NCBI RefSeq assembly: GCF_028368995.1
Contig: NZ_JAQNDL010000001.1
Coordinates: forward strand, 4,096,001 to 4,160,000
Direction of reading: 5' to 3'
Length of the DNA: 64,000 nucleotides
Source of the DNA: Nannocystis bainbridge
GTDB lineage: Bacteria; Myxococcota_A; Polyangia; Nannocystales; Nannocystaceae
Position 1 is the stretch's first letter. Every line of letters starts with the position of its first letter. Made by a program: the position numbers and the translations under genes. Below are positions 1 through 64,000 of the stretch, piece by piece. Below the pieces are notes generated by a model. That model saw only the letters and a list, made by a program, of their open reading frames with translations. It was not told the origin of the DNA and searched no databases.

Positions 1-848
1 TCGCCGCCGTCGCCGCTCTCGCGAGCAGCGGCTGTGACGATTCGAGCCCGAGCCTCGACAGCGCCGACGACGACAGCGCGGCGGAGAGCCGCACCGTGGT
101 CGGCAGCGAACTCGCGCGGATCGACGGCGTCGACGGACGTACCCTGACCTTCCTCGACCTCGGTGACGGCGACATCGGCGTGCTCGAGGCGCGGACCTCC
201 GGCCAGCCCTCGGGGCTGCTGAGCCTGAGGGCCGAGGACGCGTCGCCACTCGAGATCTACATGGCCGCCGAGGGCGCCGATTCAGCCGTGATCGCCCGCC
301 TGCGCACCAACCACGACGCTCTGGGCAAGGACACGCCGCGCCCGCTCAAGGCCAACCCGATGATCCCGCTGATCCCGCTCGACCTCAGCACCCACGGATA
401 CAAGGACATCGAGAACTACTGCGACGATCCCTACTGGGGCGACAAGTGGGAGTACGACCTCGACGTGCTCAGCCAGCATCACGCCTCCTCGTTCCGCGAC
501 AACGTGAGCCTGGGCGCTTCGGTGTACTTCTATCCCGGCTCGAGCAACAACACGGTGACGTGGCTCGGCATCTGCACCCAGGACCAGAACGACGCCCTCA
601 ACGACGGCAAGGAGTTCACCGTCCAGAAGCTGACGTCCAGCACCTGGACCGACACCACCACCGCCTACAGGGAACTCGACGCCGACGAGCCCGCCAACTC
701 GTACGTCTTCTACGCCAGCAGCCCGGGCGGCGCCCGCTACCGCGGCAAGGTGGCGCCGTGGTCGGCCATGTACGGCACCGGCGCCTCGCAGACCGGCACC
801 TCTTACGGGATCGCCGTCGCCTACACCCCGTACACCATCGTCCCCTGA
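1..848 (+). CDS. Secreted lipoprotein of unknown function (5' end outside window)
   Basis: The frame of ORF 96..848 stays open to the window edge and reads AAVAALASSGC-DD (lipobox-like). GC3-rich codon usage; aromatic/Thr-rich C-terminal domain. Confidence 0.75.
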   Translation, partial: AAVAALASSGCDDSSPSLDSADDDSAAESRTVVGSELARIDGVDGRTLTFLDLGDGDIGVLEARTSGQPSGLLSLRAEDASPLEIYMAAEGADSAVIARLRTNHDALGKDTPRPLKANPMIPLIPLDLSTHGYKDIENYCDDPYWGDKWEYDLDVLSQHHASSFRDNVSLGASVYFYPGSSNNTVTWLGICTQDQNDALNDGKEFTVQKLTSSTWTDTTTAYRELDADEPANSYVFYASSPGGARYRGKVAPWSAMYGTGASQTGTSYGIAVAYTPYTIVP

Positions 849-860
849 GGCGGCGAATGG

Positions 861-894
861 ACGAGTCACATGTCTTTAAGGACATGTGACTCGT
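861..894. repeat. 14-bp-period CATG decamer array (2 units) forming a perfect 14-bp hairpin
   Basis: ACGAGTCACATGTC-TTTAAG-GACATGTGACTCGT; CATG at 869 and 883; starts 12 nt after the stop at 848. Confidence 0.85.
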
Positions 895-1231
895 ATCGGC
901 CCGTCGCGGCGGCGTATACCGCCGCGCCTGTCCGAGATCGATCGCCCGCGGGCATCACCGATCCGAGCGACGTCGCCCGGAAGCAGCAGGTCGACCGCGC
1001 ATGCCACCGCCGAGATCGTCGCAGGCCGGAGATGCGCGTGACGACACTGGTGCGACCCGGCCGACGTCGGCCGCGAGCGCTCTGCGGGGCCCCATGCAGC
1101 GTCAGCGACGCTCTGTGCGCCCACACGCGCCGGGCCGGCCGTGGGACCGGTCGCGCTGGCCGAGCCCGCGTCGGCCCCCTGCGCTCATGCGCCCGCGGTC
1201 GCGTGCTACGGTTCTTTGGAGGAGGCTCGCG

Positions 1232-1333
1232 ATGAAGAACGACAAGAAGACCCGTCCCTTGACGATCAAGTCCGGCGTGCGCGGCGGCACCAGGCACGAC
1301 ACCATGAAGAACTCGGTCGGCAACATCCGCTGA
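1232..1333 (+). CDS. 33-aa small peptide, putative Gly-Gly leader/core precursor
   Basis: GGAGGAGG RBS at 1218-1225, TGCTACGGT extended -10-like box at 1204-1212, ORF MKNDKKTRPLTIKSGVRGG-TRHDTMKNSVGNIR, and a downstream hairpin. Confidence 0.75.
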   Translation: MKNDKKTRPLTIKSGVRGGTRHDTMKNSVGNIR

Positions 1334-1338
1334 CCAGC

Positions 1339-1378
1339 CGCCCCGGCGTCGCCACGACGGCGACCCGGGGCGCTTCGT
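1339..1378 (+). terminator. GC-rich stem-loop, putative terminator after the small peptide
   Basis: CGCCCCGG-C-GTCGCC-ACGAC-GGCGAC-CCGGGGCG followed by CTTCGT (weak U tract). Confidence 0.55.
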
Positions 1379-1447
1379 ATCGTCCGCCTCGACGCGGCCG
1401 CGGATCTCGGACCGCGTGCGAGCTCGGTCTGTCCCAAAGGCCAGCCC

Positions 1448-2449
1448 GTGAAATGTCCGGTCTGCCACGACCATCCAGGCGTCTCGCGCCATTGCCGGCG
1501 GCGCCTTGACGCATCGCATGAGCTGGGTCAAATTGCGCGTCGTCTGATGTTCTCTCTCGAGCATCCGCGGCTCGCCCAGCCTCCCGGCGCGGACGAGGGC
1601 GTCCGGCGATTGCTGCATGCGGAGCGCACGGGGGTCCTGCGGACCTACGAGCTGCGGCTTCGCGGCAGCACCTTGGTGACGGCGGTGGGTCGGCCCGAGC
1701 GCAGGTTTCCGCTGCGCACCACCGCGACTGTCCGGCCCGCCGCCGCTGTCGCTTACCTCGAGCGGCAGGTCGCGGCTCTGCTGGCGAAGGGTGCTCGCTT
1801 GCTCGCCGACGACGCCGCCTTCCCGGTCATCGACGAGCCGCGCTTCAAGAGCTTGCCCGGCGTCGAGCCCGAGGTCGCCAGCGAGGTCGCGCGCAGCCTG
1901 CGGGCGCACCGGCGCAAGTTCGCCATGCTCGACAAGCTGCAGTGGGCCGCCGGCGACGACTGGGACCTGCTGATCTGGTCGCTCGTGCGGGCCGGCCGCG
2001 TCCAGCCGCACCGCGACGTCGAGCTGTGGTTGCTCCTCGCCGACGCCGCGCTCGAGGGCGACGCCGTCACGGTGATGGATCTGCTCGTCAGGGTCGGCCC
2101 GCTCACCGAGCTCTATCGCGGTCGCGGCTACGACGAATACGCCGAGGCCATCCCCGGCGGCGACGCGGCCACCGAGGCGCTGCTGTGGCACGCCTACCTC
2201 GACGATCGCCGGCACGTGAACGCGCGGGCTGATGTCCTCCCGACGAATCTGCAGCGCGGCCTGTGGCTGATCCGCGCCCGCGCCGGCGAGCCCGTGCCCG
2301 CGGCGGTCGCCGGCGAGCTCGCCGCGTGGCTGCAGGCCCACCCGCGCCCGTTCACCCCGCTCGAGGCGCTCGACGGCGGCGCCTTTGTCCGCCTCGACGT
2401 CCCGGAGCTGTTGCGCCGCATCGAGGCCCTGGCCGAGGGCCCGGCCTGA
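1448..2449 (+). CDS. Hypothetical protein with a degenerate WGR-like segment (start uncertain)
   Basis: 333-aa ORF with coding-like codon bias. RTYELRLRGSTLVTAVGRP...AYLERQVAALLAKG resembles the WGR-domain pattern. Confidence 0.55.
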   Translation: MKCPVCHDHPGVSRHCRRRLDASHELGQIARRLMFSLEHPRLAQPPGADEGVRRLLHAERTGVLRTYELRLRGSTLVTAVGRPERRFPLRTTATVRPAAAVAYLERQVAALLAKGARLLADDAAFPVIDEPRFKSLPGVEPEVASEVARSLRAHRRKFAMLDKLQWAAGDDWDLLIWSLVRAGRVQPHRDVELWLLLADAALEGDAVTVMDLLVRVGPLTELYRGRGYDEYAEAIPGGDAATEALLWHAYLDDRRHVNARADVLPTNLQRGLWLIRARAGEPVPAAVAGELAAWLQAHPRPFTPLEALDGGAFVRLDVPELLRRIEALAEGPA

Positions 2450-2454
2450 CGCTC

Positions 2455-3315
2455 CTATGATTTGTCGCCGTCGCGGCTGAGCGCGCGTCGCCAGCGGTGC
2501 AGCCGCGCCTCGTCGACGAACAGCACGAAGAACGCGCACATCTGCAGCGCGAAGAACATCAGCTCGCGCATGGTCAGGGCGATGGTGAGGAACATGCCGA
2601 AGCCCATCGCGTAGCCGAGCGGTCGCAGACGGCGGACCATGAACAGCAGCGGCGCCGCCAGCTCGAACGCCAGCGCCAGGTGCTGCAGCCCGGCCCATAT
2701 CGGCAGCGACACGTTGCGTACCATCCACGCCGCCGTGTCGGTCATGAAGTTGACCTGCACCTGATGCCACAGCGTATCGCCGTGGGCCAGCCAATCACCG
2801 TACCTGACCTTGCAGATGCCCGCCCCGAACAGCTGCACGATCAGCGTGAACTGCAGCGCCCGCAGCGGCCACGCCGAGCGGATCGTCGGCCGGCCCGCGG
2901 CGTCCTCGACGATCGGCGGCGCGAGGGCCAGGATCAACAGGCCGCCGAGGAAGATCTTGTTGATCGTGAACGCGGCCAGGCGGTCGGCGCCGGTGACATA
3001 GGCAGTACCGAGCAGGACCGGCCAGATCGCCAGGCGCGGCTTGAAGCCGAGGATGAGCGCCACGATCGCCGCGAAGTAGGCCACACCGAACCACGGCAGC
3101 GCCGCCTCCGGCAGCAGCGGCACCGCCTGCTGGAAGCCCACGCTCGCGCCCCCGCTCGGGTGATAGCCGACCGGCGTGAGCCACTCGGCCGCGAAGCGCC
3201 AGCGGAACGCGACGTAGTAGAGCAGCGTCGCCGCGAACAGGGCGCGGAACACCACCAGCCGCCCGGCGGCGACCGGCCCGAACACGAAATCGACAGCGCG
3301 CTGCAGCGGCTTCAC
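2455..3315 (-). CDS. HTTM-domain membrane protein (SdpB / vitamin K-dependent carboxylase-like N-terminal family)
   Basis: Multiple TM helices. Motifs RLVVFR, WPLRALQ...LFGAGICK...GDWL.G, FEL..PLL. GTG start at 3315. Confidence 0.75.
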   Translation of the reverse strand: MKPLQRAVDFVFGPVAAGRLVVFRALFAATLLYYVAFRWRFAAEWLTPVGYHPSGGASVGFQQAVPLLPEAALPWFGVAYFAAIVALILGFKPRLAIWPVLLGTAYVTGADRLAAFTINKIFLGGLLILALAPPIVEDAAGRPTIRSAWPLRALQFTLIVQLFGAGICKVRYGDWLAHGDTLWHQVQVNFMTDTAAWMVRNVSLPIWAGLQHLALAFELAAPLLFMVRRLRPLGYAMGFGMFLTIALTMRELMFFALQMCAFFVLFVDEARLHRWRRALSRDGDKS

Positions 3316-3373
3316 GACGCCTCGACTCCCGCGGGGCGCCGATCTTTGCGCGCTACGCAACAATGCGCGGCGC

Positions 3374-3928
3374 TCATCGTCCCGGCCTCCCTGTCTCTTC
3401 GCGCAGGTCGTGGCTCGACAGCACGCGCACCGTCTGCGGCGTCGGCTCCGGCTTCTGCCAGTGGCCGACCGGCGGGCGCGCCGGGTCGATCTTCTGCGAT
3501 CCGGCGAGGAAGCGGACCGCCACCACCGGGTTTTGCTTCGGGTTCAAGGTGCGATCGCGGTCCGCGACCCAGCGGGCCAGGTCGAGGCGCGACGCCTCGT
3601 GCTTGGCGCCGAAGCGCTCCATGAAGCGGTCGAAGCGGGTGCGGTAGCCGAACGGCTCCATCGGGAACAGCGCCCGCTCGTCGACCGGCTCCCACTCGCG
3701 CCGGCCCTCGCGCAGCACCTGCATGAAGAAGTACGGCACGCTCTCGGGCCGGTGGCGGAACAGGCAGGAGATCGATCCGAGATCGCGGACGATCGTGGGC
3801 CACCAGGTCGCCGGCGCCGCCTGGATCGCCCCCTGGCCGATCGGCACCAGCCAGACCACGAGCACCAGCAGCGCCGCCGCGACGTCGCGCCGCAGCGGGC
3901 GCGCGGGCCCGGGCTCCGGCGCGCTCAC
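3374..3928 (-). CDS. HTTM partner protein (SdpA/DUF5819-like, N-terminal TM anchor)
   Basis: The GTG overlaps the TGA of the upstream oxidase (GTGA coupling). One N-terminal hydrophobic helix followed by a soluble domain; directly precedes the HTTM gene. Confidence 0.6.
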   Translation of the reverse strand: MSAPEPGPARPLRRDVAAALLVLVVWLVPIGQGAIQAAPATWWPTIVRDLGSISCLFRHRPESVPYFFMQVLREGRREWEPVDERALFPMEPFGYRTRFDRFMERFGAKHEASRLDLARWVADRDRTLNPKQNPVVAVRFLAGSQKIDPARPPVGHWQKPEPTPQTVRVLSSHDLREETGRPGR

Positions 3929-5601
3929 CCCGGCAGGACCTTGCCCGGGTTGCACGTGTGCCTGGGATCGAGGCTGTCCTTGAGGCCAGTCAGGAGCGCG
4001 ACCCCGACCTCGCCCTTCTCGCGCAGCAGCCACGGCGCGTGGTCGGTGCCGACCCCGTGGTGGTGGCTGATCGTCCCGCCGCCGGCGACGATCGCGTCGG
4101 ACGCCGCGCGCTTGACCGCCAGCCACTGCTCGACCTCGGCGCCCTGCTTCTGCGGGAAGATCATCGTGAAGTACAGGCTCGCCCCGTCGACATAACCGTG
4201 GGACAGGTGGCACATGACGATCGCGCGCGCCTCGGGGTCGGCCGCGTTGTCGCGCAGGGCGTCGTGGATGGCCCTGTGGACCCCGCGATAGAGGTGGTGC
4301 AGGTCGGACCAGCGGACCGAGGTCTCGAGCGTCTCGACGGCGATCCCGCGGTCGAGCATCGGGTCGCGCATGTACGGCATGCCGAACCGCCGCGAGTACC
4401 AGCGCTCGCCGACGCGGGTGCCGAGGTGGACGCCGCCCAGCCGCTCGACGATCGCGCGGGTGCGGACCTGCGACTCGAGCACCGTCTCGCGGTCGCCCTC
4501 GAGGCCGACGATCAGCAGGCAGCGGCCCTCGCCGTAGCCGCGCCACGCCAGCGCCTGCATCGCCGCCCGCTCGAGCGCCCCCGGCGGGTGCTGGGCGGCC
4601 GAGAAGCTCTGCAGGAAGTGCGTCTCTGGCCCATCGGACAGGCGGAGCATCGCCACCGGCAGCTCCTCTTGCAGGATCGTGCGCACCGCCTTGGCCCCGG
4701 CCTCGAAGTCCTTGAAGAAGAACCCGCGGTAGTCCTTCTCGGCCGGCACGCGGTGGATCTTCACCGTCGCCGCCGTGATCACCCCGAGGATGCCCTCGCT
4801 GCCGGCGACGAACTGATTGAGGTTGGGTCCGGCCGCCGAGGCGGGGAAGCTCTCGGTCTTCCACGGCCCCTTCGGCGTCGCCAGCTCGGCCGCCACCAGC
4901 CACTTCTCGGCCCGGCCATAACGATACGACTGCTGCCCGGCCCCGCGCGCCGCGATCCACCCGCCGAGGGTCGAGAACTCGAACGACTGCGGGTAGTGGC
5001 CGAGCGTGAAGCCCTCGCGCTGCAGCGTGCGCTCGAGCTCGGGGCCGTAGATGCCGGCCTGCACGCGGGCCGTCAGCGACTCGCCGTCGATCGCCAGGAC
5101 CCGACCGAGCCGCGTCGTGTCGAGCGTCACCACCGCGCGCTGGCCGTCGCCGCGGCTGGCCGTGACGCCGCCCACCACCGACGAGCCGCCGCCGAACGGG
5201 ACCACCGCGATGCCCTCGCGGTCGCAGTGACTCACCAGCGCCTGCACCTCCTCGCCGGTGCCGGGGTAGACCACCGCGTCGGGGGCCTGCCGCAGGTCAC
5301 CTGACCGAAGGGCCAGGAGGTCGAGGTAGCTCTTGCCGCGCGAGTGAAAGGCGCGCTCGTAGCGGTCGGTCTTGACGTGGTCGGCGCCGACGAGCGCGCG
5401 CAGGGCCGCGAGGTCGGCCTCGGTCAGCGCCGGCGCGGCCAGCTCGAGCCGGTCGAGCGGCGCGGCCGGGCGGTGCGGCAGCGTCTTGCGGCCGAGCGAC
5501 TCGGCGACCCAGCGCCACACCTCGGGCTCGCGGCGACCCAGTTCGAAGCCGGCGTGGACGAAGCCCCAGCCGTTCCAGCGCAGCGCGCGGCGGTCGATCA
5601 T
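3925..5601 (-). CDS. FAD-binding oxidase, alkyl-dihydroxyacetone-phosphate synthase-like
   Basis: RWNGWG N-terminus, PDAVVYP, PFGGGSSVVGG, GHYPQSFEFSTLGGWIAARGAGQ, GSEGILGVIT, HLSHGY, SHHHGVG, NPGK. Confidence 0.9.
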   Translation of the reverse strand: MIDRRALRWNGWGFVHAGFELGRREPEVWRWVAESLGRKTLPHRPAAPLDRLELAAPALTEADLAALRALVGADHVKTDRYERAFHSRGKSYLDLLALRSGDLRQAPDAVVYPGTGEEVQALVSHCDREGIAVVPFGGGSSVVGGVTASRGDGQRAVVTLDTTRLGRVLAIDGESLTARVQAGIYGPELERTLQREGFTLGHYPQSFEFSTLGGWIAARGAGQQSYRYGRAEKWLVAAELATPKGPWKTESFPASAAGPNLNQFVAGSEGILGVITAATVKIHRVPAEKDYRGFFFKDFEAGAKAVRTILQEELPVAMLRLSDGPETHFLQSFSAAQHPPGALERAAMQALAWRGYGEGRCLLIVGLEGDRETVLESQVRTRAIVERLGGVHLGTRVGERWYSRRFGMPYMRDPMLDRGIAVETLETSVRWSDLHHLYRGVHRAIHDALRDNAADPEARAIVMCHLSHGYVDGASLYFTMIFPQKQGAEVEQWLAVKRAASDAIVAGGGTISHHHGVGTDHAPWLLREKGEVGVALLTGLKDSLDPRHTCNPGKVLPG

Positions 5602-5625
5602 CGATCTGTCCCTTCGTACATGTGG
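5602..5625. repeat. Degenerate 2-unit 14-bp-period decamer site
   Basis: TCTG at 5605 and CATG at 5619 (GATCTGTCCCTTCGTACATGTGG), in an intra-operon gap. Confidence 0.4.
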
Positions 5626-5631
5626 TGACTC

Positions 5632-6612
5632 TCAATAGCGCAGGGTCAGCGCCCCGGGCAACACGGTGAAGGTCGCCGGCAACCGGCCAGGGGCCTCGCC
5701 GTCGACGTCGAGCAGGACCTCCGCCCCCGCGGCCGCGCGCGCCTCGACGCGCGTGCCCGAGAGGTGGCGGACCTTGGGCTTGCGCAGGTGCTCGCCGCGG
5801 TAGATCGCGTTCGGGTCGCGGAGGAAATCGAGCAGGCCCATGTCGTGCATCACGATCAACTCGAGCCGGCCGTCGCACGGGTCGGCCATCGGCGCCACGT
5901 GCATGCCGCCGCCGAAGTAGCGGCCGTTGCACACCGCCGCGGTGTTGACGACCAGCCTGAACTCGGGCCCGTCGTCGACCCGCATCACCACCTCGGTCGG
6001 CCGGTAGCGCAGCAGCCCGCGCACGGTCGCCGCGAAGTAAGTGAACTTGCCGCCGAGCAGCTTGGTCAGCCGCGCCTGGTTGACCTCGCGGTCGACCACG
6101 CCCGACACGCCGAAGCTGGCGATGTTGACGAAGTAGCGGGCGGCCGGCGAGCCGTCGTCGGCGACGTAGTCGATGCGGCCGACGTCGAGCGGCCTGGGCT
6201 TGCTCTCGGCGATCCGTCGCACCTGGGCGTCGACGTCGCCGGCGGCGCCGAAGCTCTTGCGGAAGTCGCCGCCGGTCCCGAGCATCAGGATCGACAGGGC
6301 CGCGCCCTCGCCGACGCGGACATCGGGCGCGCCGGGCACGGGCGGCTCGAAGAAGCCGTTGACCACCTCGTTGTTGGTGCCGTCGCCGCCACAGGCGATC
6401 ACCAGCTCGACCCCGTCGCGCAGCGCCTCGCGCGTGAGCCGGGCCGCGGCCATCGGCGCCTCGGTGAACGCGACCTCGACCGGGCCGAGCGCCGCCTGCA
6501 GCTTGGCGTGCACCTCGGGCCAGGCGCGGGCCAGGCGGCCGCGGGAGGAGTTCGGGTTGACGATCGCTCGCGCGCGCATTCGAGGAACCTTCGCGGCCCT
6601 GCGGCCCGACAT
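5632..6612 (-). CDS. Diacylglycerol kinase family lipid kinase (YegS/Rv2252-like)
   Basis: IVNPNS, GGDGTNNEVVNG, LGTGGDF, NGRYFGGGM, DVDGE motifs. Confidence 0.9.
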   Translation of the reverse strand: MSGRRAAKVPRMRARAIVNPNSSRGRLARAWPEVHAKLQAALGPVEVAFTEAPMAAARLTREALRDGVELVIACGGDGTNNEVVNGFFEPPVPGAPDVRVGEGAALSILMLGTGGDFRKSFGAAGDVDAQVRRIAESKPRPLDVGRIDYVADDGSPAARYFVNIASFGVSGVVDREVNQARLTKLLGGKFTYFAATVRGLLRYRPTEVVMRVDDGPEFRLVVNTAAVCNGRYFGGGMHVAPMADPCDGRLELIVMHDMGLLDFLRDPNAIYRGEHLRKPKVRHLSGTRVEARAAAGAEVLLDVDGEAPGRLPATFTVLPGALTLRY

Positions 6613-6640
6613 GGAGCTTATGTCGCTTCGCCCCGGCGTG

Positions 6641-8275
6641 TCATGCCGCCGACGCGTAGCGGTCGAGCACGCGGTCGACCTGGCGCACCTGCTCCGCGCG
6701 GTCCCAGCCGCGCGCGCCGCCCATCAGCCGCGCGGCCGCCTCCAGCGCGCGCAGCCCGGGGTCGCCCAGCTGCCCGAGGCCCGTGCGGCGCAGCACCGCG
6801 TCGCCGAGCTCGATCGCCCACTCCGCCCGGCTCGCGTGCACGATCTCCGCCCCGCACTCCGGCAGCCCCGGGCGCAGCGGCGCGCCCAGCGTCGGCTCGG
6901 CCTGGATCAGCGCCAGCACCTCGCCTGCGCGCGCCCCGTAGTTGCGCCCGAGGTGGTGCAGCAGCGGCCCCGGCAGGCCCGGGTGGCGCGCCTGCAGCCC
7001 GGCCACGAACGCGCGGAAGTTGCCGATCGCCCCGCCCGGCAGCGGCGTGCGGTCGGTGGTGCAGGGCGCGCGCGGGCGGCCGAGCAGGCGCAGCGCCACG
7101 TCGACGACCTTCTCGGCCAGCGCGCGCGACGTGGTCCACTTGCCGCCGATCGCCGAGACCAGCCCGGGCACGCCATCGGTCTTGCCGTGGTCGCAGACCT
7201 CGGCGCGGCGGCTCTTCTGGTACGAGCCCGACTGCGGGCCGTCGTCGACCAGCGGGCGCAGGCCGCCGTAGCTGTGGAGCACGTCCTCGCGGCGCAGCTC
7301 GGCCGCCGGGTAGAAGCGATTGACCGTGGCGAGCAGCCCGGCGATGTCGGCCTCGGTGACGCGGAAGGCGTCCGGGTGGCCGGCGTAGACCTCGTCGGTG
7401 GTGCCGATGAGCGCGTGGTCGCGCCACGGCAGGACGAAGAAGTGGCCGGTCCCGGCCGCCATCATCAGCGCGTACTCCCGGGTCAGCTTGCGGGTGATGA
7501 TGTGGATCCCCTTCGAGCGGACCAGCTGGGTGAGCGGCTCCGACCCCAGCGTTTCGAGCATCAGGTCGGCCCACGGCCCGGTCGCGTTGACGACCACCGG
7601 CGCGCGCAGCTCGACCGAGCCGTCGCCCGGCAGGCGGCCCTCGATCTTCGCCCCGACCACCCGCGCGCCTTCGCGCACGAACCCCACCGCCTCGGCGTAG
7701 TTCACCAGCTCGGCCCCGGCCGCCGCCGCGCTGAGCAGGCACTCGAGCTCGAGCCGCTCGGGCGAGAACATCTGACAGTCGTGCAGCACCGCCCCGCCCT
7801 TCAGGCCCTCGGCCCGTAGGCTCGGCTCGGCGGCCAGCACCTCGGCGGGCTTCAGCGTGCGGTGGGCCGGCAGCCGCTGGTCGGGGTCGGGCAGGCGGTT
7901 GCGGTCCCAGGACAGCAGGTCGTAGAGGGTCAGGCCGACCCGCAGCTCGGCCAGCGAGCTGCCGGCCGCGCCGGCGTAGACCGGCAGCAGCATCGGCAGC
8001 GGGTAGACCAGGTGGGGCGCGTGCAGCTCCCACAACCGGCGCTCGCGCAGCGACTCGCGCACCAGCCCGAGCTCGAAGTTCTTGAGGTAGCGCAGCCCGC
8101 CGTGGATCAGCTTGGAGGACGCGGCCGAGGTCGCGCTGCAGAAGTCGCGCTTCTCGACCAGCGCGACCCGCAGCCCCCGCAGCGCGGCGTCACGGGCCAC
8201 GCAGGCGCCGGTGATCCCGCCGCCGAGGATCACGAGGTCGTAGTTCCGCTGGGCCAGGCGCGCGAGGCTCCGCAT
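6641..8275 (-). CDS. glpD: FAD-dependent glycerol-3-phosphate dehydrogenase
   Basis: DLVILGGGITG, TSAASSKLIHGGLRYL, VVNATGPWAD, KGIHI, IGTTD, GLRPL, GGKWTTSR. Start re-picked at MRSLARL. Confidence 0.92.
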   Translation of the reverse strand: MRSLARLAQRNYDLVILGGGITGACVARDAALRGLRVALVEKRDFCSATSAASSKLIHGGLRYLKNFELGLVRESLRERRLWELHAPHLVYPLPMLLPVYAGAAGSSLAELRVGLTLYDLLSWDRNRLPDPDQRLPAHRTLKPAEVLAAEPSLRAEGLKGGAVLHDCQMFSPERLELECLLSAAAAGAELVNYAEAVGFVREGARVVGAKIEGRLPGDGSVELRAPVVVNATGPWADLMLETLGSEPLTQLVRSKGIHIITRKLTREYALMMAAGTGHFFVLPWRDHALIGTTDEVYAGHPDAFRVTEADIAGLLATVNRFYPAAELRREDVLHSYGGLRPLVDDGPQSGSYQKSRRAEVCDHGKTDGVPGLVSAIGGKWTTSRALAEKVVDVALRLLGRPRAPCTTDRTPLPGGAIGNFRAFVAGLQARHPGLPGPLLHHLGRNYGARAGEVLALIQAEPTLGAPLRPGLPECGAEIVHASRAEWAIELGDAVLRRTGLGQLGDPGLRALEAAARLMGGARGWDRAEQVRQVDRVLDRYASAA

Positions 8276-8393
8276 GCGGGGCAAACCTACTGTCCTTCCG
8301 ACCCGGCGACCAGGGCCCTCGTGCGCATTGTCCGCGAGACGCCGTTCAGGCGGTGCCGCTGGGGCCAGCGATCGCGTATTCTCTGCCCGCCGC

Positions 8394-9371
8394 ATGCAGA
8401 GCCGACCGATCTCCGACTTTATCCGCCGCCATTACCGCCACTTCAACGCGGCGGCGCTCGTCGACGCCGCGACGGCGTACCAGGCCCACCTGGACCGCGG
8501 CGGCAGCATGCTGGTCACCCTCGCCGGCGCCATGAGCACGGCCGAGCTCGGTCTCAGCCTGGCCGAGATGATCCGCCAGGGCAAGGTCACGGCGATCAGC
8601 TGTACCGGCGCCAACCTCGAAGAGGACGTGTTCAACCTCGTCGCGCACGACCACTACGTGCGCGTCCCGCACTACCGCTCGCTCACCGCCCAGGACGAGC
8701 AGGCTCTGCTGGAGCGTCACCTCAACCGCGTCACCGACACCTGCATCCCCGAGATGGAGGCGATGCGGCGCATCGAGACCGCGGTGTTGGCCGAGTGGGA
8801 AGGCGCCGACCGCGCCGGCGAGCGCTTCTTCCCGCACCAGTTCATGTACAAGATCCTGCGCTCGGGTGTCCTGAAGGACAGCTACCAGATCGACCCGAAG
8901 GACAGCTGGCTGATGGCGGCGGCCGAGCGCGACCTGCCGATGTTCGTGCCCGGGTGGGAGGACTCGACGCTCGGCAACATGTACGCCGGCCACGTGATCG
9001 AGGGTCACGTCAAGAACGTGCACACCGTGCGCACCGGCATCGAGTACATGATGGAGCTGGCCAAGTGGTACACGGGCACCTCGGACAAGAGCTCGATCGG
9101 GTTCTTCCAGATCGGTGGTGGCATCGCCGGCGACTTCCCGATCTGCGTGGTGCCGATGCTGCACCAGGACCTGCGCCGCACCGAAGTGCCGCTGTGGGGC
9201 TATTTCTGCCAGATCAGCGACAGCACCACCAGCTATGGCTCGTACTCCGGCGCCGTGCCCAACGAGAAGATCACGTGGGGCAAGCTCGGCGTCGACACTC
9301 CCAACTTCATCATCGAGTCCGACGCGACGATCGTCGCGCCGCTCGTGTTCGCCTACGTCCTGGGCTGGTGA
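8394..9371 (+). CDS. Deoxyhypusine synthase-like protein (probable homospermidine pathway enzyme, SpeY-like)
   Basis: TLAGAMSTAELG, SCTGANLEED, GGGIAGDFPICVVP, YSGAVPNEKITWGK, IESDATIVAP. Confidence 0.9.
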   Translation: MQSRPISDFIRRHYRHFNAAALVDAATAYQAHLDRGGSMLVTLAGAMSTAELGLSLAEMIRQGKVTAISCTGANLEEDVFNLVAHDHYVRVPHYRSLTAQDEQALLERHLNRVTDTCIPEMEAMRRIETAVLAEWEGADRAGERFFPHQFMYKILRSGVLKDSYQIDPKDSWLMAAAERDLPMFVPGWEDSTLGNMYAGHVIEGHVKNVHTVRTGIEYMMELAKWYTGTSDKSSIGFFQIGGGIAGDFPICVVPMLHQDLRRTEVPLWGYFCQISDSTTSYGSYSGAVPNEKITWGKLGVDTPNFIIESDATIVAPLVFAYVLGW

Positions 9372-9375
9372 CGTC

Positions 9376-10407
9376 GTGAAGCACCCGCGCATCCGCCACC
9401 CCCTGAACGAGCTGACCCAGTCGGCGGCCGAGCTCGGCTACCGCATGCCTGCCGAGTGGGAGCCGCTGTCGTCGATCTGGTTGGCGCGCCCGCACAACCC
9501 GACCACCTGGCCGGGCTGCCTGGCCGAGGCGCAGCAGCAGCACGCCGACTTCACCGCCGCCGTGCGCCGGTTCGTCCCCGTGCGCATGCTCGGCGAGTCG
9601 ATCGCGATCGTCACCGACGACGCGTGGATCCGCGACTACGGCCCGATCTTCGTCAAGCGCAAGTCCGACGGCGCGCTGGCCCTGCACGACTTCCACTTCA
9701 ACAATTGGGGCGGCAAGTACGGCGATTGTGCGAACGACGACGTCGTGCCGCAGAAGGTCGCGCTGATGCTCAGCCTGCCGCTGTGGATCCACGATTTCGT
9801 GCTCGAGGGCGGCAGCATCGAGGTCAACGGCGTCGGCACGGTCATGACCTCCGAGTCGTGCCTGTTCCACCCTGGCCGCAACGCCAGCCTCGGCCGCGCC
9901 GACATCGAGCGCGAGCTGCACGCCGCGCTCGGCACGACCCACGCGATCTGGCTGCCCGCCGGCATCGAGGGCGACGACACCGACGGCCACATCGACGACC
10001 TGGCTCGCTTCGTCAACGCCGACACGATCGCCGCCGTGCGCGCCCCGCAGGGCCACCCGGACCACGACGTGCTCGAGCGCAACTGGGAGGCCCTCACCCA
10101 GGCCCGCGACCAGAACGGCCAAAAGCTGCAGCTCGTCGAGCTCCCGGTGCCCCCGCCGATGTACTGGGACTTCCCCGCCGAGGACGACTGGCCCGGCGGC
10201 GTCCGCCAGATCCCCGCGAGCTACGCGAACTTCCTGTTCGCCAACCGCGCCGTCCTGGTCCCGACCTTCGACCAACCGACCGATTCGCAGGCGCTCAAGA
10301 TCTTCGAGCAGCTGTTCCCCGACCGCGTGATCGTGCCGGTGGCCGCGAAGTATTTGGTGGTGGGCCTCGGCTCGCTGCACTGCCTGAGCCAGCAGCAGCC
10401 GTTCTGA
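9376..10407 (+). CDS. aguA: Agmatine deiminase family protein
   Basis: RMPAEWEP, DAWIRDYGP, FNNWGGKY, LEGGSI, DDTDGHIDD, ASYANF, GSLHCLSQQ. Confidence 0.9.
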   Translation: MKHPRIRHPLNELTQSAAELGYRMPAEWEPLSSIWLARPHNPTTWPGCLAEAQQQHADFTAAVRRFVPVRMLGESIAIVTDDAWIRDYGPIFVKRKSDGALALHDFHFNNWGGKYGDCANDDVVPQKVALMLSLPLWIHDFVLEGGSIEVNGVGTVMTSESCLFHPGRNASLGRADIERELHAALGTTHAIWLPAGIEGDDTDGHIDDLARFVNADTIAAVRAPQGHPDHDVLERNWEALTQARDQNGQKLQLVELPVPPPMYWDFPAEDDWPGGVRQIPASYANFLFANRAVLVPTFDQPTDSQALKIFEQLFPDRVIVPVAAKYLVVGLGSLHCLSQQQPF

Positions 10408-10504
10408 AGGCCGCTGCTGTTTAGAAGAGGAGGACGCGCGCGCGCCATGTGCCGCGCGCCTCCAAAACCCAGCAGGGCGGCGGGTCGCCCGAGAGGAGCT
10501 GACA

Positions 10505-12250
10505 GTGATCAGTGACTTGTTGCTCAACTTCCGCCACCTCGAGGGGCTCCAGCTACGGAACCTCGCCGCGGTGAACATCATCGTCGGCCCGAACAACGTC
10601 GGCAAGACGACGCTTTTCCGCGGACTCCAGGCGTTTGCGCTCACCCGGAGTAACCCCCCTGGCTCGGCTGATGGTGCGAGTTTGAACCTCGATTCAGCCA
10701 TCCCCCCTGATCAAGCTTTTGTTCTCCGCTCTGCCCACTTCCCTGACCACATCAGACATTATCGGTCAGAGTTTCACGGCAAATCCGCTCTCCCCCGCTG
10801 GGTAGGAGACGACGGGAAGATTTATGAACAAGTCGAGGACGCGGCTCGAGGGCTTGGCGGGGTAGACAACGGCTTCCTTCGATTCGTTGACGCCACCGAG
10901 CTCGGGCCGATGATTCCGATCAATCTCTCCCAAGCCAAACGCGTCGCATCTCGGATATCGGGACTGCATCGGCATTGGCTATCTCGCTCCTATCATCTTT
11001 GGCACCGCCGCAAATCTCATTATGTCGAGATGTTGGGTTCGCACCACGAGCGCCTGGATTCGGAGGCGGAACATCTGGTGGCTCGACTCGACCATGTGCT
11101 GACGGGCCTCGATGGTGGCCGATTACGTACAGACATCGACCGTTTCATGAATGCCGTGGTTCCCCATATCGGAGAGATCGGAATCAATCGCACCCGTGGT
11201 GCCAATGGGACTGAGATTTCGGTCGCCTTTCATGACGGGAATGCGGTCCGAAGTCTCAATGAACTTGGTGGTGGCGTCGAACAAGTCCTCGCCCTCGCAC
11301 TCGTGCTGCTTGCGGAACCCGATGAAGGTGCCGTGTTCATCGAGGAGCCTGAGTCACACCTCCACGAGTCCGCGCAGCGACGGCTGATCCAGCAGATCAA
11401 GGACCACCGCGGCAAGCGCCAGGTCTTCATCGCCACCCACAGCCCGATCTTCGTCAACGAGTTCCCCGGCGCCAACGTCTATCGCCTCACGCGCGATCCA
11501 ACGACGAAGAAGACCACCGCACATCCCTGCCTCTCCAAGCCGCATCAACGGGAGATCCTCGACGAGCTTGGCGTGCTCCCCAGCAGCCTCACGCAGACCA
11601 ACTGTGTGCTCTGGGTCGAGGGCCCGACGGAGGTCCGGCTCGTCACCCACTGGCTCGGCCTCGTCGCTCCGGAGCTGCTCGTCAACCAGCATTACACCTT
11701 TGCCCAGACCGGCGGCTCGAACATCCTCAGCCTCGCCGCCGACATCGCTCCTGGCCACCTCGAAGACTGGCTGCAGGATATCCGCCGCATCTGTCGTCAC
11801 AACTACTTCATCTGCGACCGCGACGCCGGCATCGGCCAGGATCCCGCCAAGGACCCTGTTCGCAACATCGCCGCGCTCGTCGGCGAAGATCACTGGATCA
11901 CCCACGGCTACGAGATCGAGTGGTACCTCCCCGACGACGCGGTCACCCACCTCTGGGGCGCAGCCGCGGCCGAGCATGTCCGTCCGGCGCGTACGAGCGC
12001 CGACCTCCCCTTCTACAATCACCTGAAGGCTTCCAAGATTCGCGGTACGGCGACAGCGGACGAGCGCAAGACGGCTCATGCCGAACGCGTCATCAAAAAA
12101 CTCATCCCGGCCGAGACATGGTTCGCCGGCCCGACAGGCCAGGACCTGCAGGCTCAGCTCGTTAAGCTCGTCGCGTTCATCCGCCGCGCCAACCAGCTCG
12201 ATGCCCCTGCCGCCACGGCTTGCGCGACCTGCGAGCGCCCGTTCCCCTGA
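10505..12250 (+). CDS. OLD-family ATP-dependent nuclease (ABC ATPase + TOPRIM)
   Basis: Walker A GPNNVGKT, signature-like GGGVEQ, Walker B FIEEPESHLH, ATHSP, TOPRIM VEGPTE and DRD. GAGGAG RBS upstream. Confidence 0.85.
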   Translation: MISDLLLNFRHLEGLQLRNLAAVNIIVGPNNVGKTTLFRGLQAFALTRSNPPGSADGASLNLDSAIPPDQAFVLRSAHFPDHIRHYRSEFHGKSALPRWVGDDGKIYEQVEDAARGLGGVDNGFLRFVDATELGPMIPINLSQAKRVASRISGLHRHWLSRSYHLWHRRKSHYVEMLGSHHERLDSEAEHLVARLDHVLTGLDGGRLRTDIDRFMNAVVPHIGEIGINRTRGANGTEISVAFHDGNAVRSLNELGGGVEQVLALALVLLAEPDEGAVFIEEPESHLHESAQRRLIQQIKDHRGKRQVFIATHSPIFVNEFPGANVYRLTRDPTTKKTTAHPCLSKPHQREILDELGVLPSSLTQTNCVLWVEGPTEVRLVTHWLGLVAPELLVNQHYTFAQTGGSNILSLAADIAPGHLEDWLQDIRRICRHNYFICDRDAGIGQDPAKDPVRNIAALVGEDHWITHGYEIEWYLPDDAVTHLWGAAAAEHVRPARTSADLPFYNHLKASKIRGTATADERKTAHAERVIKKLIPAETWFAGPTGQDLQAQLVKLVAFIRRANQLDAPAATACATCERPFP

Positions 12251-12280
12251 AGTCATCCGACCCTCGAAGAAGCAAGCCTC

Positions 12281-12892
12281 ATGGGTCTCGACTACCGCTT
12301 CGAGTTCATCGCCCCGCGCAGCGGCGCCGACGCTCTGCTGACCGCGCTCGCCGACCACGTCGAGGACGCCTACGCCCGCCGCCTGCGCGCCTGCTTGCCG
12401 TGGTCACCCAACACCCCGCACCAGGTGAACGCCGGCGTTCACGGCCTCCCGCCTGCCTTCGACATCCCCAACCATTACGACCTCGTCGTCATGGTCCCCG
12501 TCGACCCCGACGTCCGGCGCTACTTCGAAAGCTACCATGAGCCGCTCGCGCGCCACGTCCGGGACGGCAAGGCCGGCATCGGCCTCGTGTACATGTCGCT
12601 GCATGCCGGCCCGCGCTACGTCGCCCTCAAACTTTCGGCCGCGAGCAGCGGCATGAGTCGACTGTTCGCCGGGTCCGGCAGCGTTCGTCGGATCATGACC
12701 TCGCTCGCCGCCGCCGCGCGGGTGCACGCCGCCTTCCTCGACACCGAGGACGGCGACCGCTGGGAGCTGCTGTTCCCGCGACCTTCAGCCCTGACGGCGT
12801 CCCTATCGGTCTCACGGCCCCCCGCCGACCCGGAGGACCCGGCAGACTTCGACGCCTACTGCGACCTCGCCCTCGATCTCGCCGGCCTCTGA
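12281..12892 (+). CDS. Hypothetical protein
   Basis: 203-aa ORF with GC3-biased codons, co-oriented 30 nt after the OLD nuclease. Confidence 0.7.
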   Translation: MGLDYRFEFIAPRSGADALLTALADHVEDAYARRLRACLPWSPNTPHQVNAGVHGLPPAFDIPNHYDLVVMVPVDPDVRRYFESYHEPLARHVRDGKAGIGLVYMSLHAGPRYVALKLSAASSGMSRLFAGSGSVRRIMTSLAAAARVHAAFLDTEDGDRWELLFPRPSALTASLSVSRPPADPEDPADFDAYCDLALDLAGL

Positions 12893-12901
12893 CGATTCCG
12901 C

Positions 12902-12939
12902 AAACATGCATCTCCAGACATGTCCCCATGGACATGTCC
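12902..12939. repeat. 14-bp-period CATG decamer array (3 units)
   Basis: AAACATGCAT-ctcc-AGACATGTCC-ccat-GGACATGTCC; CATG at 12905, 12919, 12933. Confidence 0.85.
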
Positions 12940-13041
12940 TTGGATGCTCCCGCTTCCCCGCGGAGCCCGCCGCGCCGGCGCCGTTGCCGGACTCGCTTCC
13001 AATTAAATATCTCATGGTGAGTCCACCGCATCGTATGGAGC

Positions 13042-13737
13042 ATGCTGCCGCTCGTGCTTGCCGCGGCTAGGCCGCCGGCCATGGTTCACGTCGCCATGTA
13101 CGACGCCTCGCGTGCCATCGATCTCAGCACGCTGCTCGAGCACGCCGACCACCTGGTGCGGCGGCTCGTCACCGGCCGCGGGCACTTGCGGCGGTGCGGC
13201 GGCGACGGCGTCGGCGCCATGTGGCCTGTCCTCGAGGACACCCAGGGTCGCCGCCTGCGCGTCACCCCGTGGTTGCCCATGGACAATTATTCGCCGCGCC
13301 TCGCCGGCCCGGGCGGTCGGCATCCTCGCGGCCTGCGCGACTTCTTCGGCCACGACGTCCTCCTCACCGGCGTGCTCGAGCGCGACGCTGACGGCGAGCT
13401 CGTGCTCGTCGCCAGGCGGGCTCAGGTCGTCCGCGAGCTGCACCTGCGGCGCCTCGACGCCGCCCAGCTCGCCGCGATCGCCGGCGTCGGCGGCGAGGGC
13501 ACCGTCGGTTACGGCGCGCTCGCCGGGGAGCTCATCATCGACGGCGGCGATCAGCTGCGGCTCGTCACTGCCGACCGCGGCGGCCCGTGCGAGGTCAGCT
13601 TCACCCTCGACGTCCTGCGCCGCGACGACCTCGTGCTCGGGCGCCCGATCCTCGTCCACGGCCTGATCCGCAAGGCCACCCCATGGCTCGGCGCCATCCG
13701 CCGCGCCGCCCTCGCCGTCGACGCTCCCGCTCTCTGA
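13042..13737 (+). CDS. Hypothetical protein (start uncertain)
   Basis: 231-aa ORF with typical codon bias; no recognisable motif. Confidence 0.6.
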   Translation: MLPLVLAAARPPAMVHVAMYDASRAIDLSTLLEHADHLVRRLVTGRGHLRRCGGDGVGAMWPVLEDTQGRRLRVTPWLPMDNYSPRLAGPGGRHPRGLRDFFGHDVLLTGVLERDADGELVLVARRAQVVRELHLRRLDAAQLAAIAGVGGEGTVGYGALAGELIIDGGDQLRLVTADRGGPCEVSFTLDVLRRDDLVLGRPILVHGLIRKATPWLGAIRRAALAVDAPAL

Positions 13738-13923
13738 AAGCGATCGCGCCCGGCTCGCTCGAGCCGCGGTGCTCGAGATCAAACGGTCGCATCCGCTCCG
13801 GTCGACAAATCAGGATCGCGCCGCCCTGGATCCCGCGCTGTTGGCCGGACCCGGACGATTTCGCGCCTCGCTCTCCTGGCAAATCCGCCTGCTCTCGCCG
13901 CCATCGGGCATGCTGGTGGCGAC

Positions 13924-14850
13924 ATGCCGGTCTCATTCGGCCGCTCCGTGCTCCTGCTCGCCGCGTTCGCCTCCTGCTCGCCGCGGCCGCACGCCTTCGA
14001 GGACAGCGCCGGCGACACCACGGGCTCGCCTGCCACAACGAGCACGAGCACGACCGGCATGCATCTCACTTCCACAAGCGCGGGCGAGCCCACGTCCGGC
14101 ACCTCAGGCGAAGGCACCTCGAGCACCTCCACCAGTGACGACCCCGTCTTCATCGCTCCGCCCGACCTCGGCGACGGCCCGCCGGAGTGCGACCCGTGGG
14201 TGCCCGCATGTCCCGAAGGACAGAAGTGCATGCCGTACTCCGGTGACGGCGACAGCGCCTGGGAGAGCTGGGGCTGCTTTGAAAAAGTCCCCGACCCCGA
14301 CCTGCTCGGCGAGCCGTGCACCAACTTCGGCGACGTCAGCGGCCTCGACTCCTGCGACGCGGGCCACATCTGCTGGGTCACCGAAGCAGAGCCTCCTGGC
14401 AGCACCTGCATCGCCATGTGCACCGGCTCCCCCGAAGCTCCGCAATGCGCCGATCCGCTGACCACCTGCAACATCGCCGCCGATTACGCCGTCATCCTCT
14501 GCCTGCCGATGTGCGACCCGCTGCTGCAAGACTGCAGGGGCACCGACCTGTGCATCCCGAAGTGGCCCTGGACCGAAGCGAGCGAATTCACCTGCGCTCT
14601 GGACGCCAGCGGCGACGAGGGTCAGGTCTTCGACCCGTGCGAGTACGGCAACGAATGTGATCTCGGCCTCCTCTGTCACCCTTCCGCTCTGGCCGACGAG
14701 TGCGACCCGCGGGCCACCGGTTGTTGCCTCCCTTTCTGCGACGTCACCCAGCCGAACAGTTGCCCCGGCGCGGGTCAGGAGTGCGTCTCCTGGTACGAAC
14801 CCGACGCTGCGCCGCCACTCGACGCCATCGGCACCTGCCGCCTGCCCTAG
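13924..14850 (+). CDS. Cys-rich myxobacterial lipoprotein with Thr/Ser stalk
   Basis: Signal peptide with Cys, Thr-rich linker, then repeated CDP..QDC..G.KC / C..G..C modules. Confidence 0.85.
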   Translation: MPVSFGRSVLLLAAFASCSPRPHAFEDSAGDTTGSPATTSTSTTGMHLTSTSAGEPTSGTSGEGTSSTSTSDDPVFIAPPDLGDGPPECDPWVPACPEGQKCMPYSGDGDSAWESWGCFEKVPDPDLLGEPCTNFGDVSGLDSCDAGHICWVTEAEPPGSTCIAMCTGSPEAPQCADPLTTCNIAADYAVILCLPMCDPLLQDCRGTDLCIPKWPWTEASEFTCALDASGDEGQVFDPCEYGNECDLGLLCHPSALADECDPRATGCCLPFCDVTQPNSCPGAGQECVSWYEPDAAPPLDAIGTCRLP

Positions 14851-14911
14851 CTCCGACCTCGCGCAGGCCCACTCCAGGACCCTTGCGCGAGCCTTCGCCC
14901 CGCCGCCTCGC

Positions 14912-14920
14912 TGCTACTCT
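14912..14920 (+). promoter_or_regulatory. Extended -10 box 7 nt before ATG (leaderless promoter candidate)
   Basis: TGCTACTCT-N7-ATG(14928); no SD. Confidence 0.5.
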
Positions 14921-14927
14921 TGCTGCG

Positions 14928-15827
14928 ATGTCGAGGCGCCCCTCTCGAAGCTTCGCGCTCGCGCTGCTCGGCCTGCACGCGTGCGGCACCGGCCCGGCCG
15001 GGCAGGTCGGCGAGGGCACCGGCTCCGTCATCCTCTCCGACTCGACCACGGCCGCCACCACCGGCTCGACCACCCATCTTTCCAGCACTGACCCGACCGA
15101 GGGCTCCTTCATCGCCCGCCCCGACGCCGCTGCCATCGTCGAGTGCGACCTCTTTTTGCAGGACTGTCTCGAAGGACAGAAGTGCACCGCCCTGAGCGGC
15201 GACGGCGACGGCCGCCTCGACACCTTCCGCTGCGTCCCCGTGGCCCGCGATCCCGACGCTCCGGGCCAGCCGTGCGCGACCGGCGAGCGCCCGCTCGACG
15301 GCCACGACTCCTGCGCCGCCGGATCGATCTGCCACGAGCAGGCCGCCGATCCCGCTGACCGCGTCTGCGTCTCGTTCTGCACCGGCAGCCCCGACGACCC
15401 CGGCTGTCCGCCGCAGGGCCTCTCTGCCTGCAGCACCGCCCATTGGTGCTCGATCTTCGCCTCAGGCCTCTCGGTCTGCCTGCCCGGCTGCGACCCGCTC
15501 CGCGACCCCTGCCCTGGCTCCCAGGTGTGCGCCCCGCTCGCGCTGGGCCTCGGCTTCATCTTCGAGTGCCTGCCCGACATCTCCGGCAGCACCGGCGCAT
15601 TCGCTGACGGCTGCAACGAGAGCAGCGAGTGCGACCCCGGCCTGCACTGCGACGAACCGAGCGCCGCGCTCGAGTGTGATCCAAAGGTCGCCGGCTGCTG
15701 CGTGCCCTGGTGCGACCTCACCAAGGCTTCGGCGTGCCCGGGCGCGGGTCAGACCTGCCAGCCGTTCTACGATGACGGCGAGGCCCCGGAATGCTTGCAC
15801 CTCGGCGTCTGCCGCCTGCCGTCGTGA
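14928..15827 (+). CDS. Cys-rich myxobacterial lipoprotein, tandem paralog of 13924..14850
   Basis: LHAC lipobox. The Cys spacing mirrors the upstream gene (ECD..GCC.P.CD.T...CPGAGQ.C). Confidence 0.85.
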   Translation: MSRRPSRSFALALLGLHACGTGPAGQVGEGTGSVILSDSTTAATTGSTTHLSSTDPTEGSFIARPDAAAIVECDLFLQDCLEGQKCTALSGDGDGRLDTFRCVPVARDPDAPGQPCATGERPLDGHDSCAAGSICHEQAADPADRVCVSFCTGSPDDPGCPPQGLSACSTAHWCSIFASGLSVCLPGCDPLRDPCPGSQVCAPLALGLGFIFECLPDISGSTGAFADGCNESSECDPGLHCDEPSAALECDPKVAGCCVPWCDLTKASACPGAGQTCQPFYDDGEAPECLHLGVCRLPS

Positions 15828-15845
15828 CGAAGAAACATCATGCTA

Positions 15846-15951
15846 CGACATGACCGAAAGGTCATATCGTATTATCAGAAATTCATATCACGTTCCGATG
15901 GACATGTTCCTTGGTTTATGTCCATCTGGACATGCCCCGAAGGGCATGTCC
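15846..15951. repeat. 14-bp-period CATG decamer arrays (2 + 4 units) between convergent genes
   Basis: Cores at 15849/15863 (ATGACC-GAAA-GGTCAT hairpin) and at 15903, 15917, 15931, 15945. The last pair GGACATGCCC-cgaa-GGGCATGTCC is a perfect inverted repeat. Confidence 0.9.
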
Positions 15952-15967
15952 AAACATTGCACGACTG

Positions 15968-17389
15968 CTACTGCGGCGACTTCGGCCACTCGGAATGAAC
16001 AAACACCCCGGGCGCGTCGACGCGCTCGTACGTGTGGCTGCCGAAGTAATCGCGCTGAGCCTGGATGAGCGAAGCGCTGCCGCGCGACTGCGTGAGCGTG
16101 TCGAACCACGCCAGCGACGCCGAGAGCCCGGGGATCGGCAGCCCCGCCGCCGCGGCCGCCGCGACCACGCGCCGCCAGCCGGGCAGGCGGCGGGCCACGT
16201 CGGCCACGAAGTCGGGCGCGAGCATCAGCAGCTCGGGCTTGTCGGTCTGCGTGAACGCGGCCCGGATCCGCTCGAGGAACACCGCGCGGATGATGCAGCC
16301 GCCGGTCCAGATCCGCGCGATCTCCCCCAGGTTGGTCCCGTAGTCGCGGGCCTCGCTGGCCGCCTGCAGCAGGGCGAAGCCCTGCGTGTAGCTGGCGATC
16401 TTGCTGGCGTACAGCGCGTCGCGCAGGTCGTCGGCCGACACGCCCTGGATCGCCCCGCGGACCGGCTGCAGCGCCGCCTCGGCGCGCGTGCGCAGGTCCT
16501 TCGCGGACGACAGCAGGCGCGCGTCGACGGCCGCGGCGATGGTCGGGATCGCTACCCCGTGCTCGGCCGCCGCCACCACCGTCCACTTGCCGGTGCCCTT
16601 CTGCCCCGCGCGGTCGAGCACCGCGTCGATCAGCAGCGCCCCCGCCGTCTGCGGGTCAGGCACGCGCAGGATGTCGGCGGTGATCTCGATCAGGTAGCTC
16701 TCGAGCTCGCCGCGGTTCCAGCCGGCGAACGTGTCGGCGACCTGTCCCCAGGGCCAGCCCAGGCCCGCGCGCATCAGCGCCGTGACCTCGGCGATCAGCT
16801 GCATGTCGCCGTACTCGATGCCGTTGTGGACCATCTTGACGAAGTGCCCGGCCGAGCCGCGCCCGCAGTAGGTCACGCACACGCCCGACGCGCTGCGGGC
16901 CGCGATCGCCTCGAGCGGCGGGCGCAGGCGCTCCCACGCGTAGCGGTCGCCGCCCGGCATGATCGACGGACCGAGCAGCGCGCCCTCCGAGCCGCCCGAC
17001 ACGCCCATGCCGACGAACCGCCACGGCCGCCCCTCCGCGCGCGCGACCCGGCGGTCGGTGTCGGCGTAGAGGCTGTTGCCGCCGTCGACGACGATGTCGC
17101 CGTCCTCGAGCAGCGGGTCGAGCTGGTCGAGCACCGCGTCGACCGCCGGCCCGGCGTTGACCATCAGCACGATCCGCCGCGGCCGCTCGAGCATCTTCAC
17201 CAGCTCGGCCACGTCCTCGGCGATGCGCAGGTGCGCCTCCGGGTGCGCCGCCGCCAGCGCGTGCGCGTGCTCGACGGTGCGTTGATAGCCCGCCACGCGC
17301 AGCCCGCGGCTGGCGAAGTTGCGGGCGAGGTTGCCGCCCATGACGCCGAGGCCGACCACGGCCAGATCGCACAGCCCTGTTTCACTCAT
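15968..17389 (-). CDS. gnd: 6-phosphogluconate dehydrogenase (decarboxylating, NADP)
   Basis: GLGVMGGNLARN, DGGNS, GVSGGSEGA, GHFVKMVHNGIEYGDMQ, GQKGTGKWT, QAQRDYFGSHTY. Confidence 0.96.
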   Translation of the reverse strand: MSETGLCDLAVVGLGVMGGNLARNFASRGLRVAGYQRTVEHAHALAAAHPEAHLRIAEDVAELVKMLERPRRIVLMVNAGPAVDAVLDQLDPLLEDGDIVVDGGNSLYADTDRRVARAEGRPWRFVGMGVSGGSEGALLGPSIMPGGDRYAWERLRPPLEAIAARSASGVCVTYCGRGSAGHFVKMVHNGIEYGDMQLIAEVTALMRAGLGWPWGQVADTFAGWNRGELESYLIEITADILRVPDPQTAGALLIDAVLDRAGQKGTGKWTVVAAAEHGVAIPTIAAAVDARLLSSAKDLRTRAEAALQPVRGAIQGVSADDLRDALYASKIASYTQGFALLQAASEARDYGTNLGEIARIWTGGCIIRAVFLERIRAAFTQTDKPELLMLAPDFVADVARRLPGWRRVVAAAAAAGLPIPGLSASLAWFDTLTQSRGSASLIQAQRDYFGSHTYERVDAPGVFVHSEWPKSPQ

Positions 17390-18065
17390 CGCTCTCACCC
17401 TCCGAATCGATGTCGGTCGCAATCACGAGGCTTGCGAGCGCCGTCGTCGGCAGCCCGTCCTCGCGCTGAATCACTCGCCGCAGCGCGGCCCGCTTGCCCG
17501 TCCCCGCGGCCATCATCACCGCGTGCGGCGTCGCCTGCAGCACCGGCAGCGTCAGGCTCATCCGTCGCGGCGGCGGCTTCGGGCTGTCCGCCACGAACAC
17601 CGCCGCCCCCGTCGCCTGCAGCGCCGCGTGCCCGGGGAACAGCGACGCCACGTGCCCGTCCTCGCCGAGCCCCAGCAGCGCCACGTCGAGCCCGCCCGCG
17701 AACTCGCGCGCGAACGCCCGCTCGAACCGCGCCACCGCCCGCGCCGGATCGTCGTCGTCGTCGGCCCACAGCGGCAGCGCCGAGGCCGGCGGCGGCAGCC
17801 CGAGCCGCAGGTAGCCCCCGCGGTTGCTGCCCTCGTCGCTGGCCGGCACGCAGCGCTCGTCGACCCACGTGAGCTGCACTCTCGACCATGTCCCTTTCGA
17901 CAGGTCCTCGAGGACATGTGGCAGCACCGCCAGCGCCGAGCCGCCGGGGATCGCCAGGCGGCACGCGCCGCGCTCGGCGTCGACGCGGGCGATCGCGCGG
18001 GCCAGGCGCTCCGCCGCGACCTCGGCCGGCCGCGGCGACCGCAAGATCTCGAGCTGCGGCGTCAT
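17382..18065 (-). CDS. pgl: 6-phosphogluconolactonase
   Basis: [42 protein letters not shown]. Overlaps both zwf and gnd. Confidence 0.92.
17884..17921. repeat. 14-bp-period decamer array embedded in the pgl CDS (3 units)
   Basis: Cores CATG 17887, CAGG 17901, CATG 17915, with a cluster of rare A/T-ending codons (CCA, CAT, AAA, ACA, AGA). Confidence 0.7.
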
Positions 18066-19588
18066 CCTTCCGACCATCCGCCCTCGCAGCCGTTGAACAG
18101 CTCGTCGGCCGCTTCCGGGCCCCACGAGCCGGCCGAGTATTGCGCCGGCGGCGGCGCGTCGGGCCGGTCCCATGCGCCGCGGAACGCGTCGGCGAACCGC
18201 CAGCTGGCCTCGATCTCGTCGGCGTGGAGGAACAGCGTCTGGTCGCCCGTCATCGCGTCGAGCAGCAGGCGCTCGTAGGCCGGCGCGGTGCGGTCGCCGA
18301 AGCGCTCGCGGTAGTCGAAGTCGAGCTCGGCCGGGGCCATCACCATCGCCGCGCCCGGGCGCTTGACCCCGAACGCCAGGCGGATCGCCTCGCGCGGCTG
18401 GATCGACATCGTCAGCGCGTTGGGGCGGATCTGGCACAGGTCGCCCTGGCGCAGCCGCTCGCGAAATTCGTCGTCGGAGATGCCCTCGGGGCGGTTGAAA
18501 AGCTGCACCGGCGGCACGCGGAACTGGATCCGCACCTCGGTGAATTTCTTCGGCAGGCGCTTGCCGTGGCGCAGCAGGATCGGCACCCCGGCCCACCGCC
18601 ACGAGTCGCACTCGGCCCGGATCGCCACGTACGTCTCGGTGCGCGAGTCGGCCGGCACGCCCTCCTCGGCGTGATAGCCCGGCACCTTCTTGTCGGCGAC
18701 CTTGCCCGCCTTGTACTGCCCGCGCACCGAGTAGCGCTGCGCGTGCTCCGGCCCGGGCACGTGCAGGCTGCGCAGGAACTGGACCTTCTGCCCGCGGATC
18801 GCCGCCGCTTCGAGCGAGCTCGGCGGCTCCATCATCACCAGCGCCAGCACCTGCAACATGTGATTCTGCAGCATGTCGCGCAGCGCGCCCGTCGAGTCGT
18901 AGTAGGCCGCCCGCCCGCGCTCCATCCCCAGGTCCTCGGCCACCGTGACCTGCACGTGCTCGACGTGGTGCCGGTTCCACAGCGGCTCGAAGATCGCGTT
19001 GTGGAAGCGGAACCCGAGCAGGTTCTGCACCGTCTCTTTCCCGAGGTAGTGGTCGATGCGGTAGATCTGCTCCTCGCGCAGCGACTCGTGCAGCTGCCGG
19101 TTGAGCGCCGCCGCCGACGCCAGGTCGTGGCCGAACGGCTTCTCCACCACCACCCGCCGCCACGCGCAGGTCTCGTCGGCGCGCACGTGCAGCAGCCCGC
19201 CGACCGACAGCAGCGCGACCGTGGGCGCGAACAATTCTGGCTTCAAAGACAGGTAGAACAGCCGGCCCGCGTCGCGCCCGCCGGGCAGCTCGTCGAGCCG
19301 CCGCGACAGGCGGTCGAGATCTTCGGGGTTGCCGACGTCGCCCTGCAGATAGTGGACGCGCGGCGCGAGGGCCTCGAAGTCGGCGCGCTGCTCTTCGGGC
19401 ATGGCCTCGCGGATCTGCTGGCGATAGGTCTCGTCGTCCATCGGCCGGCGAGCGACCCCGAGCACGTGGAAGCCGCCGCTCGGGCGACCGCGGGCGGCCA
19501 GACTGGTGAGGGCGGGCATCAGCTTGCGCAGCGTGAGGTCGCCGCTCGCGCCGAAGATCACGACGTGCGCCGGAGGAGAGGAGGGCAT
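18062..19588 (-). CDS. zwf: Glucose-6-phosphate 1-dehydrogenase
   Basis: [51 protein letters not shown]. Confidence 0.96.
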
Positions 19589-19679
19589 GGGGCGCGGCAA
19601 TGGTAGCCCGCATCGCCGCGCGCGGCAGCCCCCGCGCCGGGCGGCCGGGGCCGGCTCGCGTGGTACATTGGCGCGCGCC

Positions 19680-22364
19680 ATGGATCCGGAGCGCCAGCGC
19701 CAAGCCGAACAACGCCGCCGAGAGCGGCGCTGGGACCTGTTCGGGCCCTACCTCGCAGAACGCGCGTGGGCCACCGTGCGCGAGGATTACAGCGACGACG
19801 GCGACGTCTGGCGCTACTTCCCCCACGACCACGCGCGCTCGCGGGCCTACCGGTGGAACGAGGACGGCCTCCTCGGCATCAGCGACGAGCACCAGCGGCT
19901 GTGCTTCGCCCTGGCGCTGTGGAACGAGCGCGACCCGATCTTGAAGGAGCGGCTGTTCGGGGTCACCGGGCCGCAGGGGAATCACGGCGAGGACGTCAAG
20001 GAGGTCTACTTCTACCTCGACAACACGCCAACCCATAGCTACATGCGGGCGCTTTACAAGTACCCGCAGGCGGCGTTCCCGTACGAGCGCCTGCTCGCCG
20101 AGAACGCCCGCCGCCGCCGTGACGAGCCCGAGTTCGAGCTGGTCGACACCGGCGTGTTCGACGGCGGCCGCTACTTCGACGTGTTCGTCGAGTACGCCAA
20201 GGCCGGCCCGACCGACATCCTCGTTCAGATCACCGCGCACAACCGCGGCCCCGATCCGGCCCCGCTGCACCTGCTGCCGACGCTGTGGTTCCGCAACACC
20301 TGGGCCTGGTCCGACGACCCGCGCGTCCCCACCCTCACCCCGGCCCCGCGCCCCGACGGCCTGCCCGCGCTGGTCGCCGAGCACCGCGAGCTCGGCGAAC
20401 TGTGGTTCGTCAGCGAGGCCCCCGGCGCCCTCCTCTTCACCGACAACGAGACCAACGCCGCGCGCCTGTTCGGCGCCGACAACCGCACCCCGCACGTCAA
20501 GGACGCCTTCCACCGCCACGTCGTCGACGGTGAGTCCGGCGTGCTCGCGGCGGCCGGCACCAAGTCGGCCGTCCACCTGCGCGCCGTCGTCGCTCCCGGC
20601 GCGAGCTGGACGGTCCGCCTGCGCCTGTCCCCAAAGACAGCATCACCACAGTGCCCCGACGAGCCGGTCCTGGACCCCGAGCTCGCCGCCCCGTTCGCCG
20701 ACTTCGACGCCTTGATGCGAGCTCGCCGGGCCGAGGCCGACACGTTCTACGACGGCGTGCGCGCCGACATGACGGTCGACGAGCGGCAGGTGTTCCGCCA
20801 GGCGATCGCCGGCCTGCTGTGGTCCAAGCAGTTCTACCACTACGTCGTGCGCGACTGGCTCGCCGGCGACCCGGCTCAGCCGCCGCCGCCGCGCGAGCGG
20901 ACGCGCGGGCGCAACACCGACTGGCGGCACCTCTACAACCACCACGTCCTGTCGATGCCCGACACCTGGGAGTACCCGTGGTACGCGGCCTGGGACCTGG
21001 CGTTCCACTGCATCCCGCTGGCGCTGGTCGACCCCGAGTTCGCCAAGTCGCAGCTCGACCTGCTGACGCGCGAGTGGTTTCTGCACCCGAACGGGGCCAT
21101 GCCCGCGTACGAGTGGAACTTCAGCGACGTGAACCCGCCGGTGTTCGCGTGGGCGACCTGGCGGGTCTACAAGATCGAGCAGCGCCACGGCGGCAAGGGC
21201 GACCGCGCCTTCCTCGAGGCGATGTTCCACAAGTTGCTGCTGCACTTCACCTGGTGGGTCAACCGCAAGGACTCGGCCGGCAAGAACATCTTCCAGGGCG
21301 GCTTCCTCGGGCTCGACAACATCGGCGTGTTCGACCGCAGCGCCGGCCTCCCGAGCGGCGGCGTGCTCGAGCAGAGCGACGCCACCGCGTGGATGGGCAT
21401 GTTCTCGCTCAACATGATGACGATGGCGCTCGAGCTGGCGCGCGAGAATCCCGTCTACGAGAAGATCGCCAGCAAGTTCTTCGAGCATTTCCTGTCGATC
21501 GCCGACGCCATGAACAACCTCGGCGGCGAGGGCATCGGCCTGTGGGACGACCAGGACGAGTTCTTCTACGACGTCCTGCACCTGCCTGATGGCCGCGCCC
21601 TCCGCTTGCGGGCGCGCTCGCTGGTCGGCCTGATCCCGCTGCTCGCCGTCGAGACCATCGAGCCGCTGCTGCTCGAGCAGATGCCTGGATTCCGCCACCG
21701 CCTCGAATGGTTCCTCGCCCACCGCCCCGACCTCGCGCGCCTGGTCTCGCGCTGGTACGAGCCGGGCGCCGGCGAGCGCCGCTTGCTCGCCCTCGTCCGC
21801 GGCAGCCGCATGAAGCGGCTCCTGCGGCGCATGCTCGATCCGGGCGAATTCCTGTCCGACTACGGCGTGCGCTCGATGAGCAAGATCCACGCGACCGAGC
21901 CGTACCGCCTGCACATCGACGGCGCCACCCTCTCGATCGGCTACGAGCCCGGCGAGTCGCAGACCGGCCTGTTCGGCGGCAACAGCAACTGGCGCGGCCC
22001 GGTGTGGTTCCCGATCAACTTCCTCCTGATCGAGGCGCTACAGAAGTTCCACCACTACTACTCCGACGACTTCCGCGTCGAGTGCCCGACCGGCTCCGGC
22101 CACTACCTGTCGATCCGCGAGATCGCCGACGAGCTGTCGCGCCGCCTCACCCGCATCTTCCTGCCCGACGCCAAAGGCCGCCGCCCTTACGCCGGCGACG
22201 ACCCGCGTCAGCACGACCCGCACTGGCGCGACCACCTGCTGTTCCACGAGTATTTCCACGGCGACACCGGCCAGGGCCTCGGCGCCAGCCACCAGACCGG
22301 CTGGACCGCCCTGGTCGCCAAGCTGCTGCTGCAGCAGTGCCCTCCGCCCGACGACGACCACTAG
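19680..22364 (+). CDS. GH63/MGH1-like glycoside hydrolase
   Basis: [74 protein letters not shown]. Confidence 0.9.
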
Positions 22365-22503
22365 GCCGCTTCGACGAAGACCTGGAAGCCGCCAGCGTCG
22401 CCGAGGTGCGCACGATCGCCGGCGCCTTCCACCGACCTCCGAGAACGCCCGAGCGCGCAGTCGATCGAGATCGCCGCGCCATCGATCCGTGAATCACAGC
22501 CCC

Positions 22504-22533
22504 TTGACGGCGCTGGCGCCGGCGGCCGATCGT
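22504..22533 (+). promoter_or_regulatory. Sigma70-like promoter candidate, leaderless
   Basis: TTGACG-N18-GATCGT-N7-ATG(22541). Confidence 0.4.
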
Positions 22534-22540
22534 GCGCGTC

Positions 22541-23074
22541 ATGCCGTTCCGGTGCCTTCTCTTGTCGCTCCTCGTCTCGGGATGCGCGACCCACTACCAG
22601 CTCGACGTCGTCGCTTCCGAGCCCGCGCGGCTGCCTCCCGGCATGTCCCCGCTCGACGCGTCGGCGTGCCCGTCGGCCGCGTGGCGGACGAGCTACGACT
22701 GGCGCGCGTCCCCCGACGATCGGCGCGGGCGTGGCAAGCCGGTGCGCGTCAGCAGCCGCTGCGCGGACCTCGCCACGCAGGCACAGGCGGGCAAGGTGGA
22801 GCTCGCCGGCGACGCAAAGATCGAGCTGACCGGCTCCGCGCGGGGCCCGGGCCCGGCGGAACATCGCATGCTTCAGGAGTTCAGCTTCGACGACGGGAGC
22901 GGCGTCGTCGACATTCGCGACACCAACGGCCGCCCACGCACGATCGGGCAGGTGAAGCGCATCGAATACCACAGCAACGTGGTGATCATCCGTGTAGCCG
23001 ACGGGTCCGGCTTCATCGTCGATCCGCAAGCGGTCCTCGGCGTGCACTGGAACGCCGACGCGGCGAAGAAGTGA
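22541..23074 (+). CDS. Hypothetical lipoprotein
   Basis: LLLSLLVSGC lipobox. Confidence 0.7.
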   Translation: MPFRCLLLSLLVSGCATHYQLDVVASEPARLPPGMSPLDASACPSAAWRTSYDWRASPDDRRGRGKPVRVSSRCADLATQAQAGKVELAGDAKIELTGSARGPGPAEHRMLQEFSFDDGSGVVDIRDTNGRPRTIGQVKRIEYHSNVVIIRVADGSGFIVDPQAVLGVHWNADAAKK

Positions 23075-23099
23075 GCGCATCTCGAGCGATGCACTCGAA

Positions 23100-23123
23100 A
23101 GACATGCTCCAAGCGACATGTCT
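23100..23123. repeat. 14-bp-period CATG decamer array (2 units) between convergent genes
   Basis: AGACATGCTC-caag-CGACATGTCT; CATG at 23103 and 23117. Confidence 0.8.
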
Positions 23124-23169
23124 CGCTCGCGTTCACGCAGGCGAGTGGCCCCGCGTCACCCGCCGAGCG

Positions 23170-23673
23170 TCAGTCGTCCAGCGCCTCGGCCTCGTCGCCC
23201 TCGAGGTCGAGCTCGAGGTTCTCGTAAAAGTCGTCCGACACGACGAACAGCGGCCAGTCGGGCTCGATCTCGACGAAGCCGCGGCGCTCCTGGAACATCG
23301 CCACGTCGTCGAATTCTCCCTGGTACCAGCCCCACAGGAAGCGCACCCGCAGCGGGTCGAGGTTGCGGGCGCGCAGCTCGTCGACCACGTCCGCGATCTC
23401 CTGCTCGTCGAACTCGTCGATGTAGCTCTCCGCCTCGTCGATCAGCTTGCCCAGGTGGGCGATGCCCCGCTTCGTCAGCTTGTACAGCTGCGACTTGCGA
23501 TCGATCTCGATGAAGCCGTCCATCACCAGCTTCTCGAGCACCTCCTCGAGCGGAGCGTGCTGCGGCTCGAGCAGCACGGGCAGGCGGATCCCGCCTTCGC
23601 CGCCCTTGAGGTCGAGCTTCTTGAGGACGAAGATCCCGGCGTAGACGAGCTTCTTGGCGTGCGAGACGGTCAT
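23170..23673 (-). CDS. Hypothetical protein, possible winged-helix element
   Basis: LEKLVMDGFIEIDRKSQLYKLTKRG resembles a wHTH wing; AGGAG RBS. Confidence 0.75.
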   Translation of the reverse strand: MTVSHAKKLVYAGIFVLKKLDLKGGEGGIRLPVLLEPQHAPLEEVLEKLVMDGFIEIDRKSQLYKLTKRGIAHLGKLIDEAESYIDEFDEQEIADVVDELRARNLDPLRVRFLWGWYQGEFDDVAMFQERRGFVEIEPDWPLFVVSDDFYENLELDLEGDEAEALDD

Positions 23674-23683
23674 GGTGCTCCTG

Positions 23684-24217
23684 TCAGCAGCTGTGCCAGC
23701 GTGCGGCCTCGAGCTGGACGAATCCGTCGCCGGCGAGCGACCAGTCGGTCGCTCCGGCCCGGCGGCGCAGCCAGGCGACCACGTCGCCTGTCCCGTAGTA
23801 CATGCGCCGTCCGGCCAGGGCCGGCGGCTTGGATATCCGCGCGCGCCGCGGGTTGCACAGCGCGAGCACGATCGTCCTGGCGTCGCCGACGATCGCCGGC
23901 ACCCGCGTGGCGAGGAACTCCGACAGCAGCGCGATCGCCGAGTCGGACTCGTTCAGCGCGAACTCGAGGTTGATGTCGCTCGGCACCCCGCCGCGGCGCG
24001 GCACCGCGATCTCGTCCTCGTCCGGGCTGTGGAGCGCGAGAACCAGCGGTGCTTCGACCCACAGCGCCTGCTCCTCGCCGATCAGCTCGACCCCCGGCAG
24101 CGCGCACCAGCCGTAGCGCGTGTGTTCGTGGTCGACCGGGACGTCGCCGTCCTGGTCGAGCCCGAACAGCGCCAGCGGCGGCGTCTGCTCGAACGGCAGG
24201 TCGCGCAGCGAGGTCAT
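23684..24217 (-). CDS. Hypothetical protein
   Basis: ATG 1 nt after the upstream stop; operonic with its neighbours. Confidence 0.65.
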   Translation of the reverse strand: MTSLRDLPFEQTPPLALFGLDQDGDVPVDHEHTRYGWCALPGVELIGEEQALWVEAPLVLALHSPDEDEIAVPRRGGVPSDINLEFALNESDSAIALLSEFLATRVPAIVGDARTIVLALCNPRRARISKPPALAGRRMYYGTGDVVAWLRRRAGATDWSLAGDGFVQLEAARWHSC

Positions 24218-24218
24218 G

Positions 24219-24968
24219 TCAGGCGCGCAGCAGCACGCGCGACCGCTTCGCCTTGGACCCGAACCCGCCGCCGCGTCGACCGCCACCGCCGCCGCCGCCC
24301 GAGCGACCCGAGCCGCCGGAGCCCCAGGCCCCGCCGCGGTTGCCGTACGAGCGGCCGGAGCTGGCGCCGGACTTGGGCGGAAACTTGCTCGGGTTGGCCG
24401 CGCGATGGCTGTCGCGGTGAGCCGCGAGCGCCCCGGCGCGGGCCGGGCTGGTGCTGTAGGGCGTCATGTACATGGGTCGGTAGCCCGGCATGAACATGTT
24501 GCTGAGGAACGAGCCGAGCATCATGCCCGCGGCGATGTCCCACATCGGCGAGCGGTAGTGCGAGTAGCCCCCCGCGCCGGCGATCTGGTACTGCGCCGCG
24601 CCCTCGCCGACGACGTCGCGCTTGATCGTGAAGATCTTCTCGGACTCGCCCGCGGCGCCGTCGCCGTCCTTGTCGAAGAAGCCCGTGACGACCTGGGACT
24701 TGTCGTCCTGGTCCTTCACCGAGATGCTGACGACCTCGTCGCCGGTGTAGATCTCGTTGACGCGCTTCTCGAAGTCCTCCGGCCCCTCCGCGTCACGGTA
24801 GGCCTGGTTGATCGCGTCCCAATCGATCTCGACCCGCGTGTCTTCGGTGACGACCCAGCGCTCGTTCGAGCGCTCCGACCCGCAACCGGTGACTCCGCCT
24901 AGCGCGACCGCCGCCGACAACGCGACGACGAGAGGACGGCCTGCAACCTTGGACAGTGGACTTTTCAT
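24219..24968 (-). CDS. Lipoprotein with Gly/Ser/Arg-rich tail (DUF1190/UPF0323-like)
   Basis: GVTGC lipobox, AAGMMLGSFLSN segment, RGGGFG tail. Confidence 0.7.
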   Translation of the reverse strand: MKSPLSKVAGRPLVVALSAAVALGGVTGCGSERSNERWVVTEDTRVEIDWDAINQAYRDAEGPEDFEKRVNEIYTGDEVVSISVKDQDDKSQVVTGFFDKDGDGAAGESEKIFTIKRDVVGEGAAQYQIAGAGGYSHYRSPMWDIAAGMMLGSFLSNMFMPGYRPMYMTPYSTSPARAGALAAHRDSHRAANPSKFPPKSGASSGRSYGNRGGAWGSGGSGRSGGGGGGGRRGGGFGSKAKRSRVLLRA

Positions 24969-25067
24969 GGATTTCTTCCGCAGCGCGAAAACCTCCGCGT
25001 GCATCGCAAAAACTAATGCCCAGGGCCACCCCCGTCAAGGATCGAGGCGGCCTGCCCGCGCGTGTGC

Positions 25068-27206
25068 TCACGGACCCGCGGTCGCGTCCGCCTTGTCGCC
25101 GTCCTTTGCGGCGGCGCTCGCGGAGCCGTTGGCTCGGCCTGGCGCCTTCTTGGCCGCCTGTCCCGCCGCCGCCTCGATCGCGGCGTCTTCGCTGGGCCGC
25201 TCGCCGGCCGCGCCGCGGAACTCCTCGGGCAGCTCCGAGCCGTCGACGCGCTCGAGCAGGATCAGCCCCATCGTGTCTTCGAGCGTGCGGAACTTGTTGC
25301 GCTCGACCAGGCGCTTGTAGCGGCGCTCGTCGTCCTTGCTGAAGCTGTAGACGTCGGTAAACAGGACCACGTATTGCGCGTCGGCAATCATCGGCCAGTG
25401 GTACGCGTGGCGGCGGTTCGAGAAGTGCGGGCCGATCTCGTGGCTGACCGACACCTTCGAGTCCGGCCCGATGCGCGCCACGATCTCCTGCACCTTCGCG
25501 TAGCGGTCCTTCATCGCCTGCGTCGGCCGCCGCTCGAGGCGGGTCCAGCCGGCCACGAACGACGCGTTCTCGAACAGCACCCCGCGCTTCCACGACACCA
25601 GCAGCGACCCGGTCAGCATCCCGAGCAGCAGCGTCCACGCCACGCGCGCGCGGGCCAGCCCGAGCCGGCGCAGGCGCTCGCTGTCGACCGCGCGGGCCAC
25701 CCCGTCGGGCAGCGCCGCGAACAGCATCGGGAACAGCAGCGCCGAGTATTGATAGTGGAGCGAGAACAGGTGCTTGCGGCTGGCCAGCCCGAGGAACAAG
25801 AGCCCATGGAGCATCAGCACCACCTTGCGGCCGGCGGCGAACGGCAGCGCCAGCAGCGGCAGCAGCAGGTGGAAGAAGAACAGCAGCTTCTCCTCCTTGA
25901 ACAGCACCTGCAGCGCGAACAGCGGGTTGACCAGCAGCGTGGTGAACAGCCCGCGCGCGCCCTCCTTCTCGTGCGGGATCATCTCCTCGTAGAAGTAGAT
26001 GTACGAGTACGCCTTGTCGGCCGACATCAGCAGGCTCGAGTCGGCCATCACGAACGCCTTGACGAACGCGAGGTACACTAGGCTGACGGCGATCGTCGCC
26101 AGGCCGGTGCGCGTGCGACCGATGAGGATCGCGTAGGCGCCGATGAAGCAGTTGAGCAGGCTCATGTCCTCGCGCGTCGCCAGCAGCAGCGCGAACACCA
26201 GCCAGTAGCGGCGCATCCCGCCGATGTCGAGCAGGTACACCGCCCACATCGCCAGCGGCACCATCAGCGCCACCGAGTGGAAATCGAACATGTTGACCCC
26301 GTGCAGCGCGGGGTACAGGAAGTAGACGATCGTCAAGATCGTCGCCATCCACTCGTTCTTCAGCCGGCGCCGCGCCAGTAGCCACAGCGGCAGCGCCCCG
26401 CTGGCCAGCCACAGCGTCTGGACCACCAGCAGCGTCTCGGCGTGCGGGTACAGCAGGTAGATCGGCGCGATCAGCAGCAGGATCGGGTCGAAGTGCGCCG
26501 ACATGTGATTGCCGCCGCGGATCAGCGAGCAGTCGAGGAAGTGGCCGTGCGCCGTCTGCCACACCAGGTTGTCGTAGATCCCGAGGTCGTAGACCGTCGA
26601 CGCCAGGTTGCGGTGGTCGAGCAGCGCGAACCAGCACAGCAGCGCGCAGTAGCCGACGAATCCGGCGGCGAACACCGCGCGAGCCAGGCGAGGATCGCGG
26701 GCCGGCACGAACGGGTCCTCCGGCGGCGCGAACCGCTTGAGCCCGAGCGCGCGGTAGAAGAACGTCATCGCCAGCGCGGTGACGGCCGCGATCATGAACG
26801 AGGTGAAGATCGGGTGCTTGACCTCGACGCGGGCCACGCTGATGCCGATCAGCAGCGGCCCGGCGAGCAGCGCGAAGGCCCAGCGGTTGGTCGCGGCGAA
26901 CGACGCGCCGAGCGACAGCCCGGGCTCGGTCCGCCGCCGGCGCCGCCACAGCGCCACGTACGCCGCCGTGGTCGCCACGATCGAGACCGCCACCGCCGCC
27001 AGCACCTCGAACCGCTGGTCGATCGACAGGTCATTGCGGACCACGTAGCGGAGCGCCGGGGCGCGCAGCAGCGGCCACAGCGTGAGCCCCGGTGAGATGG
27101 CGATCAGCAGGTACAGCGGACCCCAGCTCCACAGCTGCGCGACCGTCGCGTCGATGGCCCGCAGCAGGCGTCCCTTCGGCGGTTCGGTCTCCGGTGTCGT
27201 CGTCAT
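25068..27206 (-). CDS. DUF2079-like polytopic membrane protein (GT-C-type glycosyltransferase-like)
   Basis: YDLGIYDN..WQ, HFDPILLL.P.Y, LLVVQ, FDFH, REDM, YQYS motifs; many TM helices. Confidence 0.8.
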   Translation of the reverse strand: MTTTPETEPPKGRLLRAIDATVAQLWSWGPLYLLIAISPGLTLWPLLRAPALRYVVRNDLSIDQRFEVLAAVAVSIVATTAAYVALWRRRRRTEPGLSLGASFAATNRWAFALLAGPLLIGISVARVEVKHPIFTSFMIAAVTALAMTFFYRALGLKRFAPPEDPFVPARDPRLARAVFAAGFVGYCALLCWFALLDHRNLASTVYDLGIYDNLVWQTAHGHFLDCSLIRGGNHMSAHFDPILLLIAPIYLLYPHAETLLVVQTLWLASGALPLWLLARRRLKNEWMATILTIVYFLYPALHGVNMFDFHSVALMVPLAMWAVYLLDIGGMRRYWLVFALLLATREDMSLLNCFIGAYAILIGRTRTGLATIAVSLVYLAFVKAFVMADSSLLMSADKAYSYIYFYEEMIPHEKEGARGLFTTLLVNPLFALQVLFKEEKLLFFFHLLLPLLALPFAAGRKVVLMLHGLLFLGLASRKHLFSLHYQYSALLFPMLFAALPDGVARAVDSERLRRLGLARARVAWTLLLGMLTGSLLVSWKRGVLFENASFVAGWTRLERRPTQAMKDRYAKVQEIVARIGPDSKVSVSHEIGPHFSNRRHAYHWPMIADAQYVVLFTDVYSFSKDDERRYKRLVERNKFRTLEDTMGLILLERVDGSELPEEFRGAAGERPSEDAAIEAAAGQAAKKAPGRANGSASAAAKDGDKADATAGP

Positions 27207-27339
27207 AAAGCCTGTCTCGCACGGCCCGCAGCGGGCCAAAGGACCGCGTTCTCGGGGGCTCGGAAAAGAGGGCGGGAGTGTACCAGCGGGCCCAGCAGCC
27301 CAGCAAGCCGCGGCCTTTTGCGGCACACTTCCACCCGTC

Positions 27340-27816
27340 GTGCTCCTGTTTCTCGTCCGTCACGCCATCGCCGCCGAAGCCACGCCCGACCGCCCTGACG
27401 CCTCACGCCCGCTCACCCCCGCGGGCGAGCGCAAGTTCGCCGCCGCGGTGAAGGGCGCGCGTCGACTCGGCTGGCGCTTCGACCGCCTTTATCACAGCCC
27501 GCTCTTGCGCGCGGTTCAGACCGCGGACCTGCTGCAGCCGCTGCTGGAGGGTCCGCGCCAGACCCTGCCGGACCTCGCGCGCCCGCCCGACATCGAGATG
27601 CTCGCGCACGTCGAGGGCGAGCGTGTCGCGCTGGTCGGTCACGAGCCGCATTTGAGCGCCCTGCTCGCCTGGCTGACCGCCGGTGAGATCGCTCGCGGCG
27701 AGCGGTTTCCGCTCAAGAAGGGCGGCGTCGCCGTCCTCTCCGGACCGCTGCGTCCGGGGTCGATGGAGCTGCAGGCGCTGGTTCTGCCGAAAATGCTGCG
27801 ATTGCTCGGCGCCTGA
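27340..27816 (+). CDS. sixA: Phosphohistidine phosphatase SixA
   Basis: LVRHA, RPLTPAG, SPLLRAVQTA, LVGHEP, LKKGG. Confidence 0.88.
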   Translation: MLLFLVRHAIAAEATPDRPDASRPLTPAGERKFAAAVKGARRLGWRFDRLYHSPLLRAVQTADLLQPLLEGPRQTLPDLARPPDIEMLAHVEGERVALVGHEPHLSALLAWLTAGEIARGERFPLKKGGVAVLSGPLRPGSMELQALVLPKMLRLLGA

Positions 27817-27838
27817 TACCCTGCTGCCCGCTGCGATC

Positions 27839-29983
27839 ATGGCGCCCGTCGAGCTCACCCATCCGAGTCTCTACATCAATCGCGAGCTCAGCCAGCTCGA
27901 GTTCCACCGCCGCGTGCTCGAGCAGGCGATGGACCCGCGCGTCCCGCTGCTCGAGCGCCTGCGCTTCACCACGATCGTCAGCACCAACCTCGACGAGTTC
28001 TTCGAGGTCCGGGTCGCCAGCATCAAGGAGCAGGTCGGCTTCGGCCTGCCGCAGGTCGGCCCCGACGGCCGGACCCCGCAGGACGCCCTGCGCGCGCTCA
28101 AGGAGCAGGCGCAGAAGCTCGTGCGCGAGCAGTACATGTTCCTGCAGCAGCAACTGCTGCCCGCGCTCGCGGCCGAGGGCATCCGCCTGCTCAAGCTCTA
28201 CACCTGGACCCCGGAGCAGAGCGCCTGGCTCGAGGACTACTTCGACCGCGAGGTCTTGCCGGTGCTCACGCCGATCGGCCTCGACCCGTCGCACCCGTTC
28301 CCCAACATCCAGAACAAGAACCTCAACCTGATCGTCGCCCTCGCCGGCAGCGACGCGTTCGGCCGCGACAGCGGCACCGCGGTGGTGCAGATCCCCCGCA
28401 GCCTGCCGCGCCTGGTGTTCCTGCCGCCCGGCGTCGCCGACTGCCCGCACGGCTACGCCCTGCTCGGCTCGATCGTCACCACCTTCGTCCACAAGCTGTT
28501 CTCCGGCATGCAGGTCCGCGGCTGCTACCAGTTCCGCGTCACCCGCGACAGCGACCTGTGGGTCCAGGAGGAGGACGTCGAGGACCTGCTCAACGCGCTC
28601 AAGGGCGAGCTGCGGACCCGCAACTTCGGCGACGCCGTGCGCCTCGAGGTCAGCGACACCTGCCCGCCCGAGATGGCGGACTTCCTGCTCAGCAAGTTCG
28701 ACCTCCAGCCCGACGACCTGTACCGCGTCGACGGCCCGGTCAACCTCCACCGCCTGGCCGCGATCTACGACGTCATCAAGCGGCCCGAGCTCAAGTACCC
28801 GCCGTTCATCCCCGGGCCGCGGCGCACGCCCGGCGCCGAGGTCGACCTGTTCGCCGAGCTGCGGCGCGGCAACATCCTGCTGCACCACCCGTACGAGAGC
28901 TTCTCGCTGGTGCTCGAGCTGGTGCGCCAGGCCGCGCGCGACCCCAAGGTGCTGGCGATCAAGCAGACGCTCTACCGCACCGGCGCCGACTCGCCGATGG
29001 CCGAGGCGCTGCTCGAGGCGGCCCGCGCCGGCAAGGAGGTCACCGCCGTGGTCGAGCTGCGGGCCCGCTTCGACGAGGCCGCCAACATCGACCTCGCCAC
29101 CCGGCTGCAGCAGGCCGGCGTCACCGTGGTCTACGGCATCGTCGGCTACAAGACCCACGCCAAGGCGTTGCTGATCGTCCGCCGCGAGGACGGCCGCTAC
29201 CGCCGCTACGTCCACCTCGGCACCGGCAACTACCACAGCGTCACCGCCCAGTTTTACACCGACTTCAGCTTCCTCACCTGCGACGACGCGATCGGCGAGG
29301 ACGTGCACAACGTGTTCATGCAGCTCACCGGCCTGGGCAGCGTGCCGCGCATGAACAAGCTGCTCGTCTCGCCGTTCACCCTGATGGACCGGCTGATCGC
29401 CCTGATCGACCGCGAGGCCGACAACGCCCGCCAGGACAAGCCCGCGCGCATCATCGCCAAGCTCAACGCGCTCACCGAGGTCAAGGTCATCGAGGCCCTC
29501 TACCGCGCCTCGCAGGCCGGCGTGTCCATCGACCTGATCGTCCGCGGCGTCTGCTGCCTGCGCCCCGGCGTGCCCGGCGTGTCCGACAACATCCGCGTGC
29601 GCTCGATCGTCGGCCGCTTCCTCGAGCACCACCGCATCTACCACTTCCACAACGCCGGCGACGAGGTCACCTACGGGGCCAGCGCCGACTGGATGTCGCG
29701 CAACCTGCTGCGCCGCGTCGAGACCGCGTTCCCGATCGAGGACCCGGCCCTGCGCGCCCGCGTCGTCACCGAGGCCCTCACGACCTACCTGGCCGACAAC
29801 ACCCAGGCGTGGGAGCTGCAGGCCGACGGCAGCTACGTCCGCTGCTGCCCCACCCCCCCGACCGAAGAGGCCCGCCCGGCCCAGGAGACCCTGCTCCGCC
29901 TGCTGTCGGCCAACCAGGGCGCCGCCCAGGCCCAGCGCCAGATCCTCGAGGACCTGATGGTCCGCCAGGAAATGCTCGAATAG
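27839..29983 (+). CDS. ppk1: Polyphosphate kinase 1
   Basis: YINRELS.LEF, NLDEFFEVRV, LLHHPYESF, IKQTLYRT, ELRARFDEAANI, KTHAK, HLGTGNY, SADWMSRNL. Confidence 0.96.
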   Translation: MAPVELTHPSLYINRELSQLEFHRRVLEQAMDPRVPLLERLRFTTIVSTNLDEFFEVRVASIKEQVGFGLPQVGPDGRTPQDALRALKEQAQKLVREQYMFLQQQLLPALAAEGIRLLKLYTWTPEQSAWLEDYFDREVLPVLTPIGLDPSHPFPNIQNKNLNLIVALAGSDAFGRDSGTAVVQIPRSLPRLVFLPPGVADCPHGYALLGSIVTTFVHKLFSGMQVRGCYQFRVTRDSDLWVQEEDVEDLLNALKGELRTRNFGDAVRLEVSDTCPPEMADFLLSKFDLQPDDLYRVDGPVNLHRLAAIYDVIKRPELKYPPFIPGPRRTPGAEVDLFAELRRGNILLHHPYESFSLVLELVRQAARDPKVLAIKQTLYRTGADSPMAEALLEAARAGKEVTAVVELRARFDEAANIDLATRLQQAGVTVVYGIVGYKTHAKALLIVRREDGRYRRYVHLGTGNYHSVTAQFYTDFSFLTCDDAIGEDVHNVFMQLTGLGSVPRMNKLLVSPFTLMDRLIALIDREADNARQDKPARIIAKLNALTEVKVIEALYRASQAGVSIDLIVRGVCCLRPGVPGVSDNIRVRSIVGRFLEHHRIYHFHNAGDEVTYGASADWMSRNLLRRVETAFPIEDPALRARVVTEALTTYLADNTQAWELQADGSYVRCCPTPPTEEARPAQETLLRLLSANQGAAQAQRQILEDLMVRQEMLE

Positions 29984-30033
29984 GCATGTCCCTCAGGACA
30001 TGCCCCCGGGAGCATGTCCCTTGCGACATGCCC
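29982..30033. repeat. 14-bp-period CATG decamer array (4 units) between convergent genes
   Basis: AGGCATGTCC-ctca-GGACATGCCC-ccgg-GAGCATGTCC-cttg-CGACATGCCC; CATG at 29985, 29999, 30013, 30027. Confidence 0.92.
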
Positions 30034-30043
30034 TCGCTACACC

Positions 30044-30403
30044 CTACTCCGCCAGCGTGATGGCGTCGCGGTCGACCAGCACGTAGGTCTCGAACACCTG
30101 GCGGCTGTCCTCGAGATCAGGTTCGCGCGCCGCCTCGGGCGCCAGCCACAGCCCCGCGTTGCCGCCGTAGACCAGCCACGACACGCCGGCGCCGCTGTCT
30201 TCGACCGGGCAGGCCCAGGCCGGCGCGTCGGCGTCGAGGCTGCCGTCGGGCCGCCGCTGCAGCCCGCGCGCGCGCCGGGGCCCCGCGCCGTCGAGGTCGA
30301 CCGTGCGCACCCGCTGCAGCGGCCCCGACCGGCGGAAGGTCAGCTGGACCGGCTCGGTGAACGTCGCGTCGTCGACCTCCACGGTCAAGAAGCCGGAGCT
30401 CAT
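30044..30403 (-). CDS. Hypothetical protein
   Basis: MSSGFLTVEV... start coupled (ATGA) to the upstream gene. Confidence 0.65.
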   Translation of the reverse strand: MSSGFLTVEVDDATFTEPVQLTFRRSGPLQRVRTVDLDGAGPRRARGLQRRPDGSLDADAPAWACPVEDSGAGVSWLVYGGNAGLWLAPEAAREPDLEDSRQVFETYVLVDRDAITLAE

Positions 30404-30873
30404 GGGCCCGGTATCGCACGGACCCGGCCGCACGTCACCAGCAGCCGCGGCGTGTCGATCGGCGCCCACTGCTCGACCGCGAAGCACCCGCGCCCCAACC
30501 ACTCGCCCGCGCGCGCCTGCGAGGCCCGCCGGACCAGCTCGGCCCGCGCCGCCCACCGCGACGGCCGCCACAGCGGCACCACCGGCGGGTGCGCCAGCTC
30601 GACCAGCGCCCCGCCGTCCTGCACCGCCCGCAGCGCGTCCTCCGGCGGCTCGGCGCCGCCGAGCGCGACGACCACCACCAGCCCGTCGAGCCCGCTCGCC
30701 CCCGCCAGCTCGGTCCACCCCAGCCGCTGGCGCAGCGCCGTGGTGGTCGCCCGGGCCGCCCTGCCGCCGCGCCCGCGACCGGCATCCGGACCTGTCCACA
30801 AGGCCACCTTCTTGCCGCCCAGCGCAGCGAGCAACCACTCGGCCAGCCCCGGCCCGGGCAGCAGCAGGTCCAT
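30400..30873 (-). CDS. Hypothetical protein (possible degenerate methyltransferase-like fold)
   Basis: ORF from MDLLLPGPG; ALRAVQDGGALVEL resembles an MTase post-motif; translationally coupled to the next gene. Confidence 0.5.
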   Translation of the reverse strand: MDLLLPGPGLAEWLLAALGGKKVALWTGPDAGRGRGGRAARATTTALRQRLGWTELAGASGLDGLVVVVALGGAEPPEDALRAVQDGGALVELAHPPVVPLWRPSRWAARAELVRRASQARAGEWLGRGCFAVEQWAPIDTPRLLVTCGRVRAIPGP

Positions 30874-30997
30874 GACCCGGGCGGTGTACCACGCCGCGCG
30901 AGCGCCGGCCCACGCCGCCGCGGCTGCGTCGCTCGCAAGCACGCCCCTCGCGCGAGCGCGCCCGAGCACGGGCACGATCACCCGAATCCCTGCCGCC

Positions 30998-31046
30998 CCG
31001 AGAATCACTCCGCTGCCCCGAGAATCACTCCGCTCCGAGAATCACT
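30998..31046. repeat. Direct repeats CCGAGAATCACT(CCGCT) x3 in a divergent intergenic region
   Basis: Copies at 30998, 31018 and 31035. Confidence 0.85.
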
Positions 31047-31129
31047 GCCACTCGGACAAACCTGCCCTCGCGACCTCGCATCCCCGTGACCCCGACCTCC
31101 CCTCGCGCTCCGCTGCTACAGTCCTCGCC

Positions 31130-32992
31130 GTGCTCGTCCTCGGCGATCTGCCTGGCCCTGACGCGGCGCCCAAGTCGGCCGTCCTCTCGCGCCTGCTTCA
31201 CGCCGGCCTCCCGGTCCCGCCCGGCCTCGCCGTCGCGCCCGAAGAGCTCGCCGACCCCGACATCCGCCGCCGCCTCCACGCCCTGCTGAGCGGCGGCCCC
31301 GTCATCGTGCGCGCCGCGCTCGCCAGCGAGGACACCGCCGACGCCGCCGCCGCGGGGCTCGGCCTCTCGGTGCCCGACTGCCGCGACCTGGGCGACATCG
31401 ACCGCGCCGCCGCTGCCATCGCCGACGCCGCCCACGACCCCTGGCTGCTGCGCTACAGCGGCGACGTGCCCGCTTACCAGCTGCTCGTCCAGCGCCAGGT
31501 CGAGCGCCGCTGGCTCGCCGTCGCGGCCGCCGATCGCGGCGGCGCCCGCACGCTCGAGCTGCACGACGCCACCCGCCCCGACGCCCTCGCCGCCGGCGCC
31601 AGCCCGACCTGGTCCGGCCCGCTCGCGCTCGCCGAACCCGCGCTCGCCGCTGCCATCACGAGTATCTTCGACCATGTCGCATCGGCCATGTCCGAAGTGC
31701 CAGCCCTCGACCTCGAGCTCGTCGTCGACCCGACCGGCGCCGTGTGGCTGGTCCAGGCCCGCCCGCTCGCGCGCCCGCTCGTGCCCGGGTGGCCGGAGTT
31801 CTGCGCCGCCGTCGCCCCCGACCAGGACCACATCCCCGGCCTGCCCGGCCTGTGGCGGCTGGACGGCGAGCACAACCCGGCCGCGCTCTCGCCCGCGCAC
31901 GCCGGCGTGATCGCCTGGCTCATCGGCCAGGGATCCAGCCTGCGCGTCCTCGGCGGCTGGCTTTACGAGCGCGCCGCGTCCTCCGGCCGCACCGCCGCCA
32001 TCGACCCCCACCACGCGCTCGCCGAGCTGCGCCAGCGTCATCTCCCGGGCGCCCGTCGGGCCCTCGAGGGCTTCGTCGCCGGGCTCGCCGGAGATCTGCG
32101 CCCGCTGCTCGCCCGCGCGCTCGAGCACCTGCGTGCCATCCTCGTCGTTCACGGCGAAGTCCGCGTCGAGCTCCCGCGCGACCTCCCGCCCCCCGACCCG
32201 CAGGCCCTGCTGTCGCTCGACGGTCGCGGCGACTACCTCGACGTCCTGCCCGCTGCCTGGGACATCGCCAGCCCGGCGCTCGCCGACCTGTTCGATCGGT
32301 CATGTCTCGAGGGACATCCTGACGGGGCGTCGATCGAGCAGGCGACCTCGTCCTCCGCCGTCCGCGAGATCGTCCCCGCCGACCCGCAGCGAGCCGCGGT
32401 CCTGGTGCGCGAGCTCGACGATCACCTGTTCGCGCTCGGCCTGGCCCCGCTGCGGCGGATCTACCTCGCTGCGGGCGAACGCCTCGGGCTCGGCGCCGAC
32501 GTCTTCCTGCTCGCCCCCGACGAGCTGGACCACGCGCTCGCCGGCCGCGACCTGCCTGATCTCGCCGCACGCCGGCACCAGCAGCAGTACTTCGTCGCGC
32601 TGCGACCACCCCCGGCGCTTTACGACGGCCGGCCCGTGCCGCTCTCGCCGCGACGGCGGTGGAGCGGGATCGCCGTCGGCCCGCCGGTGCGCGGCCGCGT
32701 CGCCCTTCGCAGCGACCTCGCCGACCTGCTCGCCCGCCCGCCCGAGCCCGACGCCGTCGTCGTCTTGCCGGCGCTCACCGCTCAGGCCGCGGTCGCCTTG
32801 CGAGCGCTCGGCGTGCGCGCCGTCTGCTGCGAGTACGGCGGCGCGCTCAGCCACGCCGCCTTGATGGCCCGCGAGCTCGGCCTGTCGGCGCTGATCGGCT
32901 GCGCCGGCTGCAGCGAGCTCGCCGATGGCAGCACCGTCGAGCTCGACACCCGCGCCGGTCGCCTCCGCCTTGCCCCCAAGGACATGTCCTGA
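31130..32992 (+). CDS. PEP-utilising enzyme family protein (degenerate ATP-grasp + His swivel domain; rifampin-phosphotransferase-like layout)
   Basis: GLPVPPG, VIVRAALASED..AAG, LVQARP, C-terminal EYGGALSHAALMARELG. The GTG start is preceded by TGCTACAGT. Confidence 0.75.
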   Translation: MLVLGDLPGPDAAPKSAVLSRLLHAGLPVPPGLAVAPEELADPDIRRRLHALLSGGPVIVRAALASEDTADAAAAGLGLSVPDCRDLGDIDRAAAAIADAAHDPWLLRYSGDVPAYQLLVQRQVERRWLAVAAADRGGARTLELHDATRPDALAAGASPTWSGPLALAEPALAAAITSIFDHVASAMSEVPALDLELVVDPTGAVWLVQARPLARPLVPGWPEFCAAVAPDQDHIPGLPGLWRLDGEHNPAALSPAHAGVIAWLIGQGSSLRVLGGWLYERAASSGRTAAIDPHHALAELRQRHLPGARRALEGFVAGLAGDLRPLLARALEHLRAILVVHGEVRVELPRDLPPPDPQALLSLDGRGDYLDVLPAAWDIASPALADLFDRSCLEGHPDGASIEQATSSSAVREIVPADPQRAAVLVRELDDHLFALGLAPLRRIYLAAGERLGLGADVFLLAPDELDHALAGRDLPDLAARRHQQQYFVALRPPPALYDGRPVPLSPRRRWSGIAVGPPVRGRVALRSDLADLLARPPEPDAVVVLPALTAQAAVALRALGVRAVCCEYGGALSHAALMARELGLSALIGCAGCSELADGSTVELDTRAGRLRLAPKDMS

Positions 32993-33003
32993 AGGACAGA
33001 TCG
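32966..33003. repeat. 14-bp-period decamer array overlapping the stop codon at a convergent junction
   Basis: Cores CTTG 32969, CATG 32983 (GGACATGTCC), CAGA 32997. Confidence 0.7.
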
Positions 33004-33036
33004 TTTTCGATCGCCCGGGCCGCGGCGCGGCCTACG

Positions 33037-33462
33037 CTAGATCTCGTCTTCCGAGAGGTGCTCTTCGCGGAGCTTCGGCGCCGGCCGCGGCTTCGCGGCG
33101 GCGGGCGACGCGGCGACCGGCTTGGGCGCGGCGGCCTTGCGCTCCGGCACCTCTATGTCGTCCGGGTCCTCGATCAGCGGCGCCGTCGAGAGGTTGACGC
33201 GGGCGCGCAGCTCCTTGCCGACCTTGAAGAATGGCAGGCGCTTCGGCTTCACGTGCACGGACCCGCCGGTGCGCGGGTTTCGGCCCTCGTAGGACTTGTA
33301 CTGCCGCACCGTGAAGCTGCCGAAGCCGCGGATCTCGATGCCCTCGCCGCGGACCATCGCTTCCGTCATGGCCCCGAAGATCGTCCCGACGACCAACTCG
33401 GCCTTGCCCTTGGTCAGCTTCGCAGCTTCGGACACGCGCTCGATGAGTTCGGATTTGGTCAC
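33037..33462 (-). CDS. ihfB: Integration host factor beta / HU family protein with C-terminal extension
   Basis: MTKSELIE, IEIRGFGSF, GRNPRTG, PFFKVGKELR. Confidence 0.9.
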   Translation of the reverse strand: MTKSELIERVSEAAKLTKGKAELVVGTIFGAMTEAMVRGEGIEIRGFGSFTVRQYKSYEGRNPRTGGSVHVKPKRLPFFKVGKELRARVNLSTAPLIEDPDDIEVPERKAAAPKPVAASPAAAKPRPAPKLREEHLSEDEI

Positions 33463-33547
33463 GTCGCTGATCTCCGACCGCCGGGGACGATGATGGTAGG
33501 CGGAAAAAACGAGAGATCTCAAGCAGTAAGACGGACCCCTGAGACCG

Positions 33548-34156
33548 CTAGGGCACTGGCGGTGGATCGCCTGTTCGGGCGTCCCACGGACCCTCACGTC
33601 CGAACAACTCCAGGTTGAGCGCCGACAGCCCGAGACTCGCCTGTGCGGCCAGCCACGCGTACGCCATGCGCACCCGGGCCTGCGGACCGCCGACCCGGAC
33701 CAATAGCGCGAGATCCGCGGGCCAGCGATCTGCCGCCGGCGTGCCCTTGACGAACGCCAGCAGCCCTGCTGGCCCGTCCTTGCCCGCCGTCGCCCGGCGC
33801 CACGCCAGCAGGTCGCCCAGCAGCGGATGCAGGTCGGCCCACAGCGCCACCGGAGCCGCCCCGGCCTCGCGCCAGCGCGCGCGCGGCTGTTCCTCCGCCG
33901 CCGCGCCCGCGGCCGCTTGCTCCTTGCGCAGCTGACAGCGAGCCGGGCCGGCCAGCTGCGACTCGCGGAGCGACCCGGGCCACCGCTCGGCTGCCGCACG
34001 GATGGCCGCGGCCTGGGCCGGTCCGCCGGGCAGCGCCTCGAGGGCGGCCAGGGCCGCGTACTTGGCGGCCATCGCCGCACACGTCGCCCGGTCGAGGGGC
34101 CGGTCCCAGTAGCGGGCCCGCCAGCACGAGAGCGCGCCCGTCGACGGATCGGTCAC
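33548..34156 (-). CDS. Hypothetical protein
   Basis: 202-aa ORF; TACACT box 6 nt before the GTG. Confidence 0.6.
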   Translation of the reverse strand: MTDPSTGALSCWRARYWDRPLDRATCAAMAAKYAALAALEALPGGPAQAAAIRAAAERWPGSLRESQLAGPARCQLRKEQAAAGAAAEEQPRARWREAGAAPVALWADLHPLLGDLLAWRRATAGKDGPAGLLAFVKGTPAADRWPADLALLVRVGGPQARVRMAYAWLAAQASLGLSALNLELFGREGPWDARTGDPPPVP

Positions 34157-34246
34157 ACCACCAGTGTAACCCTGCTATGGTGAGGCCGAGCGCCCGGAAA
34201 TTTCCGCGGAAAGGTTGTCGGATCGGTGACACGCAACGCCCGCCCC

Positions 34247-34873
34247 ATGGATCAGGCCCTGCCGATCACCGATCTGTTCGCCACCGACGCGACCACCGAA
34301 GCCGCCGCTCCGAACGACGAGCGCGCCGCCGGCTACCTCACCACCGAGGAGCAGCTCGTCCTCGCGGGCGCGCGCGCCGGCAACCCGCGGGCGCTGCGAC
34401 AGTTCTACGAGGCGCATCAGTCGCAGGTCCGCGGCCACCTCTATCGCCTGCTCGGGCCCGACAGCGAGATCGACGACATCGTCCAGACCGTGTTCGCCCG
34501 GGCCTTCGCGGCGCTCGCCACCTTCAAGGGCAACTCGGCCCTCAGCACGTGGCTGTACCGGATCACCACCAACACCACGCACAACCTGCTGCGCCAGCGC
34601 TTCCGTCGCAACCGCGTCAAGTCGGCCTTCCAGTGGTGGACCGACGGGCGTGACGCCCACCTGCAGACCGGCCGCGTCGACGTGCGCGGCGAGGCCGAGC
34701 GGCTGCTGCAGCGGCTCGCGCCGGACCTGCGCGAGGTCTTCGTCTTCTATCACTACGAAGGCCTGACCCTGCAGGAGATCTCCCAGATCCTCGACAAGCC
34801 GGTCTCGACGGTCGGCGACCGGCTCACGCGCGCCCGCAAGCGCCTACACGACCTCGTCCACGGCGACGCATGA
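34247..34873 (+). CDS. ECF RNA polymerase sigma factor
   Basis: Region 2 DDIVQTVFARAF..FKGNSALSTWLYRIT; region 4 EGLTLQEISQIL..STV..RLTRARKRL. Confidence 0.92.
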   Translation: MDQALPITDLFATDATTEAAAPNDERAAGYLTTEEQLVLAGARAGNPRALRQFYEAHQSQVRGHLYRLLGPDSEIDDIVQTVFARAFAALATFKGNSALSTWLYRITTNTTHNLLRQRFRRNRVKSAFQWWTDGRDAHLQTGRVDVRGEAERLLQRLAPDLREVFVFYHYEGLTLQEISQILDKPVSTVGDRLTRARKRLHDLVHGDA

Positions 34874-36474
34874 ACCCCGCCCTCCACGACGACTCTGCTC
34901 CGCGCTACGGCTGCCTCGAGTGCCGCGAGGACGCCGAGCTCGTCGTGGGCGATCGCCTGCACGCCGAGGGTCTCGCCCGCTACCACGCCCACCTGCGCGG
35001 CTGCGAAGGCTGTCGTCGCGCCCATCAATTGCTCTCTGCCGTCTACCGCGGCCCCGACCCGGGCAGCTCGGGCCACGGCATCGTCGCCCGCGATCGCGAG
35101 TTCACCGCGATCCTCCGCAAGGTCCGCGCCGCGGCACCTGTCTCTTGGTACAGGCAGAACGTCAGCCTCGTCGGCGTCGCCGCCCTCGCCGCGGCGCTCG
35201 CCTGGGTGGTCGTCCGCCCTGAAGGCGGCCCCGCCTCGCAGGTCGCCTCCCGCGACCTCCCCGACCTGCTCGCCCGCCAGCCCACGGGTCCCGCCGCCCA
35301 GTCCGAGCCCGCGCGCGCCGCCGGCCTCGATCACCACGCCCAGGCCGACTACGGCCGCGTCGTCGCCGGCAACAGCTTCGTCGCCGAGGGCGAGCGCCCC
35401 GTCGCCACCGACACCTTCCCGGTCGGCACCCGCTTCGAGGTGTTCCCGGGCAGCAGCATGCAGATCGGCCTGGTCGGGAAGATCCTCGCCAACTTCGGCA
35501 GCGGCTCCGAGATCCACTGGACGCGCGCCGACCCTGGCCTCGTCGAGCTCGACCTGCGGCGCGGCATGATCGCCGTCCGCTACGAGCGACTGCCCGCCGA
35601 CCCGATCCTCAAGATCCGCACGCCCTCCGCGATCGTCCGCGTCGTCGGCACCGTCTTCACCGTCGAGGTCGACGACGACGGCGACACCGCCGTGGCCGTG
35701 CTGCGCGGCGAGGTCGAGGTCCTCGACCTCAAGAGCGAGGACCTGCTCGCCGAGGTCAGCGCCGGCTATCGCTTCGACGTCGCCCGCTCGACCTACGCCG
35801 ACGTCGGTCGCCCCGAGGTCGGCCTCGCCATGCCGCTGTCCGACGGCGACGGCGACGGTCAGTTCGTGTTCGCCGACGGCACCATCCCGCCCAGCTGGGT
35901 CGTGCCCGGCCTGCCCGACGTGCCCGGCCTCCGTCGCCTCGAGCACATCGTCGTCCGCACCGCCGACGCCCGCCCGCGCCTCGAGCGTCCGCACGCCGCC
36001 TCGCACAAGCGCGGCCGCGAGGCCCGCGGCGACGACGGCCAGGCCCTCATCGACAAGCTCGTGCGCGAGACCCGGGCCTCGCGCCGCGAGCAGCTCATGG
36101 CCTCGCTCGCCCACTGCCAGGGCCTCTACGAGTCGGCCGAGACCCGCTACCTCTCGGCCCGCTGCCTCACCCAATTCATGAGCGAGCACGGCGACGACGA
36201 CATCGCCGAGGGCCACCTCCTGATCGGCATCCTGCGCATGGACTTCGCCAACGACTACCCTGCCGCCAAGCAGGCGTTCGAGAAGTTCCTCGCCCGCGCC
36301 CCCGACCACGCCGACGTCGAGCTCGCGCGCTACCGGCTGTGGCTCGCCAGCACCGAGAACGGCGACATCCACGAGGCCATCGAGCACGGCCGCGATTACT
36401 TGCGGCGTCACCCCGACGGCAAGTACGCCGGCAAGATCCTCCAGCGCTTCCCTCAGCTCGTCTCCGAGCTGTAG
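34870..36474 (+). CDS. Anti-sigma factor (zf-HC2, TM, FecR-like domain, C-terminal TPR)
   Basis: HLRGCEGC (HxxxCxxC), one TM helix, IRTPSAIVRVVGTVFTV..VAVLRGEVEV, YLRRHPDGKY. ATGA coupling to the sigma gene. Confidence 0.85.
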   Translation: MNPALHDDSAPRYGCLECREDAELVVGDRLHAEGLARYHAHLRGCEGCRRAHQLLSAVYRGPDPGSSGHGIVARDREFTAILRKVRAAAPVSWYRQNVSLVGVAALAAALAWVVVRPEGGPASQVASRDLPDLLARQPTGPAAQSEPARAAGLDHHAQADYGRVVAGNSFVAEGERPVATDTFPVGTRFEVFPGSSMQIGLVGKILANFGSGSEIHWTRADPGLVELDLRRGMIAVRYERLPADPILKIRTPSAIVRVVGTVFTVEVDDDGDTAVAVLRGEVEVLDLKSEDLLAEVSAGYRFDVARSTYADVGRPEVGLAMPLSDGDGDGQFVFADGTIPPSWVVPGLPDVPGLRRLEHIVVRTADARPRLERPHAASHKRGREARGDDGQALIDKLVRETRASRREQLMASLAHCQGLYESAETRYLSARCLTQFMSEHGDDDIAEGHLLIGILRMDFANDYPAAKQAFEKFLARAPDHADVELARYRLWLASTENGDIHEAIEHGRDYLRRHPDGKYAGKILQRFPQLVSEL

Positions 36475-36654
36475 CGCCGAGGTCCGCACGCGCCTCGCGG
36501 CGCCGATGAACGTGCCAACGGCGTTCGCCGGAGGCCCGTCCGCGGCCGATCGCCGCGCCACGCCTCGACCGGCGCTCGCCACGTCGCCGTGCTACACCGC
36601 GACGTGCGGCTCCAGGGCCGCGGGACGACCTCTGCTCTCGAAAAGGAGTCAACG

Positions 36655-36894
36655 ATGCCGAAGCGCATCCGCGTAGAAAATATGACAGTGACGACCACGC
36701 CGGCGCAGGTGCTCGCCGGCTTCGACAACTTCGGATCGATCACCCGCTGCCAGCTCGAGTTCGACGACGAGGGCGCCTCGACCGGCGTCGCCCACGTCGA
36801 GTTCGCGAGCACCCAGGCCGGCGCCGCCGCGATCGCCTCGATGAACGAAAAGCCGTTCAACGGCGCGACCATCCGCGTCCGCGAAGACGCTTGA
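36655..36894 (+). CDS. RRM-domain RNA-binding protein
   Basis: AAGGAG RBS; RNP2-like IRVENM, RNP1-like STGVAHVEF, AIASMN...NGATIRV. Confidence 0.8.
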   Translation: MPKRIRVENMTVTTTPAQVLAGFDNFGSITRCQLEFDDEGASTGVAHVEFASTQAGAAAIASMNEKPFNGATIRVREDA

Positions 36895-36906
36895 ACCGGG
36901 CGACGC

Positions 36907-36935
36907 TTGTCGCCACGACGGGAGCTCGCTAGCCT
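36907..36935 (+). promoter_or_regulatory. Sigma70-like promoter, leaderless
   Basis: TTGTCG-N17-TAGCCT-N6-GTG(36942). Confidence 0.55.
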
Positions 36936-36941
36936 GCCCGC

Positions 36942-37487
36942 GTGCAGCTCGTCGACCTCACGTTTGACCGACCGGACCTGCTCGAACAGGCAGCCGAGCT
37001 GCTCCACGCGCGGATGCCCGAGGGCTGGCCGGACCTCGACGCCGCGCGCGACGAGGTCGACGCGGCGCTGGACCCGGCCCGGATCGCGCGGGCCGTGGTC
37101 GCCGGCGACGAGCTCCTGGGGTGGGCCGCGGTCAACGAGCGCTACACGGATCACGTGTGGGAGATCCACCCGCTCGTGGTCCGGGTCGACCGCGAGCGCA
37201 GCGGCGTCGGTCGCATGCTCGTCCGTGACCTGGAGGATCACGTGCGCGCCATGGGCATCCATACGATGTTCGTCGGCTCCGACGACGAGCTCGGGCTGAC
37301 TTCGCTCGCCGGCGTCGACCTCTACCCCGACGTCATCGGCCACCTCGCGCGCCTCCAGGACCTGCGCGGCCACCCGCTCGGGTTCTATCGAAAACTCGGT
37401 TATTCGGTGATCGGCGTCATGCCCGACGCCAACGGCTTCGGCCAGCACGACATCTGGCTCGCCCGTCGGCTGATCCCCCCAGCCTGA
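36942..37487 (+). CDS. GNAT acetyltransferase, aminoglycoside 6'-N-acetyltransferase AAC(6')-Ia/Ii-like
   Basis: WEIHPLVV...RSGVGRMLV, GSDDE..TSL, HPLGFYRKLGY.VIGVMPDANG..DIW. Confidence 0.85.
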   Translation: MQLVDLTFDRPDLLEQAAELLHARMPEGWPDLDAARDEVDAALDPARIARAVVAGDELLGWAAVNERYTDHVWEIHPLVVRVDRERSGVGRMLVRDLEDHVRAMGIHTMFVGSDDELGLTSLAGVDLYPDVIGHLARLQDLRGHPLGFYRKLGYSVIGVMPDANGFGQHDIWLARRLIPPA

Positions 37488-37536
37488 CATCGAAGTCATG
37501 GCGACCACGCACGTGATCTGCGATCGCGAGAATTGG

Positions 37537-37564
37537 TTGACGCCTTCGCAAGTCCATCTACCCT
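37537..37564 (+). promoter_or_regulatory. Sigma70-like promoter, leaderless
   Basis: TTGACG-N16-TACCCT-N7-ATG(37572). Confidence 0.5.
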
Positions 37565-37571
37565 CGGTGTC

Positions 37572-39794
37572 ATGACTTTGCTTCGCGTCTCTTCCTCCTT
37601 TATCGCCCTGGCGCTCGCCATCACCGCCTGCCAGCCCGACGGTCCCGATGGTGGTGGTCCCGACGCGGCACCCGAGGTCGAGCAGCCCGCGCCCGATCCG
37701 TGGATCGCCGAGGAGTATGCGCCGGTCCAGGAGGAGGCCAAGAAGCTCAGCGTCGCCAAGTTCCTCGAGCTCTACCCGCAGCCGGCCTATATCGCCTCCG
37801 TCTCGTACGACGCGCTCAAGGCCGCCGGCCTCGATCTCATCCGCCCCTACGCCGGCCTCACCGACGCCCACGACAAGCTGCTCGCCAGCAACGGCTTCGT
37901 CGCCGTCGACAGCCCCGACACCCGGACCTTCGCCACCACCTACCTCGACATCTACGACAACGACCTGCCGGTGCTCGTCACCGCCGACAGCATGCTCTAC
38001 GCGCTGCACAAGTCGTTCGACTCGATGCTCATGTACTTCGAGCGCACCGTCCTCCGCCAGGAGATGGCGACGATGCTCGACACCAGCCACAAGGCCCTCG
38101 GCGCCCGCATCGGCAAGCTCCCGCCCGAGCTCGCCGCCGCCGCCGCCGACCTCGACGTCTACCTCACCGTCGGCCGCGCCCTGCTGTCCGGCTTCGCCGA
38201 GCCCGTCAGCGACGACAAGGTCGTGCAGGACAAGGTCGACCGGATCCTCGCCGCCGTCACCGGCCTCAAGCCGGCCGGCCTCGACCTGTTCGGCGTCAAC
38301 GTCGAGTACGACTTCTCCCAGCTCGAGCCGCGCGGCCACTACGAGGACGACACCGACCTCCAGACCTACTTCCAGGCCATGATCTGGCTCGGCCGCACCG
38401 ACCTCTCGATGGTCGTCTACGACGAGAACCAGAAGCCGCAGTTCAACCGCCGCGGCCTCGATGCCGCCTTCCTCCTGCATCACCTCCTGCAGGACAGCGG
38501 CGCCGAGGCCAACTGGAAGCGCATCGACAAGACCATCTCGCTGCTGATCGGCGAGCGCGACAGCATGAGCCCGGCCGACATGACGACCTACATGGACGCG
38601 GTCGGGGCTCACACCCCCGAGGAGCTGGTCAAGCTGTCCGACGAGGTCGTCTACAAGGCCCTCATCGACGGCGCCTACGGCCTCCAGCGCATCATGTCGC
38701 AGATCATGTACACCGACCCGAACGCGCCGCAGCTGATGCTCCCGCGCGTGTTCCACCTGATGGGTCAGCGCTTCACGATCGACTCGTACGTGTTCAACAA
38801 CGTCACCTACGACCGCGTGCAGGACCTGCGCACCGGCACCAAGGTCACGCGCATGCTGCCGAGCGAGCTCGACGTCCAGTTCGTGCTCGGCAACAACGCC
38901 GCCGCCCACCACCTCGAGCCCGAGCTCGACGAGTACGGCTACCAGGGCACGCTGCACGAGATGCGCTTCCTGGTCGACAGCCACCCGCAGGAGTTCTGGG
39001 ACGCCAACTTCTACAACGGCTGGCTGGCGGCCATCCGCGCGCTCGGCGACCACAGCGAGTTCGACAACCTGCCCGAGTCGATGCGCACCGCCGCGTGGGC
39101 CGACAAGGGCCTCAACACCCAGACCGCCTCGTGGGCCGAGCTGCGCCACGACACCCTGCTCTACGTCAAGCAGTCCTACTCCGGCGGCAACGGTTGCGAG
39201 TACATCGACGCCTACGTCGAGCCGGTGCCCGCGCTCTACAACCGCCTCGCCCACCTCGGCGACCTCGGCCTCGAGCTGACCGGCGAGCTCGCCGGCGAGG
39301 GCTTCGAGGTCGCCAACGCCCAGACGTTCTTCACGCACCTGAAGGACGTGTCGACCACGCTCGAGAGCATCGCCCAGAAGGAGATCGACGGCCAGGCGCT
39401 GACCACCGGCGAGTACGACTTCCTCCGCGGCACGATCGAGATGGAGCTCGTCGGCTGCGGCGAGGTCCAGTACGACGGCTGGTACGGCAAGCTGTTCTTC
39501 GACCAGGCGAAGATCGCCGAGTTCGAGCCGACGATCGCCGACGTGCACACCGCCCCGACCGACGCCGCCGGCGTCGAAAAGGGCTGGGTCCTGCACGCCG
39601 CCACCGGCCGCCCGATGCTCATGGTCTTCACCCTCGAGGACTGCTCCGGCACCCGCGCCTACGTCGGCCCGGTCTCGAGCTTCCACAGCGTGCTCACCGA
39701 GGGCTACGACCGCCAGACCGACTCCGACTGGGCGACCACCCTCTCGGGCGATCCGCCCGCGCGGCCGTCCTGGACCGAGAGCTTCGTCCGCTAG
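37572..39794 (+). CDS. DUF3160-domain lipoprotein
   Basis: ITAC lipobox; DFSQLEPRGHY, YFQAMIWLGR, MGQRFTIDS, ASWAELRHDTLLYVKQSY, IADVHT. Confidence 0.88.
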   Translation: MTLLRVSSSFIALALAITACQPDGPDGGGPDAAPEVEQPAPDPWIAEEYAPVQEEAKKLSVAKFLELYPQPAYIASVSYDALKAAGLDLIRPYAGLTDAHDKLLASNGFVAVDSPDTRTFATTYLDIYDNDLPVLVTADSMLYALHKSFDSMLMYFERTVLRQEMATMLDTSHKALGARIGKLPPELAAAAADLDVYLTVGRALLSGFAEPVSDDKVVQDKVDRILAAVTGLKPAGLDLFGVNVEYDFSQLEPRGHYEDDTDLQTYFQAMIWLGRTDLSMVVYDENQKPQFNRRGLDAAFLLHHLLQDSGAEANWKRIDKTISLLIGERDSMSPADMTTYMDAVGAHTPEELVKLSDEVVYKALIDGAYGLQRIMSQIMYTDPNAPQLMLPRVFHLMGQRFTIDSYVFNNVTYDRVQDLRTGTKVTRMLPSELDVQFVLGNNAAAHHLEPELDEYGYQGTLHEMRFLVDSHPQEFWDANFYNGWLAAIRALGDHSEFDNLPESMRTAAWADKGLNTQTASWAELRHDTLLYVKQSYSGGNGCEYIDAYVEPVPALYNRLAHLGDLGLELTGELAGEGFEVANAQTFFTHLKDVSTTLESIAQKEIDGQALTTGEYDFLRGTIEMELVGCGEVQYDGWYGKLFFDQAKIAEFEPTIADVHTAPTDAAGVEKGWVLHAATGRPMLMVFTLEDCSGTRAYVGPVSSFHSVLTEGYDRQTDSDWATTLSGDPPARPSWTESFVR

Positions 39795-39828
39795 GACGCA
39801 CCCCCGCCGTCGCTGCGGGCAAAATAAC

Positions 39829-39870
39829 TTCAGGACATGCTCTCATGAGCATGTCCTGAAGCGCATGTCA
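39829..39870. repeat. 14-bp-period CATG array (3 units) with a perfect 14-bp hairpin
   Basis: TTCAGGACATGCTC-TCAT-GAGCATGTCCTGAA; CATG at 39836, 39850, 39864. Confidence 0.9.
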
Positions 39871-39950
39871 TTCGTCAGCCGAACTGAAGCGCCGCGGCCT
39901 TGCAAGGGTCGTCCTGAGCGCGAAGCCTCCGCCTAGTGGGCCTCGACTCG

Positions 39951-39988
39951 CTACATGTCCCGAATGACATGTCCTGAAGACCCTGCGG
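39951..39988. repeat. 14-bp-period CATG array (2-3 units)
   Basis: CATG at 39954 and 39968, CCTG at 39982. Confidence 0.75.
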
Positions 39989-40043
39989 CCTCACGTTCGG
40001 AACGACGTCATCCTTCGCCCCGTCCCGCCGGGCGAGGCGAACG

Positions 40044-40337
40044 TCAGCCCTGCCCGTACGCGGCGACCCAGCGCAGGTGCGGCCAGGTGAAGATGCCGTT
40101 GTCGTGCCCGTCGGAGAAGCGGATCCCGAGCGCGTAGGCGCCGACCTCGTGCAGCTCGGCGATCGTCACCCCCGCGGGCGGCTCGTGGAACCGGATGCCC
40201 GGCGTGTGCCCCTGGCAGGTCGCGCACGGGCACCAGCCGCGCAGCAGTCCCGCTGCCAGCCGCGACACCGCGCCGTCCTCCCAGGTGACCTCGAGGACGG
40301 CTTCCTTCACGTGATGGGCGATGTCTACCGGGACCAT
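40044..40337 (-). CDS. DUF971 / gamma-butyrobetaine hydroxylase N-terminal-like Zn/Fe-S protein
   Basis: LRGWCPCATCQGH, VGAYAL.I.FSDGHDNGIFTW..L. Confidence 0.88.
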   Translation of the reverse strand: MVPVDIAHHVKEAVLEVTWEDGAVSRLAAGLLRGWCPCATCQGHTPGIRFHEPPAGVTIAELHEVGAYALGIRFSDGHDNGIFTWPHLRWVAAYGQG

Positions 40338-40344
40338 CGGCACC

Positions 40345-41346
40345 TCATGGCGGAACCACGCACAGCGGCTGGCCGTTCTCTTCTTCGCACACCGGACACA
40401 CGGACACGTAGTAGTACGTCTTGCCGGCGTCCTCGACGCACAGCTCGACCTTCACGCCGTCGCCGGTGGACTCGCCGCACTGGCTCTGCATGCCCATCGA
40501 GCACTCGCTCTTCGGCGTGTCGGCGCAGGCGCAGCTCCACGACTGCAGCGAACCGACGCAACCGGCCGCCTGCGGTTCGGCGAGGCCCGTGTCACCGCAG
40601 CTGCCCGGCGTGCAGAAGGTTTCGTTGAGCTCCCACTTGCCGTCCTGGCACTGCAGCAGCTTGCCGAGGACGCCCGGCCCGGCATCGCAGGCGAGCTCGA
40701 GGGGGATCTCGCAACCCCCACCCTCCATCGGATCGTCGCCCGCCGTCCCCATCGTCGTCTCGGTCGTGTCCGTCGTCGAAGTGGTCGTCGTCTCGTCGGT
40801 CGTGCTCGTGCTCGTCGTCTCCGTCGTGCTCGTGCTCGTCGTCTCCGTCGTGCTCGTGCTCGTCGACGAAGTGCCGGGCTCCGTGCTCGTGCCCGTCTCG
40901 CTCGTGCCCGGACCGACCGTCGTCATCCCGTCGGTCGTCGGCGTCGAGGTCGTCCCGGGCCCGCCCTCGCACTCGTCCTTGCCGAGCTGCAGCACCTCGC
41001 CGAGCGCCGGCACCGACAGGTTGTATTTGGCCTCGGCCATCTCGCCCTCGGCGATCCACGTCACCGTGATGTCGGCGGTCAGCGTGCCCGCGGGCGGCGT
41101 GAACCCGACCGTCGCGAAGTCATCGTCGAACACGGCCGGATCGGTGATCGGGAACGTCTTTGTCAGAGGTTCGCCGATCGCCCCTTCCGCGCCGTAGCTT
41201 TGGATCCGCAGCGACACGCTCGTCGGTGCGCCGCTGACCAGGTCGCACGGGAACAGCTGCAGCTCGACCTCGGTCGGCTTGGCCCCGCACGCGCCGAGCA
41301 GCCACACCGTGGCGCCGCCGACCAGCCTCAGGAGGCGAGAATGCAC
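40345..41346 (-). CDS. Lipoprotein with Thr-rich linker and Cys-rich C-terminus
   Basis: LLGAC lipobox; TGGTAGAAT box 7 nt before the GTG. Confidence 0.8.
   Translation of the reverse strand: MHSRLLRLVGGATVWLLGACGAKPTEVELQLFPCDLVSGAPTSVSLRIQSYGAEGAIGEPLTKTFPITDPAVFDDDFATVGFTPPAGTLTADITVTWIAEGEMAEAKYNLSVPALGEVLQLGKDECEGGPGTTSTPTTDGMTTVGPGTSETGTSTEPGTSSTSTSTTETTSTSTTETTSTSTTDETTTTSTTDTTETTMGTAGDDPMEGGGCEIPLELACDAGPGVLGKLLQCQDGKWELNETFCTPGSCGDTGLAEPQAAGCVGSLQSWSCACADTPKSECSMGMQSQCGESTGDGVKVELCVEDAGKTYYYVSVCPVCEEENGQPLCVVPP
40799..40865. repeat. Coding 24-bp tandem repeat (TSTSTTET, about 2.8 copies)
   Basis: GTCGTGCTCGTGCTCGTCGTCTCC at 40799, 40823 and 40847 (partial). Confidence 0.85.
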
Positions 41347-41430
41347 GGCGCGGATTCTACCACAAGCGCCGACCCCGCGTGCGCACCTCTGAACATCGTA
41401 TCAGTCACGCCCTGAGCCGCCTGGCCGTTC

Positions 41431-41454
41431 GGACCTGTCCCAAGGGACCTGTCA
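41431..41454. repeat. Variant 14-bp-period array (CCTG cores) in a divergent intergenic region
   Basis: GGACCTGTCC-caag-GGACCTGTCA. Confidence 0.7.
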
Positions 41455-41530
41455 CTGCTGGAGCGAACACCGCTGCGGGCCGCTCGCTCGCTCCCGCGGC
41501 CGCGGCGCCTGATCTATGCTCCGCGCCCTT

Positions 41531-42454
41531 ATGTCCGCCCGGGAACTCATCGCCCTCGGCACCGCCAGCCAGGTGCCCACGCGCTATCGCAACCACAACG
41601 GCTACCTGCTGCGCTGGGACGACCACGGCCTGCTGTTCGACCCCGGCGAGGGCACGCAACGGCAGATGATCTACGCCGGGGTGACGACCGCCGCGATCAC
41701 GCGGATCTGCGTGACCCACTTCCACGGCGACCACTGCCTCGGGCTGGCCGGTATCTCCCAGCGCATCTCGCTCGACCGGGTCCAGCACGAGGTCACCGTG
41801 CACTACCCCGCCTCGGGTCAGGTCTTCTTCGATCGCCTGCGCCACGCCTCGATCTTCCACGACGTCGCCCACATCACCGCGCGACCGATCCGCGGCCCCG
41901 GCACGATCTACGAGGACGCCGACCTCACCCTCTCGACCCTGCCGCTCGACCACGGCGTCGAGGCCTTCGGCTACCGCCTCGAGGAGAAGGCCAAGCGGAC
42001 CATGCTGCCCGACCGACTGGCCGCCGCCGGCGTGCGCGGGCCGATGGTCCGCCGGCTGATGCTCGAGGGCTCGCTCGAGCTCGACGGCCGCACCATCCAC
42101 CTCGACGACGTCAGCCTGCCGAAGCCGGGCCAGGTGTTCGCGTTCGTGATGGACACCCGCAAGTGCGCCAACGCGGTGGCGCTGGCCCGCGGCGCCGACA
42201 TGTTGGTGTGCGAGTCGACCTATCTCCACTGCGACGCCGACCTCGCCCACGACCACGGCCACATGACCGCCGTCGAGGCCGCGACGATCGCCCGCGACGC
42301 CGGCGTCCGCCGCCTGGTCCTCACCCACTTCTCGCAGCGCTACCAGGACACCGAGGCCTTCGTCGCCGAGGCCCGCGCGATCCACCCCGACGTGATCGCC
42401 GCCCGCGACTGCGACATCATCCCGGTGCCGAAGCGCCGCGAAGCCGGCGCCTGA
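41531..42454 (+). CDS. rnz: Ribonuclease Z
   Basis: LGTASQVPT..RNHN, FDPGEGTQRQ, THFHGDHCLG, MDTR, CESTY, HGHMTA, LTHFSQRY. Confidence 0.92.
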   Translation: MSARELIALGTASQVPTRYRNHNGYLLRWDDHGLLFDPGEGTQRQMIYAGVTTAAITRICVTHFHGDHCLGLAGISQRISLDRVQHEVTVHYPASGQVFFDRLRHASIFHDVAHITARPIRGPGTIYEDADLTLSTLPLDHGVEAFGYRLEEKAKRTMLPDRLAAAGVRGPMVRRLMLEGSLELDGRTIHLDDVSLPKPGQVFAFVMDTRKCANAVALARGADMLVCESTYLHCDADLAHDHGHMTAVEAATIARDAGVRRLVLTHFSQRYQDTEAFVAEARAIHPDVIAARDCDIIPVPKRREAGA

Positions 42455-42676
42455 GGCCCTGCGCGCCGCGATCGCGGCAGCTCTCGAACAGACGGCGCCG
42501 CGCCTCGGAGCCAACGCCCCGCGAACTGCGGTCGCGGCCTCTCTGCGAGAGCCGATCCGGTGCCGAAGTTCCTGTTGTTCACGGTCCCTCGACTTCGAGG
42601 CCCTTTCTACCCACTACCTCGCGCGGAGGTCGCCGCCGTGTTGCGAAGCGGCAGAGGACTCCGAGGCGGAGCGAAA

Positions 42677-42728
42677 GGACATGCTCGTAAGAACATGCCC
42701 CTTCGAGCATGCCCTTTCGAGCATGCCC
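42677..42728. repeat. 14-bp-period CATG decamer array (4 units) between convergent genes
   Basis: GGACATGCTC-gtaa-GAACATGCCC-cttc-GAGCATGCCC-tttc-GAGCATGCCC. Confidence 0.92.
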
Positions 42729-42739
42729 TTTCGGCCAGC

Positions 42740-45325
42740 CTACCCGCCGAGCTTCGTCTTGACCTTGGCGATGCGCTGGGCCGCCTTGGCGTCGCCGAGC
42801 TCCTGGGCCTTCTCGTACTGCAGCAGCGCGTCGCGGTAGCGGAGCGCGTTGTAGTAGGCGTCGCCGAGCTTGAGCCGGTACGACCCGTTGTTCGGGGCCA
42901 CCGCGACCGCCTTCTCGGCGAAGCGCTGGGCCTTGTCGGCCGAGCCGCGGTCGAAGTAGATGTCCGACAGACCGATCAACGCCTCGGCGTTGCGGCGGTC
43001 GTAGCTGATCGCCTGGTTGAACAGCGACTCGGCCTCGTCGCGGCGGCCGGACGCCAGCGCCGCCTTGCCCTGGCCGGCGATCTCGGTCGCCTTGGCCGGG
43101 TCGCGCTTGACCGGCGCGTCGGCCAGCTCGTCGTCGCCCGGGTCCTCCTGCTCGCTCTTCTTCTTGCCGCCGCCCCTGCTCGACTTCGACGGCTTGCCGG
43201 TCGGCTCCGGCGTCGGCTCGACCGCATCGGGCTCGACGATCTCCGGCGGCGGGTCGTCCTGCTTCGTCGGCTCCGGCTCGGGCTCCTTCGTCGGCGGCGC
43301 CGCCTCGGGCTCGACCGCCACGCCGGCCCCACGCGCGACCTCGAGGAGCGCGGTCTGGGCCGACAGCGGCGCCTCCGTGCGCGCCTTGGCGACCGCCTTC
43401 TTGATGTTGGCCGCGCGCTTGTCCTCGTCGGGCTGGATCAGCGCCACCGCGAGCTCGCCGGTCGCCTTCTCGCCCGGGCTCAGCGTGCCGGCCTCGGCGC
43501 GCTTGACGTAGTCGTCGATCTCCGCCTGCGAGCGGGCCGCGCGGGTCAGCGCTCGCTCGCTCTTGGGGTCGAAGGCCAGCGCCCACGCGTAGTAGTCGCG
43601 CGACAGCGGCCGCGTGCCCTCGGTGTCCCAGAATTTGTCGCCGATCGTCAGCAGCTGGTTCGAGAACTCCTTGCGCAGCTCCTCGCCGCGCTCGTCCGCC
43701 ATGCGCTCGCCGCTGCCCTCGACCGACTCGAGCTCCTTGACCTTGAGCAGCGCCGTCGGCCCGCCTTCCTCCGGCAGGTTGACGTAGTGGCCGATGCTCG
43801 CGGCCTGCCGCGCGACGCGGCTGAGCGACTCGATCTGCTCCTGCTCCTCCGGCGTCACCTCCGGCGCGCCCATCAGCATCAGCGCCACCGCGGTGATCAC
43901 CGCCGCGCCCACGGCCGCGGCCACCGGCAGCAGCCACTTCCGCTGCGCTCCCTCCTCCGCCTGCGAGCCGGGCATGCGCGCCAGCAGGGCCGCGCGCCGC
44001 TCGGGCTCGATCTCCGGCAGCGGCAGGTCGTCCCACTCGGTCGTGATGCGGGCCGCGATCTGCGCCTCGCAGAGCGCCGCCTCGAGCTCGGCCATGTCGG
44101 CGTAGCGGTCGCTCGGCGACTTGGCCAGGCAGCGCATCACCACGTCCTCGAGCGCCTTCGGGATGTTGCGGTCCGGCTTGACCTGGCTCGGCAGCGGCGG
44201 CGTGACCTTGATGTGCGACAGCAACACCTCGGCGAGGTTGTCGTCGACGAACGGCGGGTGGCCGACGAGCAGCTCGTACATCACGCAGCCGATCGCGTAC
44301 ATGTCGAGGCGGCCGTCGAAGTCGGTGTTGTTGATCTGCTCCGGCGGCATGTAGGCCGGCGTGCCGGCGATCGGTCCGGCGCCGCGGTCGGCCGTCAGCA
44401 TCGCCGACACCCCGAAGTCGACGATCTTCGCCATGTCGCGGCGGCCGTCGTGGGTGATGAGGATGATGTTCTCGGGCTTGATGTCGCGGTGGACGATGCC
44501 GGCCTTGTGGGCCAGGCCGAGGCCCTTGCACACCTGGCGCAGCACGGCGATGAGGCGGCCGAACTCGAGCTCGGGGTCGACCAGGCTGGCGAGGTCGATG
44601 CCGTTCAGCAGCTCCATGCAGAAGAACAGGCGCCCGTCGGGCAGCTCGCCGAAGTCGAAGATCTCGACGATGTTCTTCGAGCCGGCGCGGGTCGCCGCGC
44701 GCGCCTCGTCGCGGAACACCTGGGCCGTGTCGCTGCGGAGGCTGAGCTCGGCGCGGAGGATCTTCAGCGCGACCCGTCGCTCGATGTCGATGTGCTCGGC
44801 TTCATAAACCACGCCCATGCCGCCCTCGCCGAGCCAGCGCAGCAGCTTGTAGCGGGTGCCCGGGATCGGCTTGCCCGCCGTGAGTTTCACCGGCGTGCGC
44901 AGCTCGAGGTGGGTATCGGCGTTCGCGATCGCGGGCGCCGTGAACTCGCCGGTATCGCGCTTTTGGCCCGTCACCGCGCGGATGTCGGGCATCGTGTGGT
45001 CGGATACCGGGCGCTCCGCCGCAGCAGGCGTGGCCGCTGCGCCGAACAGCTGCCCTGGTCTGGCGACGATCGTGCGCTTGTCGTCCGCGACCCGCTTGTC
45101 GTCCGGACGGGTGAGGTCCCGGACGTCGCGCATGGTGTCCTCGTCGTCCGCCTTGGCGGGGACTTTCACCGGCGGTGCGGGTCTCGCCGCGACCGGCGGC
45201 GGCGGCGAGGAGGCCGGAGCCGCGCGAGTGGCCGCCTGGACCGACGCCGGCAAGCCGATGCCGAAGACCGTGCGCCCCTTGTCGTCGCTCTGACCGCGTC
45301 CCTTGTCTGCGCCCTCGTCCGCCAT
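42740..45325 (-). CDS. Hanks-type Ser/Thr protein kinase with TM segment and C-terminal TPRs
   Basis: LGEGGMGVVY, VALKIL, HRDIKPEN, DFG, GTPAYMPPEQ, TM helix, TPR repeats. TATAAT upstream. Confidence 0.92.
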   Translation of the reverse strand: MADEGADKGRGQSDDKGRTVFGIGLPASVQAATRAAPASSPPPPVAARPAPPVKVPAKADDEDTMRDVRDLTRPDDKRVADDKRTIVARPGQLFGAAATPAAAERPVSDHTMPDIRAVTGQKRDTGEFTAPAIANADTHLELRTPVKLTAGKPIPGTRYKLLRWLGEGGMGVVYEAEHIDIERRVALKILRAELSLRSDTAQVFRDEARAATRAGSKNIVEIFDFGELPDGRLFFCMELLNGIDLASLVDPELEFGRLIAVLRQVCKGLGLAHKAGIVHRDIKPENIILITHDGRRDMAKIVDFGVSAMLTADRGAGPIAGTPAYMPPEQINNTDFDGRLDMYAIGCVMYELLVGHPPFVDDNLAEVLLSHIKVTPPLPSQVKPDRNIPKALEDVVMRCLAKSPSDRYADMAELEAALCEAQIAARITTEWDDLPLPEIEPERRAALLARMPGSQAEEGAQRKWLLPVAAAVGAAVITAVALMLMGAPEVTPEEQEQIESLSRVARQAASIGHYVNLPEEGGPTALLKVKELESVEGSGERMADERGEELRKEFSNQLLTIGDKFWDTEGTRPLSRDYYAWALAFDPKSERALTRAARSQAEIDDYVKRAEAGTLSPGEKATGELAVALIQPDEDKRAANIKKAVAKARTEAPLSAQTALLEVARGAGVAVEPEAAPPTKEPEPEPTKQDDPPPEIVEPDAVEPTPEPTGKPSKSSRGGGKKKSEQEDPGDDELADAPVKRDPAKATEIAGQGKAALASGRRDEAESLFNQAISYDRRNAEALIGLSDIYFDRGSADKAQRFAEKAVAVAPNNGSYRLKLGDAYYNALRYRDALLQYEKAQELGDAKAAQRIAKVKTKLGG

Positions 45326-45453
45326 AAGGAGAAGAACCTCGTCCGCGATTATAAATGGAAAGCGCGCGCCGAGATCGTCGGCGCGCACCGACCTCGGGCG
45401 CGCGACGAGCGGCGGGGCAGTACCGCGCAAAAGGTGGTAGCCTCGGCGCCTCC

Positions 45454-46818
<1,365 letters not shown>

Positions 46819-46844
46819 CGATCGCCGCGCCAGGAACCTGTCCG

Positions 46845-48575
<1,731 letters not shown>

Positions 48576-48577
48576 CC

Positions 48578-49252
48578 ATGCCCGTGAAGAACTTCGTCCT
48601 CGACGCCCGCCTCACTCCGCCGGTGCTCCGCGCCCGGCTCGCTGCCGGGCCTGACGGTCGCCAGCGCTTGCTCGCGCCCGGCGTCGGCATGTTCCGCGGC
48701 GCGCCGGACCCGGGCATGCTCGTCGGTCCCGATCAACCGATCGGCATCCTCGAGATCCTCGGCGTCGTGCATCACGTGCTCGCCCCCGCCGGCGCCAGCG
48801 GCCTCGTCGTCGCCGCCGAAGAGGCGCCTCGCGGGCTCGCTCCTGCGCGCAGGCCGGTCGGCTTCGACGACCTCCTCCTCACCCTCGACCCGAGCGCCAC
48901 GCGGAGCGAGAGCGCCGCCAATCAGGCCGGTCCGGCCGCCGGTGCCGCTGTCAGCGGTGCCGCCGTCCTGCGCGCGCCGACCAGCGGTCGTTTCTATGTC
49001 CGCTCGGGCCCCGGCAAGCCCGCCTTTGTCAGCGTCGGCGCCGTCCTCGAGCCCGGCCAGACCGTCGGTCTCATCGAGGTCATGAAGACCTTCAGCCGCG
49101 TCCTCTACGGCGGCGACCAGTTACCCGCCCGCGCGCGCGTCGTCCGGGTGTGCCAGGCCGACGAGTCGGACGTCGCCCAGGGCGACCCGCTCCTCGAGGT
49201 CGAGCCCGCCGACGCTGCGGGCGACCCAAATACGAAACCCCACCTGGCATAG
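48578..49252 (+). CDS. accB: Biotin carboxyl carrier protein with a duplicated biotinyl-like domain
   Basis: C-terminal [24 protein letters not shown]; an N-terminal similar domain lacks the Lys. Confidence 0.8.
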
Positions 49253-49424
49253 CGATATCAGGTGGGGATCGACTTCGATAGCGTTGAGGGGGGACGGCCT
49301 CAGTTGGCGACGGGCCCGCTGACTGCGGACCAGCGAACCCGCGTGATCATGAAGTGCACGTCTCACCGATTTGGATGAGGGGCCCATGCGATTTTTTTCT
49401 GACCCGCCGCTGAAGGGGTAATTC

Positions 49425-50579
49425 GTGGAAGAACGAGCGGAAGACAGGCGCGAGAAGGTCCGCTGGCTGATCCTCCTGAGCGGAGTCGCGCTCGCCTTTT
49501 ACCTCTGCTGGTTGATGCTGCAGCCCTTCGTCCGGGTGCTGCTTTGGGGCCTCGTCCTCACCTCGGCGTTCGGCCCGGTGCACAAGAAGATCCGCGCGCG
49601 GATCAAGAACGAGGACGTCGCCGCCATCGTGTCGTGCTTCGCCGTCATGTTGACGATCGGCGTGCCCACCGCGCTCATCGGCTTCGCCCTCGTCCGCGAG
49701 CTCGCCCCGGCCTTTGAGACCTTGAAGGCCATGATCTCGAGCTTGCTCGATCCGGACTCGCCCGTGATCGGCAAGCTCGCCCAGTGGCTGTCGGAGCGCG
49801 GCGTCGACATCGCGGCCGTGAAGCAGCAGGCGATCGGGCAGGCGCAGGCCGCCATGGGCGAGGTGACCACCAACTCGATCGGCTACGTGGGCGGCATCCT
49901 CGGCGGGATCGCCGGCGTCATCATCGAGGCCTTCTTCGTCTTCTTCACCATGTTCTATCTGTTCCGCGACGGGGCCAAGCTATGGGCGGCCCTCGCCAAC
50001 GCGCTGCCGCTGCGCGGGCGGACCATGAATCAGATGATCGTGCGCGTCCGCGAGGTCATCAGCGCCAGCGTCTACGGCGTGTTCGTGATCGCCTTGCTGC
50101 AGGGCACGCTCGGCGGCCTCGCGTTCTGGGTCATCGGCCTGCCCTCCGCCGTCGTGTGGGGGCTGGTGATGGTCTTCATGTCGCTGATCCCGCTGGCGGG
50201 CGCGTTCGTGGTGTGGGTCCCGGCGGCGATCTACCTCGCGGCGATCGGCTCATGGGGCGCCGCGATCGGCCTGACGCTGTGGGGCACGGTGGTGATCGGC
50301 CTCGTCGACAACTTCTTGCGGCCGAAGTTGGTCGGCGAGAAGGCCAAGCTGCACGAGCTCTTCATCTTCTTCGCCGTGCTCGGCGGGCTGCAGTTGTTCG
50401 GGATCGTCGGCCTGTTCCTCGGGCCAGTGATCCTCGCCATCGCGCTGGCGCTGTTCGACGCCTTCCTGCACCCGGAGGCGTCGCTCAAGACCGGGACCGG
50501 TCGGCCGACGATCCCGCCGCCGGACCTGCCGCCGCCGCCGGTGGTCCTTCCGCCGGTGCTCCCGCCGCCGGGCGTGTGA
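49425..50579 (+). CDS. AI-2E family transporter
   Basis: Multiple TM helices; FYLFRDG, LIPLAGAFVVWVP, DNFLRPKLVG, GGLQLFGIVGLFLGP. Confidence 0.9.
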   Translation: MEERAEDRREKVRWLILLSGVALAFYLCWLMLQPFVRVLLWGLVLTSAFGPVHKKIRARIKNEDVAAIVSCFAVMLTIGVPTALIGFALVRELAPAFETLKAMISSLLDPDSPVIGKLAQWLSERGVDIAAVKQQAIGQAQAAMGEVTTNSIGYVGGILGGIAGVIIEAFFVFFTMFYLFRDGAKLWAALANALPLRGRTMNQMIVRVREVISASVYGVFVIALLQGTLGGLAFWVIGLPSAVVWGLVMVFMSLIPLAGAFVVWVPAAIYLAAIGSWGAAIGLTLWGTVVIGLVDNFLRPKLVGEKAKLHELFIFFAVLGGLQLFGIVGLFLGPVILAIALALFDAFLHPEASLKTGTGRPTIPPPDLPPPPVVLPPVLPPPGV

Positions 50580-50812
50580 CACTGACCGACCGCGGCGAAG
50601 GCTTAAAAAATATCGACCGGCCACGGCGCATCTGGACCAGAACCCTGGACACCGAGGCCCAGGTGCGCCGTGACCGGTCGAGGACACAGACCGATGACTC
50701 GATCAATGAGCGTCGGCTCGGGTCCTGACGGATCACGGATTTTTACCGGGCCTCGCGGATGGAATCGCGCGCCCGCGACGTAACGTGCACGTCGCGAGGC
50801 TGTCACCTTCGG

Positions 50813-50977
50813 TCAGCCCATCAGGGCCAGGCGGATCACCGCGCTGATCACGCCGCCGGCGACGAACAGGCAGCAGAGGTCACTTCGGAGCCGGCGCAGC
50901 CGCGCCAGGGCGAGCGGGCCCTGGGGGGAGATTTCTTCGAACAGCATCGGGAAATCTCGGTCGCGCGTAACATCCAT
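50813..50977 (-). CDS. Candidate small membrane protein (54 aa)
   Basis: MDVTRDRDFPM...CCLFVAGGVISAVIRLALMG. Upstream TTGCGA/TACAAC promoter-like boxes and GGAG. Confidence 0.4.
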   Translation of the reverse strand: MDVTRDRDFPMLFEEISPQGPLALARLRRLRSDLCCLFVAGGVISAVIRLALMG

Positions 50978-51101
50978 GACTCCAAGTTGTAACAGAACGA
51001 AGGGTCGTCGCAAGATCTGTTAGCGCGCGCAACGCGCGCGGAACTGCTCCGACCCTTGTAGAAGCAACGAGCGGCGGCGCCAGCGAGTCGCGGACGCCCG
51101 C

Positions 51102-51689
51102 TCAATCGAGGTCGTCGTCGTCGTCGTCGTCGAGGTCACCGAGCCGGGACAGCACGTCGTCGTCGGGCGGCGGCCCCGAGCCGGGCGCCAGCGACGGCTC
51201 GGTCGGGCTCTCCTCCTCCACGTCGACCTCGTCGTCGATCGCGTCGAGGTCGGCGCTGAGGCGTCGGCTGATCTCCAGCTCCGAGGGCTCGGTCTCTTCG
51301 GACATGTCCTTTAAATCATCCTCGGTGTCGCTGGCAGGTTCCTCCTCCGAGTCGGAGCTGCCCGACGACGCCTCGGCCGTCGCCGCCGTCCCGCCGCTCG
51401 ACCCCGTGCCGCTCGGAGCCGCGGCCGCCGGCGCCGCGACCTGCGTCGTCCGCTTGCTCGCGGTCTTCTTCGCCGCGGTCTTCTTCGCCGCGGTCTTCTT
51501 CGCCGCGGTCTTCTTCACCGCGGTCTTCTTCGCCGCCGGCTTCTTCGCAGCCGGCTTCTTCGCGGCGGCCTTCTTCGCCGTCGTCTTCTTCGCCACGGCC
51601 TTCTTCGCTGCCTTCTTTGGCGCGGCCTTCTTGGCGATCTTCTTGCTCGCGGTCTTCTTCGTTGCCTTCTTCCGATATGACGTAGCCAT
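51102..51689 (-). CDS. Histone H1-like Lys/Ala-rich protein with acidic C-terminal half
   Basis: GGAGGAG RBS; KKTAA/KKPAA pentapeptide repeats (15-bp tandem repeats at about 51459-51663); Asp/Glu-rich tail. Confidence 0.85.
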   Translation of the reverse strand: MATSYRKKATKKTASKKIAKKAAPKKAAKKAVAKKTTAKKAAAKKPAAKKPAAKKTAVKKTAAKKTAAKKTAAKKTASKRTTQVAAPAAAAPSGTGSSGGTAATAEASSGSSDSEEEPASDTEDDLKDMSEETEPSELEISRRLSADLDAIDDEVDVEEESPTEPSLAPGSGPPPDDDVLSRLGDLDDDDDDDLD

Positions 51690-51973
51690 CGCTCCTCCTC
51701 CCCAGAGCTCCCTCGACCTCGAGGCAGCTTTCTGTGACCGCAGCAGTTTGCCACGGAGCGCGGGGCTCTTGTCGATCTGGCTCAGAGCATGCGGCGTCGC
51801 TCGACGCGCGCGCCGTCGCTCCCGCGGGGCGTCGCTCGTCGATCGGACGTCACCCTCGCTCGCCGCGGCTCCTCTTCGCGGGCATGACCGCGGGTGCAGC
51901 CGTACGCCGTAACCCGGCGGCTCGTTCGCGGCGCCGCGACGGCCTGACGCCGTTCAGCGGCGGGGCGGCGGGC

Positions 51974-53293
51974 TCACACGGTCCAGGGGTAGACCCCGGA
52001 GCGCGTGGAGCCCTCTTCCATGGGCTCTTCTTCGCCTTCCATGCTGGTGGCGGCGGCTTCGACCTCGCCAGGCGGCTCGAGGTCGGCCTCGGCGAGGCGC
52101 ACGGGCAGGCGCACGGTGAACGTCGTGCCGCGTCCGAGCGCGCTCTCGACCTCGACGTCGCCGCGCATCAGCTGGCAGAAGTTGCGGCTGATGGCGAGGC
52201 CGAGGCCGGTGCCGCCGTAGCGGCGGGTCGTCGCCGCGCTGCCCTGCGCGAACTCCTGGAAGATGCGCTTGATCTGGCTCGGCGACATGCCGATGCCGGA
52301 GTCGGACACCGTGAACACGAGCTGCTCGCCGTGGTCGGTGGCCCGGCGGTGGGCGGCCAGCGCGACCTCGCCGCTGCTGGTGAACTTGGCGGCGTTGCTG
52401 AGCAGGTTGAGCAGGACCTGGCGGACCTTGACGCGGTCGAGGCGGACCGGGCCGAGGGCCTCCTCGCAGCGGGACACGAAGGTGTTGCGGTTCTTCTCGA
52501 TGAGCGGACGCGCGGTCATCGACACCTCGTCGATGACCTCCGCGAGGTCGAAGTCCTCGAGGAAGAGCTCCATCTTGCCGGCCTCGATCTTCGACAGATC
52601 GAGCATGTTGTTGATCAGCGACAGGAGGTGCTTGGAGGCCGCCTGGATCTTCTGCATGTCGGGGATGAAGCTCCCCGCCTGGACGACATCGTTGAACTCG
52701 TCCTCGAGCAGCTCGCTGTAGCCGATGATGGCCGTCAGCGGGGTGCGCAGCTCGTGGCTCATATGGGCGATGAAGGCGCTCTTGGCCCGCGAGGCGTCGA
52801 GCGCCTCCTCGTTGGAGCGGGCCAGCCGCTGGGCCCGACGCTCGAGTGTGTTGCGCTCGAGCTCGAGCCGCTCGGTGTGGGCCGTCTCGAGCGCGAGCGC
52901 CAGGTGGTCGGCGATCGCCAGCAAGATGTCGACGTCGTCCTGCGTGAACGGCCCGCGGGTGAGCGGCCGGACCAGGTAGATGACGCCGAAGAAGCGATGG
53001 CCGAGCAGCAGCGGCGCGGCCAGCATGTGCCGCGCCGGCAGCGGGCTGCCGTCGAGCTGCTCCGCGCCGGCGGGGTCGCCGGAGGTCGCAAACGGCTCGC
53101 GGCTGAGGCGGACCCGCTCGAGCACGGCCCCGCTCGCCAGCGCCAGGTCGGCCTCCTTGCCCTCGGCGTCGCGCGCCGACTTGAGGTGCAGCCGCTCGGT
53201 GCTCTCCGAGTAGAAGTACAGATAGGCCGCGTCGGCTCCGACGATCCGTACGATCTCGGGCAACGCGAGCGGCGTGGGCGACTTCCGCATCAT
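51974..53293 (-). CDS. GAF-domain sensor histidine kinase
   Basis: GAF segment, H-box SHELRTPL, N-box NLLSNAAKFT, DSGIG, F-box, GTGLGL, GTTF. Confidence 0.92.
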   Translation of the reverse strand: MMRKSPTPLALPEIVRIVGADAAYLYFYSESTERLHLKSARDAEGKEADLALASGAVLERVRLSREPFATSGDPAGAEQLDGSPLPARHMLAAPLLLGHRFFGVIYLVRPLTRGPFTQDDVDILLAIADHLALALETAHTERLELERNTLERRAQRLARSNEEALDASRAKSAFIAHMSHELRTPLTAIIGYSELLEDEFNDVVQAGSFIPDMQKIQAASKHLLSLINNMLDLSKIEAGKMELFLEDFDLAEVIDEVSMTARPLIEKNRNTFVSRCEEALGPVRLDRVKVRQVLLNLLSNAAKFTSSGEVALAAHRRATDHGEQLVFTVSDSGIGMSPSQIKRIFQEFAQGSAATTRRYGGTGLGLAISRNFCQLMRGDVEVESALGRGTTFTVRLPVRLAEADLEPPGEVEAAATSMEGEEEPMEEGSTRSGVYPWTV

Positions 53294-53552
53294 GACTCGA
53301 AGGGCTAGGAAGACGACGCGGGGCTCCGAGCGCGTCCTGTGGCTAGAAAGGCAGCCTAGACCATCGGCGCGGGCGTATCAACTGTTCGACGGGCGCAGCC
53401 GGTCGGGCCCGCCGGATCGCCCTCGTTCGCGCAGATCCGCCCGCGTTCGAGCGCTGCACGGCCTCGTCCTCGATCAACCGCGTTCACCACCAACGCGACG
53501 TCACGCCGTCACATGGCCCATGCGCCATGCGAAAAAACGGCGGCGACCGACG

Positions 53553-53837
53553 CTACGTGTAGCGGAGCGCGCAGCGGGTCTCTTCACCGTCGACCCTGAA
53601 GACGAGCCGACAGTCGGGCCGCTCGCGCTCGCAGATCGTGCCGCCGATCGCCGCGGGTCGACCCTCGGGGTCCATGACGGTCTGCACCTCAATGCTGACG
53701 CCGAAGGTCTGCTCGAGCGATCGCACCCACGTCATGTAGTCGTGCGAACAGTTGGGATCGCGCGTCAACAAGGCGCTGCTGCGCTGCGCGATCAGGTTGA
53801 CCAGATGCGTGTAACGGCGAGGGTTGTTAGCGATCAC
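53553..53837 (-). CDS. Small hypothetical protein
   Basis: 94-aa ORF with a GGAG RBS upstream of the GTG and protein-like composition. Confidence 0.55.
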   Translation of the reverse strand: MIANNPRRYTHLVNLIAQRSSALLTRDPNCSHDYMTWVRSLEQTFGVSIEVQTVMDPEGRPAAIGGTICERERPDCRLVFRVDGEETRCALRYT

Positions 53838-53977
53838 GACACCGAACTCCAGGTGTTCCGCCAGGGGGGGACGAAAATCTTACTATGGGCCGGAAGGCGC
53901 GATCCATCCATCGCGCCAGGTCGAGGCCGAGAATCGGTGTATCCCAGATCGCAAAATTCGGCGCGGCGCGCCGACCG

Positions 53978-55204
53978 TCAGGGGCTACCCGTCGGCGCCA
54001 TCAGCTCTGATCCAGCGGACGGGTGTCCGAGTGGGAGGCGGCGGCAGTACACACCACGATCCCAGATCGTGTTGTGCGAGGCGACGCAGACGACGCCGCT
54101 GCGCCAGTCGACGGCGAGGCCGCCCGCCTGAACCCGCTCCAATCCCAGCGCAGTCCACGTCGCGCCGCCGTCGTCGCTGGCCCAGATACCCTCTCCCCAG
54201 GACCCGGCGATCACCCGCGACCCATCAGCGGGATCGGGGACCATCACCCGCATGTCCGACACCGGCGGCGTCCTCGGCTCGAACAGCCGACCGGGCGGCG
54301 CGACCCGGAGATCGGTCGACCAGATGTTGCCGTGACGCGCGTAGCGCCAGCCGCCAGCGACGGCCCCGTAGAAATATACGATCGCTTCGGGCGCCGGCTC
54401 CGAGAGCCACTCCCCCGCTTCGCCTTCGCGCGACCACCACGCCGTGCCGAGCGCCACGGCGGTCCCTCCGCCGAGCGCGACGGTGTGGACCCGGCCTTCG
54501 AACTGTTCTTCGGACCATGTCCCTTTGGCCATGTCGAGACGGTGCAGCGCGCCGTCGACGACCGCGAAGAGCTCGCTCGCGCCGACGGCCAGGCTCCTCA
54601 GCTCGCCGGGCGGCCGGCCGAGCGAGCGCCACCGCCCCGTGGCCGGATCGCGCTGATCGAGCCGCGCCGTGCCGCGCGGGGCGGTCCATAGCGTGCCGTC
54701 GGGCGCGGCACAAAACTCCCAGGCGTCCCCGCCAGGGGGGCCGCCGAGGTCACGCCAACCGTCGTCGCCGTGAGCCCACACGTTGCCGCCGCCAGCTTGC
54801 ACGACGAAGCCGTCGACCGACGAGAAGACGATCCGCGGACTATTCCACTCCTCGCTGCCCGCCAGCAAGGTCCACGACGGATCGATCGGACGCGCCCAGG
54901 CGACGACGCCCCAGACGCCGGCGACGAGGTGCGAGAGGATGGCGAGTCGCACGATCACCCATCGCAGCCTCGCTGGCGTCCACGCGAAAAGATCATCCAG
55001 CGCGCCGACGTCGAACCACACGCCGAGGGCCGCGAACAACACGGCCATCACGGGGATCCCCGACAACGCCCACCACGGCGCGATCAACAAGACCGCGCCG
55101 ATGAACGCGAGCATGACGTACGAACCCAGGCGATACCCGCCGACGGCCGCCCGCACGAGGATGCGTCCCACGTCCACGACCCGAGGATGCCACAGCGAGC
55201 CCAT
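53978..55204 (-). CDS. Membrane-anchored beta-propeller (BNR/sialidase-like repeat) protein, start uncertain
   Basis: N-terminal TM helices; Trp-rich repeats and an Asp-box SDDGGATW. Confidence 0.7.
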   Translation of the reverse strand: MGSLWHPRVVDVGRILVRAAVGGYRLGSYVMLAFIGAVLLIAPWWALSGIPVMAVLFAALGVWFDVGALDDLFAWTPARLRWVIVRLAILSHLVAGVWGVVAWARPIDPSWTLLAGSEEWNSPRIVFSSVDGFVVQAGGGNVWAHGDDGWRDLGGPPGGDAWEFCAAPDGTLWTAPRGTARLDQRDPATGRWRSLGRPPGELRSLAVGASELFAVVDGALHRLDMAKGTWSEEQFEGRVHTVALGGGTAVALGTAWWSREGEAGEWLSEPAPEAIVYFYGAVAGGWRYARHGNIWSTDLRVAPPGRLFEPRTPPVSDMRVMVPDPADGSRVIAGSWGEGIWASDDGGATWTALGLERVQAGGLAVDWRSGVVCVASHNTIWDRGVYCRRLPLGHPSAGSELMAPTGSP

Positions 55205-55420
55205 CGGCCGGGAGGGGCGAAATCCGGCCTCGCGCACGGGTTCGCATCCGAGGCGAAGCCCGAGCCCCGACTTCCGACCTCCGTACATCGCGTCTGCTCG
55301 AGGTCGGGTCGCGTGAATGAATAATCGGCGCGAGCGAGGCTCGCTCGTTCATTGACACAAGGTCTTTGGTTCTGAAGCGCGTCCGGTCCGTGCGAGGTCG
55401 GGTGCCGTTAACTTGAGACC

Positions 55421-56209
55421 ATGTTCGAGCACTATCTGCACCAACACGCCCCCGATCGTCGTCGTCGTCTGCGCCTGGTGGTGGCGGCTCACCTCGCGGC
55501 GCTCGCCACCGTCGGGGCGCTCGGCTTCACCTGGCTCATGGGCAAGCTGCAGATCGCTCAGGTCGCGCCGCCGAACGCCAACTTCGTGCTCGTGCAGATG
55601 ACGCTCGACACCCCGCTGCCGCCGCCTCCGCTGCCGCCCGCGCCCGCCCGCGCCGAGCCCGAGGACAAGGTCGTGCCGGAGGAGCCGAAGCCCGACGACC
55701 AGCCGCCCGAGGACTTCACCGAGCTGCTCCCGCCGCCCCGGCCGCGACCTGGTCCGGTGGGCAACGGCGCGCCCACGGCCACCGGCACCGCGCCCATCGG
55801 TGTGCCCGGCGTGAGCAACGGGATCCCCGGCGTCACCGGCCTCCCGCCCGGCTTCGCCACTCCCACCCTCGCCGCCCCGCGCCAACCGAAGGGCGAGCAG
55901 CGAGCCCCGGTGCCGCTCGACGCCGTGCGCGCCCAGGCCGTCTACAACCCGAACCCGGCCCAGGAGCGGCTCGCGGCCACTCGCGCCGGCATGTTCGACA
56001 AGCGCCCCGGCGAGAACGAGACCGCGTTCTGCGTCGACGCCACCGGACGCACCACGGAGATCCGCACGATCAAGGCGTTCCCCGGCGACCCGGGCGTCGA
56101 CGAGGTGATCCGCTCGACGATCAAGACCTGGCGGTTCCGCCCGTTCATGGTCGAGGGCAAGGCGATCAAGACCTGTACCTCGCAGCAATTCCGCATCACA
56201 TTCAAATAA
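55421..56209 (+). CDS. TonB-like energy transducer (TM, Pro-rich linker, TonB C-terminal-like domain)
   Basis: N-terminal TM with His (AAHL), Pro-rich spacer, FCVDATG...IKTWRFRP..EGKAI. Confidence 0.8.
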   Translation: MFEHYLHQHAPDRRRRLRLVVAAHLAALATVGALGFTWLMGKLQIAQVAPPNANFVLVQMTLDTPLPPPPLPPAPARAEPEDKVVPEEPKPDDQPPEDFTELLPPPRPRPGPVGNGAPTATGTAPIGVPGVSNGIPGVTGLPPGFATPTLAAPRQPKGEQRAPVPLDAVRAQAVYNPNPAQERLAATRAGMFDKRPGENETAFCVDATGRTTEIRTIKAFPGDPGVDEVIRSTIKTWRFRPFMVEGKAIKTCTSQQFRITFK

Positions 56210-56272
56210 TGTGTCCCGAAGGGCATGCTCTCCAGAGCATGTCCTTCAGAACATGTTCGATGGAGCATGCCA
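56207..56272. repeat. 14-bp-period CATG decamer array (4 + 1 units) filling a convergent gap
   Basis: GGGCATGCTC-tcca-GAGCATGTCC-ttca-GAACATGTTC-gatg-GAGCATGCCA; CATG at 56224, 56238, 56252, 56266, plus TGTG at 56210. Confidence 0.92.
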
Positions 56273-56273
56273 C

Positions 56274-57401
56274 TCAGGGCAGGCCAATCGGCGCGCCGCT
56301 GATGCCGACCGGGAGGCGGTAGAGGTCGCCCGGGTTACCCGACAGGTACAGGCTCTCGGGGTCCCAGCCGGCGCCCCAGCCGAACTGCGCGTTGGCGACG
56401 TTGCTGTCGAACTCGGCCAGTTGCTCGGGCGCGCCGACGAGCGCGGCGTCGGCGTCGAGGATCCCGCGGAACAGGCGGCTGTTGCCCTGGTCGACGGCGT
56501 AGACGTTGCCGCACTTGTCGAGCACCAGGCCGTCGAGCGCGGCCCCCGGGACGGTGAGGACCTCGGACGGCTCACCGGCCGCGTCGCCGGCGTCGTCGAC
56601 GGCGAGCTTCAGCACCCGGCCGGCGCCGTAGTTGGTGAAGAACAGCAGGCCGCGCGCCGCGTCGAGCACCACGCCGTTGGCGGTCGAGGCCATCGGCCCC
56701 TCGTAGACGGTGGTCTTGGTGAAGCGACCGTCGAAGCGGACCACCCGGCCGCCGCCGAACTCGGTGAGCCACACGCGGCCGGTCGGATCGACGTAGAGGC
56801 CGTTGGGGCTGGCGAGGCCGCCGGCGGCGTCGTCGACCGTGCCGTCGCTGGCGATCGTCTGCAGATCACCCGACTGCGGCAGCGCCACCAGCAGCGCGCC
56901 GCCGGGGGCGAAGCGCGTGCCGTAGATCTGCGGGAAGCCGCTCGCAAGCTCCGTCTCGAGCAGCTCCGCGGTGACGATCACCACCGCGTCGTCGCGCTTG
57001 AGCGCGAGCCCGCCGGCGCCGTCGAACCCGAGGTCCTCGCTGCCGTCGAAGCCCTCGGCGACCAGCTCGGGCGCGAACGGCCCGGGCGCGATCGTCACGC
57101 AGTCGAGCTCCTCGCCGGTCGTCTCTTCGCTGGTCGTCGACGAGGTCCCGGGCTCGGTCGTCGAAGTCGTCGCCTCGGTGGTCGTGAGCGAGGTCGTCGG
57201 CGGATCGCCGGTGGTGTCCTCCGAGGTCCCGGTGGTCGTGTCGGTGGTCGACGTCGTGTCGGTGGTCGAAGTCGCGTCCGTGGTGGTCGGATCGGTCGTC
57301 GAGGTGGTGTCCGCGGTGGTCTGGCTGCCGTTGTCGCCGCAGGCGGGGACGAACGACGCGAGGGTCAGCGAGATCGCAAGGGTAGGTGCGCGCGAGGCCA
57401 T
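56274..57401 (-). CDS. SMP-30/gluconolactonase-family lipoprotein with Thr stalk
   Basis: VPAC lipobox, SEDLGFD, PNGL, ANGVVLD, DGLVLDKCGNVY, ANAQFG. Confidence 0.82.
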   Translation of the reverse strand: MASRAPTLAISLTLASFVPACGDNGSQTTADTTSTTDPTTTDATSTTDTTSTTDTTTGTSEDTTGDPPTTSLTTTEATTSTTEPGTSSTTSEETTGEELDCVTIAPGPFAPELVAEGFDGSEDLGFDGAGGLALKRDDAVVIVTAELLETELASGFPQIYGTRFAPGGALLVALPQSGDLQTIASDGTVDDAAGGLASPNGLYVDPTGRVWLTEFGGGRVVRFDGRFTKTTVYEGPMASTANGVVLDAARGLLFFTNYGAGRVLKLAVDDAGDAAGEPSEVLTVPGAALDGLVLDKCGNVYAVDQGNSRLFRGILDADAALVGAPEQLAEFDSNVANAQFGWGAGWDPESLYLSGNPGDLYRLPVGISGAPIGLP

Positions 57402-57411
57402 GGCCCGCACG

Positions 57412-59115
57412 CTATCGCGTCGTGACCAGGCTCGCCAGACTGCGGCCGTCGACCTGCGGCGGCGTGATACCGAGGAGCTCGGCCAGCGTCGGCGCGACGT
57501 CGACGGTGCCGACCGGCTCGGCGAGCGTCTTCGCCACCACCGGGCCGCCGAAGAACAGCACCGGCACGTGCGTGTCGTAGCGGTACGGCGAGCCGTGGCT
57601 GGTGCCCGTCGGGTAGCTCGCGGCCAGCGTCCACTCCTTGAAGCGCAGGGTCACGTCGGGGCTGCGCGCGGGGAAGAAGCTGCGGCGATAGCGTTCGAGG
57701 AACTCGGACGCGCCGGTGTCGGGGGCGGTGCCGGACAGCAGGTCGGCGGTGAACACCTCGGCGACAAAATCGAGTCCGGCCAGCTGCTTGCCCACCGCCG
57801 CGCGCAGCTCGGGGGCCGCGATCCCCTTGGCCTCGGCAGCGGCGACGTCGAGCCACACCCCGGTCTCGCCGATGTCGAGCAGGACCTCGGGCGGCAGGCC
57901 GAGCGCCTTGGTGGCGAGGCCGACCTGGCGCGTGACCTGGGCCTTATAGTCGGCCATGACGACGCGGCGGGCGTCCTTCTGCTGGCCCGACTGGACCAGC
58001 AGCTCGGGGATGGGGATCGCGCCGTGATCGGCGGTGAGGGCGAGCACGTAATTGCCGGCGCCGACGTGTTTGTCGAGCGCGCGCAGGAACACGTCGAGGT
58101 AGCCGTCGAGGCGCATGTAGTAGTCCTGGGCCTCGTGGCTCATCGGCCCGTAGCGGTGACCGACGTAGTCGGCGCTCGAGCAGCTGACGAGCAAGATGTC
58201 GGGGTCGGCGTCGACGCCGAGCTGCTCCTCTTCGAGCAGGCGCTGGGCGAACGCCAGCGTCAGCTCGTCGCCGAACGGGGTCCACTGCAGCTCCTTGAGG
58301 AAGGCCTCGCGCGCCTGTGGGCCGCCGTCGTCGAACACGTGCGGCAATTCGGTGTGCACGCGGTCGGCCTCGAACTCGACCTTGTCGGCGCCCGAGCGGG
58401 CGTACACGTCGGGCTCGCGCAGCCGCTGCCAGCCCTCGGCGAACCGGCGGAACACATTGGTCTCGCCGTTGAACTCGGCCACCCACGCCGGCAGCGCCTC
58501 GCCGTACCAGCTCGACGACACGTAGCCGGCCGCCGCCGGGTCGAACCAGTAGGCGCGGTCGGGGTGCTGCCCGCCCATCATCACGCTCGCGCGGTCCTTG
58601 AAGGCGACCGAGAACACCCTGGCCTTCGGGACCTGTCCCTTGAGCCAGTCGCCGATCGCCGGGCGCATCAGCTGCTCCGGCGAGCGGCCGTCGGGCGAGC
58701 CCGCGCGCGGGCCCGAGGCGGTGATGCGCGCGTCCTTGTCGTCGGCGGCGTAGGCCTTCTTGCGGACGGAGCGGTCGTACCACTCGTTCTCGATGATGCC
58801 GTGGCGGCTCGGGTGGGTCGCGGTCGCCGCGCTGGCGTGGCCGGGCGCGGTGAAGGTCAGCGCGTGCTGCAGGTGCCCCTCTTCGAACAGCGCGCCCTGC
58901 TGGCGCAAGCGGGCCAGGCCGCCGGTATAGAGGTCGGCGTAGCGCGACAGGTAGTCGGCGCGCATCTGGTCGACGACCAGCAGGACCACCAGACGCGGCC
59001 GTGACTCGCCCCGGGGGGCCTCGGGCGCGTGAACTTTCGCGTCGCTGCCCGATTCGCGCGTACACGCCGCGAGCAGGGCGAGGGCGACGGTCCACGAGAG
59101 TTTCGCTGCGGACAT
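57412..59115 (-). CDS. Alkaline phosphatase superfamily lipoprotein (PafA-like)
   Basis: VVDQMRADY, TAPGHA, SVAFKDRAS, DYVGHRYGP, LTADHG, HGSPYRYDTHVP. Confidence 0.9.
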   Translation of the reverse strand: MSAAKLSWTVALALLAACTRESGSDAKVHAPEAPRGESRPRLVVLLVVDQMRADYLSRYADLYTGGLARLRQQGALFEEGHLQHALTFTAPGHASAATATHPSRHGIIENEWYDRSVRKKAYAADDKDARITASGPRAGSPDGRSPEQLMRPAIGDWLKGQVPKARVFSVAFKDRASVMMGGQHPDRAYWFDPAAAGYVSSSWYGEALPAWVAEFNGETNVFRRFAEGWQRLREPDVYARSGADKVEFEADRVHTELPHVFDDGGPQAREAFLKELQWTPFGDELTLAFAQRLLEEEQLGVDADPDILLVSCSSADYVGHRYGPMSHEAQDYYMRLDGYLDVFLRALDKHVGAGNYVLALTADHGAIPIPELLVQSGQQKDARRVVMADYKAQVTRQVGLATKALGLPPEVLLDIGETGVWLDVAAAEAKGIAAPELRAAVGKQLAGLDFVAEVFTADLLSGTAPDTGASEFLERYRRSFFPARSPDVTLRFKEWTLAASYPTGTSHGSPYRYDTHVPVLFFGGPVVAKTLAEPVGTVDVAPTLAELLGITPPQVDGRSLASLVTTR

Positions 59116-59172
59116 GCGGCGGCAGATCTACGCCCGTTCGCGGTCAGGGTCCAGGTGTGAGCCAGGCACCGA

Positions 59173-59201
59173 TTGACAGCCCCAGGTCGCCCTTTCACAC
59201 T
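59173..59201 (+). promoter_or_regulatory. Sigma70-like promoter, leaderless
   Basis: TTGACA-N17-CACACT-N7-ATG(59209). Confidence 0.6.
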
Positions 59202-59208
59202 CCGCGCC

Positions 59209-59874
59209 ATGCACGTCCGTCACGCGATCCTCGCCTCGCTCCTCGGATGCACCGTCGTCGCCTGTCAGGGCGGCGCCGCTGCCCCCGCCGCCCAGCCCGC
59301 CGCCGAGGCGGCGAAGGTCGCCGACCCGGCCAAGACCGCCGAGCCGCCGAAGGCCGAAGACAAGGTCGCCGTCGCCGACAAGCACGAGGCCGAAGAGGGC
59401 TGCGTCTACGCCGGCCAGCACAAGGAAGGCCACGACGACGAGGCCGACTGCCCGCACGGCGGCGCCGAGGGCACCCCTAACTCCGGCGAGCCGGGCCACT
59501 TCGGCGCCGCGTTCGCGCTCAAGGACGCCAAGCCGCTCGGCCCGATCCTCGCCGCCGGCAAGGACGCCCTGCCCAAGGACGCCGTCCAGATCAGCGGCAC
59601 CGTCGACAGCGTGTGCCAGAAGAAGGGCTGCTGGATGGTCGTGAAGGACGGCGACCAGGAGGCCCGCATCCTCATGAAGGACCACGGCTTCACCGTGCCG
59701 ATGGACACCAAGGGCAAGCCCGTGTTCGTCGAGGGCACCCTCGAGGCCCGCACCTTCACCGAGGCCCAGGTCAAGCACCTCGAGAAGGACGCCGGCAAGG
59801 ACCCGGCCGCCGCCTCGGGCGAGCGCACCGAGTACGTGCTCACCGCCTCGGGCGTGAAGATCCAGAACAGCTGA
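59209..59874 (+). CDS. DUF4920-domain lipoprotein
   Basis: VVAC lipobox; G.V..VCQKKGCWM, KDHGFTVP, KHLEKDAGK, ASGV. Confidence 0.85.
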   Translation: MHVRHAILASLLGCTVVACQGGAAAPAAQPAAEAAKVADPAKTAEPPKAEDKVAVADKHEAEEGCVYAGQHKEGHDDEADCPHGGAEGTPNSGEPGHFGAAFALKDAKPLGPILAAGKDALPKDAVQISGTVDSVCQKKGCWMVVKDGDQEARILMKDHGFTVPMDTKGKPVFVEGTLEARTFTEAQVKHLEKDAGKDPAAASGERTEYVLTASGVKIQNS

Positions 59875-59882
59875 GCCGCGCG

Positions 59883-59948
59883 CGTCCTGCTCGTCAGGAC
59901 ATGTCGCAACGCTCATGCCCGAAGGGCCATGTCCGCGAGGACATGGCC
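59883..59948. repeat. 14-bp-period CATG decamer array (4 + 1 units) between convergent genes
   Basis: CCTG at 59886; CATG at 59900, 59914, 59928, 59942. GGCCATGTCC-gcga-GGACATGGCC is a perfect hairpin with a GNRA loop. Confidence 0.92.
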
Positions 59949-59961
59949 CTTCGCGCGTCCG

Positions 59962-61359
59962 CTAGCCGGACGGCGAGCCGGCGTTGCTGAGCGCGAAGCC
60001 GGTCATGTCGCTGTAGGTGTAGGGCGCGGTCAGGCCGGTGAAGGTATCGACCATCTTGGTCGCCGGGTGCACGCGGTAGGCGTAGGGCTCCGACAGCGTC
60101 ACGCCCCACACGTAGCCGTAGAAGTCGATGCTGATGCCGTGGACGTAGCTGGGGACGTTCAGGACGTCCTTCTGCGTCATCGTCTCGGTGTCGACGGCGA
60201 TGATGAGGTTGGGGTTGCCCGACATGTAGAGGGTGCCGTTGCCGTCCTCCATGCAGCCGCCGCCGCCGGAGACCACGACGGTCTGCCAGGTCTCGGTCAT
60301 CGGGTCGAAGCGGGCCGCGCCGCTGCCGCTGCAGGTCCACACGTAGCCCTTCGAGTCGACGGTCATGCCGTAGCCCGACATCGCCATCGGCCACAGCTTG
60401 TACTGCAGCGTCTGACGGTCGATGAACACCAGCTGGCCGACGCCGAGCTGCGAGCCCCAGAAGTTGCCGTTACCGTCGACCGCCGCGCCGTAGATGCCGT
60501 AGTAGTCGGGGTTGACGCCGACCACGTTGACGGTGGCCTCGACCGCGCCGGTGTCGCCGTTGACGAGCAGGACGTCGAGCTGGTTGTCGGCGTTGACGAA
60601 GTCGTCGTTGTTGCCGGAGGTCCAGACCTTCTGGTTCTCCCACTGGCAGGTCGCCTTGTTGAAGTTGCCCTGCGTCCACGCGACCGGCCGCTGGCTGATG
60701 TAGCTCATCGGCGTGTACCAGGCGACGCACTCGTCGGCCCCCCACGGCAGGTAGTTGGCGTCGACCGCGGTCTGGATGCCCGGCGTCCCGTTGGTGTCGC
60801 CGCACCGCTCGGACTGCGCGTACACCTTCGTCAGGCCGCCGTTGCGGTTGGCGATCACGACGTCGCCCGAGAGGTTGACCGAGGTGCGCGACGGGCTGCC
60901 TGCCGAGTCGGGGCGCACGATGTAGCGACCCTCCTCGATCAGAGTCTCGGTGTTGATCTTGCTCATCGTGCCCTGGCCGCTGTTGGCGATCCAGATGTAC
61001 GAAAAGTCAGGTTCACCGCCCATGCCGCCGCCGCTGCAGGCCATGCCGCCGTCGGGGGTGATGCCGAGGTCGAACTTGGGGCCGCCGCTGGCGGTGACCG
61101 AGGTGCCCGTGACGCCCTCAGTCGGATCGGTCGGGGTCTGGGTGGTCGCGTTGCTCTCGCTGCCGGTCCCCATCGTCGGCGCTTCGCTGGTCGGCCCCGC
61201 CGTCTCGGACACGGTGCCAGCTTCGGTCACGGTCGCCGTGCTCGGGGTCGTGGTCGGAGGCGTCAACGTGGCCGACGCACCGCCGTCGTCGCGTCCGCCG
61301 TTGTCCCCGCAGGCGAACACCACCGACGCGGCGATAAGGGTTTTGAGCTCGTTTCTCAT
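59962..61359 (-). CDS. Myxobacterial beta-propeller (Vgb-like) lipoprotein with Thr stalk
   Basis: VFAC lipobox, PKFDLG, IWIANS..GT.SKI.T, PSRTSV, YG.AVD..G..W repeats, PYTYSDMTG. Confidence 0.82.
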   Translation of the reverse strand: MRNELKTLIAASVVFACGDNGGRDDGGASATLTPPTTTPSTATVTEAGTVSETAGPTSEAPTMGTGSESNATTQTPTDPTEGVTGTSVTASGGPKFDLGITPDGGMACSGGGMGGEPDFSYIWIANSGQGTMSKINTETLIEEGRYIVRPDSAGSPSRTSVNLSGDVVIANRNGGLTKVYAQSERCGDTNGTPGIQTAVDANYLPWGADECVAWYTPMSYISQRPVAWTQGNFNKATCQWENQKVWTSGNNDDFVNADNQLDVLLVNGDTGAVEATVNVVGVNPDYYGIYGAAVDGNGNFWGSQLGVGQLVFIDRQTLQYKLWPMAMSGYGMTVDSKGYVWTCSGSGAARFDPMTETWQTVVVSGGGGCMEDGNGTLYMSGNPNLIIAVDTETMTQKDVLNVPSYVHGISIDFYGYVWGVTLSEPYAYRVHPATKMVDTFTGLTAPYTYSDMTGFALSNAGSPSG

Positions 61360-61474
61360 GGATAATCCCCGCTGCCGTACGCTAGCACAGCAGGGGGAAT
61401 TCTCGTCACGAGAAGCGGGGATCCACCTCTCGGCCCGCGGGGAGCTCCGGGGCTCGCCGAGCGCGAAATCTCGC

Positions 61475-62554
61475 TCAGGCGCGCCGACGCCGACGCAGGC
61501 CCAGCAGCAACAGACCGAAGGCCCACGGCGGCGGACCGCCGGCGACGCTGCAGGTCAGCGAGGTGTCGTTCGACGAGGCCGGCTCGCCGGCCGCGACGCG
61601 CACGGAGATCCCCGACTCGACCCCGTAGGCCCGCGCGGTGATCTTCCGGAACTCCTGCTCGGGGTCGTGCTCGTAGATGAACACGTCACCCGGCTCGGTG
61701 AAGCCGCGATCGGGCAGCGCCCACTCGAAATCGACGCCGTAGATCGGCTCCTTGTCCTCGGAGACCGCCTGCGCGACCAGCAACCACTCGCCGGCGAGCT
61801 CGGCCGGATCGTTGGCGTCGCCGTCGATGAGCTCGACGCCCGCGATCATGCTGCTGGGCACGCCGAAGATGTCGATCTGCTCGACGAGCGAGTCGCCGAG
61901 CCACAGCTCGGCGCTGTGCCGACCCTGGGCGCCGACGCTCACCTGCAACCAGTTGCGGTTGTCGACCAACTCGGAGTGCTTGACGGTGGCGTCGATCGCC
62001 GAGCTGCCGCTCGCCACGATCGACGTCGATCCCTGCAGGCGGATGTCCTCGTGGAGGTACTCGATGGCGAAGGTCGCGGTGCCGCCGGCGAGGATGCGCG
62101 GGTTCGGGGTCTCGCCGCGGAAGTCGGGGTTGTCGAGGGCGTAGATCGGCGCGGCGAACAGCTTGGCGCGGGTCGGTCGCTTGACCTCGACGGTGGCGCC
62201 GCCACGCACCGCGCCCGAGGTGTCCTTGAGCAGCAGTTCGGTGACGCCCTCGCCGATCGCCCCGACCTCGACGACGAGGATGTGCGGGCTCATCTTGTAT
62301 GGATCGGCGCGCAGCTGCACGACCTTGGGATCCATGCTCTCGACCTTCCAACCGAGGAAATCGGTCTCCTGGTCGTTGTCCTCGACGAACACCTCGAACT
62401 GCGCCCCGAGCACGTACGGAGTGCTCAGCTCGTCACCGTACTCGGCGCGCGGCTTGAACTCGTAGAGCCGGCTGTTGACCGAATCCGAGAAGGTGAACTC
62501 GCTGGTACACGCAGCAAGCAACGAGAGGCCGAGGAGCGTGGACGCGACCCGCAT
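61475..62554 (-). CDS. Lipoprotein with C-terminal MYXO-CTERM-like sorting signal
   Basis: LLAAC lipobox; C-terminus TCSVAGGPPPWAFGLLLLGLRRRRRA. Confidence 0.8.
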   Translation of the reverse strand: MRVASTLLGLSLLAACTSEFTFSDSVNSRLYEFKPRAEYGDELSTPYVLGAQFEVFVEDNDQETDFLGWKVESMDPKVVQLRADPYKMSPHILVVEVGAIGEGVTELLLKDTSGAVRGGATVEVKRPTRAKLFAAPIYALDNPDFRGETPNPRILAGGTATFAIEYLHEDIRLQGSTSIVASGSSAIDATVKHSELVDNRNWLQVSVGAQGRHSAELWLGDSLVEQIDIFGVPSSMIAGVELIDGDANDPAELAGEWLLVAQAVSEDKEPIYGVDFEWALPDRGFTEPGDVFIYEHDPEQEFRKITARAYGVESGISVRVAAGEPASSNDTSLTCSVAGGPPPWAFGLLLLGLRRRRRA

Positions 62555-62710
62555 ACCTCCAAGCTAATCGGACACGATGGCGCGCTCAAGTGCCCCGGGC
62601 TGCCAAAGTGTCATTTCGGCCGGCGGGCCCGCATGGGGCGGATCACGAGCCGCCAGAGTGGGGCGGATCACGCGCGGGCCAGCGGTGCTTTGGGGTAGGG
62701 TCCCCGCGCC

Positions 62711-64000
62711 ATGGACCACGCCGCCTCGCCGAAGAGCCTCGCCGCCGCGCGCCCGACGATCCCCTGCTCCGACCCGGCGACCGGCCAGGCGCTCGGCGAA
62801 GTGCCGGCGATGGACCGCGCCGAAGTGCTGGCCCGCCTCGACCGGGCCCGGACTGCGCAGGCCGCGTGGGCGAAGACGAGCTTCGCCCAGCGCCGCCGGG
62901 TGGTCCGGCGGATCCTTCAGCACCTGCTCGACCACACCGACGAACTCTGCCGCCTGATCAGCCGCGACAGCGGCAAGACGCTCGAGAACGCGACCGTCGA
63001 GATGTGGCCGATCTGCGAGATGCTGCGCTGGAACCTGGCCCACGCCGAGCAGGCGCTGAAGCCGCAGAAGGTCTCGTCCGGCGTGCTCATGCACAAGTCG
63101 GCGCGCATCGAGTACCACCCGCTGGGGGTGATCGCGGCGATCTGCCCGTGGAACTTCCCGCTGCAGAACGTGCTCGCGCCAGCGATCCCGGCGATCCTGG
63201 CCGGCAACGCGGCGATGATCAAGGTGTCGGAGTGGACCTCGTGGTCGGCGCCGCGGATCCAGCAGATCTTCGACGAGGCGCTGCGTGCCGAGGGCCACTC
63301 GACCGACCTCGTGCAGCTGATCACCGGCTACGCCGAGACCGGGGCGGCGCTGGTCGGTGCAGGCGTCGACAAGGTGATCTTCACCGGTTCGATGGCCAAC
63401 GGCAAGCGCGTGCTGCAGACCGCGGCCGAGACGCTGACGCCGGTGATCCTCGAGCTCGGCGGCAAGGACCCGATGATCGTGTGCGACGACGCCGACGTGC
63501 ATCAGGCGGTCCACAACGCGCTGATCGGGACGCTGACGTCGGCCGGCCAGCTGTGCATGGCGGCCGAGCGGATCTACGTGTTCGACGCGGTGTACGACGA
63601 GTTCGTGGCGGCGATCGCCCGCATCGTCGGCAGCCTGCGCCAGGGCCCGCCGCTCGGCGGGGGCGTGGTCGATGTCGGCGCGATGACGATGCCGGGCCAG
63701 GTCGACATCGTCGAGCGCCTGGTCGCCGATGCCGTCCACCGCGGCGCGCGGATCCTCGCCGGCGGCAAGCGCGGCCCCGGCGGGCAGTACTTCGAGCCGA
63801 CGGTGCTGGTCGATGTCGACCACGAGATGAAGATCATGCGCGAGGAGACCTTCGGGCCGGTGATCGCGATCATGCGCGTGCGCTCGGACGAGGAGGCGAT
63901 CCGCCTGGCCAACGACTCGACCTACGGGCTGTCGTCGTCGGTGTTCTCGCGCGACCGCGCCCGCGCCGAGCGGATCGCCCGCCAGATCGTCTCCGGCTCG
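62711..64000 (+). CDS. Aldehyde dehydrogenase (3' end outside window)
   Basis: Manual translation: DPATG, ICPWNFP, FTGS, LELGGKDP, GQLCMA (catalytic Cys), EETFGP, ANDSTYGL. Absent from the ORF track because the stop lies beyond the window. Confidence 0.92.
   Translation, partial: MDHAASPKSLAAARPTIPCSDPATGQALGEVPAMDRAEVLARLDRARTAQAAWAKTSFAQRRRVVRRILQHLLDHTDELCRLISRDSGKTLENATVEMWPICEMLRWNLAHAEQALKPQKVSSGVLMHKSARIEYHPLGVIAAICPWNFPLQNVLAPAIPAILAGNAAMIKVSEWTSWSAPRIQQIFDEALRAEGHSTDLVQLITGYAETGAALVGAGVDKVIFTGSMANGKRVLQTAAETLTPVILELGGKDPMIVCDDADVHQAVHNALIGTLTSAGQLCMAAERIYVFDAVYDEFVAAIARIVGSLRQGPPLGGGVVDVGAMTMPGQVDIVERLVADAVHRGARILAGGKRGPGGQYFEPTVLVDVDHEMKIMREETFGPVIAIMRVRSDEEAIRLANDSTYGLSSSVFSRDRARAERIARQIVSGS

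Follow-up and report, generated by a model that had tools for sequence, protein, structure and literature searches.

A seemingly undescribed family of 14-bp-phased palindromic arrays at gene ends in Nannocystis

Bidirectional intrinsic terminators are dyad-symmetric elements that lie between convergent genes and can be used from either strand. Tandem operators of cooperative small repressors, such as the MetJ met-boxes, the omega heptads and the ParR iterons have periods of 7-11 bp and occupy single loci at promoters or plasmid centromeres. HIP1 of cyanobacteria and the DUS/USS elements are exact words, lineage-specific and spread genome-wide with no phased lattice, and the uptake sequences DUS/USS are found in terminators too, paired in inverted orientation downstream of genes. 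BIMEs are bound by gyrase and IHF. REP sequences are described as imperfect palindromes of 20-60 bp with high identity, a master sequence and RAYT genes alongside, and REP doublets lie at family-specific distances, for example 71 or 110 bp (PMC3116915). In Myxococcus xanthus the nucleoid protein CdbA has more than 500 sequence-preferring sites with intergenic enrichment, and its motif is given as a GC-rich direct repeat separated by 4 bp (PMC7156744).

In this study we analysed a stretch of 64,000 nucleotides from Nannocystis bainbridge, called the window below. An initial annotation had described a dispersed family of CATG-centred decamers, RRRCATGYYY, repeated with a strict 14-bp period. The decamer occurs 23 times in the window, compared with 2.46 ± 1.60 (largest 7) in 100 dinucleotide shuffles. 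Neighbouring units with at most one mismatch each are found at +14 in 17 cases (mean 0.02, maximum 1 in 100 block shuffles), and the other offsets from 10 to 30 are empty save 28 (10 cases) and 27 (one case). The 260 CATG sites of the window form 24 pairs at a spacing of 14, 13 at 28 and 6 at 42, with at most five pairs at any other spacing up to 100. The strict period stands, and the shuffle counts exclude a chance or artefact origin of the motif in the window. All example coordinates given in the initial annotation were located and the family is indeed dispersed, but its figure of about 20 loci was generous. With a strict array defined as at least two consecutive units with at most one mismatch per unit, there are nine arrays in the window; about six further elements are weaker (866/880, 13906/13920, 32971-32998, 39951/39965, 41431/41445 and 15900). 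Three loci that share only the spacing (17884, 31670 and 54513) are intragenic and carry C at unit position 3, and 17884 falls within a 6-phosphogluconolactonase Pfam domain. The elements are the following, with genes called by our own GC3-based heuristic:

861..894: two-unit element, CATG at 869 and 883; 15-bp perfect inverted repeat with a 4-nt centre (folding -25.2 kcal/mol, z -7.0), beginning 13 nt past the stop of the gene ending at 848
8867..8880: single intragenic TGTCC-N4-GGACA module in a deoxyhypusine synthase Pfam domain
12902..12939: array of three units between co-directional genes, 9 nt past the stop of gene 12281-12892, the next start 102 nt on
13906..13929: weak two-unit element (1 and 2 mismatches) immediately upstream of the start at 13924
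15900..15951: array with units 15900, 15928 and 15942 and a degenerate unit 15914, in convergent junction 15828-15967, with 16 nt between its end and the stop codon of the gnd-like gene on the minus strand
23100..23123: two-unit array in convergent junction 23075-23169
29968..30033: five-unit array occupying the whole of convergent junction 29984-30043 and overlapping the polyphosphate kinase stop codon
32971..32998: two abutting TGYYY-N4-RRRCA modules, that is, one full GGACATGTCC unit and two half-units, spanning the stop codon at 32992 (convergent junction 32993-33036)
39833..39870: two strict units and one weak unit in convergent junction 39795-40043; the stem reaches 15 bp
39951..39974: second, weaker two-unit element, also in convergent junction 39795-40043
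41431..41454: weak CCTG-variant pair in divergent junction 41347-41515, the sole divergent case in the window
42677..42728: four-unit array in convergent junction 42455-42739, at 11 nt from the stop codon of a Ser/Thr kinase gene on the minus strand; an array lies at the matching position in locus L040 (Nannocystis sp. RBIL2)
46834..46857: two units in a co-directional gap of 41 bp that separates biotin carboxylase-like and carboxyltransferase genes
56212..56281: four strict units (56221-56272) with a half-unit at each end, filling the whole 64-bp convergent junction 56210-56273
59888..59948: half-unit and four units at 59897, 59911, 59925 and 59939 (1-2 mismatches each) in convergent junction 59875-59961
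Other single intragenic modules, by start: 13227, 14209, 15165, 20626, 32303 and 36979

The repeating entity is better read as a 14-bp, two-fold-symmetric module, TGYYY-N4-RRRCA, centred on the spacer, than as the CATG-centred decamer proposed at first. Abutting modules share a CA/TG joint, which yields (RRRCATGYYY-N4)n with an exact 14-bp period; the consensus of stand-alone modules is cCTGTCC-N4-GGACAGg. At array ends the inner half-unit is kept (G.62, G.54, C.73, A.51) and the outer half is at background level, and arrays also end in half-units more than 40 nt from any CDS. Within units, invariance of CATG reaches 95-99%, and the flanking positions are fixed only as purine or pyrimidine. 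The spacers cover many different 4-mers; their letters are free while the phase is strict, with 329 CATG pairs at 14, six at 13 and five at 15 over the 83 listed scan loci. Units and spacers both vary within arrays, in agreement with the earlier argument against simple slippage of identical units.

When the genomes of 185,579 species were scanned, at least 83 stretches matched. Among the matches listed, 81 of 83 come from seven Nannocystis/Nannocystaceae assemblies, and the remaining two, from Nonomuraea and a Lysobacterales MAG, are perfect tandem repeats of 14 bp. The survey of relatives proposed in the initial annotation reveals a lineage-wide family and, among the scan matches listed, one almost confined to Nannocystis/Nannocystaceae. 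The predicted spacing spike recurs in DNA of other genomes unselected for the motif, where pairs at 14/28/42/56 number 56/18/22/12, against three at 13 and three at 15. Array density in 357 kb of such unselected DNA is about 0.115 per kb, which implies on the order of a thousand arrays per 12-Mb genome. A master copy is absent: 329 of 334 unit-spacer-unit 24-mers are distinct, two are common to more than one locus (1.09 expected), and no 38-mer is common to loci in this sparse sample of about 10-20 loci per genome. Orthologous pairs carry arrays at the same junction (L012/L046, L014/L073, L022/L069, L021/L043 and window array 42677 with L040), with unit number and spacers altered between partners. 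Array position persists across speciation events and unit number and spacer letters change, on evidence that is biased in that all orthologous pairs were found through their arrays. Distant matches only, with 46-58% identity, were returned by tblastn for window orthologues among the loci. No Rfam model (4227 models, gathering score) matched either strand of the 64-kb window, and a literature search on palindromic repeats or terminators of Nannocystis and Myxococcota, or on the decamer itself, found nothing relevant. As the initial annotation supposed, phased palindrome arrays of this type seem to be undescribed.

The arrays have a marked preference for the ends of genes. Of 134 strict arrays in the listed scan loci, 80 lie between convergent genes, 33 between co-directional and two between divergent genes; ten are intragenic and nine lie at locus edges. 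Among unselected junctions, arrays are borne by nine of 16 convergent, nine of 75 co-directional and one of 54 divergent ones (convergent versus divergent, Fisher 1.6e-6), and the expected enrichment by gene orientation is confirmed. In the window our gene calls agree that eight of ten convergent junctions carry the motif, with the same two exceptions (2450-2454 and 50580-51101), but one of the eight, junction 32993-33036, has a single full unit flanked by two half-units only. The distance from stop codon to array start has a median of 21 nt and a mode at 6-18 nt, the typical range being about 6-20 nt; co-directional arrays lie a median of 17 nt past the upstream stop and 214 nt ahead of the next start. 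Single modules are also found inside genes. Outside arrays, TGYYY-N4-RRRCA occurs 45 times in 320 kb of coding DNA, compared with two, two and one for the same-codon-phase control spacings N1, N7 and N10, an enrichment of about 20-fold. These 45 are spread over the three frames as 12/15/18, 20 are exactly TGTCC..GGACA, and five are supplied by one repetitive gene (L066). Five genes that host intragenic multi-unit arrays were scanned; L060, L050, L004 and L018 have Pfam support and L001 has none, and GC3 dips at the arrays inside the supported genes.

What might such arrays do? Their sequence and position suggest a factor that reads them to mark gene ends. Our preferred explanation, which we put forward tentatively, is that a lineage-specific, two-fold-symmetric DNA-binding factor might polymerise on the 14-bp lattice as a gene-end boundary. 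The simplest candidate reader would be a dimeric protein placing one dimer on each 14-bp module. Successive dimers would be turned by about +120 degrees, with three dimers covering 42 bp or four helical turns, and rows of 2-6 sites might load dimers cooperatively, giving a stable complex immediately downstream of the coding sequence. The most likely role would be that of an orientation-independent boundary, at which RNA polymerase coming from either side might be stopped or held (roadblock termination or insulation of convergent transcription), or which might recruit supercoil-handling enzymes where positive supercoils accumulate. The nucleoid, supercoiling or termination roles put forward in the initial annotation are likewise conjectural. 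Rows that are transcribed must in addition form strong hairpins, which may contribute 3'-end protection.

Several properties of the arrays are consistent with a protein lattice, which had been proposed from the geometry of the period, though they fall short of proof. These are the exact phase with free spacer letters, the spacer-centred module with half-unit array ends, the single modules inside genes in all frames, the lineage restriction and persistence together with the convergent gene-end placement, and the scarcity of pairing covariation in and between units. The choice between A and G is close to independent, both within units (phi -0.10 to 0.11) and from one unit to the next. Neighbouring units form 3.3-3.8 Watson-Crick pairs of 6, compared with 3.37 for random unit pairs, and folding energy shows no gain over an R/Y-preserving null (z -0.36 to +0.09). 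Hairpin covariation between neighbouring units was set aside as weak, since pairing is at random level except in two-unit arrays and the energy equals that of the null. The arrays show the two-fold-symmetric site, exact period, half-site boundaries and lack of covariation from arm to arm that mark a cooperative operator array of a dimeric DNA-binding protein.

A close rival, possible although we regard it as doubtful, is an RNA or single-stranded DNA hairpin element of REP/BIME type, terminator-like or exonuclease-blocking in both convergent 3' UTRs. Units are all R/Y-self-complementary, which lets each pair of neighbours, on whichever strand, form a stem of 10 bp closed by a loop of 4 nt; the R/Y code would then be a code for pairing with any partner, and slippage in steps of 14 bp would lengthen and shorten the rows. 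Window arrays do fold strongly on both strands (-25 to -54 kcal/mol, z -4 to -8 in nine of ten folds), some stems extend to 15 bp, and the R/Y pattern alone already yields stable folds (about -9.8 kcal/mol for two units, -27.7 for four). Traces of slippage are visible in the direct similarity of neighbouring spacers (1.28 of 4 letters versus 1.10 by chance, z=4.05) and in identical-unit runs in L046. Placement close after stops and far from next starts, with divergent junctions nearly empty, speaks for hairpins as well, and the near-chance level of canonical hairpin-plus-T-run terminators in 1-40000 means that another end signal is needed. The following observations weigh against the protein lattice. 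Spacers two apart are reverse-complementary (1.39 versus 1.10 matches of 4, z=5.97), as predicted by two-unit hairpins and not by one dimer per 14 bp; Watson-Crick pairing is raised in two-unit arrays (3.94 ± 0.24 versus 3.37) and stems reach 15 bp; on the sense strand of the 33 co-directional arrays G.U exceeds A.C (112 versus 67, sign-flip p=0.027), which favours pairing in the transcript, with symmetry in convergent arrays (221 versus 231); and co-directional arrays hug the upstream stop like a 3'-UTR element, for which a DNA site would need a reason. No comparable G.U/A.C-type skew was seen in spacers and downstream flanks of co-directional arrays, no purine/pyrimidine or A/T strand asymmetry in their spacers, and a comparison of spacer i with spacer n-i for global nested-hairpin symmetry added nothing to the lag-2 signal.

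However, stem stability leaves both the genus-wide invariant CATG and the exact 4-nt linkers between hairpins unexplained, and R/Y-preserving shuffles fold as well as the real arrays do. Complementarity between spacer positions 1 and 4 is seen in 122 of 334 spacers (96.2 expected, p=0.0025); it speaks for the spacer-centred module, and in a hairpin it would leave an impossible 2-nt loop. A preference for even unit numbers is not clear (operator chains of 2, 3, 4, 5 and 6 number 15, 23, 23, 31 and 2). A T-run follows only two array-linked sites in 1-60000, 39862-39827(-) and 32985-32998(+), and the composition after the last unit shows none. Intragenic single modules with 5-bp arms and arrays in conserved domains have no obvious 3'-end logic either. 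Sequence alone does not separate the protein-DNA layer from the RNA-hairpin layer.

It is very unlikely that the arrays are mobile DNA, whether of REPIN/RAYT type or non-autonomous in another way, whose copies a single-copy transposase encoded elsewhere would spread and which would be tolerated only behind genes. Extragenic, palindromic, high-copy and promoter-avoiding elements are indeed what REP sequences are (PMC3116915), an implied thousand arrays per genome would suit such DNA, and long vertical persistence is reported for REPINs too. Against this stand the lack of a master sequence, a unit of 10-14 bp rather than the 20-60 bp given for REPs (PMC3116915), a range that a two-unit piece would still reach, conservation of pattern and not of sequence, the arrays that stay at the same junction across species, and the intragenic arrays and single modules. 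A Pfam scan of the 53 window proteins revealed no Y1 or other transposase, in line with the initial annotation. A functionless by-product, in which slippage-prone minisatellites were seeded by chance palindromes and sharpened by replicative quasi-palindrome correction, would fit the similar neighbouring spacers and identical-unit runs, the unit numbers that vary between orthologues and the perfect 14-bp repeats of similar sequence that arose independently in Nonomuraea and the Lysobacterales MAG, but it is highly improbable given the same motif at independent loci in seven assemblies, the junction bias, R/Y and CATG constraint that persists though spacers are scrambled, and the near-absence of indels despite near-random spacers. 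An interpretation as Rho rut-like sites was discarded by argument, the rows being G-rich and highly structured, and CdbA was rejected as reader, its motif being a direct repeat.

Transcription ending and convergent-gene interference in very large GC-rich genomes are poorly understood. The array family marks more than half of the sampled convergent junctions across a whole genus with one simple grammar, which makes the question of how transcription ends directly testable. The arrays also offer a cheap gene-end marker for the annotation of Nannocystaceae, and a clear example of a cis-element in which a pattern (CATG, R/Y and phase) is conserved and the letters change. It is conceivable, if rather unlikely, that a dedicated, sequence-specific architectural protein of Nannocystaceae polymerises on the phased 14-bp palindromes close behind stop codons and sets up around one thousand bidirectional gene-end boundaries in each chromosome; these would serve between convergent genes as roadblock terminators and/or supercoil sinks, with intragenic and near-start single sites as a weaker second tier. 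If true, this would amount to protein-DNA punctuation on a genome-wide scale, a type of system undescribed in bacteria.

With bidirectional intrinsic terminators the arrays share dyad symmetry, tail-to-tail genes and closeness to both stops, and a GC-rich hairpin does directly follow the gene. However, intrinsic terminators have no sequence in common and depend on a U-tract, whereas the Nannocystis arrays have an invariant CATG, a fixed period and rarely a T-run. Minisatellites consist of alike head-to-tail units; perfect repeats occur here only in the two non-Nannocystis listed matches. Like REP/BIME/REPIN elements of Enterobacteria and Pseudomonas, the arrays are short, mostly extragenic palindromes in hundreds of copies or more, clustered, able to form hairpins in ssDNA or mRNA and inherited vertically over long times (PMC3116915). 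Unlike REPs, they are built from a 14-bp module conserved as CATG plus an R/Y pattern on an exact 14-bp lattice, and no RAYT was found among the window proteins. With a 10-bp unit and a 14-bp module, only a two-unit piece (24 bp) comes within the REP size range; near-identical master copies are missing, and placement is not strictly extragenic (10 of 134 arrays and the 45 single modules are in genes). CdbA sites are likewise from Myxococcota and numerous in intergenic DNA; the Nannocystis element is a CATG palindrome lattice, and the passages on CdbA sites report no 3'-end or convergent bias (PMC7156744). Similar in form are the MetJ, omega and ParR arrays, rows of 2-10 symmetric boxes read by dimers with neighbour contacts, at an exact period and without gap; the dimeric reader is putative in our case, and the Nannocystis family differs in its roughly one thousand loci behind genes and its 14-bp period. 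Like HIP1 and DUS/USS, finally, the module is a short lineage-specific motif over-represented genome-wide and found inside genes in all frames, but it is R/Y-degenerate, and its hallmark is the head-to-tail row at a 14-bp period.

The phased RRRCATGYYY arrays described in the initial annotation are real: in the window, the number of units, their spacing and the offsets between neighbours all lie far above shuffled sequence. The window, of ∼70% G+C, holds 23 RRRCATGYYY units (2.46 ± 1.6 in 100 dinucleotide shuffles), and its 260 CATG sites form 24 pairs at a distance of 14, 13 at 28 and six at 42, with at most 5 pairs at each other distance up to 100. Allowing one mismatch per unit, we found 17 neighbours at +14 against 0.02 in block shuffles; the other offsets from 10 to 30 were all empty save 28 (n = 10) and 27 (n = 1). 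Every array position that had been quoted as an example was recovered. The figure of about 20 loci was generous, with nine strict rows (at least two consecutive units at the 14-bp period, each with at most one mismatch) and some six weaker ones; 17884, 31670 and 54513 are intragenic cases of spacing only, with C at unit position 3. Genes in the window were called by a GC3/GC2 heuristic. On these calls the motif lies at eight of 10 convergent junctions, and the two lacking it (2450-2454 and 50580-51101) are those already named as exceptions. At one convergent junction the motif takes the following form:

32993-33036, convergent junction, one full unit with a half-unit on either side

The 698 bp of 849-1546, after the hairpin at 861-894, carry no confident gene call and may have been counted as a convergent junction in the initial annotation. 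As claimed, no transposase was found by Pfam among the 53 window proteins, which include products of ordinary chromosomal genes such as zwf, pgl, gnd, ppk and parts of acetyl-CoA carboxylase.

The three-unit pattern was scanned for in one genome per species (185,579 species) and yielded at least 83 stretches. Among the matches listed, 81 of 83 came from seven Nannocystis or Nannocystaceae assemblies: Nannocystis pusilla, N. exedens, N. punicea, N. radixulma, N. sp. RBIL2, a Nannocystis MAG and a Nannocystaceae MAG. The other two listed matches, in Nonomuraea candida and a Lysobacterales MAG, each consist of one 14-mer repeated perfectly in tandem and were rejected as family members:

L030 1987-2070, perfect 14-mer tandem repeat, unrelated simple repeat matching by chance
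L032 1676-1740, perfect 14-mer tandem repeat, unrelated simple repeat matching by chance

On the complete N. punicea chromosome the listed matches span 1.1 to 13.0 Mb, and the rows are therefore dispersed. The predicted 14/28/42 spike reappeared in the 2-kb flanks of the loci, DNA unselected for the motif, with 56 CATG pairs at 14, 18 at 28, 22 at 42 and 12 at 56, compared with three at 13 and three at 15. Strict rows occur in unselected DNA at 41 per 357 kb, or about one per 9 kb. The original observation is confirmed and its range widened to a genus.

Within units the CATG core is 95-99% invariant. Purines fill positions 1-3 (G in 79%, 67% and 46%, the remainder nearly all A), and positions 8-10 are pyrimidines mirroring them. 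Spacers of 4 nt vary in sequence and are comparatively A+T-rich; A is avoided at the first of the four positions and T at the fourth. Past the last good unit of a row, the inner half of the following phased unit is retained (G.62, G.54, C.73, A.51), and its outer half is at background, also where the closest CDS is more than 40 nt away. Single TGYYY-N4-RRRCA modules number 26 in the window against 2.18 expected. Across window and loci we counted 35 modules outside CDS, compared with at most three for every other spacing, and 45 within CDS but outside rows, compared with two (N1), two (N7) and one (N10) for control spacings in the same codon phase; the lone CATG-centred decamer exceeds the phase-matched spacings in CDS by no more than about 2-fold (23 vs 7-14). 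Because terminal inner half-units survive and single modules are enriched, we prefer a spacer-centred parse. The 14-bp period of the proposed RRRCATGYYY-N4 repeat stands, but its repeating unit is better read as TGYYY-N4-RRRCA, so that rows are abutting 14-bp palindromes with CA/TG formed at the joints.

Placement relative to genes was tallied for 134 strict rows from the window and loci.

Context of strict rows
Convergent junction: 80/134
Co-directional junction: 33/134
Divergent junction: 2/134
Inside ORFs: 10/134
Locus edge: 9/134

Unselected junctions carrying a row
Convergent: 9/16
Co-directional, at least 20 bp: 9/75
Divergent: 1/54
Shorter than 20 bp: 0/47

Occupancy of convergent junctions differs from that of divergent (Fisher, 1.6e-6) and co-directional ones (3e-4). 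The nearest unit follows a stop codon at a median of 21 nt (mode 6-18 nt), and for co-directional rows the median distance is 17 nt to the upstream stop and 214 nt to the following start. Stop codons prefer motif-compatible phases, as where a TGA codon provides the TG for a half-unit at the end of a row, and many convergent junctions of 39-100 bp contain a row and little else. One of the two row-less convergent junctions (50580-51101) has a different long inverted repeat at 50603-50682 (∼27-bp stem, -47.7 kcal/mol), with TTAAAAAATA before it. A scan of 40001-60000 for terminator-like sequences gave 19 matches against 5.5 expected, most of them TCTTCTTC-type tails in coding DNA rather than at gene ends, as in the antisense of the lysine-rich gene 51105-51689.

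The 45 intragenic modules use all three frames (12/15/18). Exact TGTCC..GGACA is present in 20 of them, with a tendency to extend to cCTGTCC..GGACAGg, and five come from a single repetitive gene (L066 3007-3110; 21- to 27-bp period, five consecutive modules at spacings other than 14), whose repeat is common to L005 and L064 by blastn. In complete genes of window and loci, intragenic single modules are biased toward gene starts, with 14 of 29 inside the initial 18% of the gene; either start codons were called too far upstream, so that these are 5'-UTR or promoter sites, or the 5' bias is true. Five single modules lie in divergent junctions. Examples of single modules and rows within genes are:

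8867-8880, single intragenic module
13227-13240, single intragenic module
20626-20639, single intragenic module
L060 3096-3147, row in a short-chain fatty acid transporter domain (Pfam)
L050 1743-1780, row in the linker of an NtrC-like activator (Pfam)
L004 1285-1308, row in a homocysteine S-methyltransferase (Pfam)
L001 2882-2947, row within an ORF

Hosts at three of these four loci (L060, L050 and L004) have Pfam support, and rows of 2-5 units in ORFs are flanked by high GC3 in the same frame, with a GC3 dip within the row. The adjacent hypothetical genes 13924-14850 and 14928-15827, without Pfam match, are probably paralogues, since they have in common the stretch CGAAGGACAGAAGTGCA, which contains a module. 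They lie in a slightly lower-GC region (12-16 kb bin), just downstream of an AAA_21/AbiEii-like fragment (11333-12247) whose bin, 8-12 kb, adjoins theirs and is also lower in GC.

What would read such rows? A dimeric protein acting on double-stranded DNA would fit best because of the two-fold symmetry, the exact period, the half-site ends and the lack of covariation between arms; we hold this view tentatively, as somewhat less than an even prospect. The protein-binding mechanism suggested at the outset is, judged from sequence, plausible. The boldest reading, in which a dedicated protein lattice would punctuate gene ends, has lower odds. A mechanism based primarily on pairing within a single strand is a somewhat less probable alternative to the dimeric reader, and several features favour it. 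Both strands of the rows fold strongly (-25 to -54 kcal/mol, z -4 to -8 in nine of 10 folds, the exception being 23090-23135 with z -1.07), but shuffles preserving the R/Y pattern fold as well as real rows (z -0.36 to +0.09), and the choice of A or G is nearly uncoupled, both inside units and from one unit to the next. Spacers two apart are reverse-complementary beyond expectation (1.39 vs 1.10, z = 5.97), those one, three or four apart are not, and two-unit rows have extra Watson-Crick pairs at variable positions (3.94 ± 0.24 of 6 vs 3.37). In the 33 co-directional rows G.U exceeds A.C on the sense strand (112 vs 67; per-row sign-flip p = 0.027) with no T>A or G>C skew in spacers or downstream flanks, and convergent rows are symmetric (221 vs 231). 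Against a hairpin, however, the spacer is exactly 4 nt in linkers as in loops, no clear preference for unit-number parity is seen, and just two array-linked sites in 1-60000 have a T-run behind them. The first and fourth spacer bases are complementary in 122 of 334 spacers (96.2 expected, p = 0.0025), a pairing that in a hairpin would leave a 2-nt loop, and A..T occurs only three times. Single modules and even rows of 3-5 units also lie within real genes, with a local dip in GC3. The dimeric reader and the hairpin are not exclusive; for REP/BIME elements, roles at both the DNA and the RNA level have been reported. The window encodes an HU-type DNA-binding protein extended at its C terminus (33040-33462, 141 aa), a lysine-rich histone H1-like protein (51105-51689, matching HC2 weakly and below the cut-off) and a small RNA-binding protein of the RRM type (36589-36891), each with no observed tie to the rows.

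Rows occupy the same junction in five locus pairs aligned via flanking genes:

L012/L046, orthologous pair, 84% identity
L014/L073, orthologous pair, 87% identity
L022/L069, orthologous pair, 94.6% identity
L021/L043, orthologous pair, 67% identity
Window 42677-42728/L040, orthologous pair, 73% identity

Each pair retains phase and CATG and has changed in unit number and spacer letters; all five were ascertained through their rows, and so show persistence and not its frequency. Beside a tRNA gene, N. exedens has ∼220 bp extra relative to N. radixulma (L014 2040-2277 vs L073 2053-2069). The extra DNA contains a duplicated fragment of the tRNA 3' end together with another row of three units, and resembles a scar left by integration at the tRNA. 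Slippage is evident from adjacent spacers being more similar than chance (z = 4.05), from four identical units (L046) and from a duplicated two-unit block (L020). Spacers are near-scrambled, yet 13- or 15-bp steps are only ∼3% as frequent as 14-bp steps, from which we infer that the phase itself is under selection, assuming that units duplicate and then diverge by point change. REPIN-like mobility is very improbable: no master copy was found, 329 of 334 unit-spacer-unit 24-mers being distinct, with two 24-mers common to different loci (1.09 expected) and no shared 38-mers. A functionless by-product is marginally less credible still. That CATG is invariant over hundreds of independent loci in seven assemblies, none of them a master copy, speaks for recognition of the sequence by some factor.

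Rfam gave no match to the window, and a full-text search of the literature found no description of this repeat family. CdbA, a nucleoid protein of Myxococcus, was ruled out as a counterpart, since its motif differs from the Nannocystis module (PMC7156744). In grammar the rows are similar to the operators that cooperative repressors bind in tandem, whose known examples are single promoter loci. The decamer also resembles the p53 half-site consensus, a likeness that we take to be coincidence. HIP1 and uptake sequences are likewise lineage-specific and genome-wide, coding DNA included; to our knowledge they have no phased lattice. In action the rows are most like REP/BIME elements and bidirectional terminators, but they differ from both in defining features: unlike REPs, they have no master sequence and are not strictly extragenic, and unlike terminators they have no U-tract. 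The 10-bp unit and 14-bp module are smaller than REPs (20-60 bp), a range that a two-unit piece of 24 bp reaches. We rate them as a variety of the extragenic palindromic repeat families.
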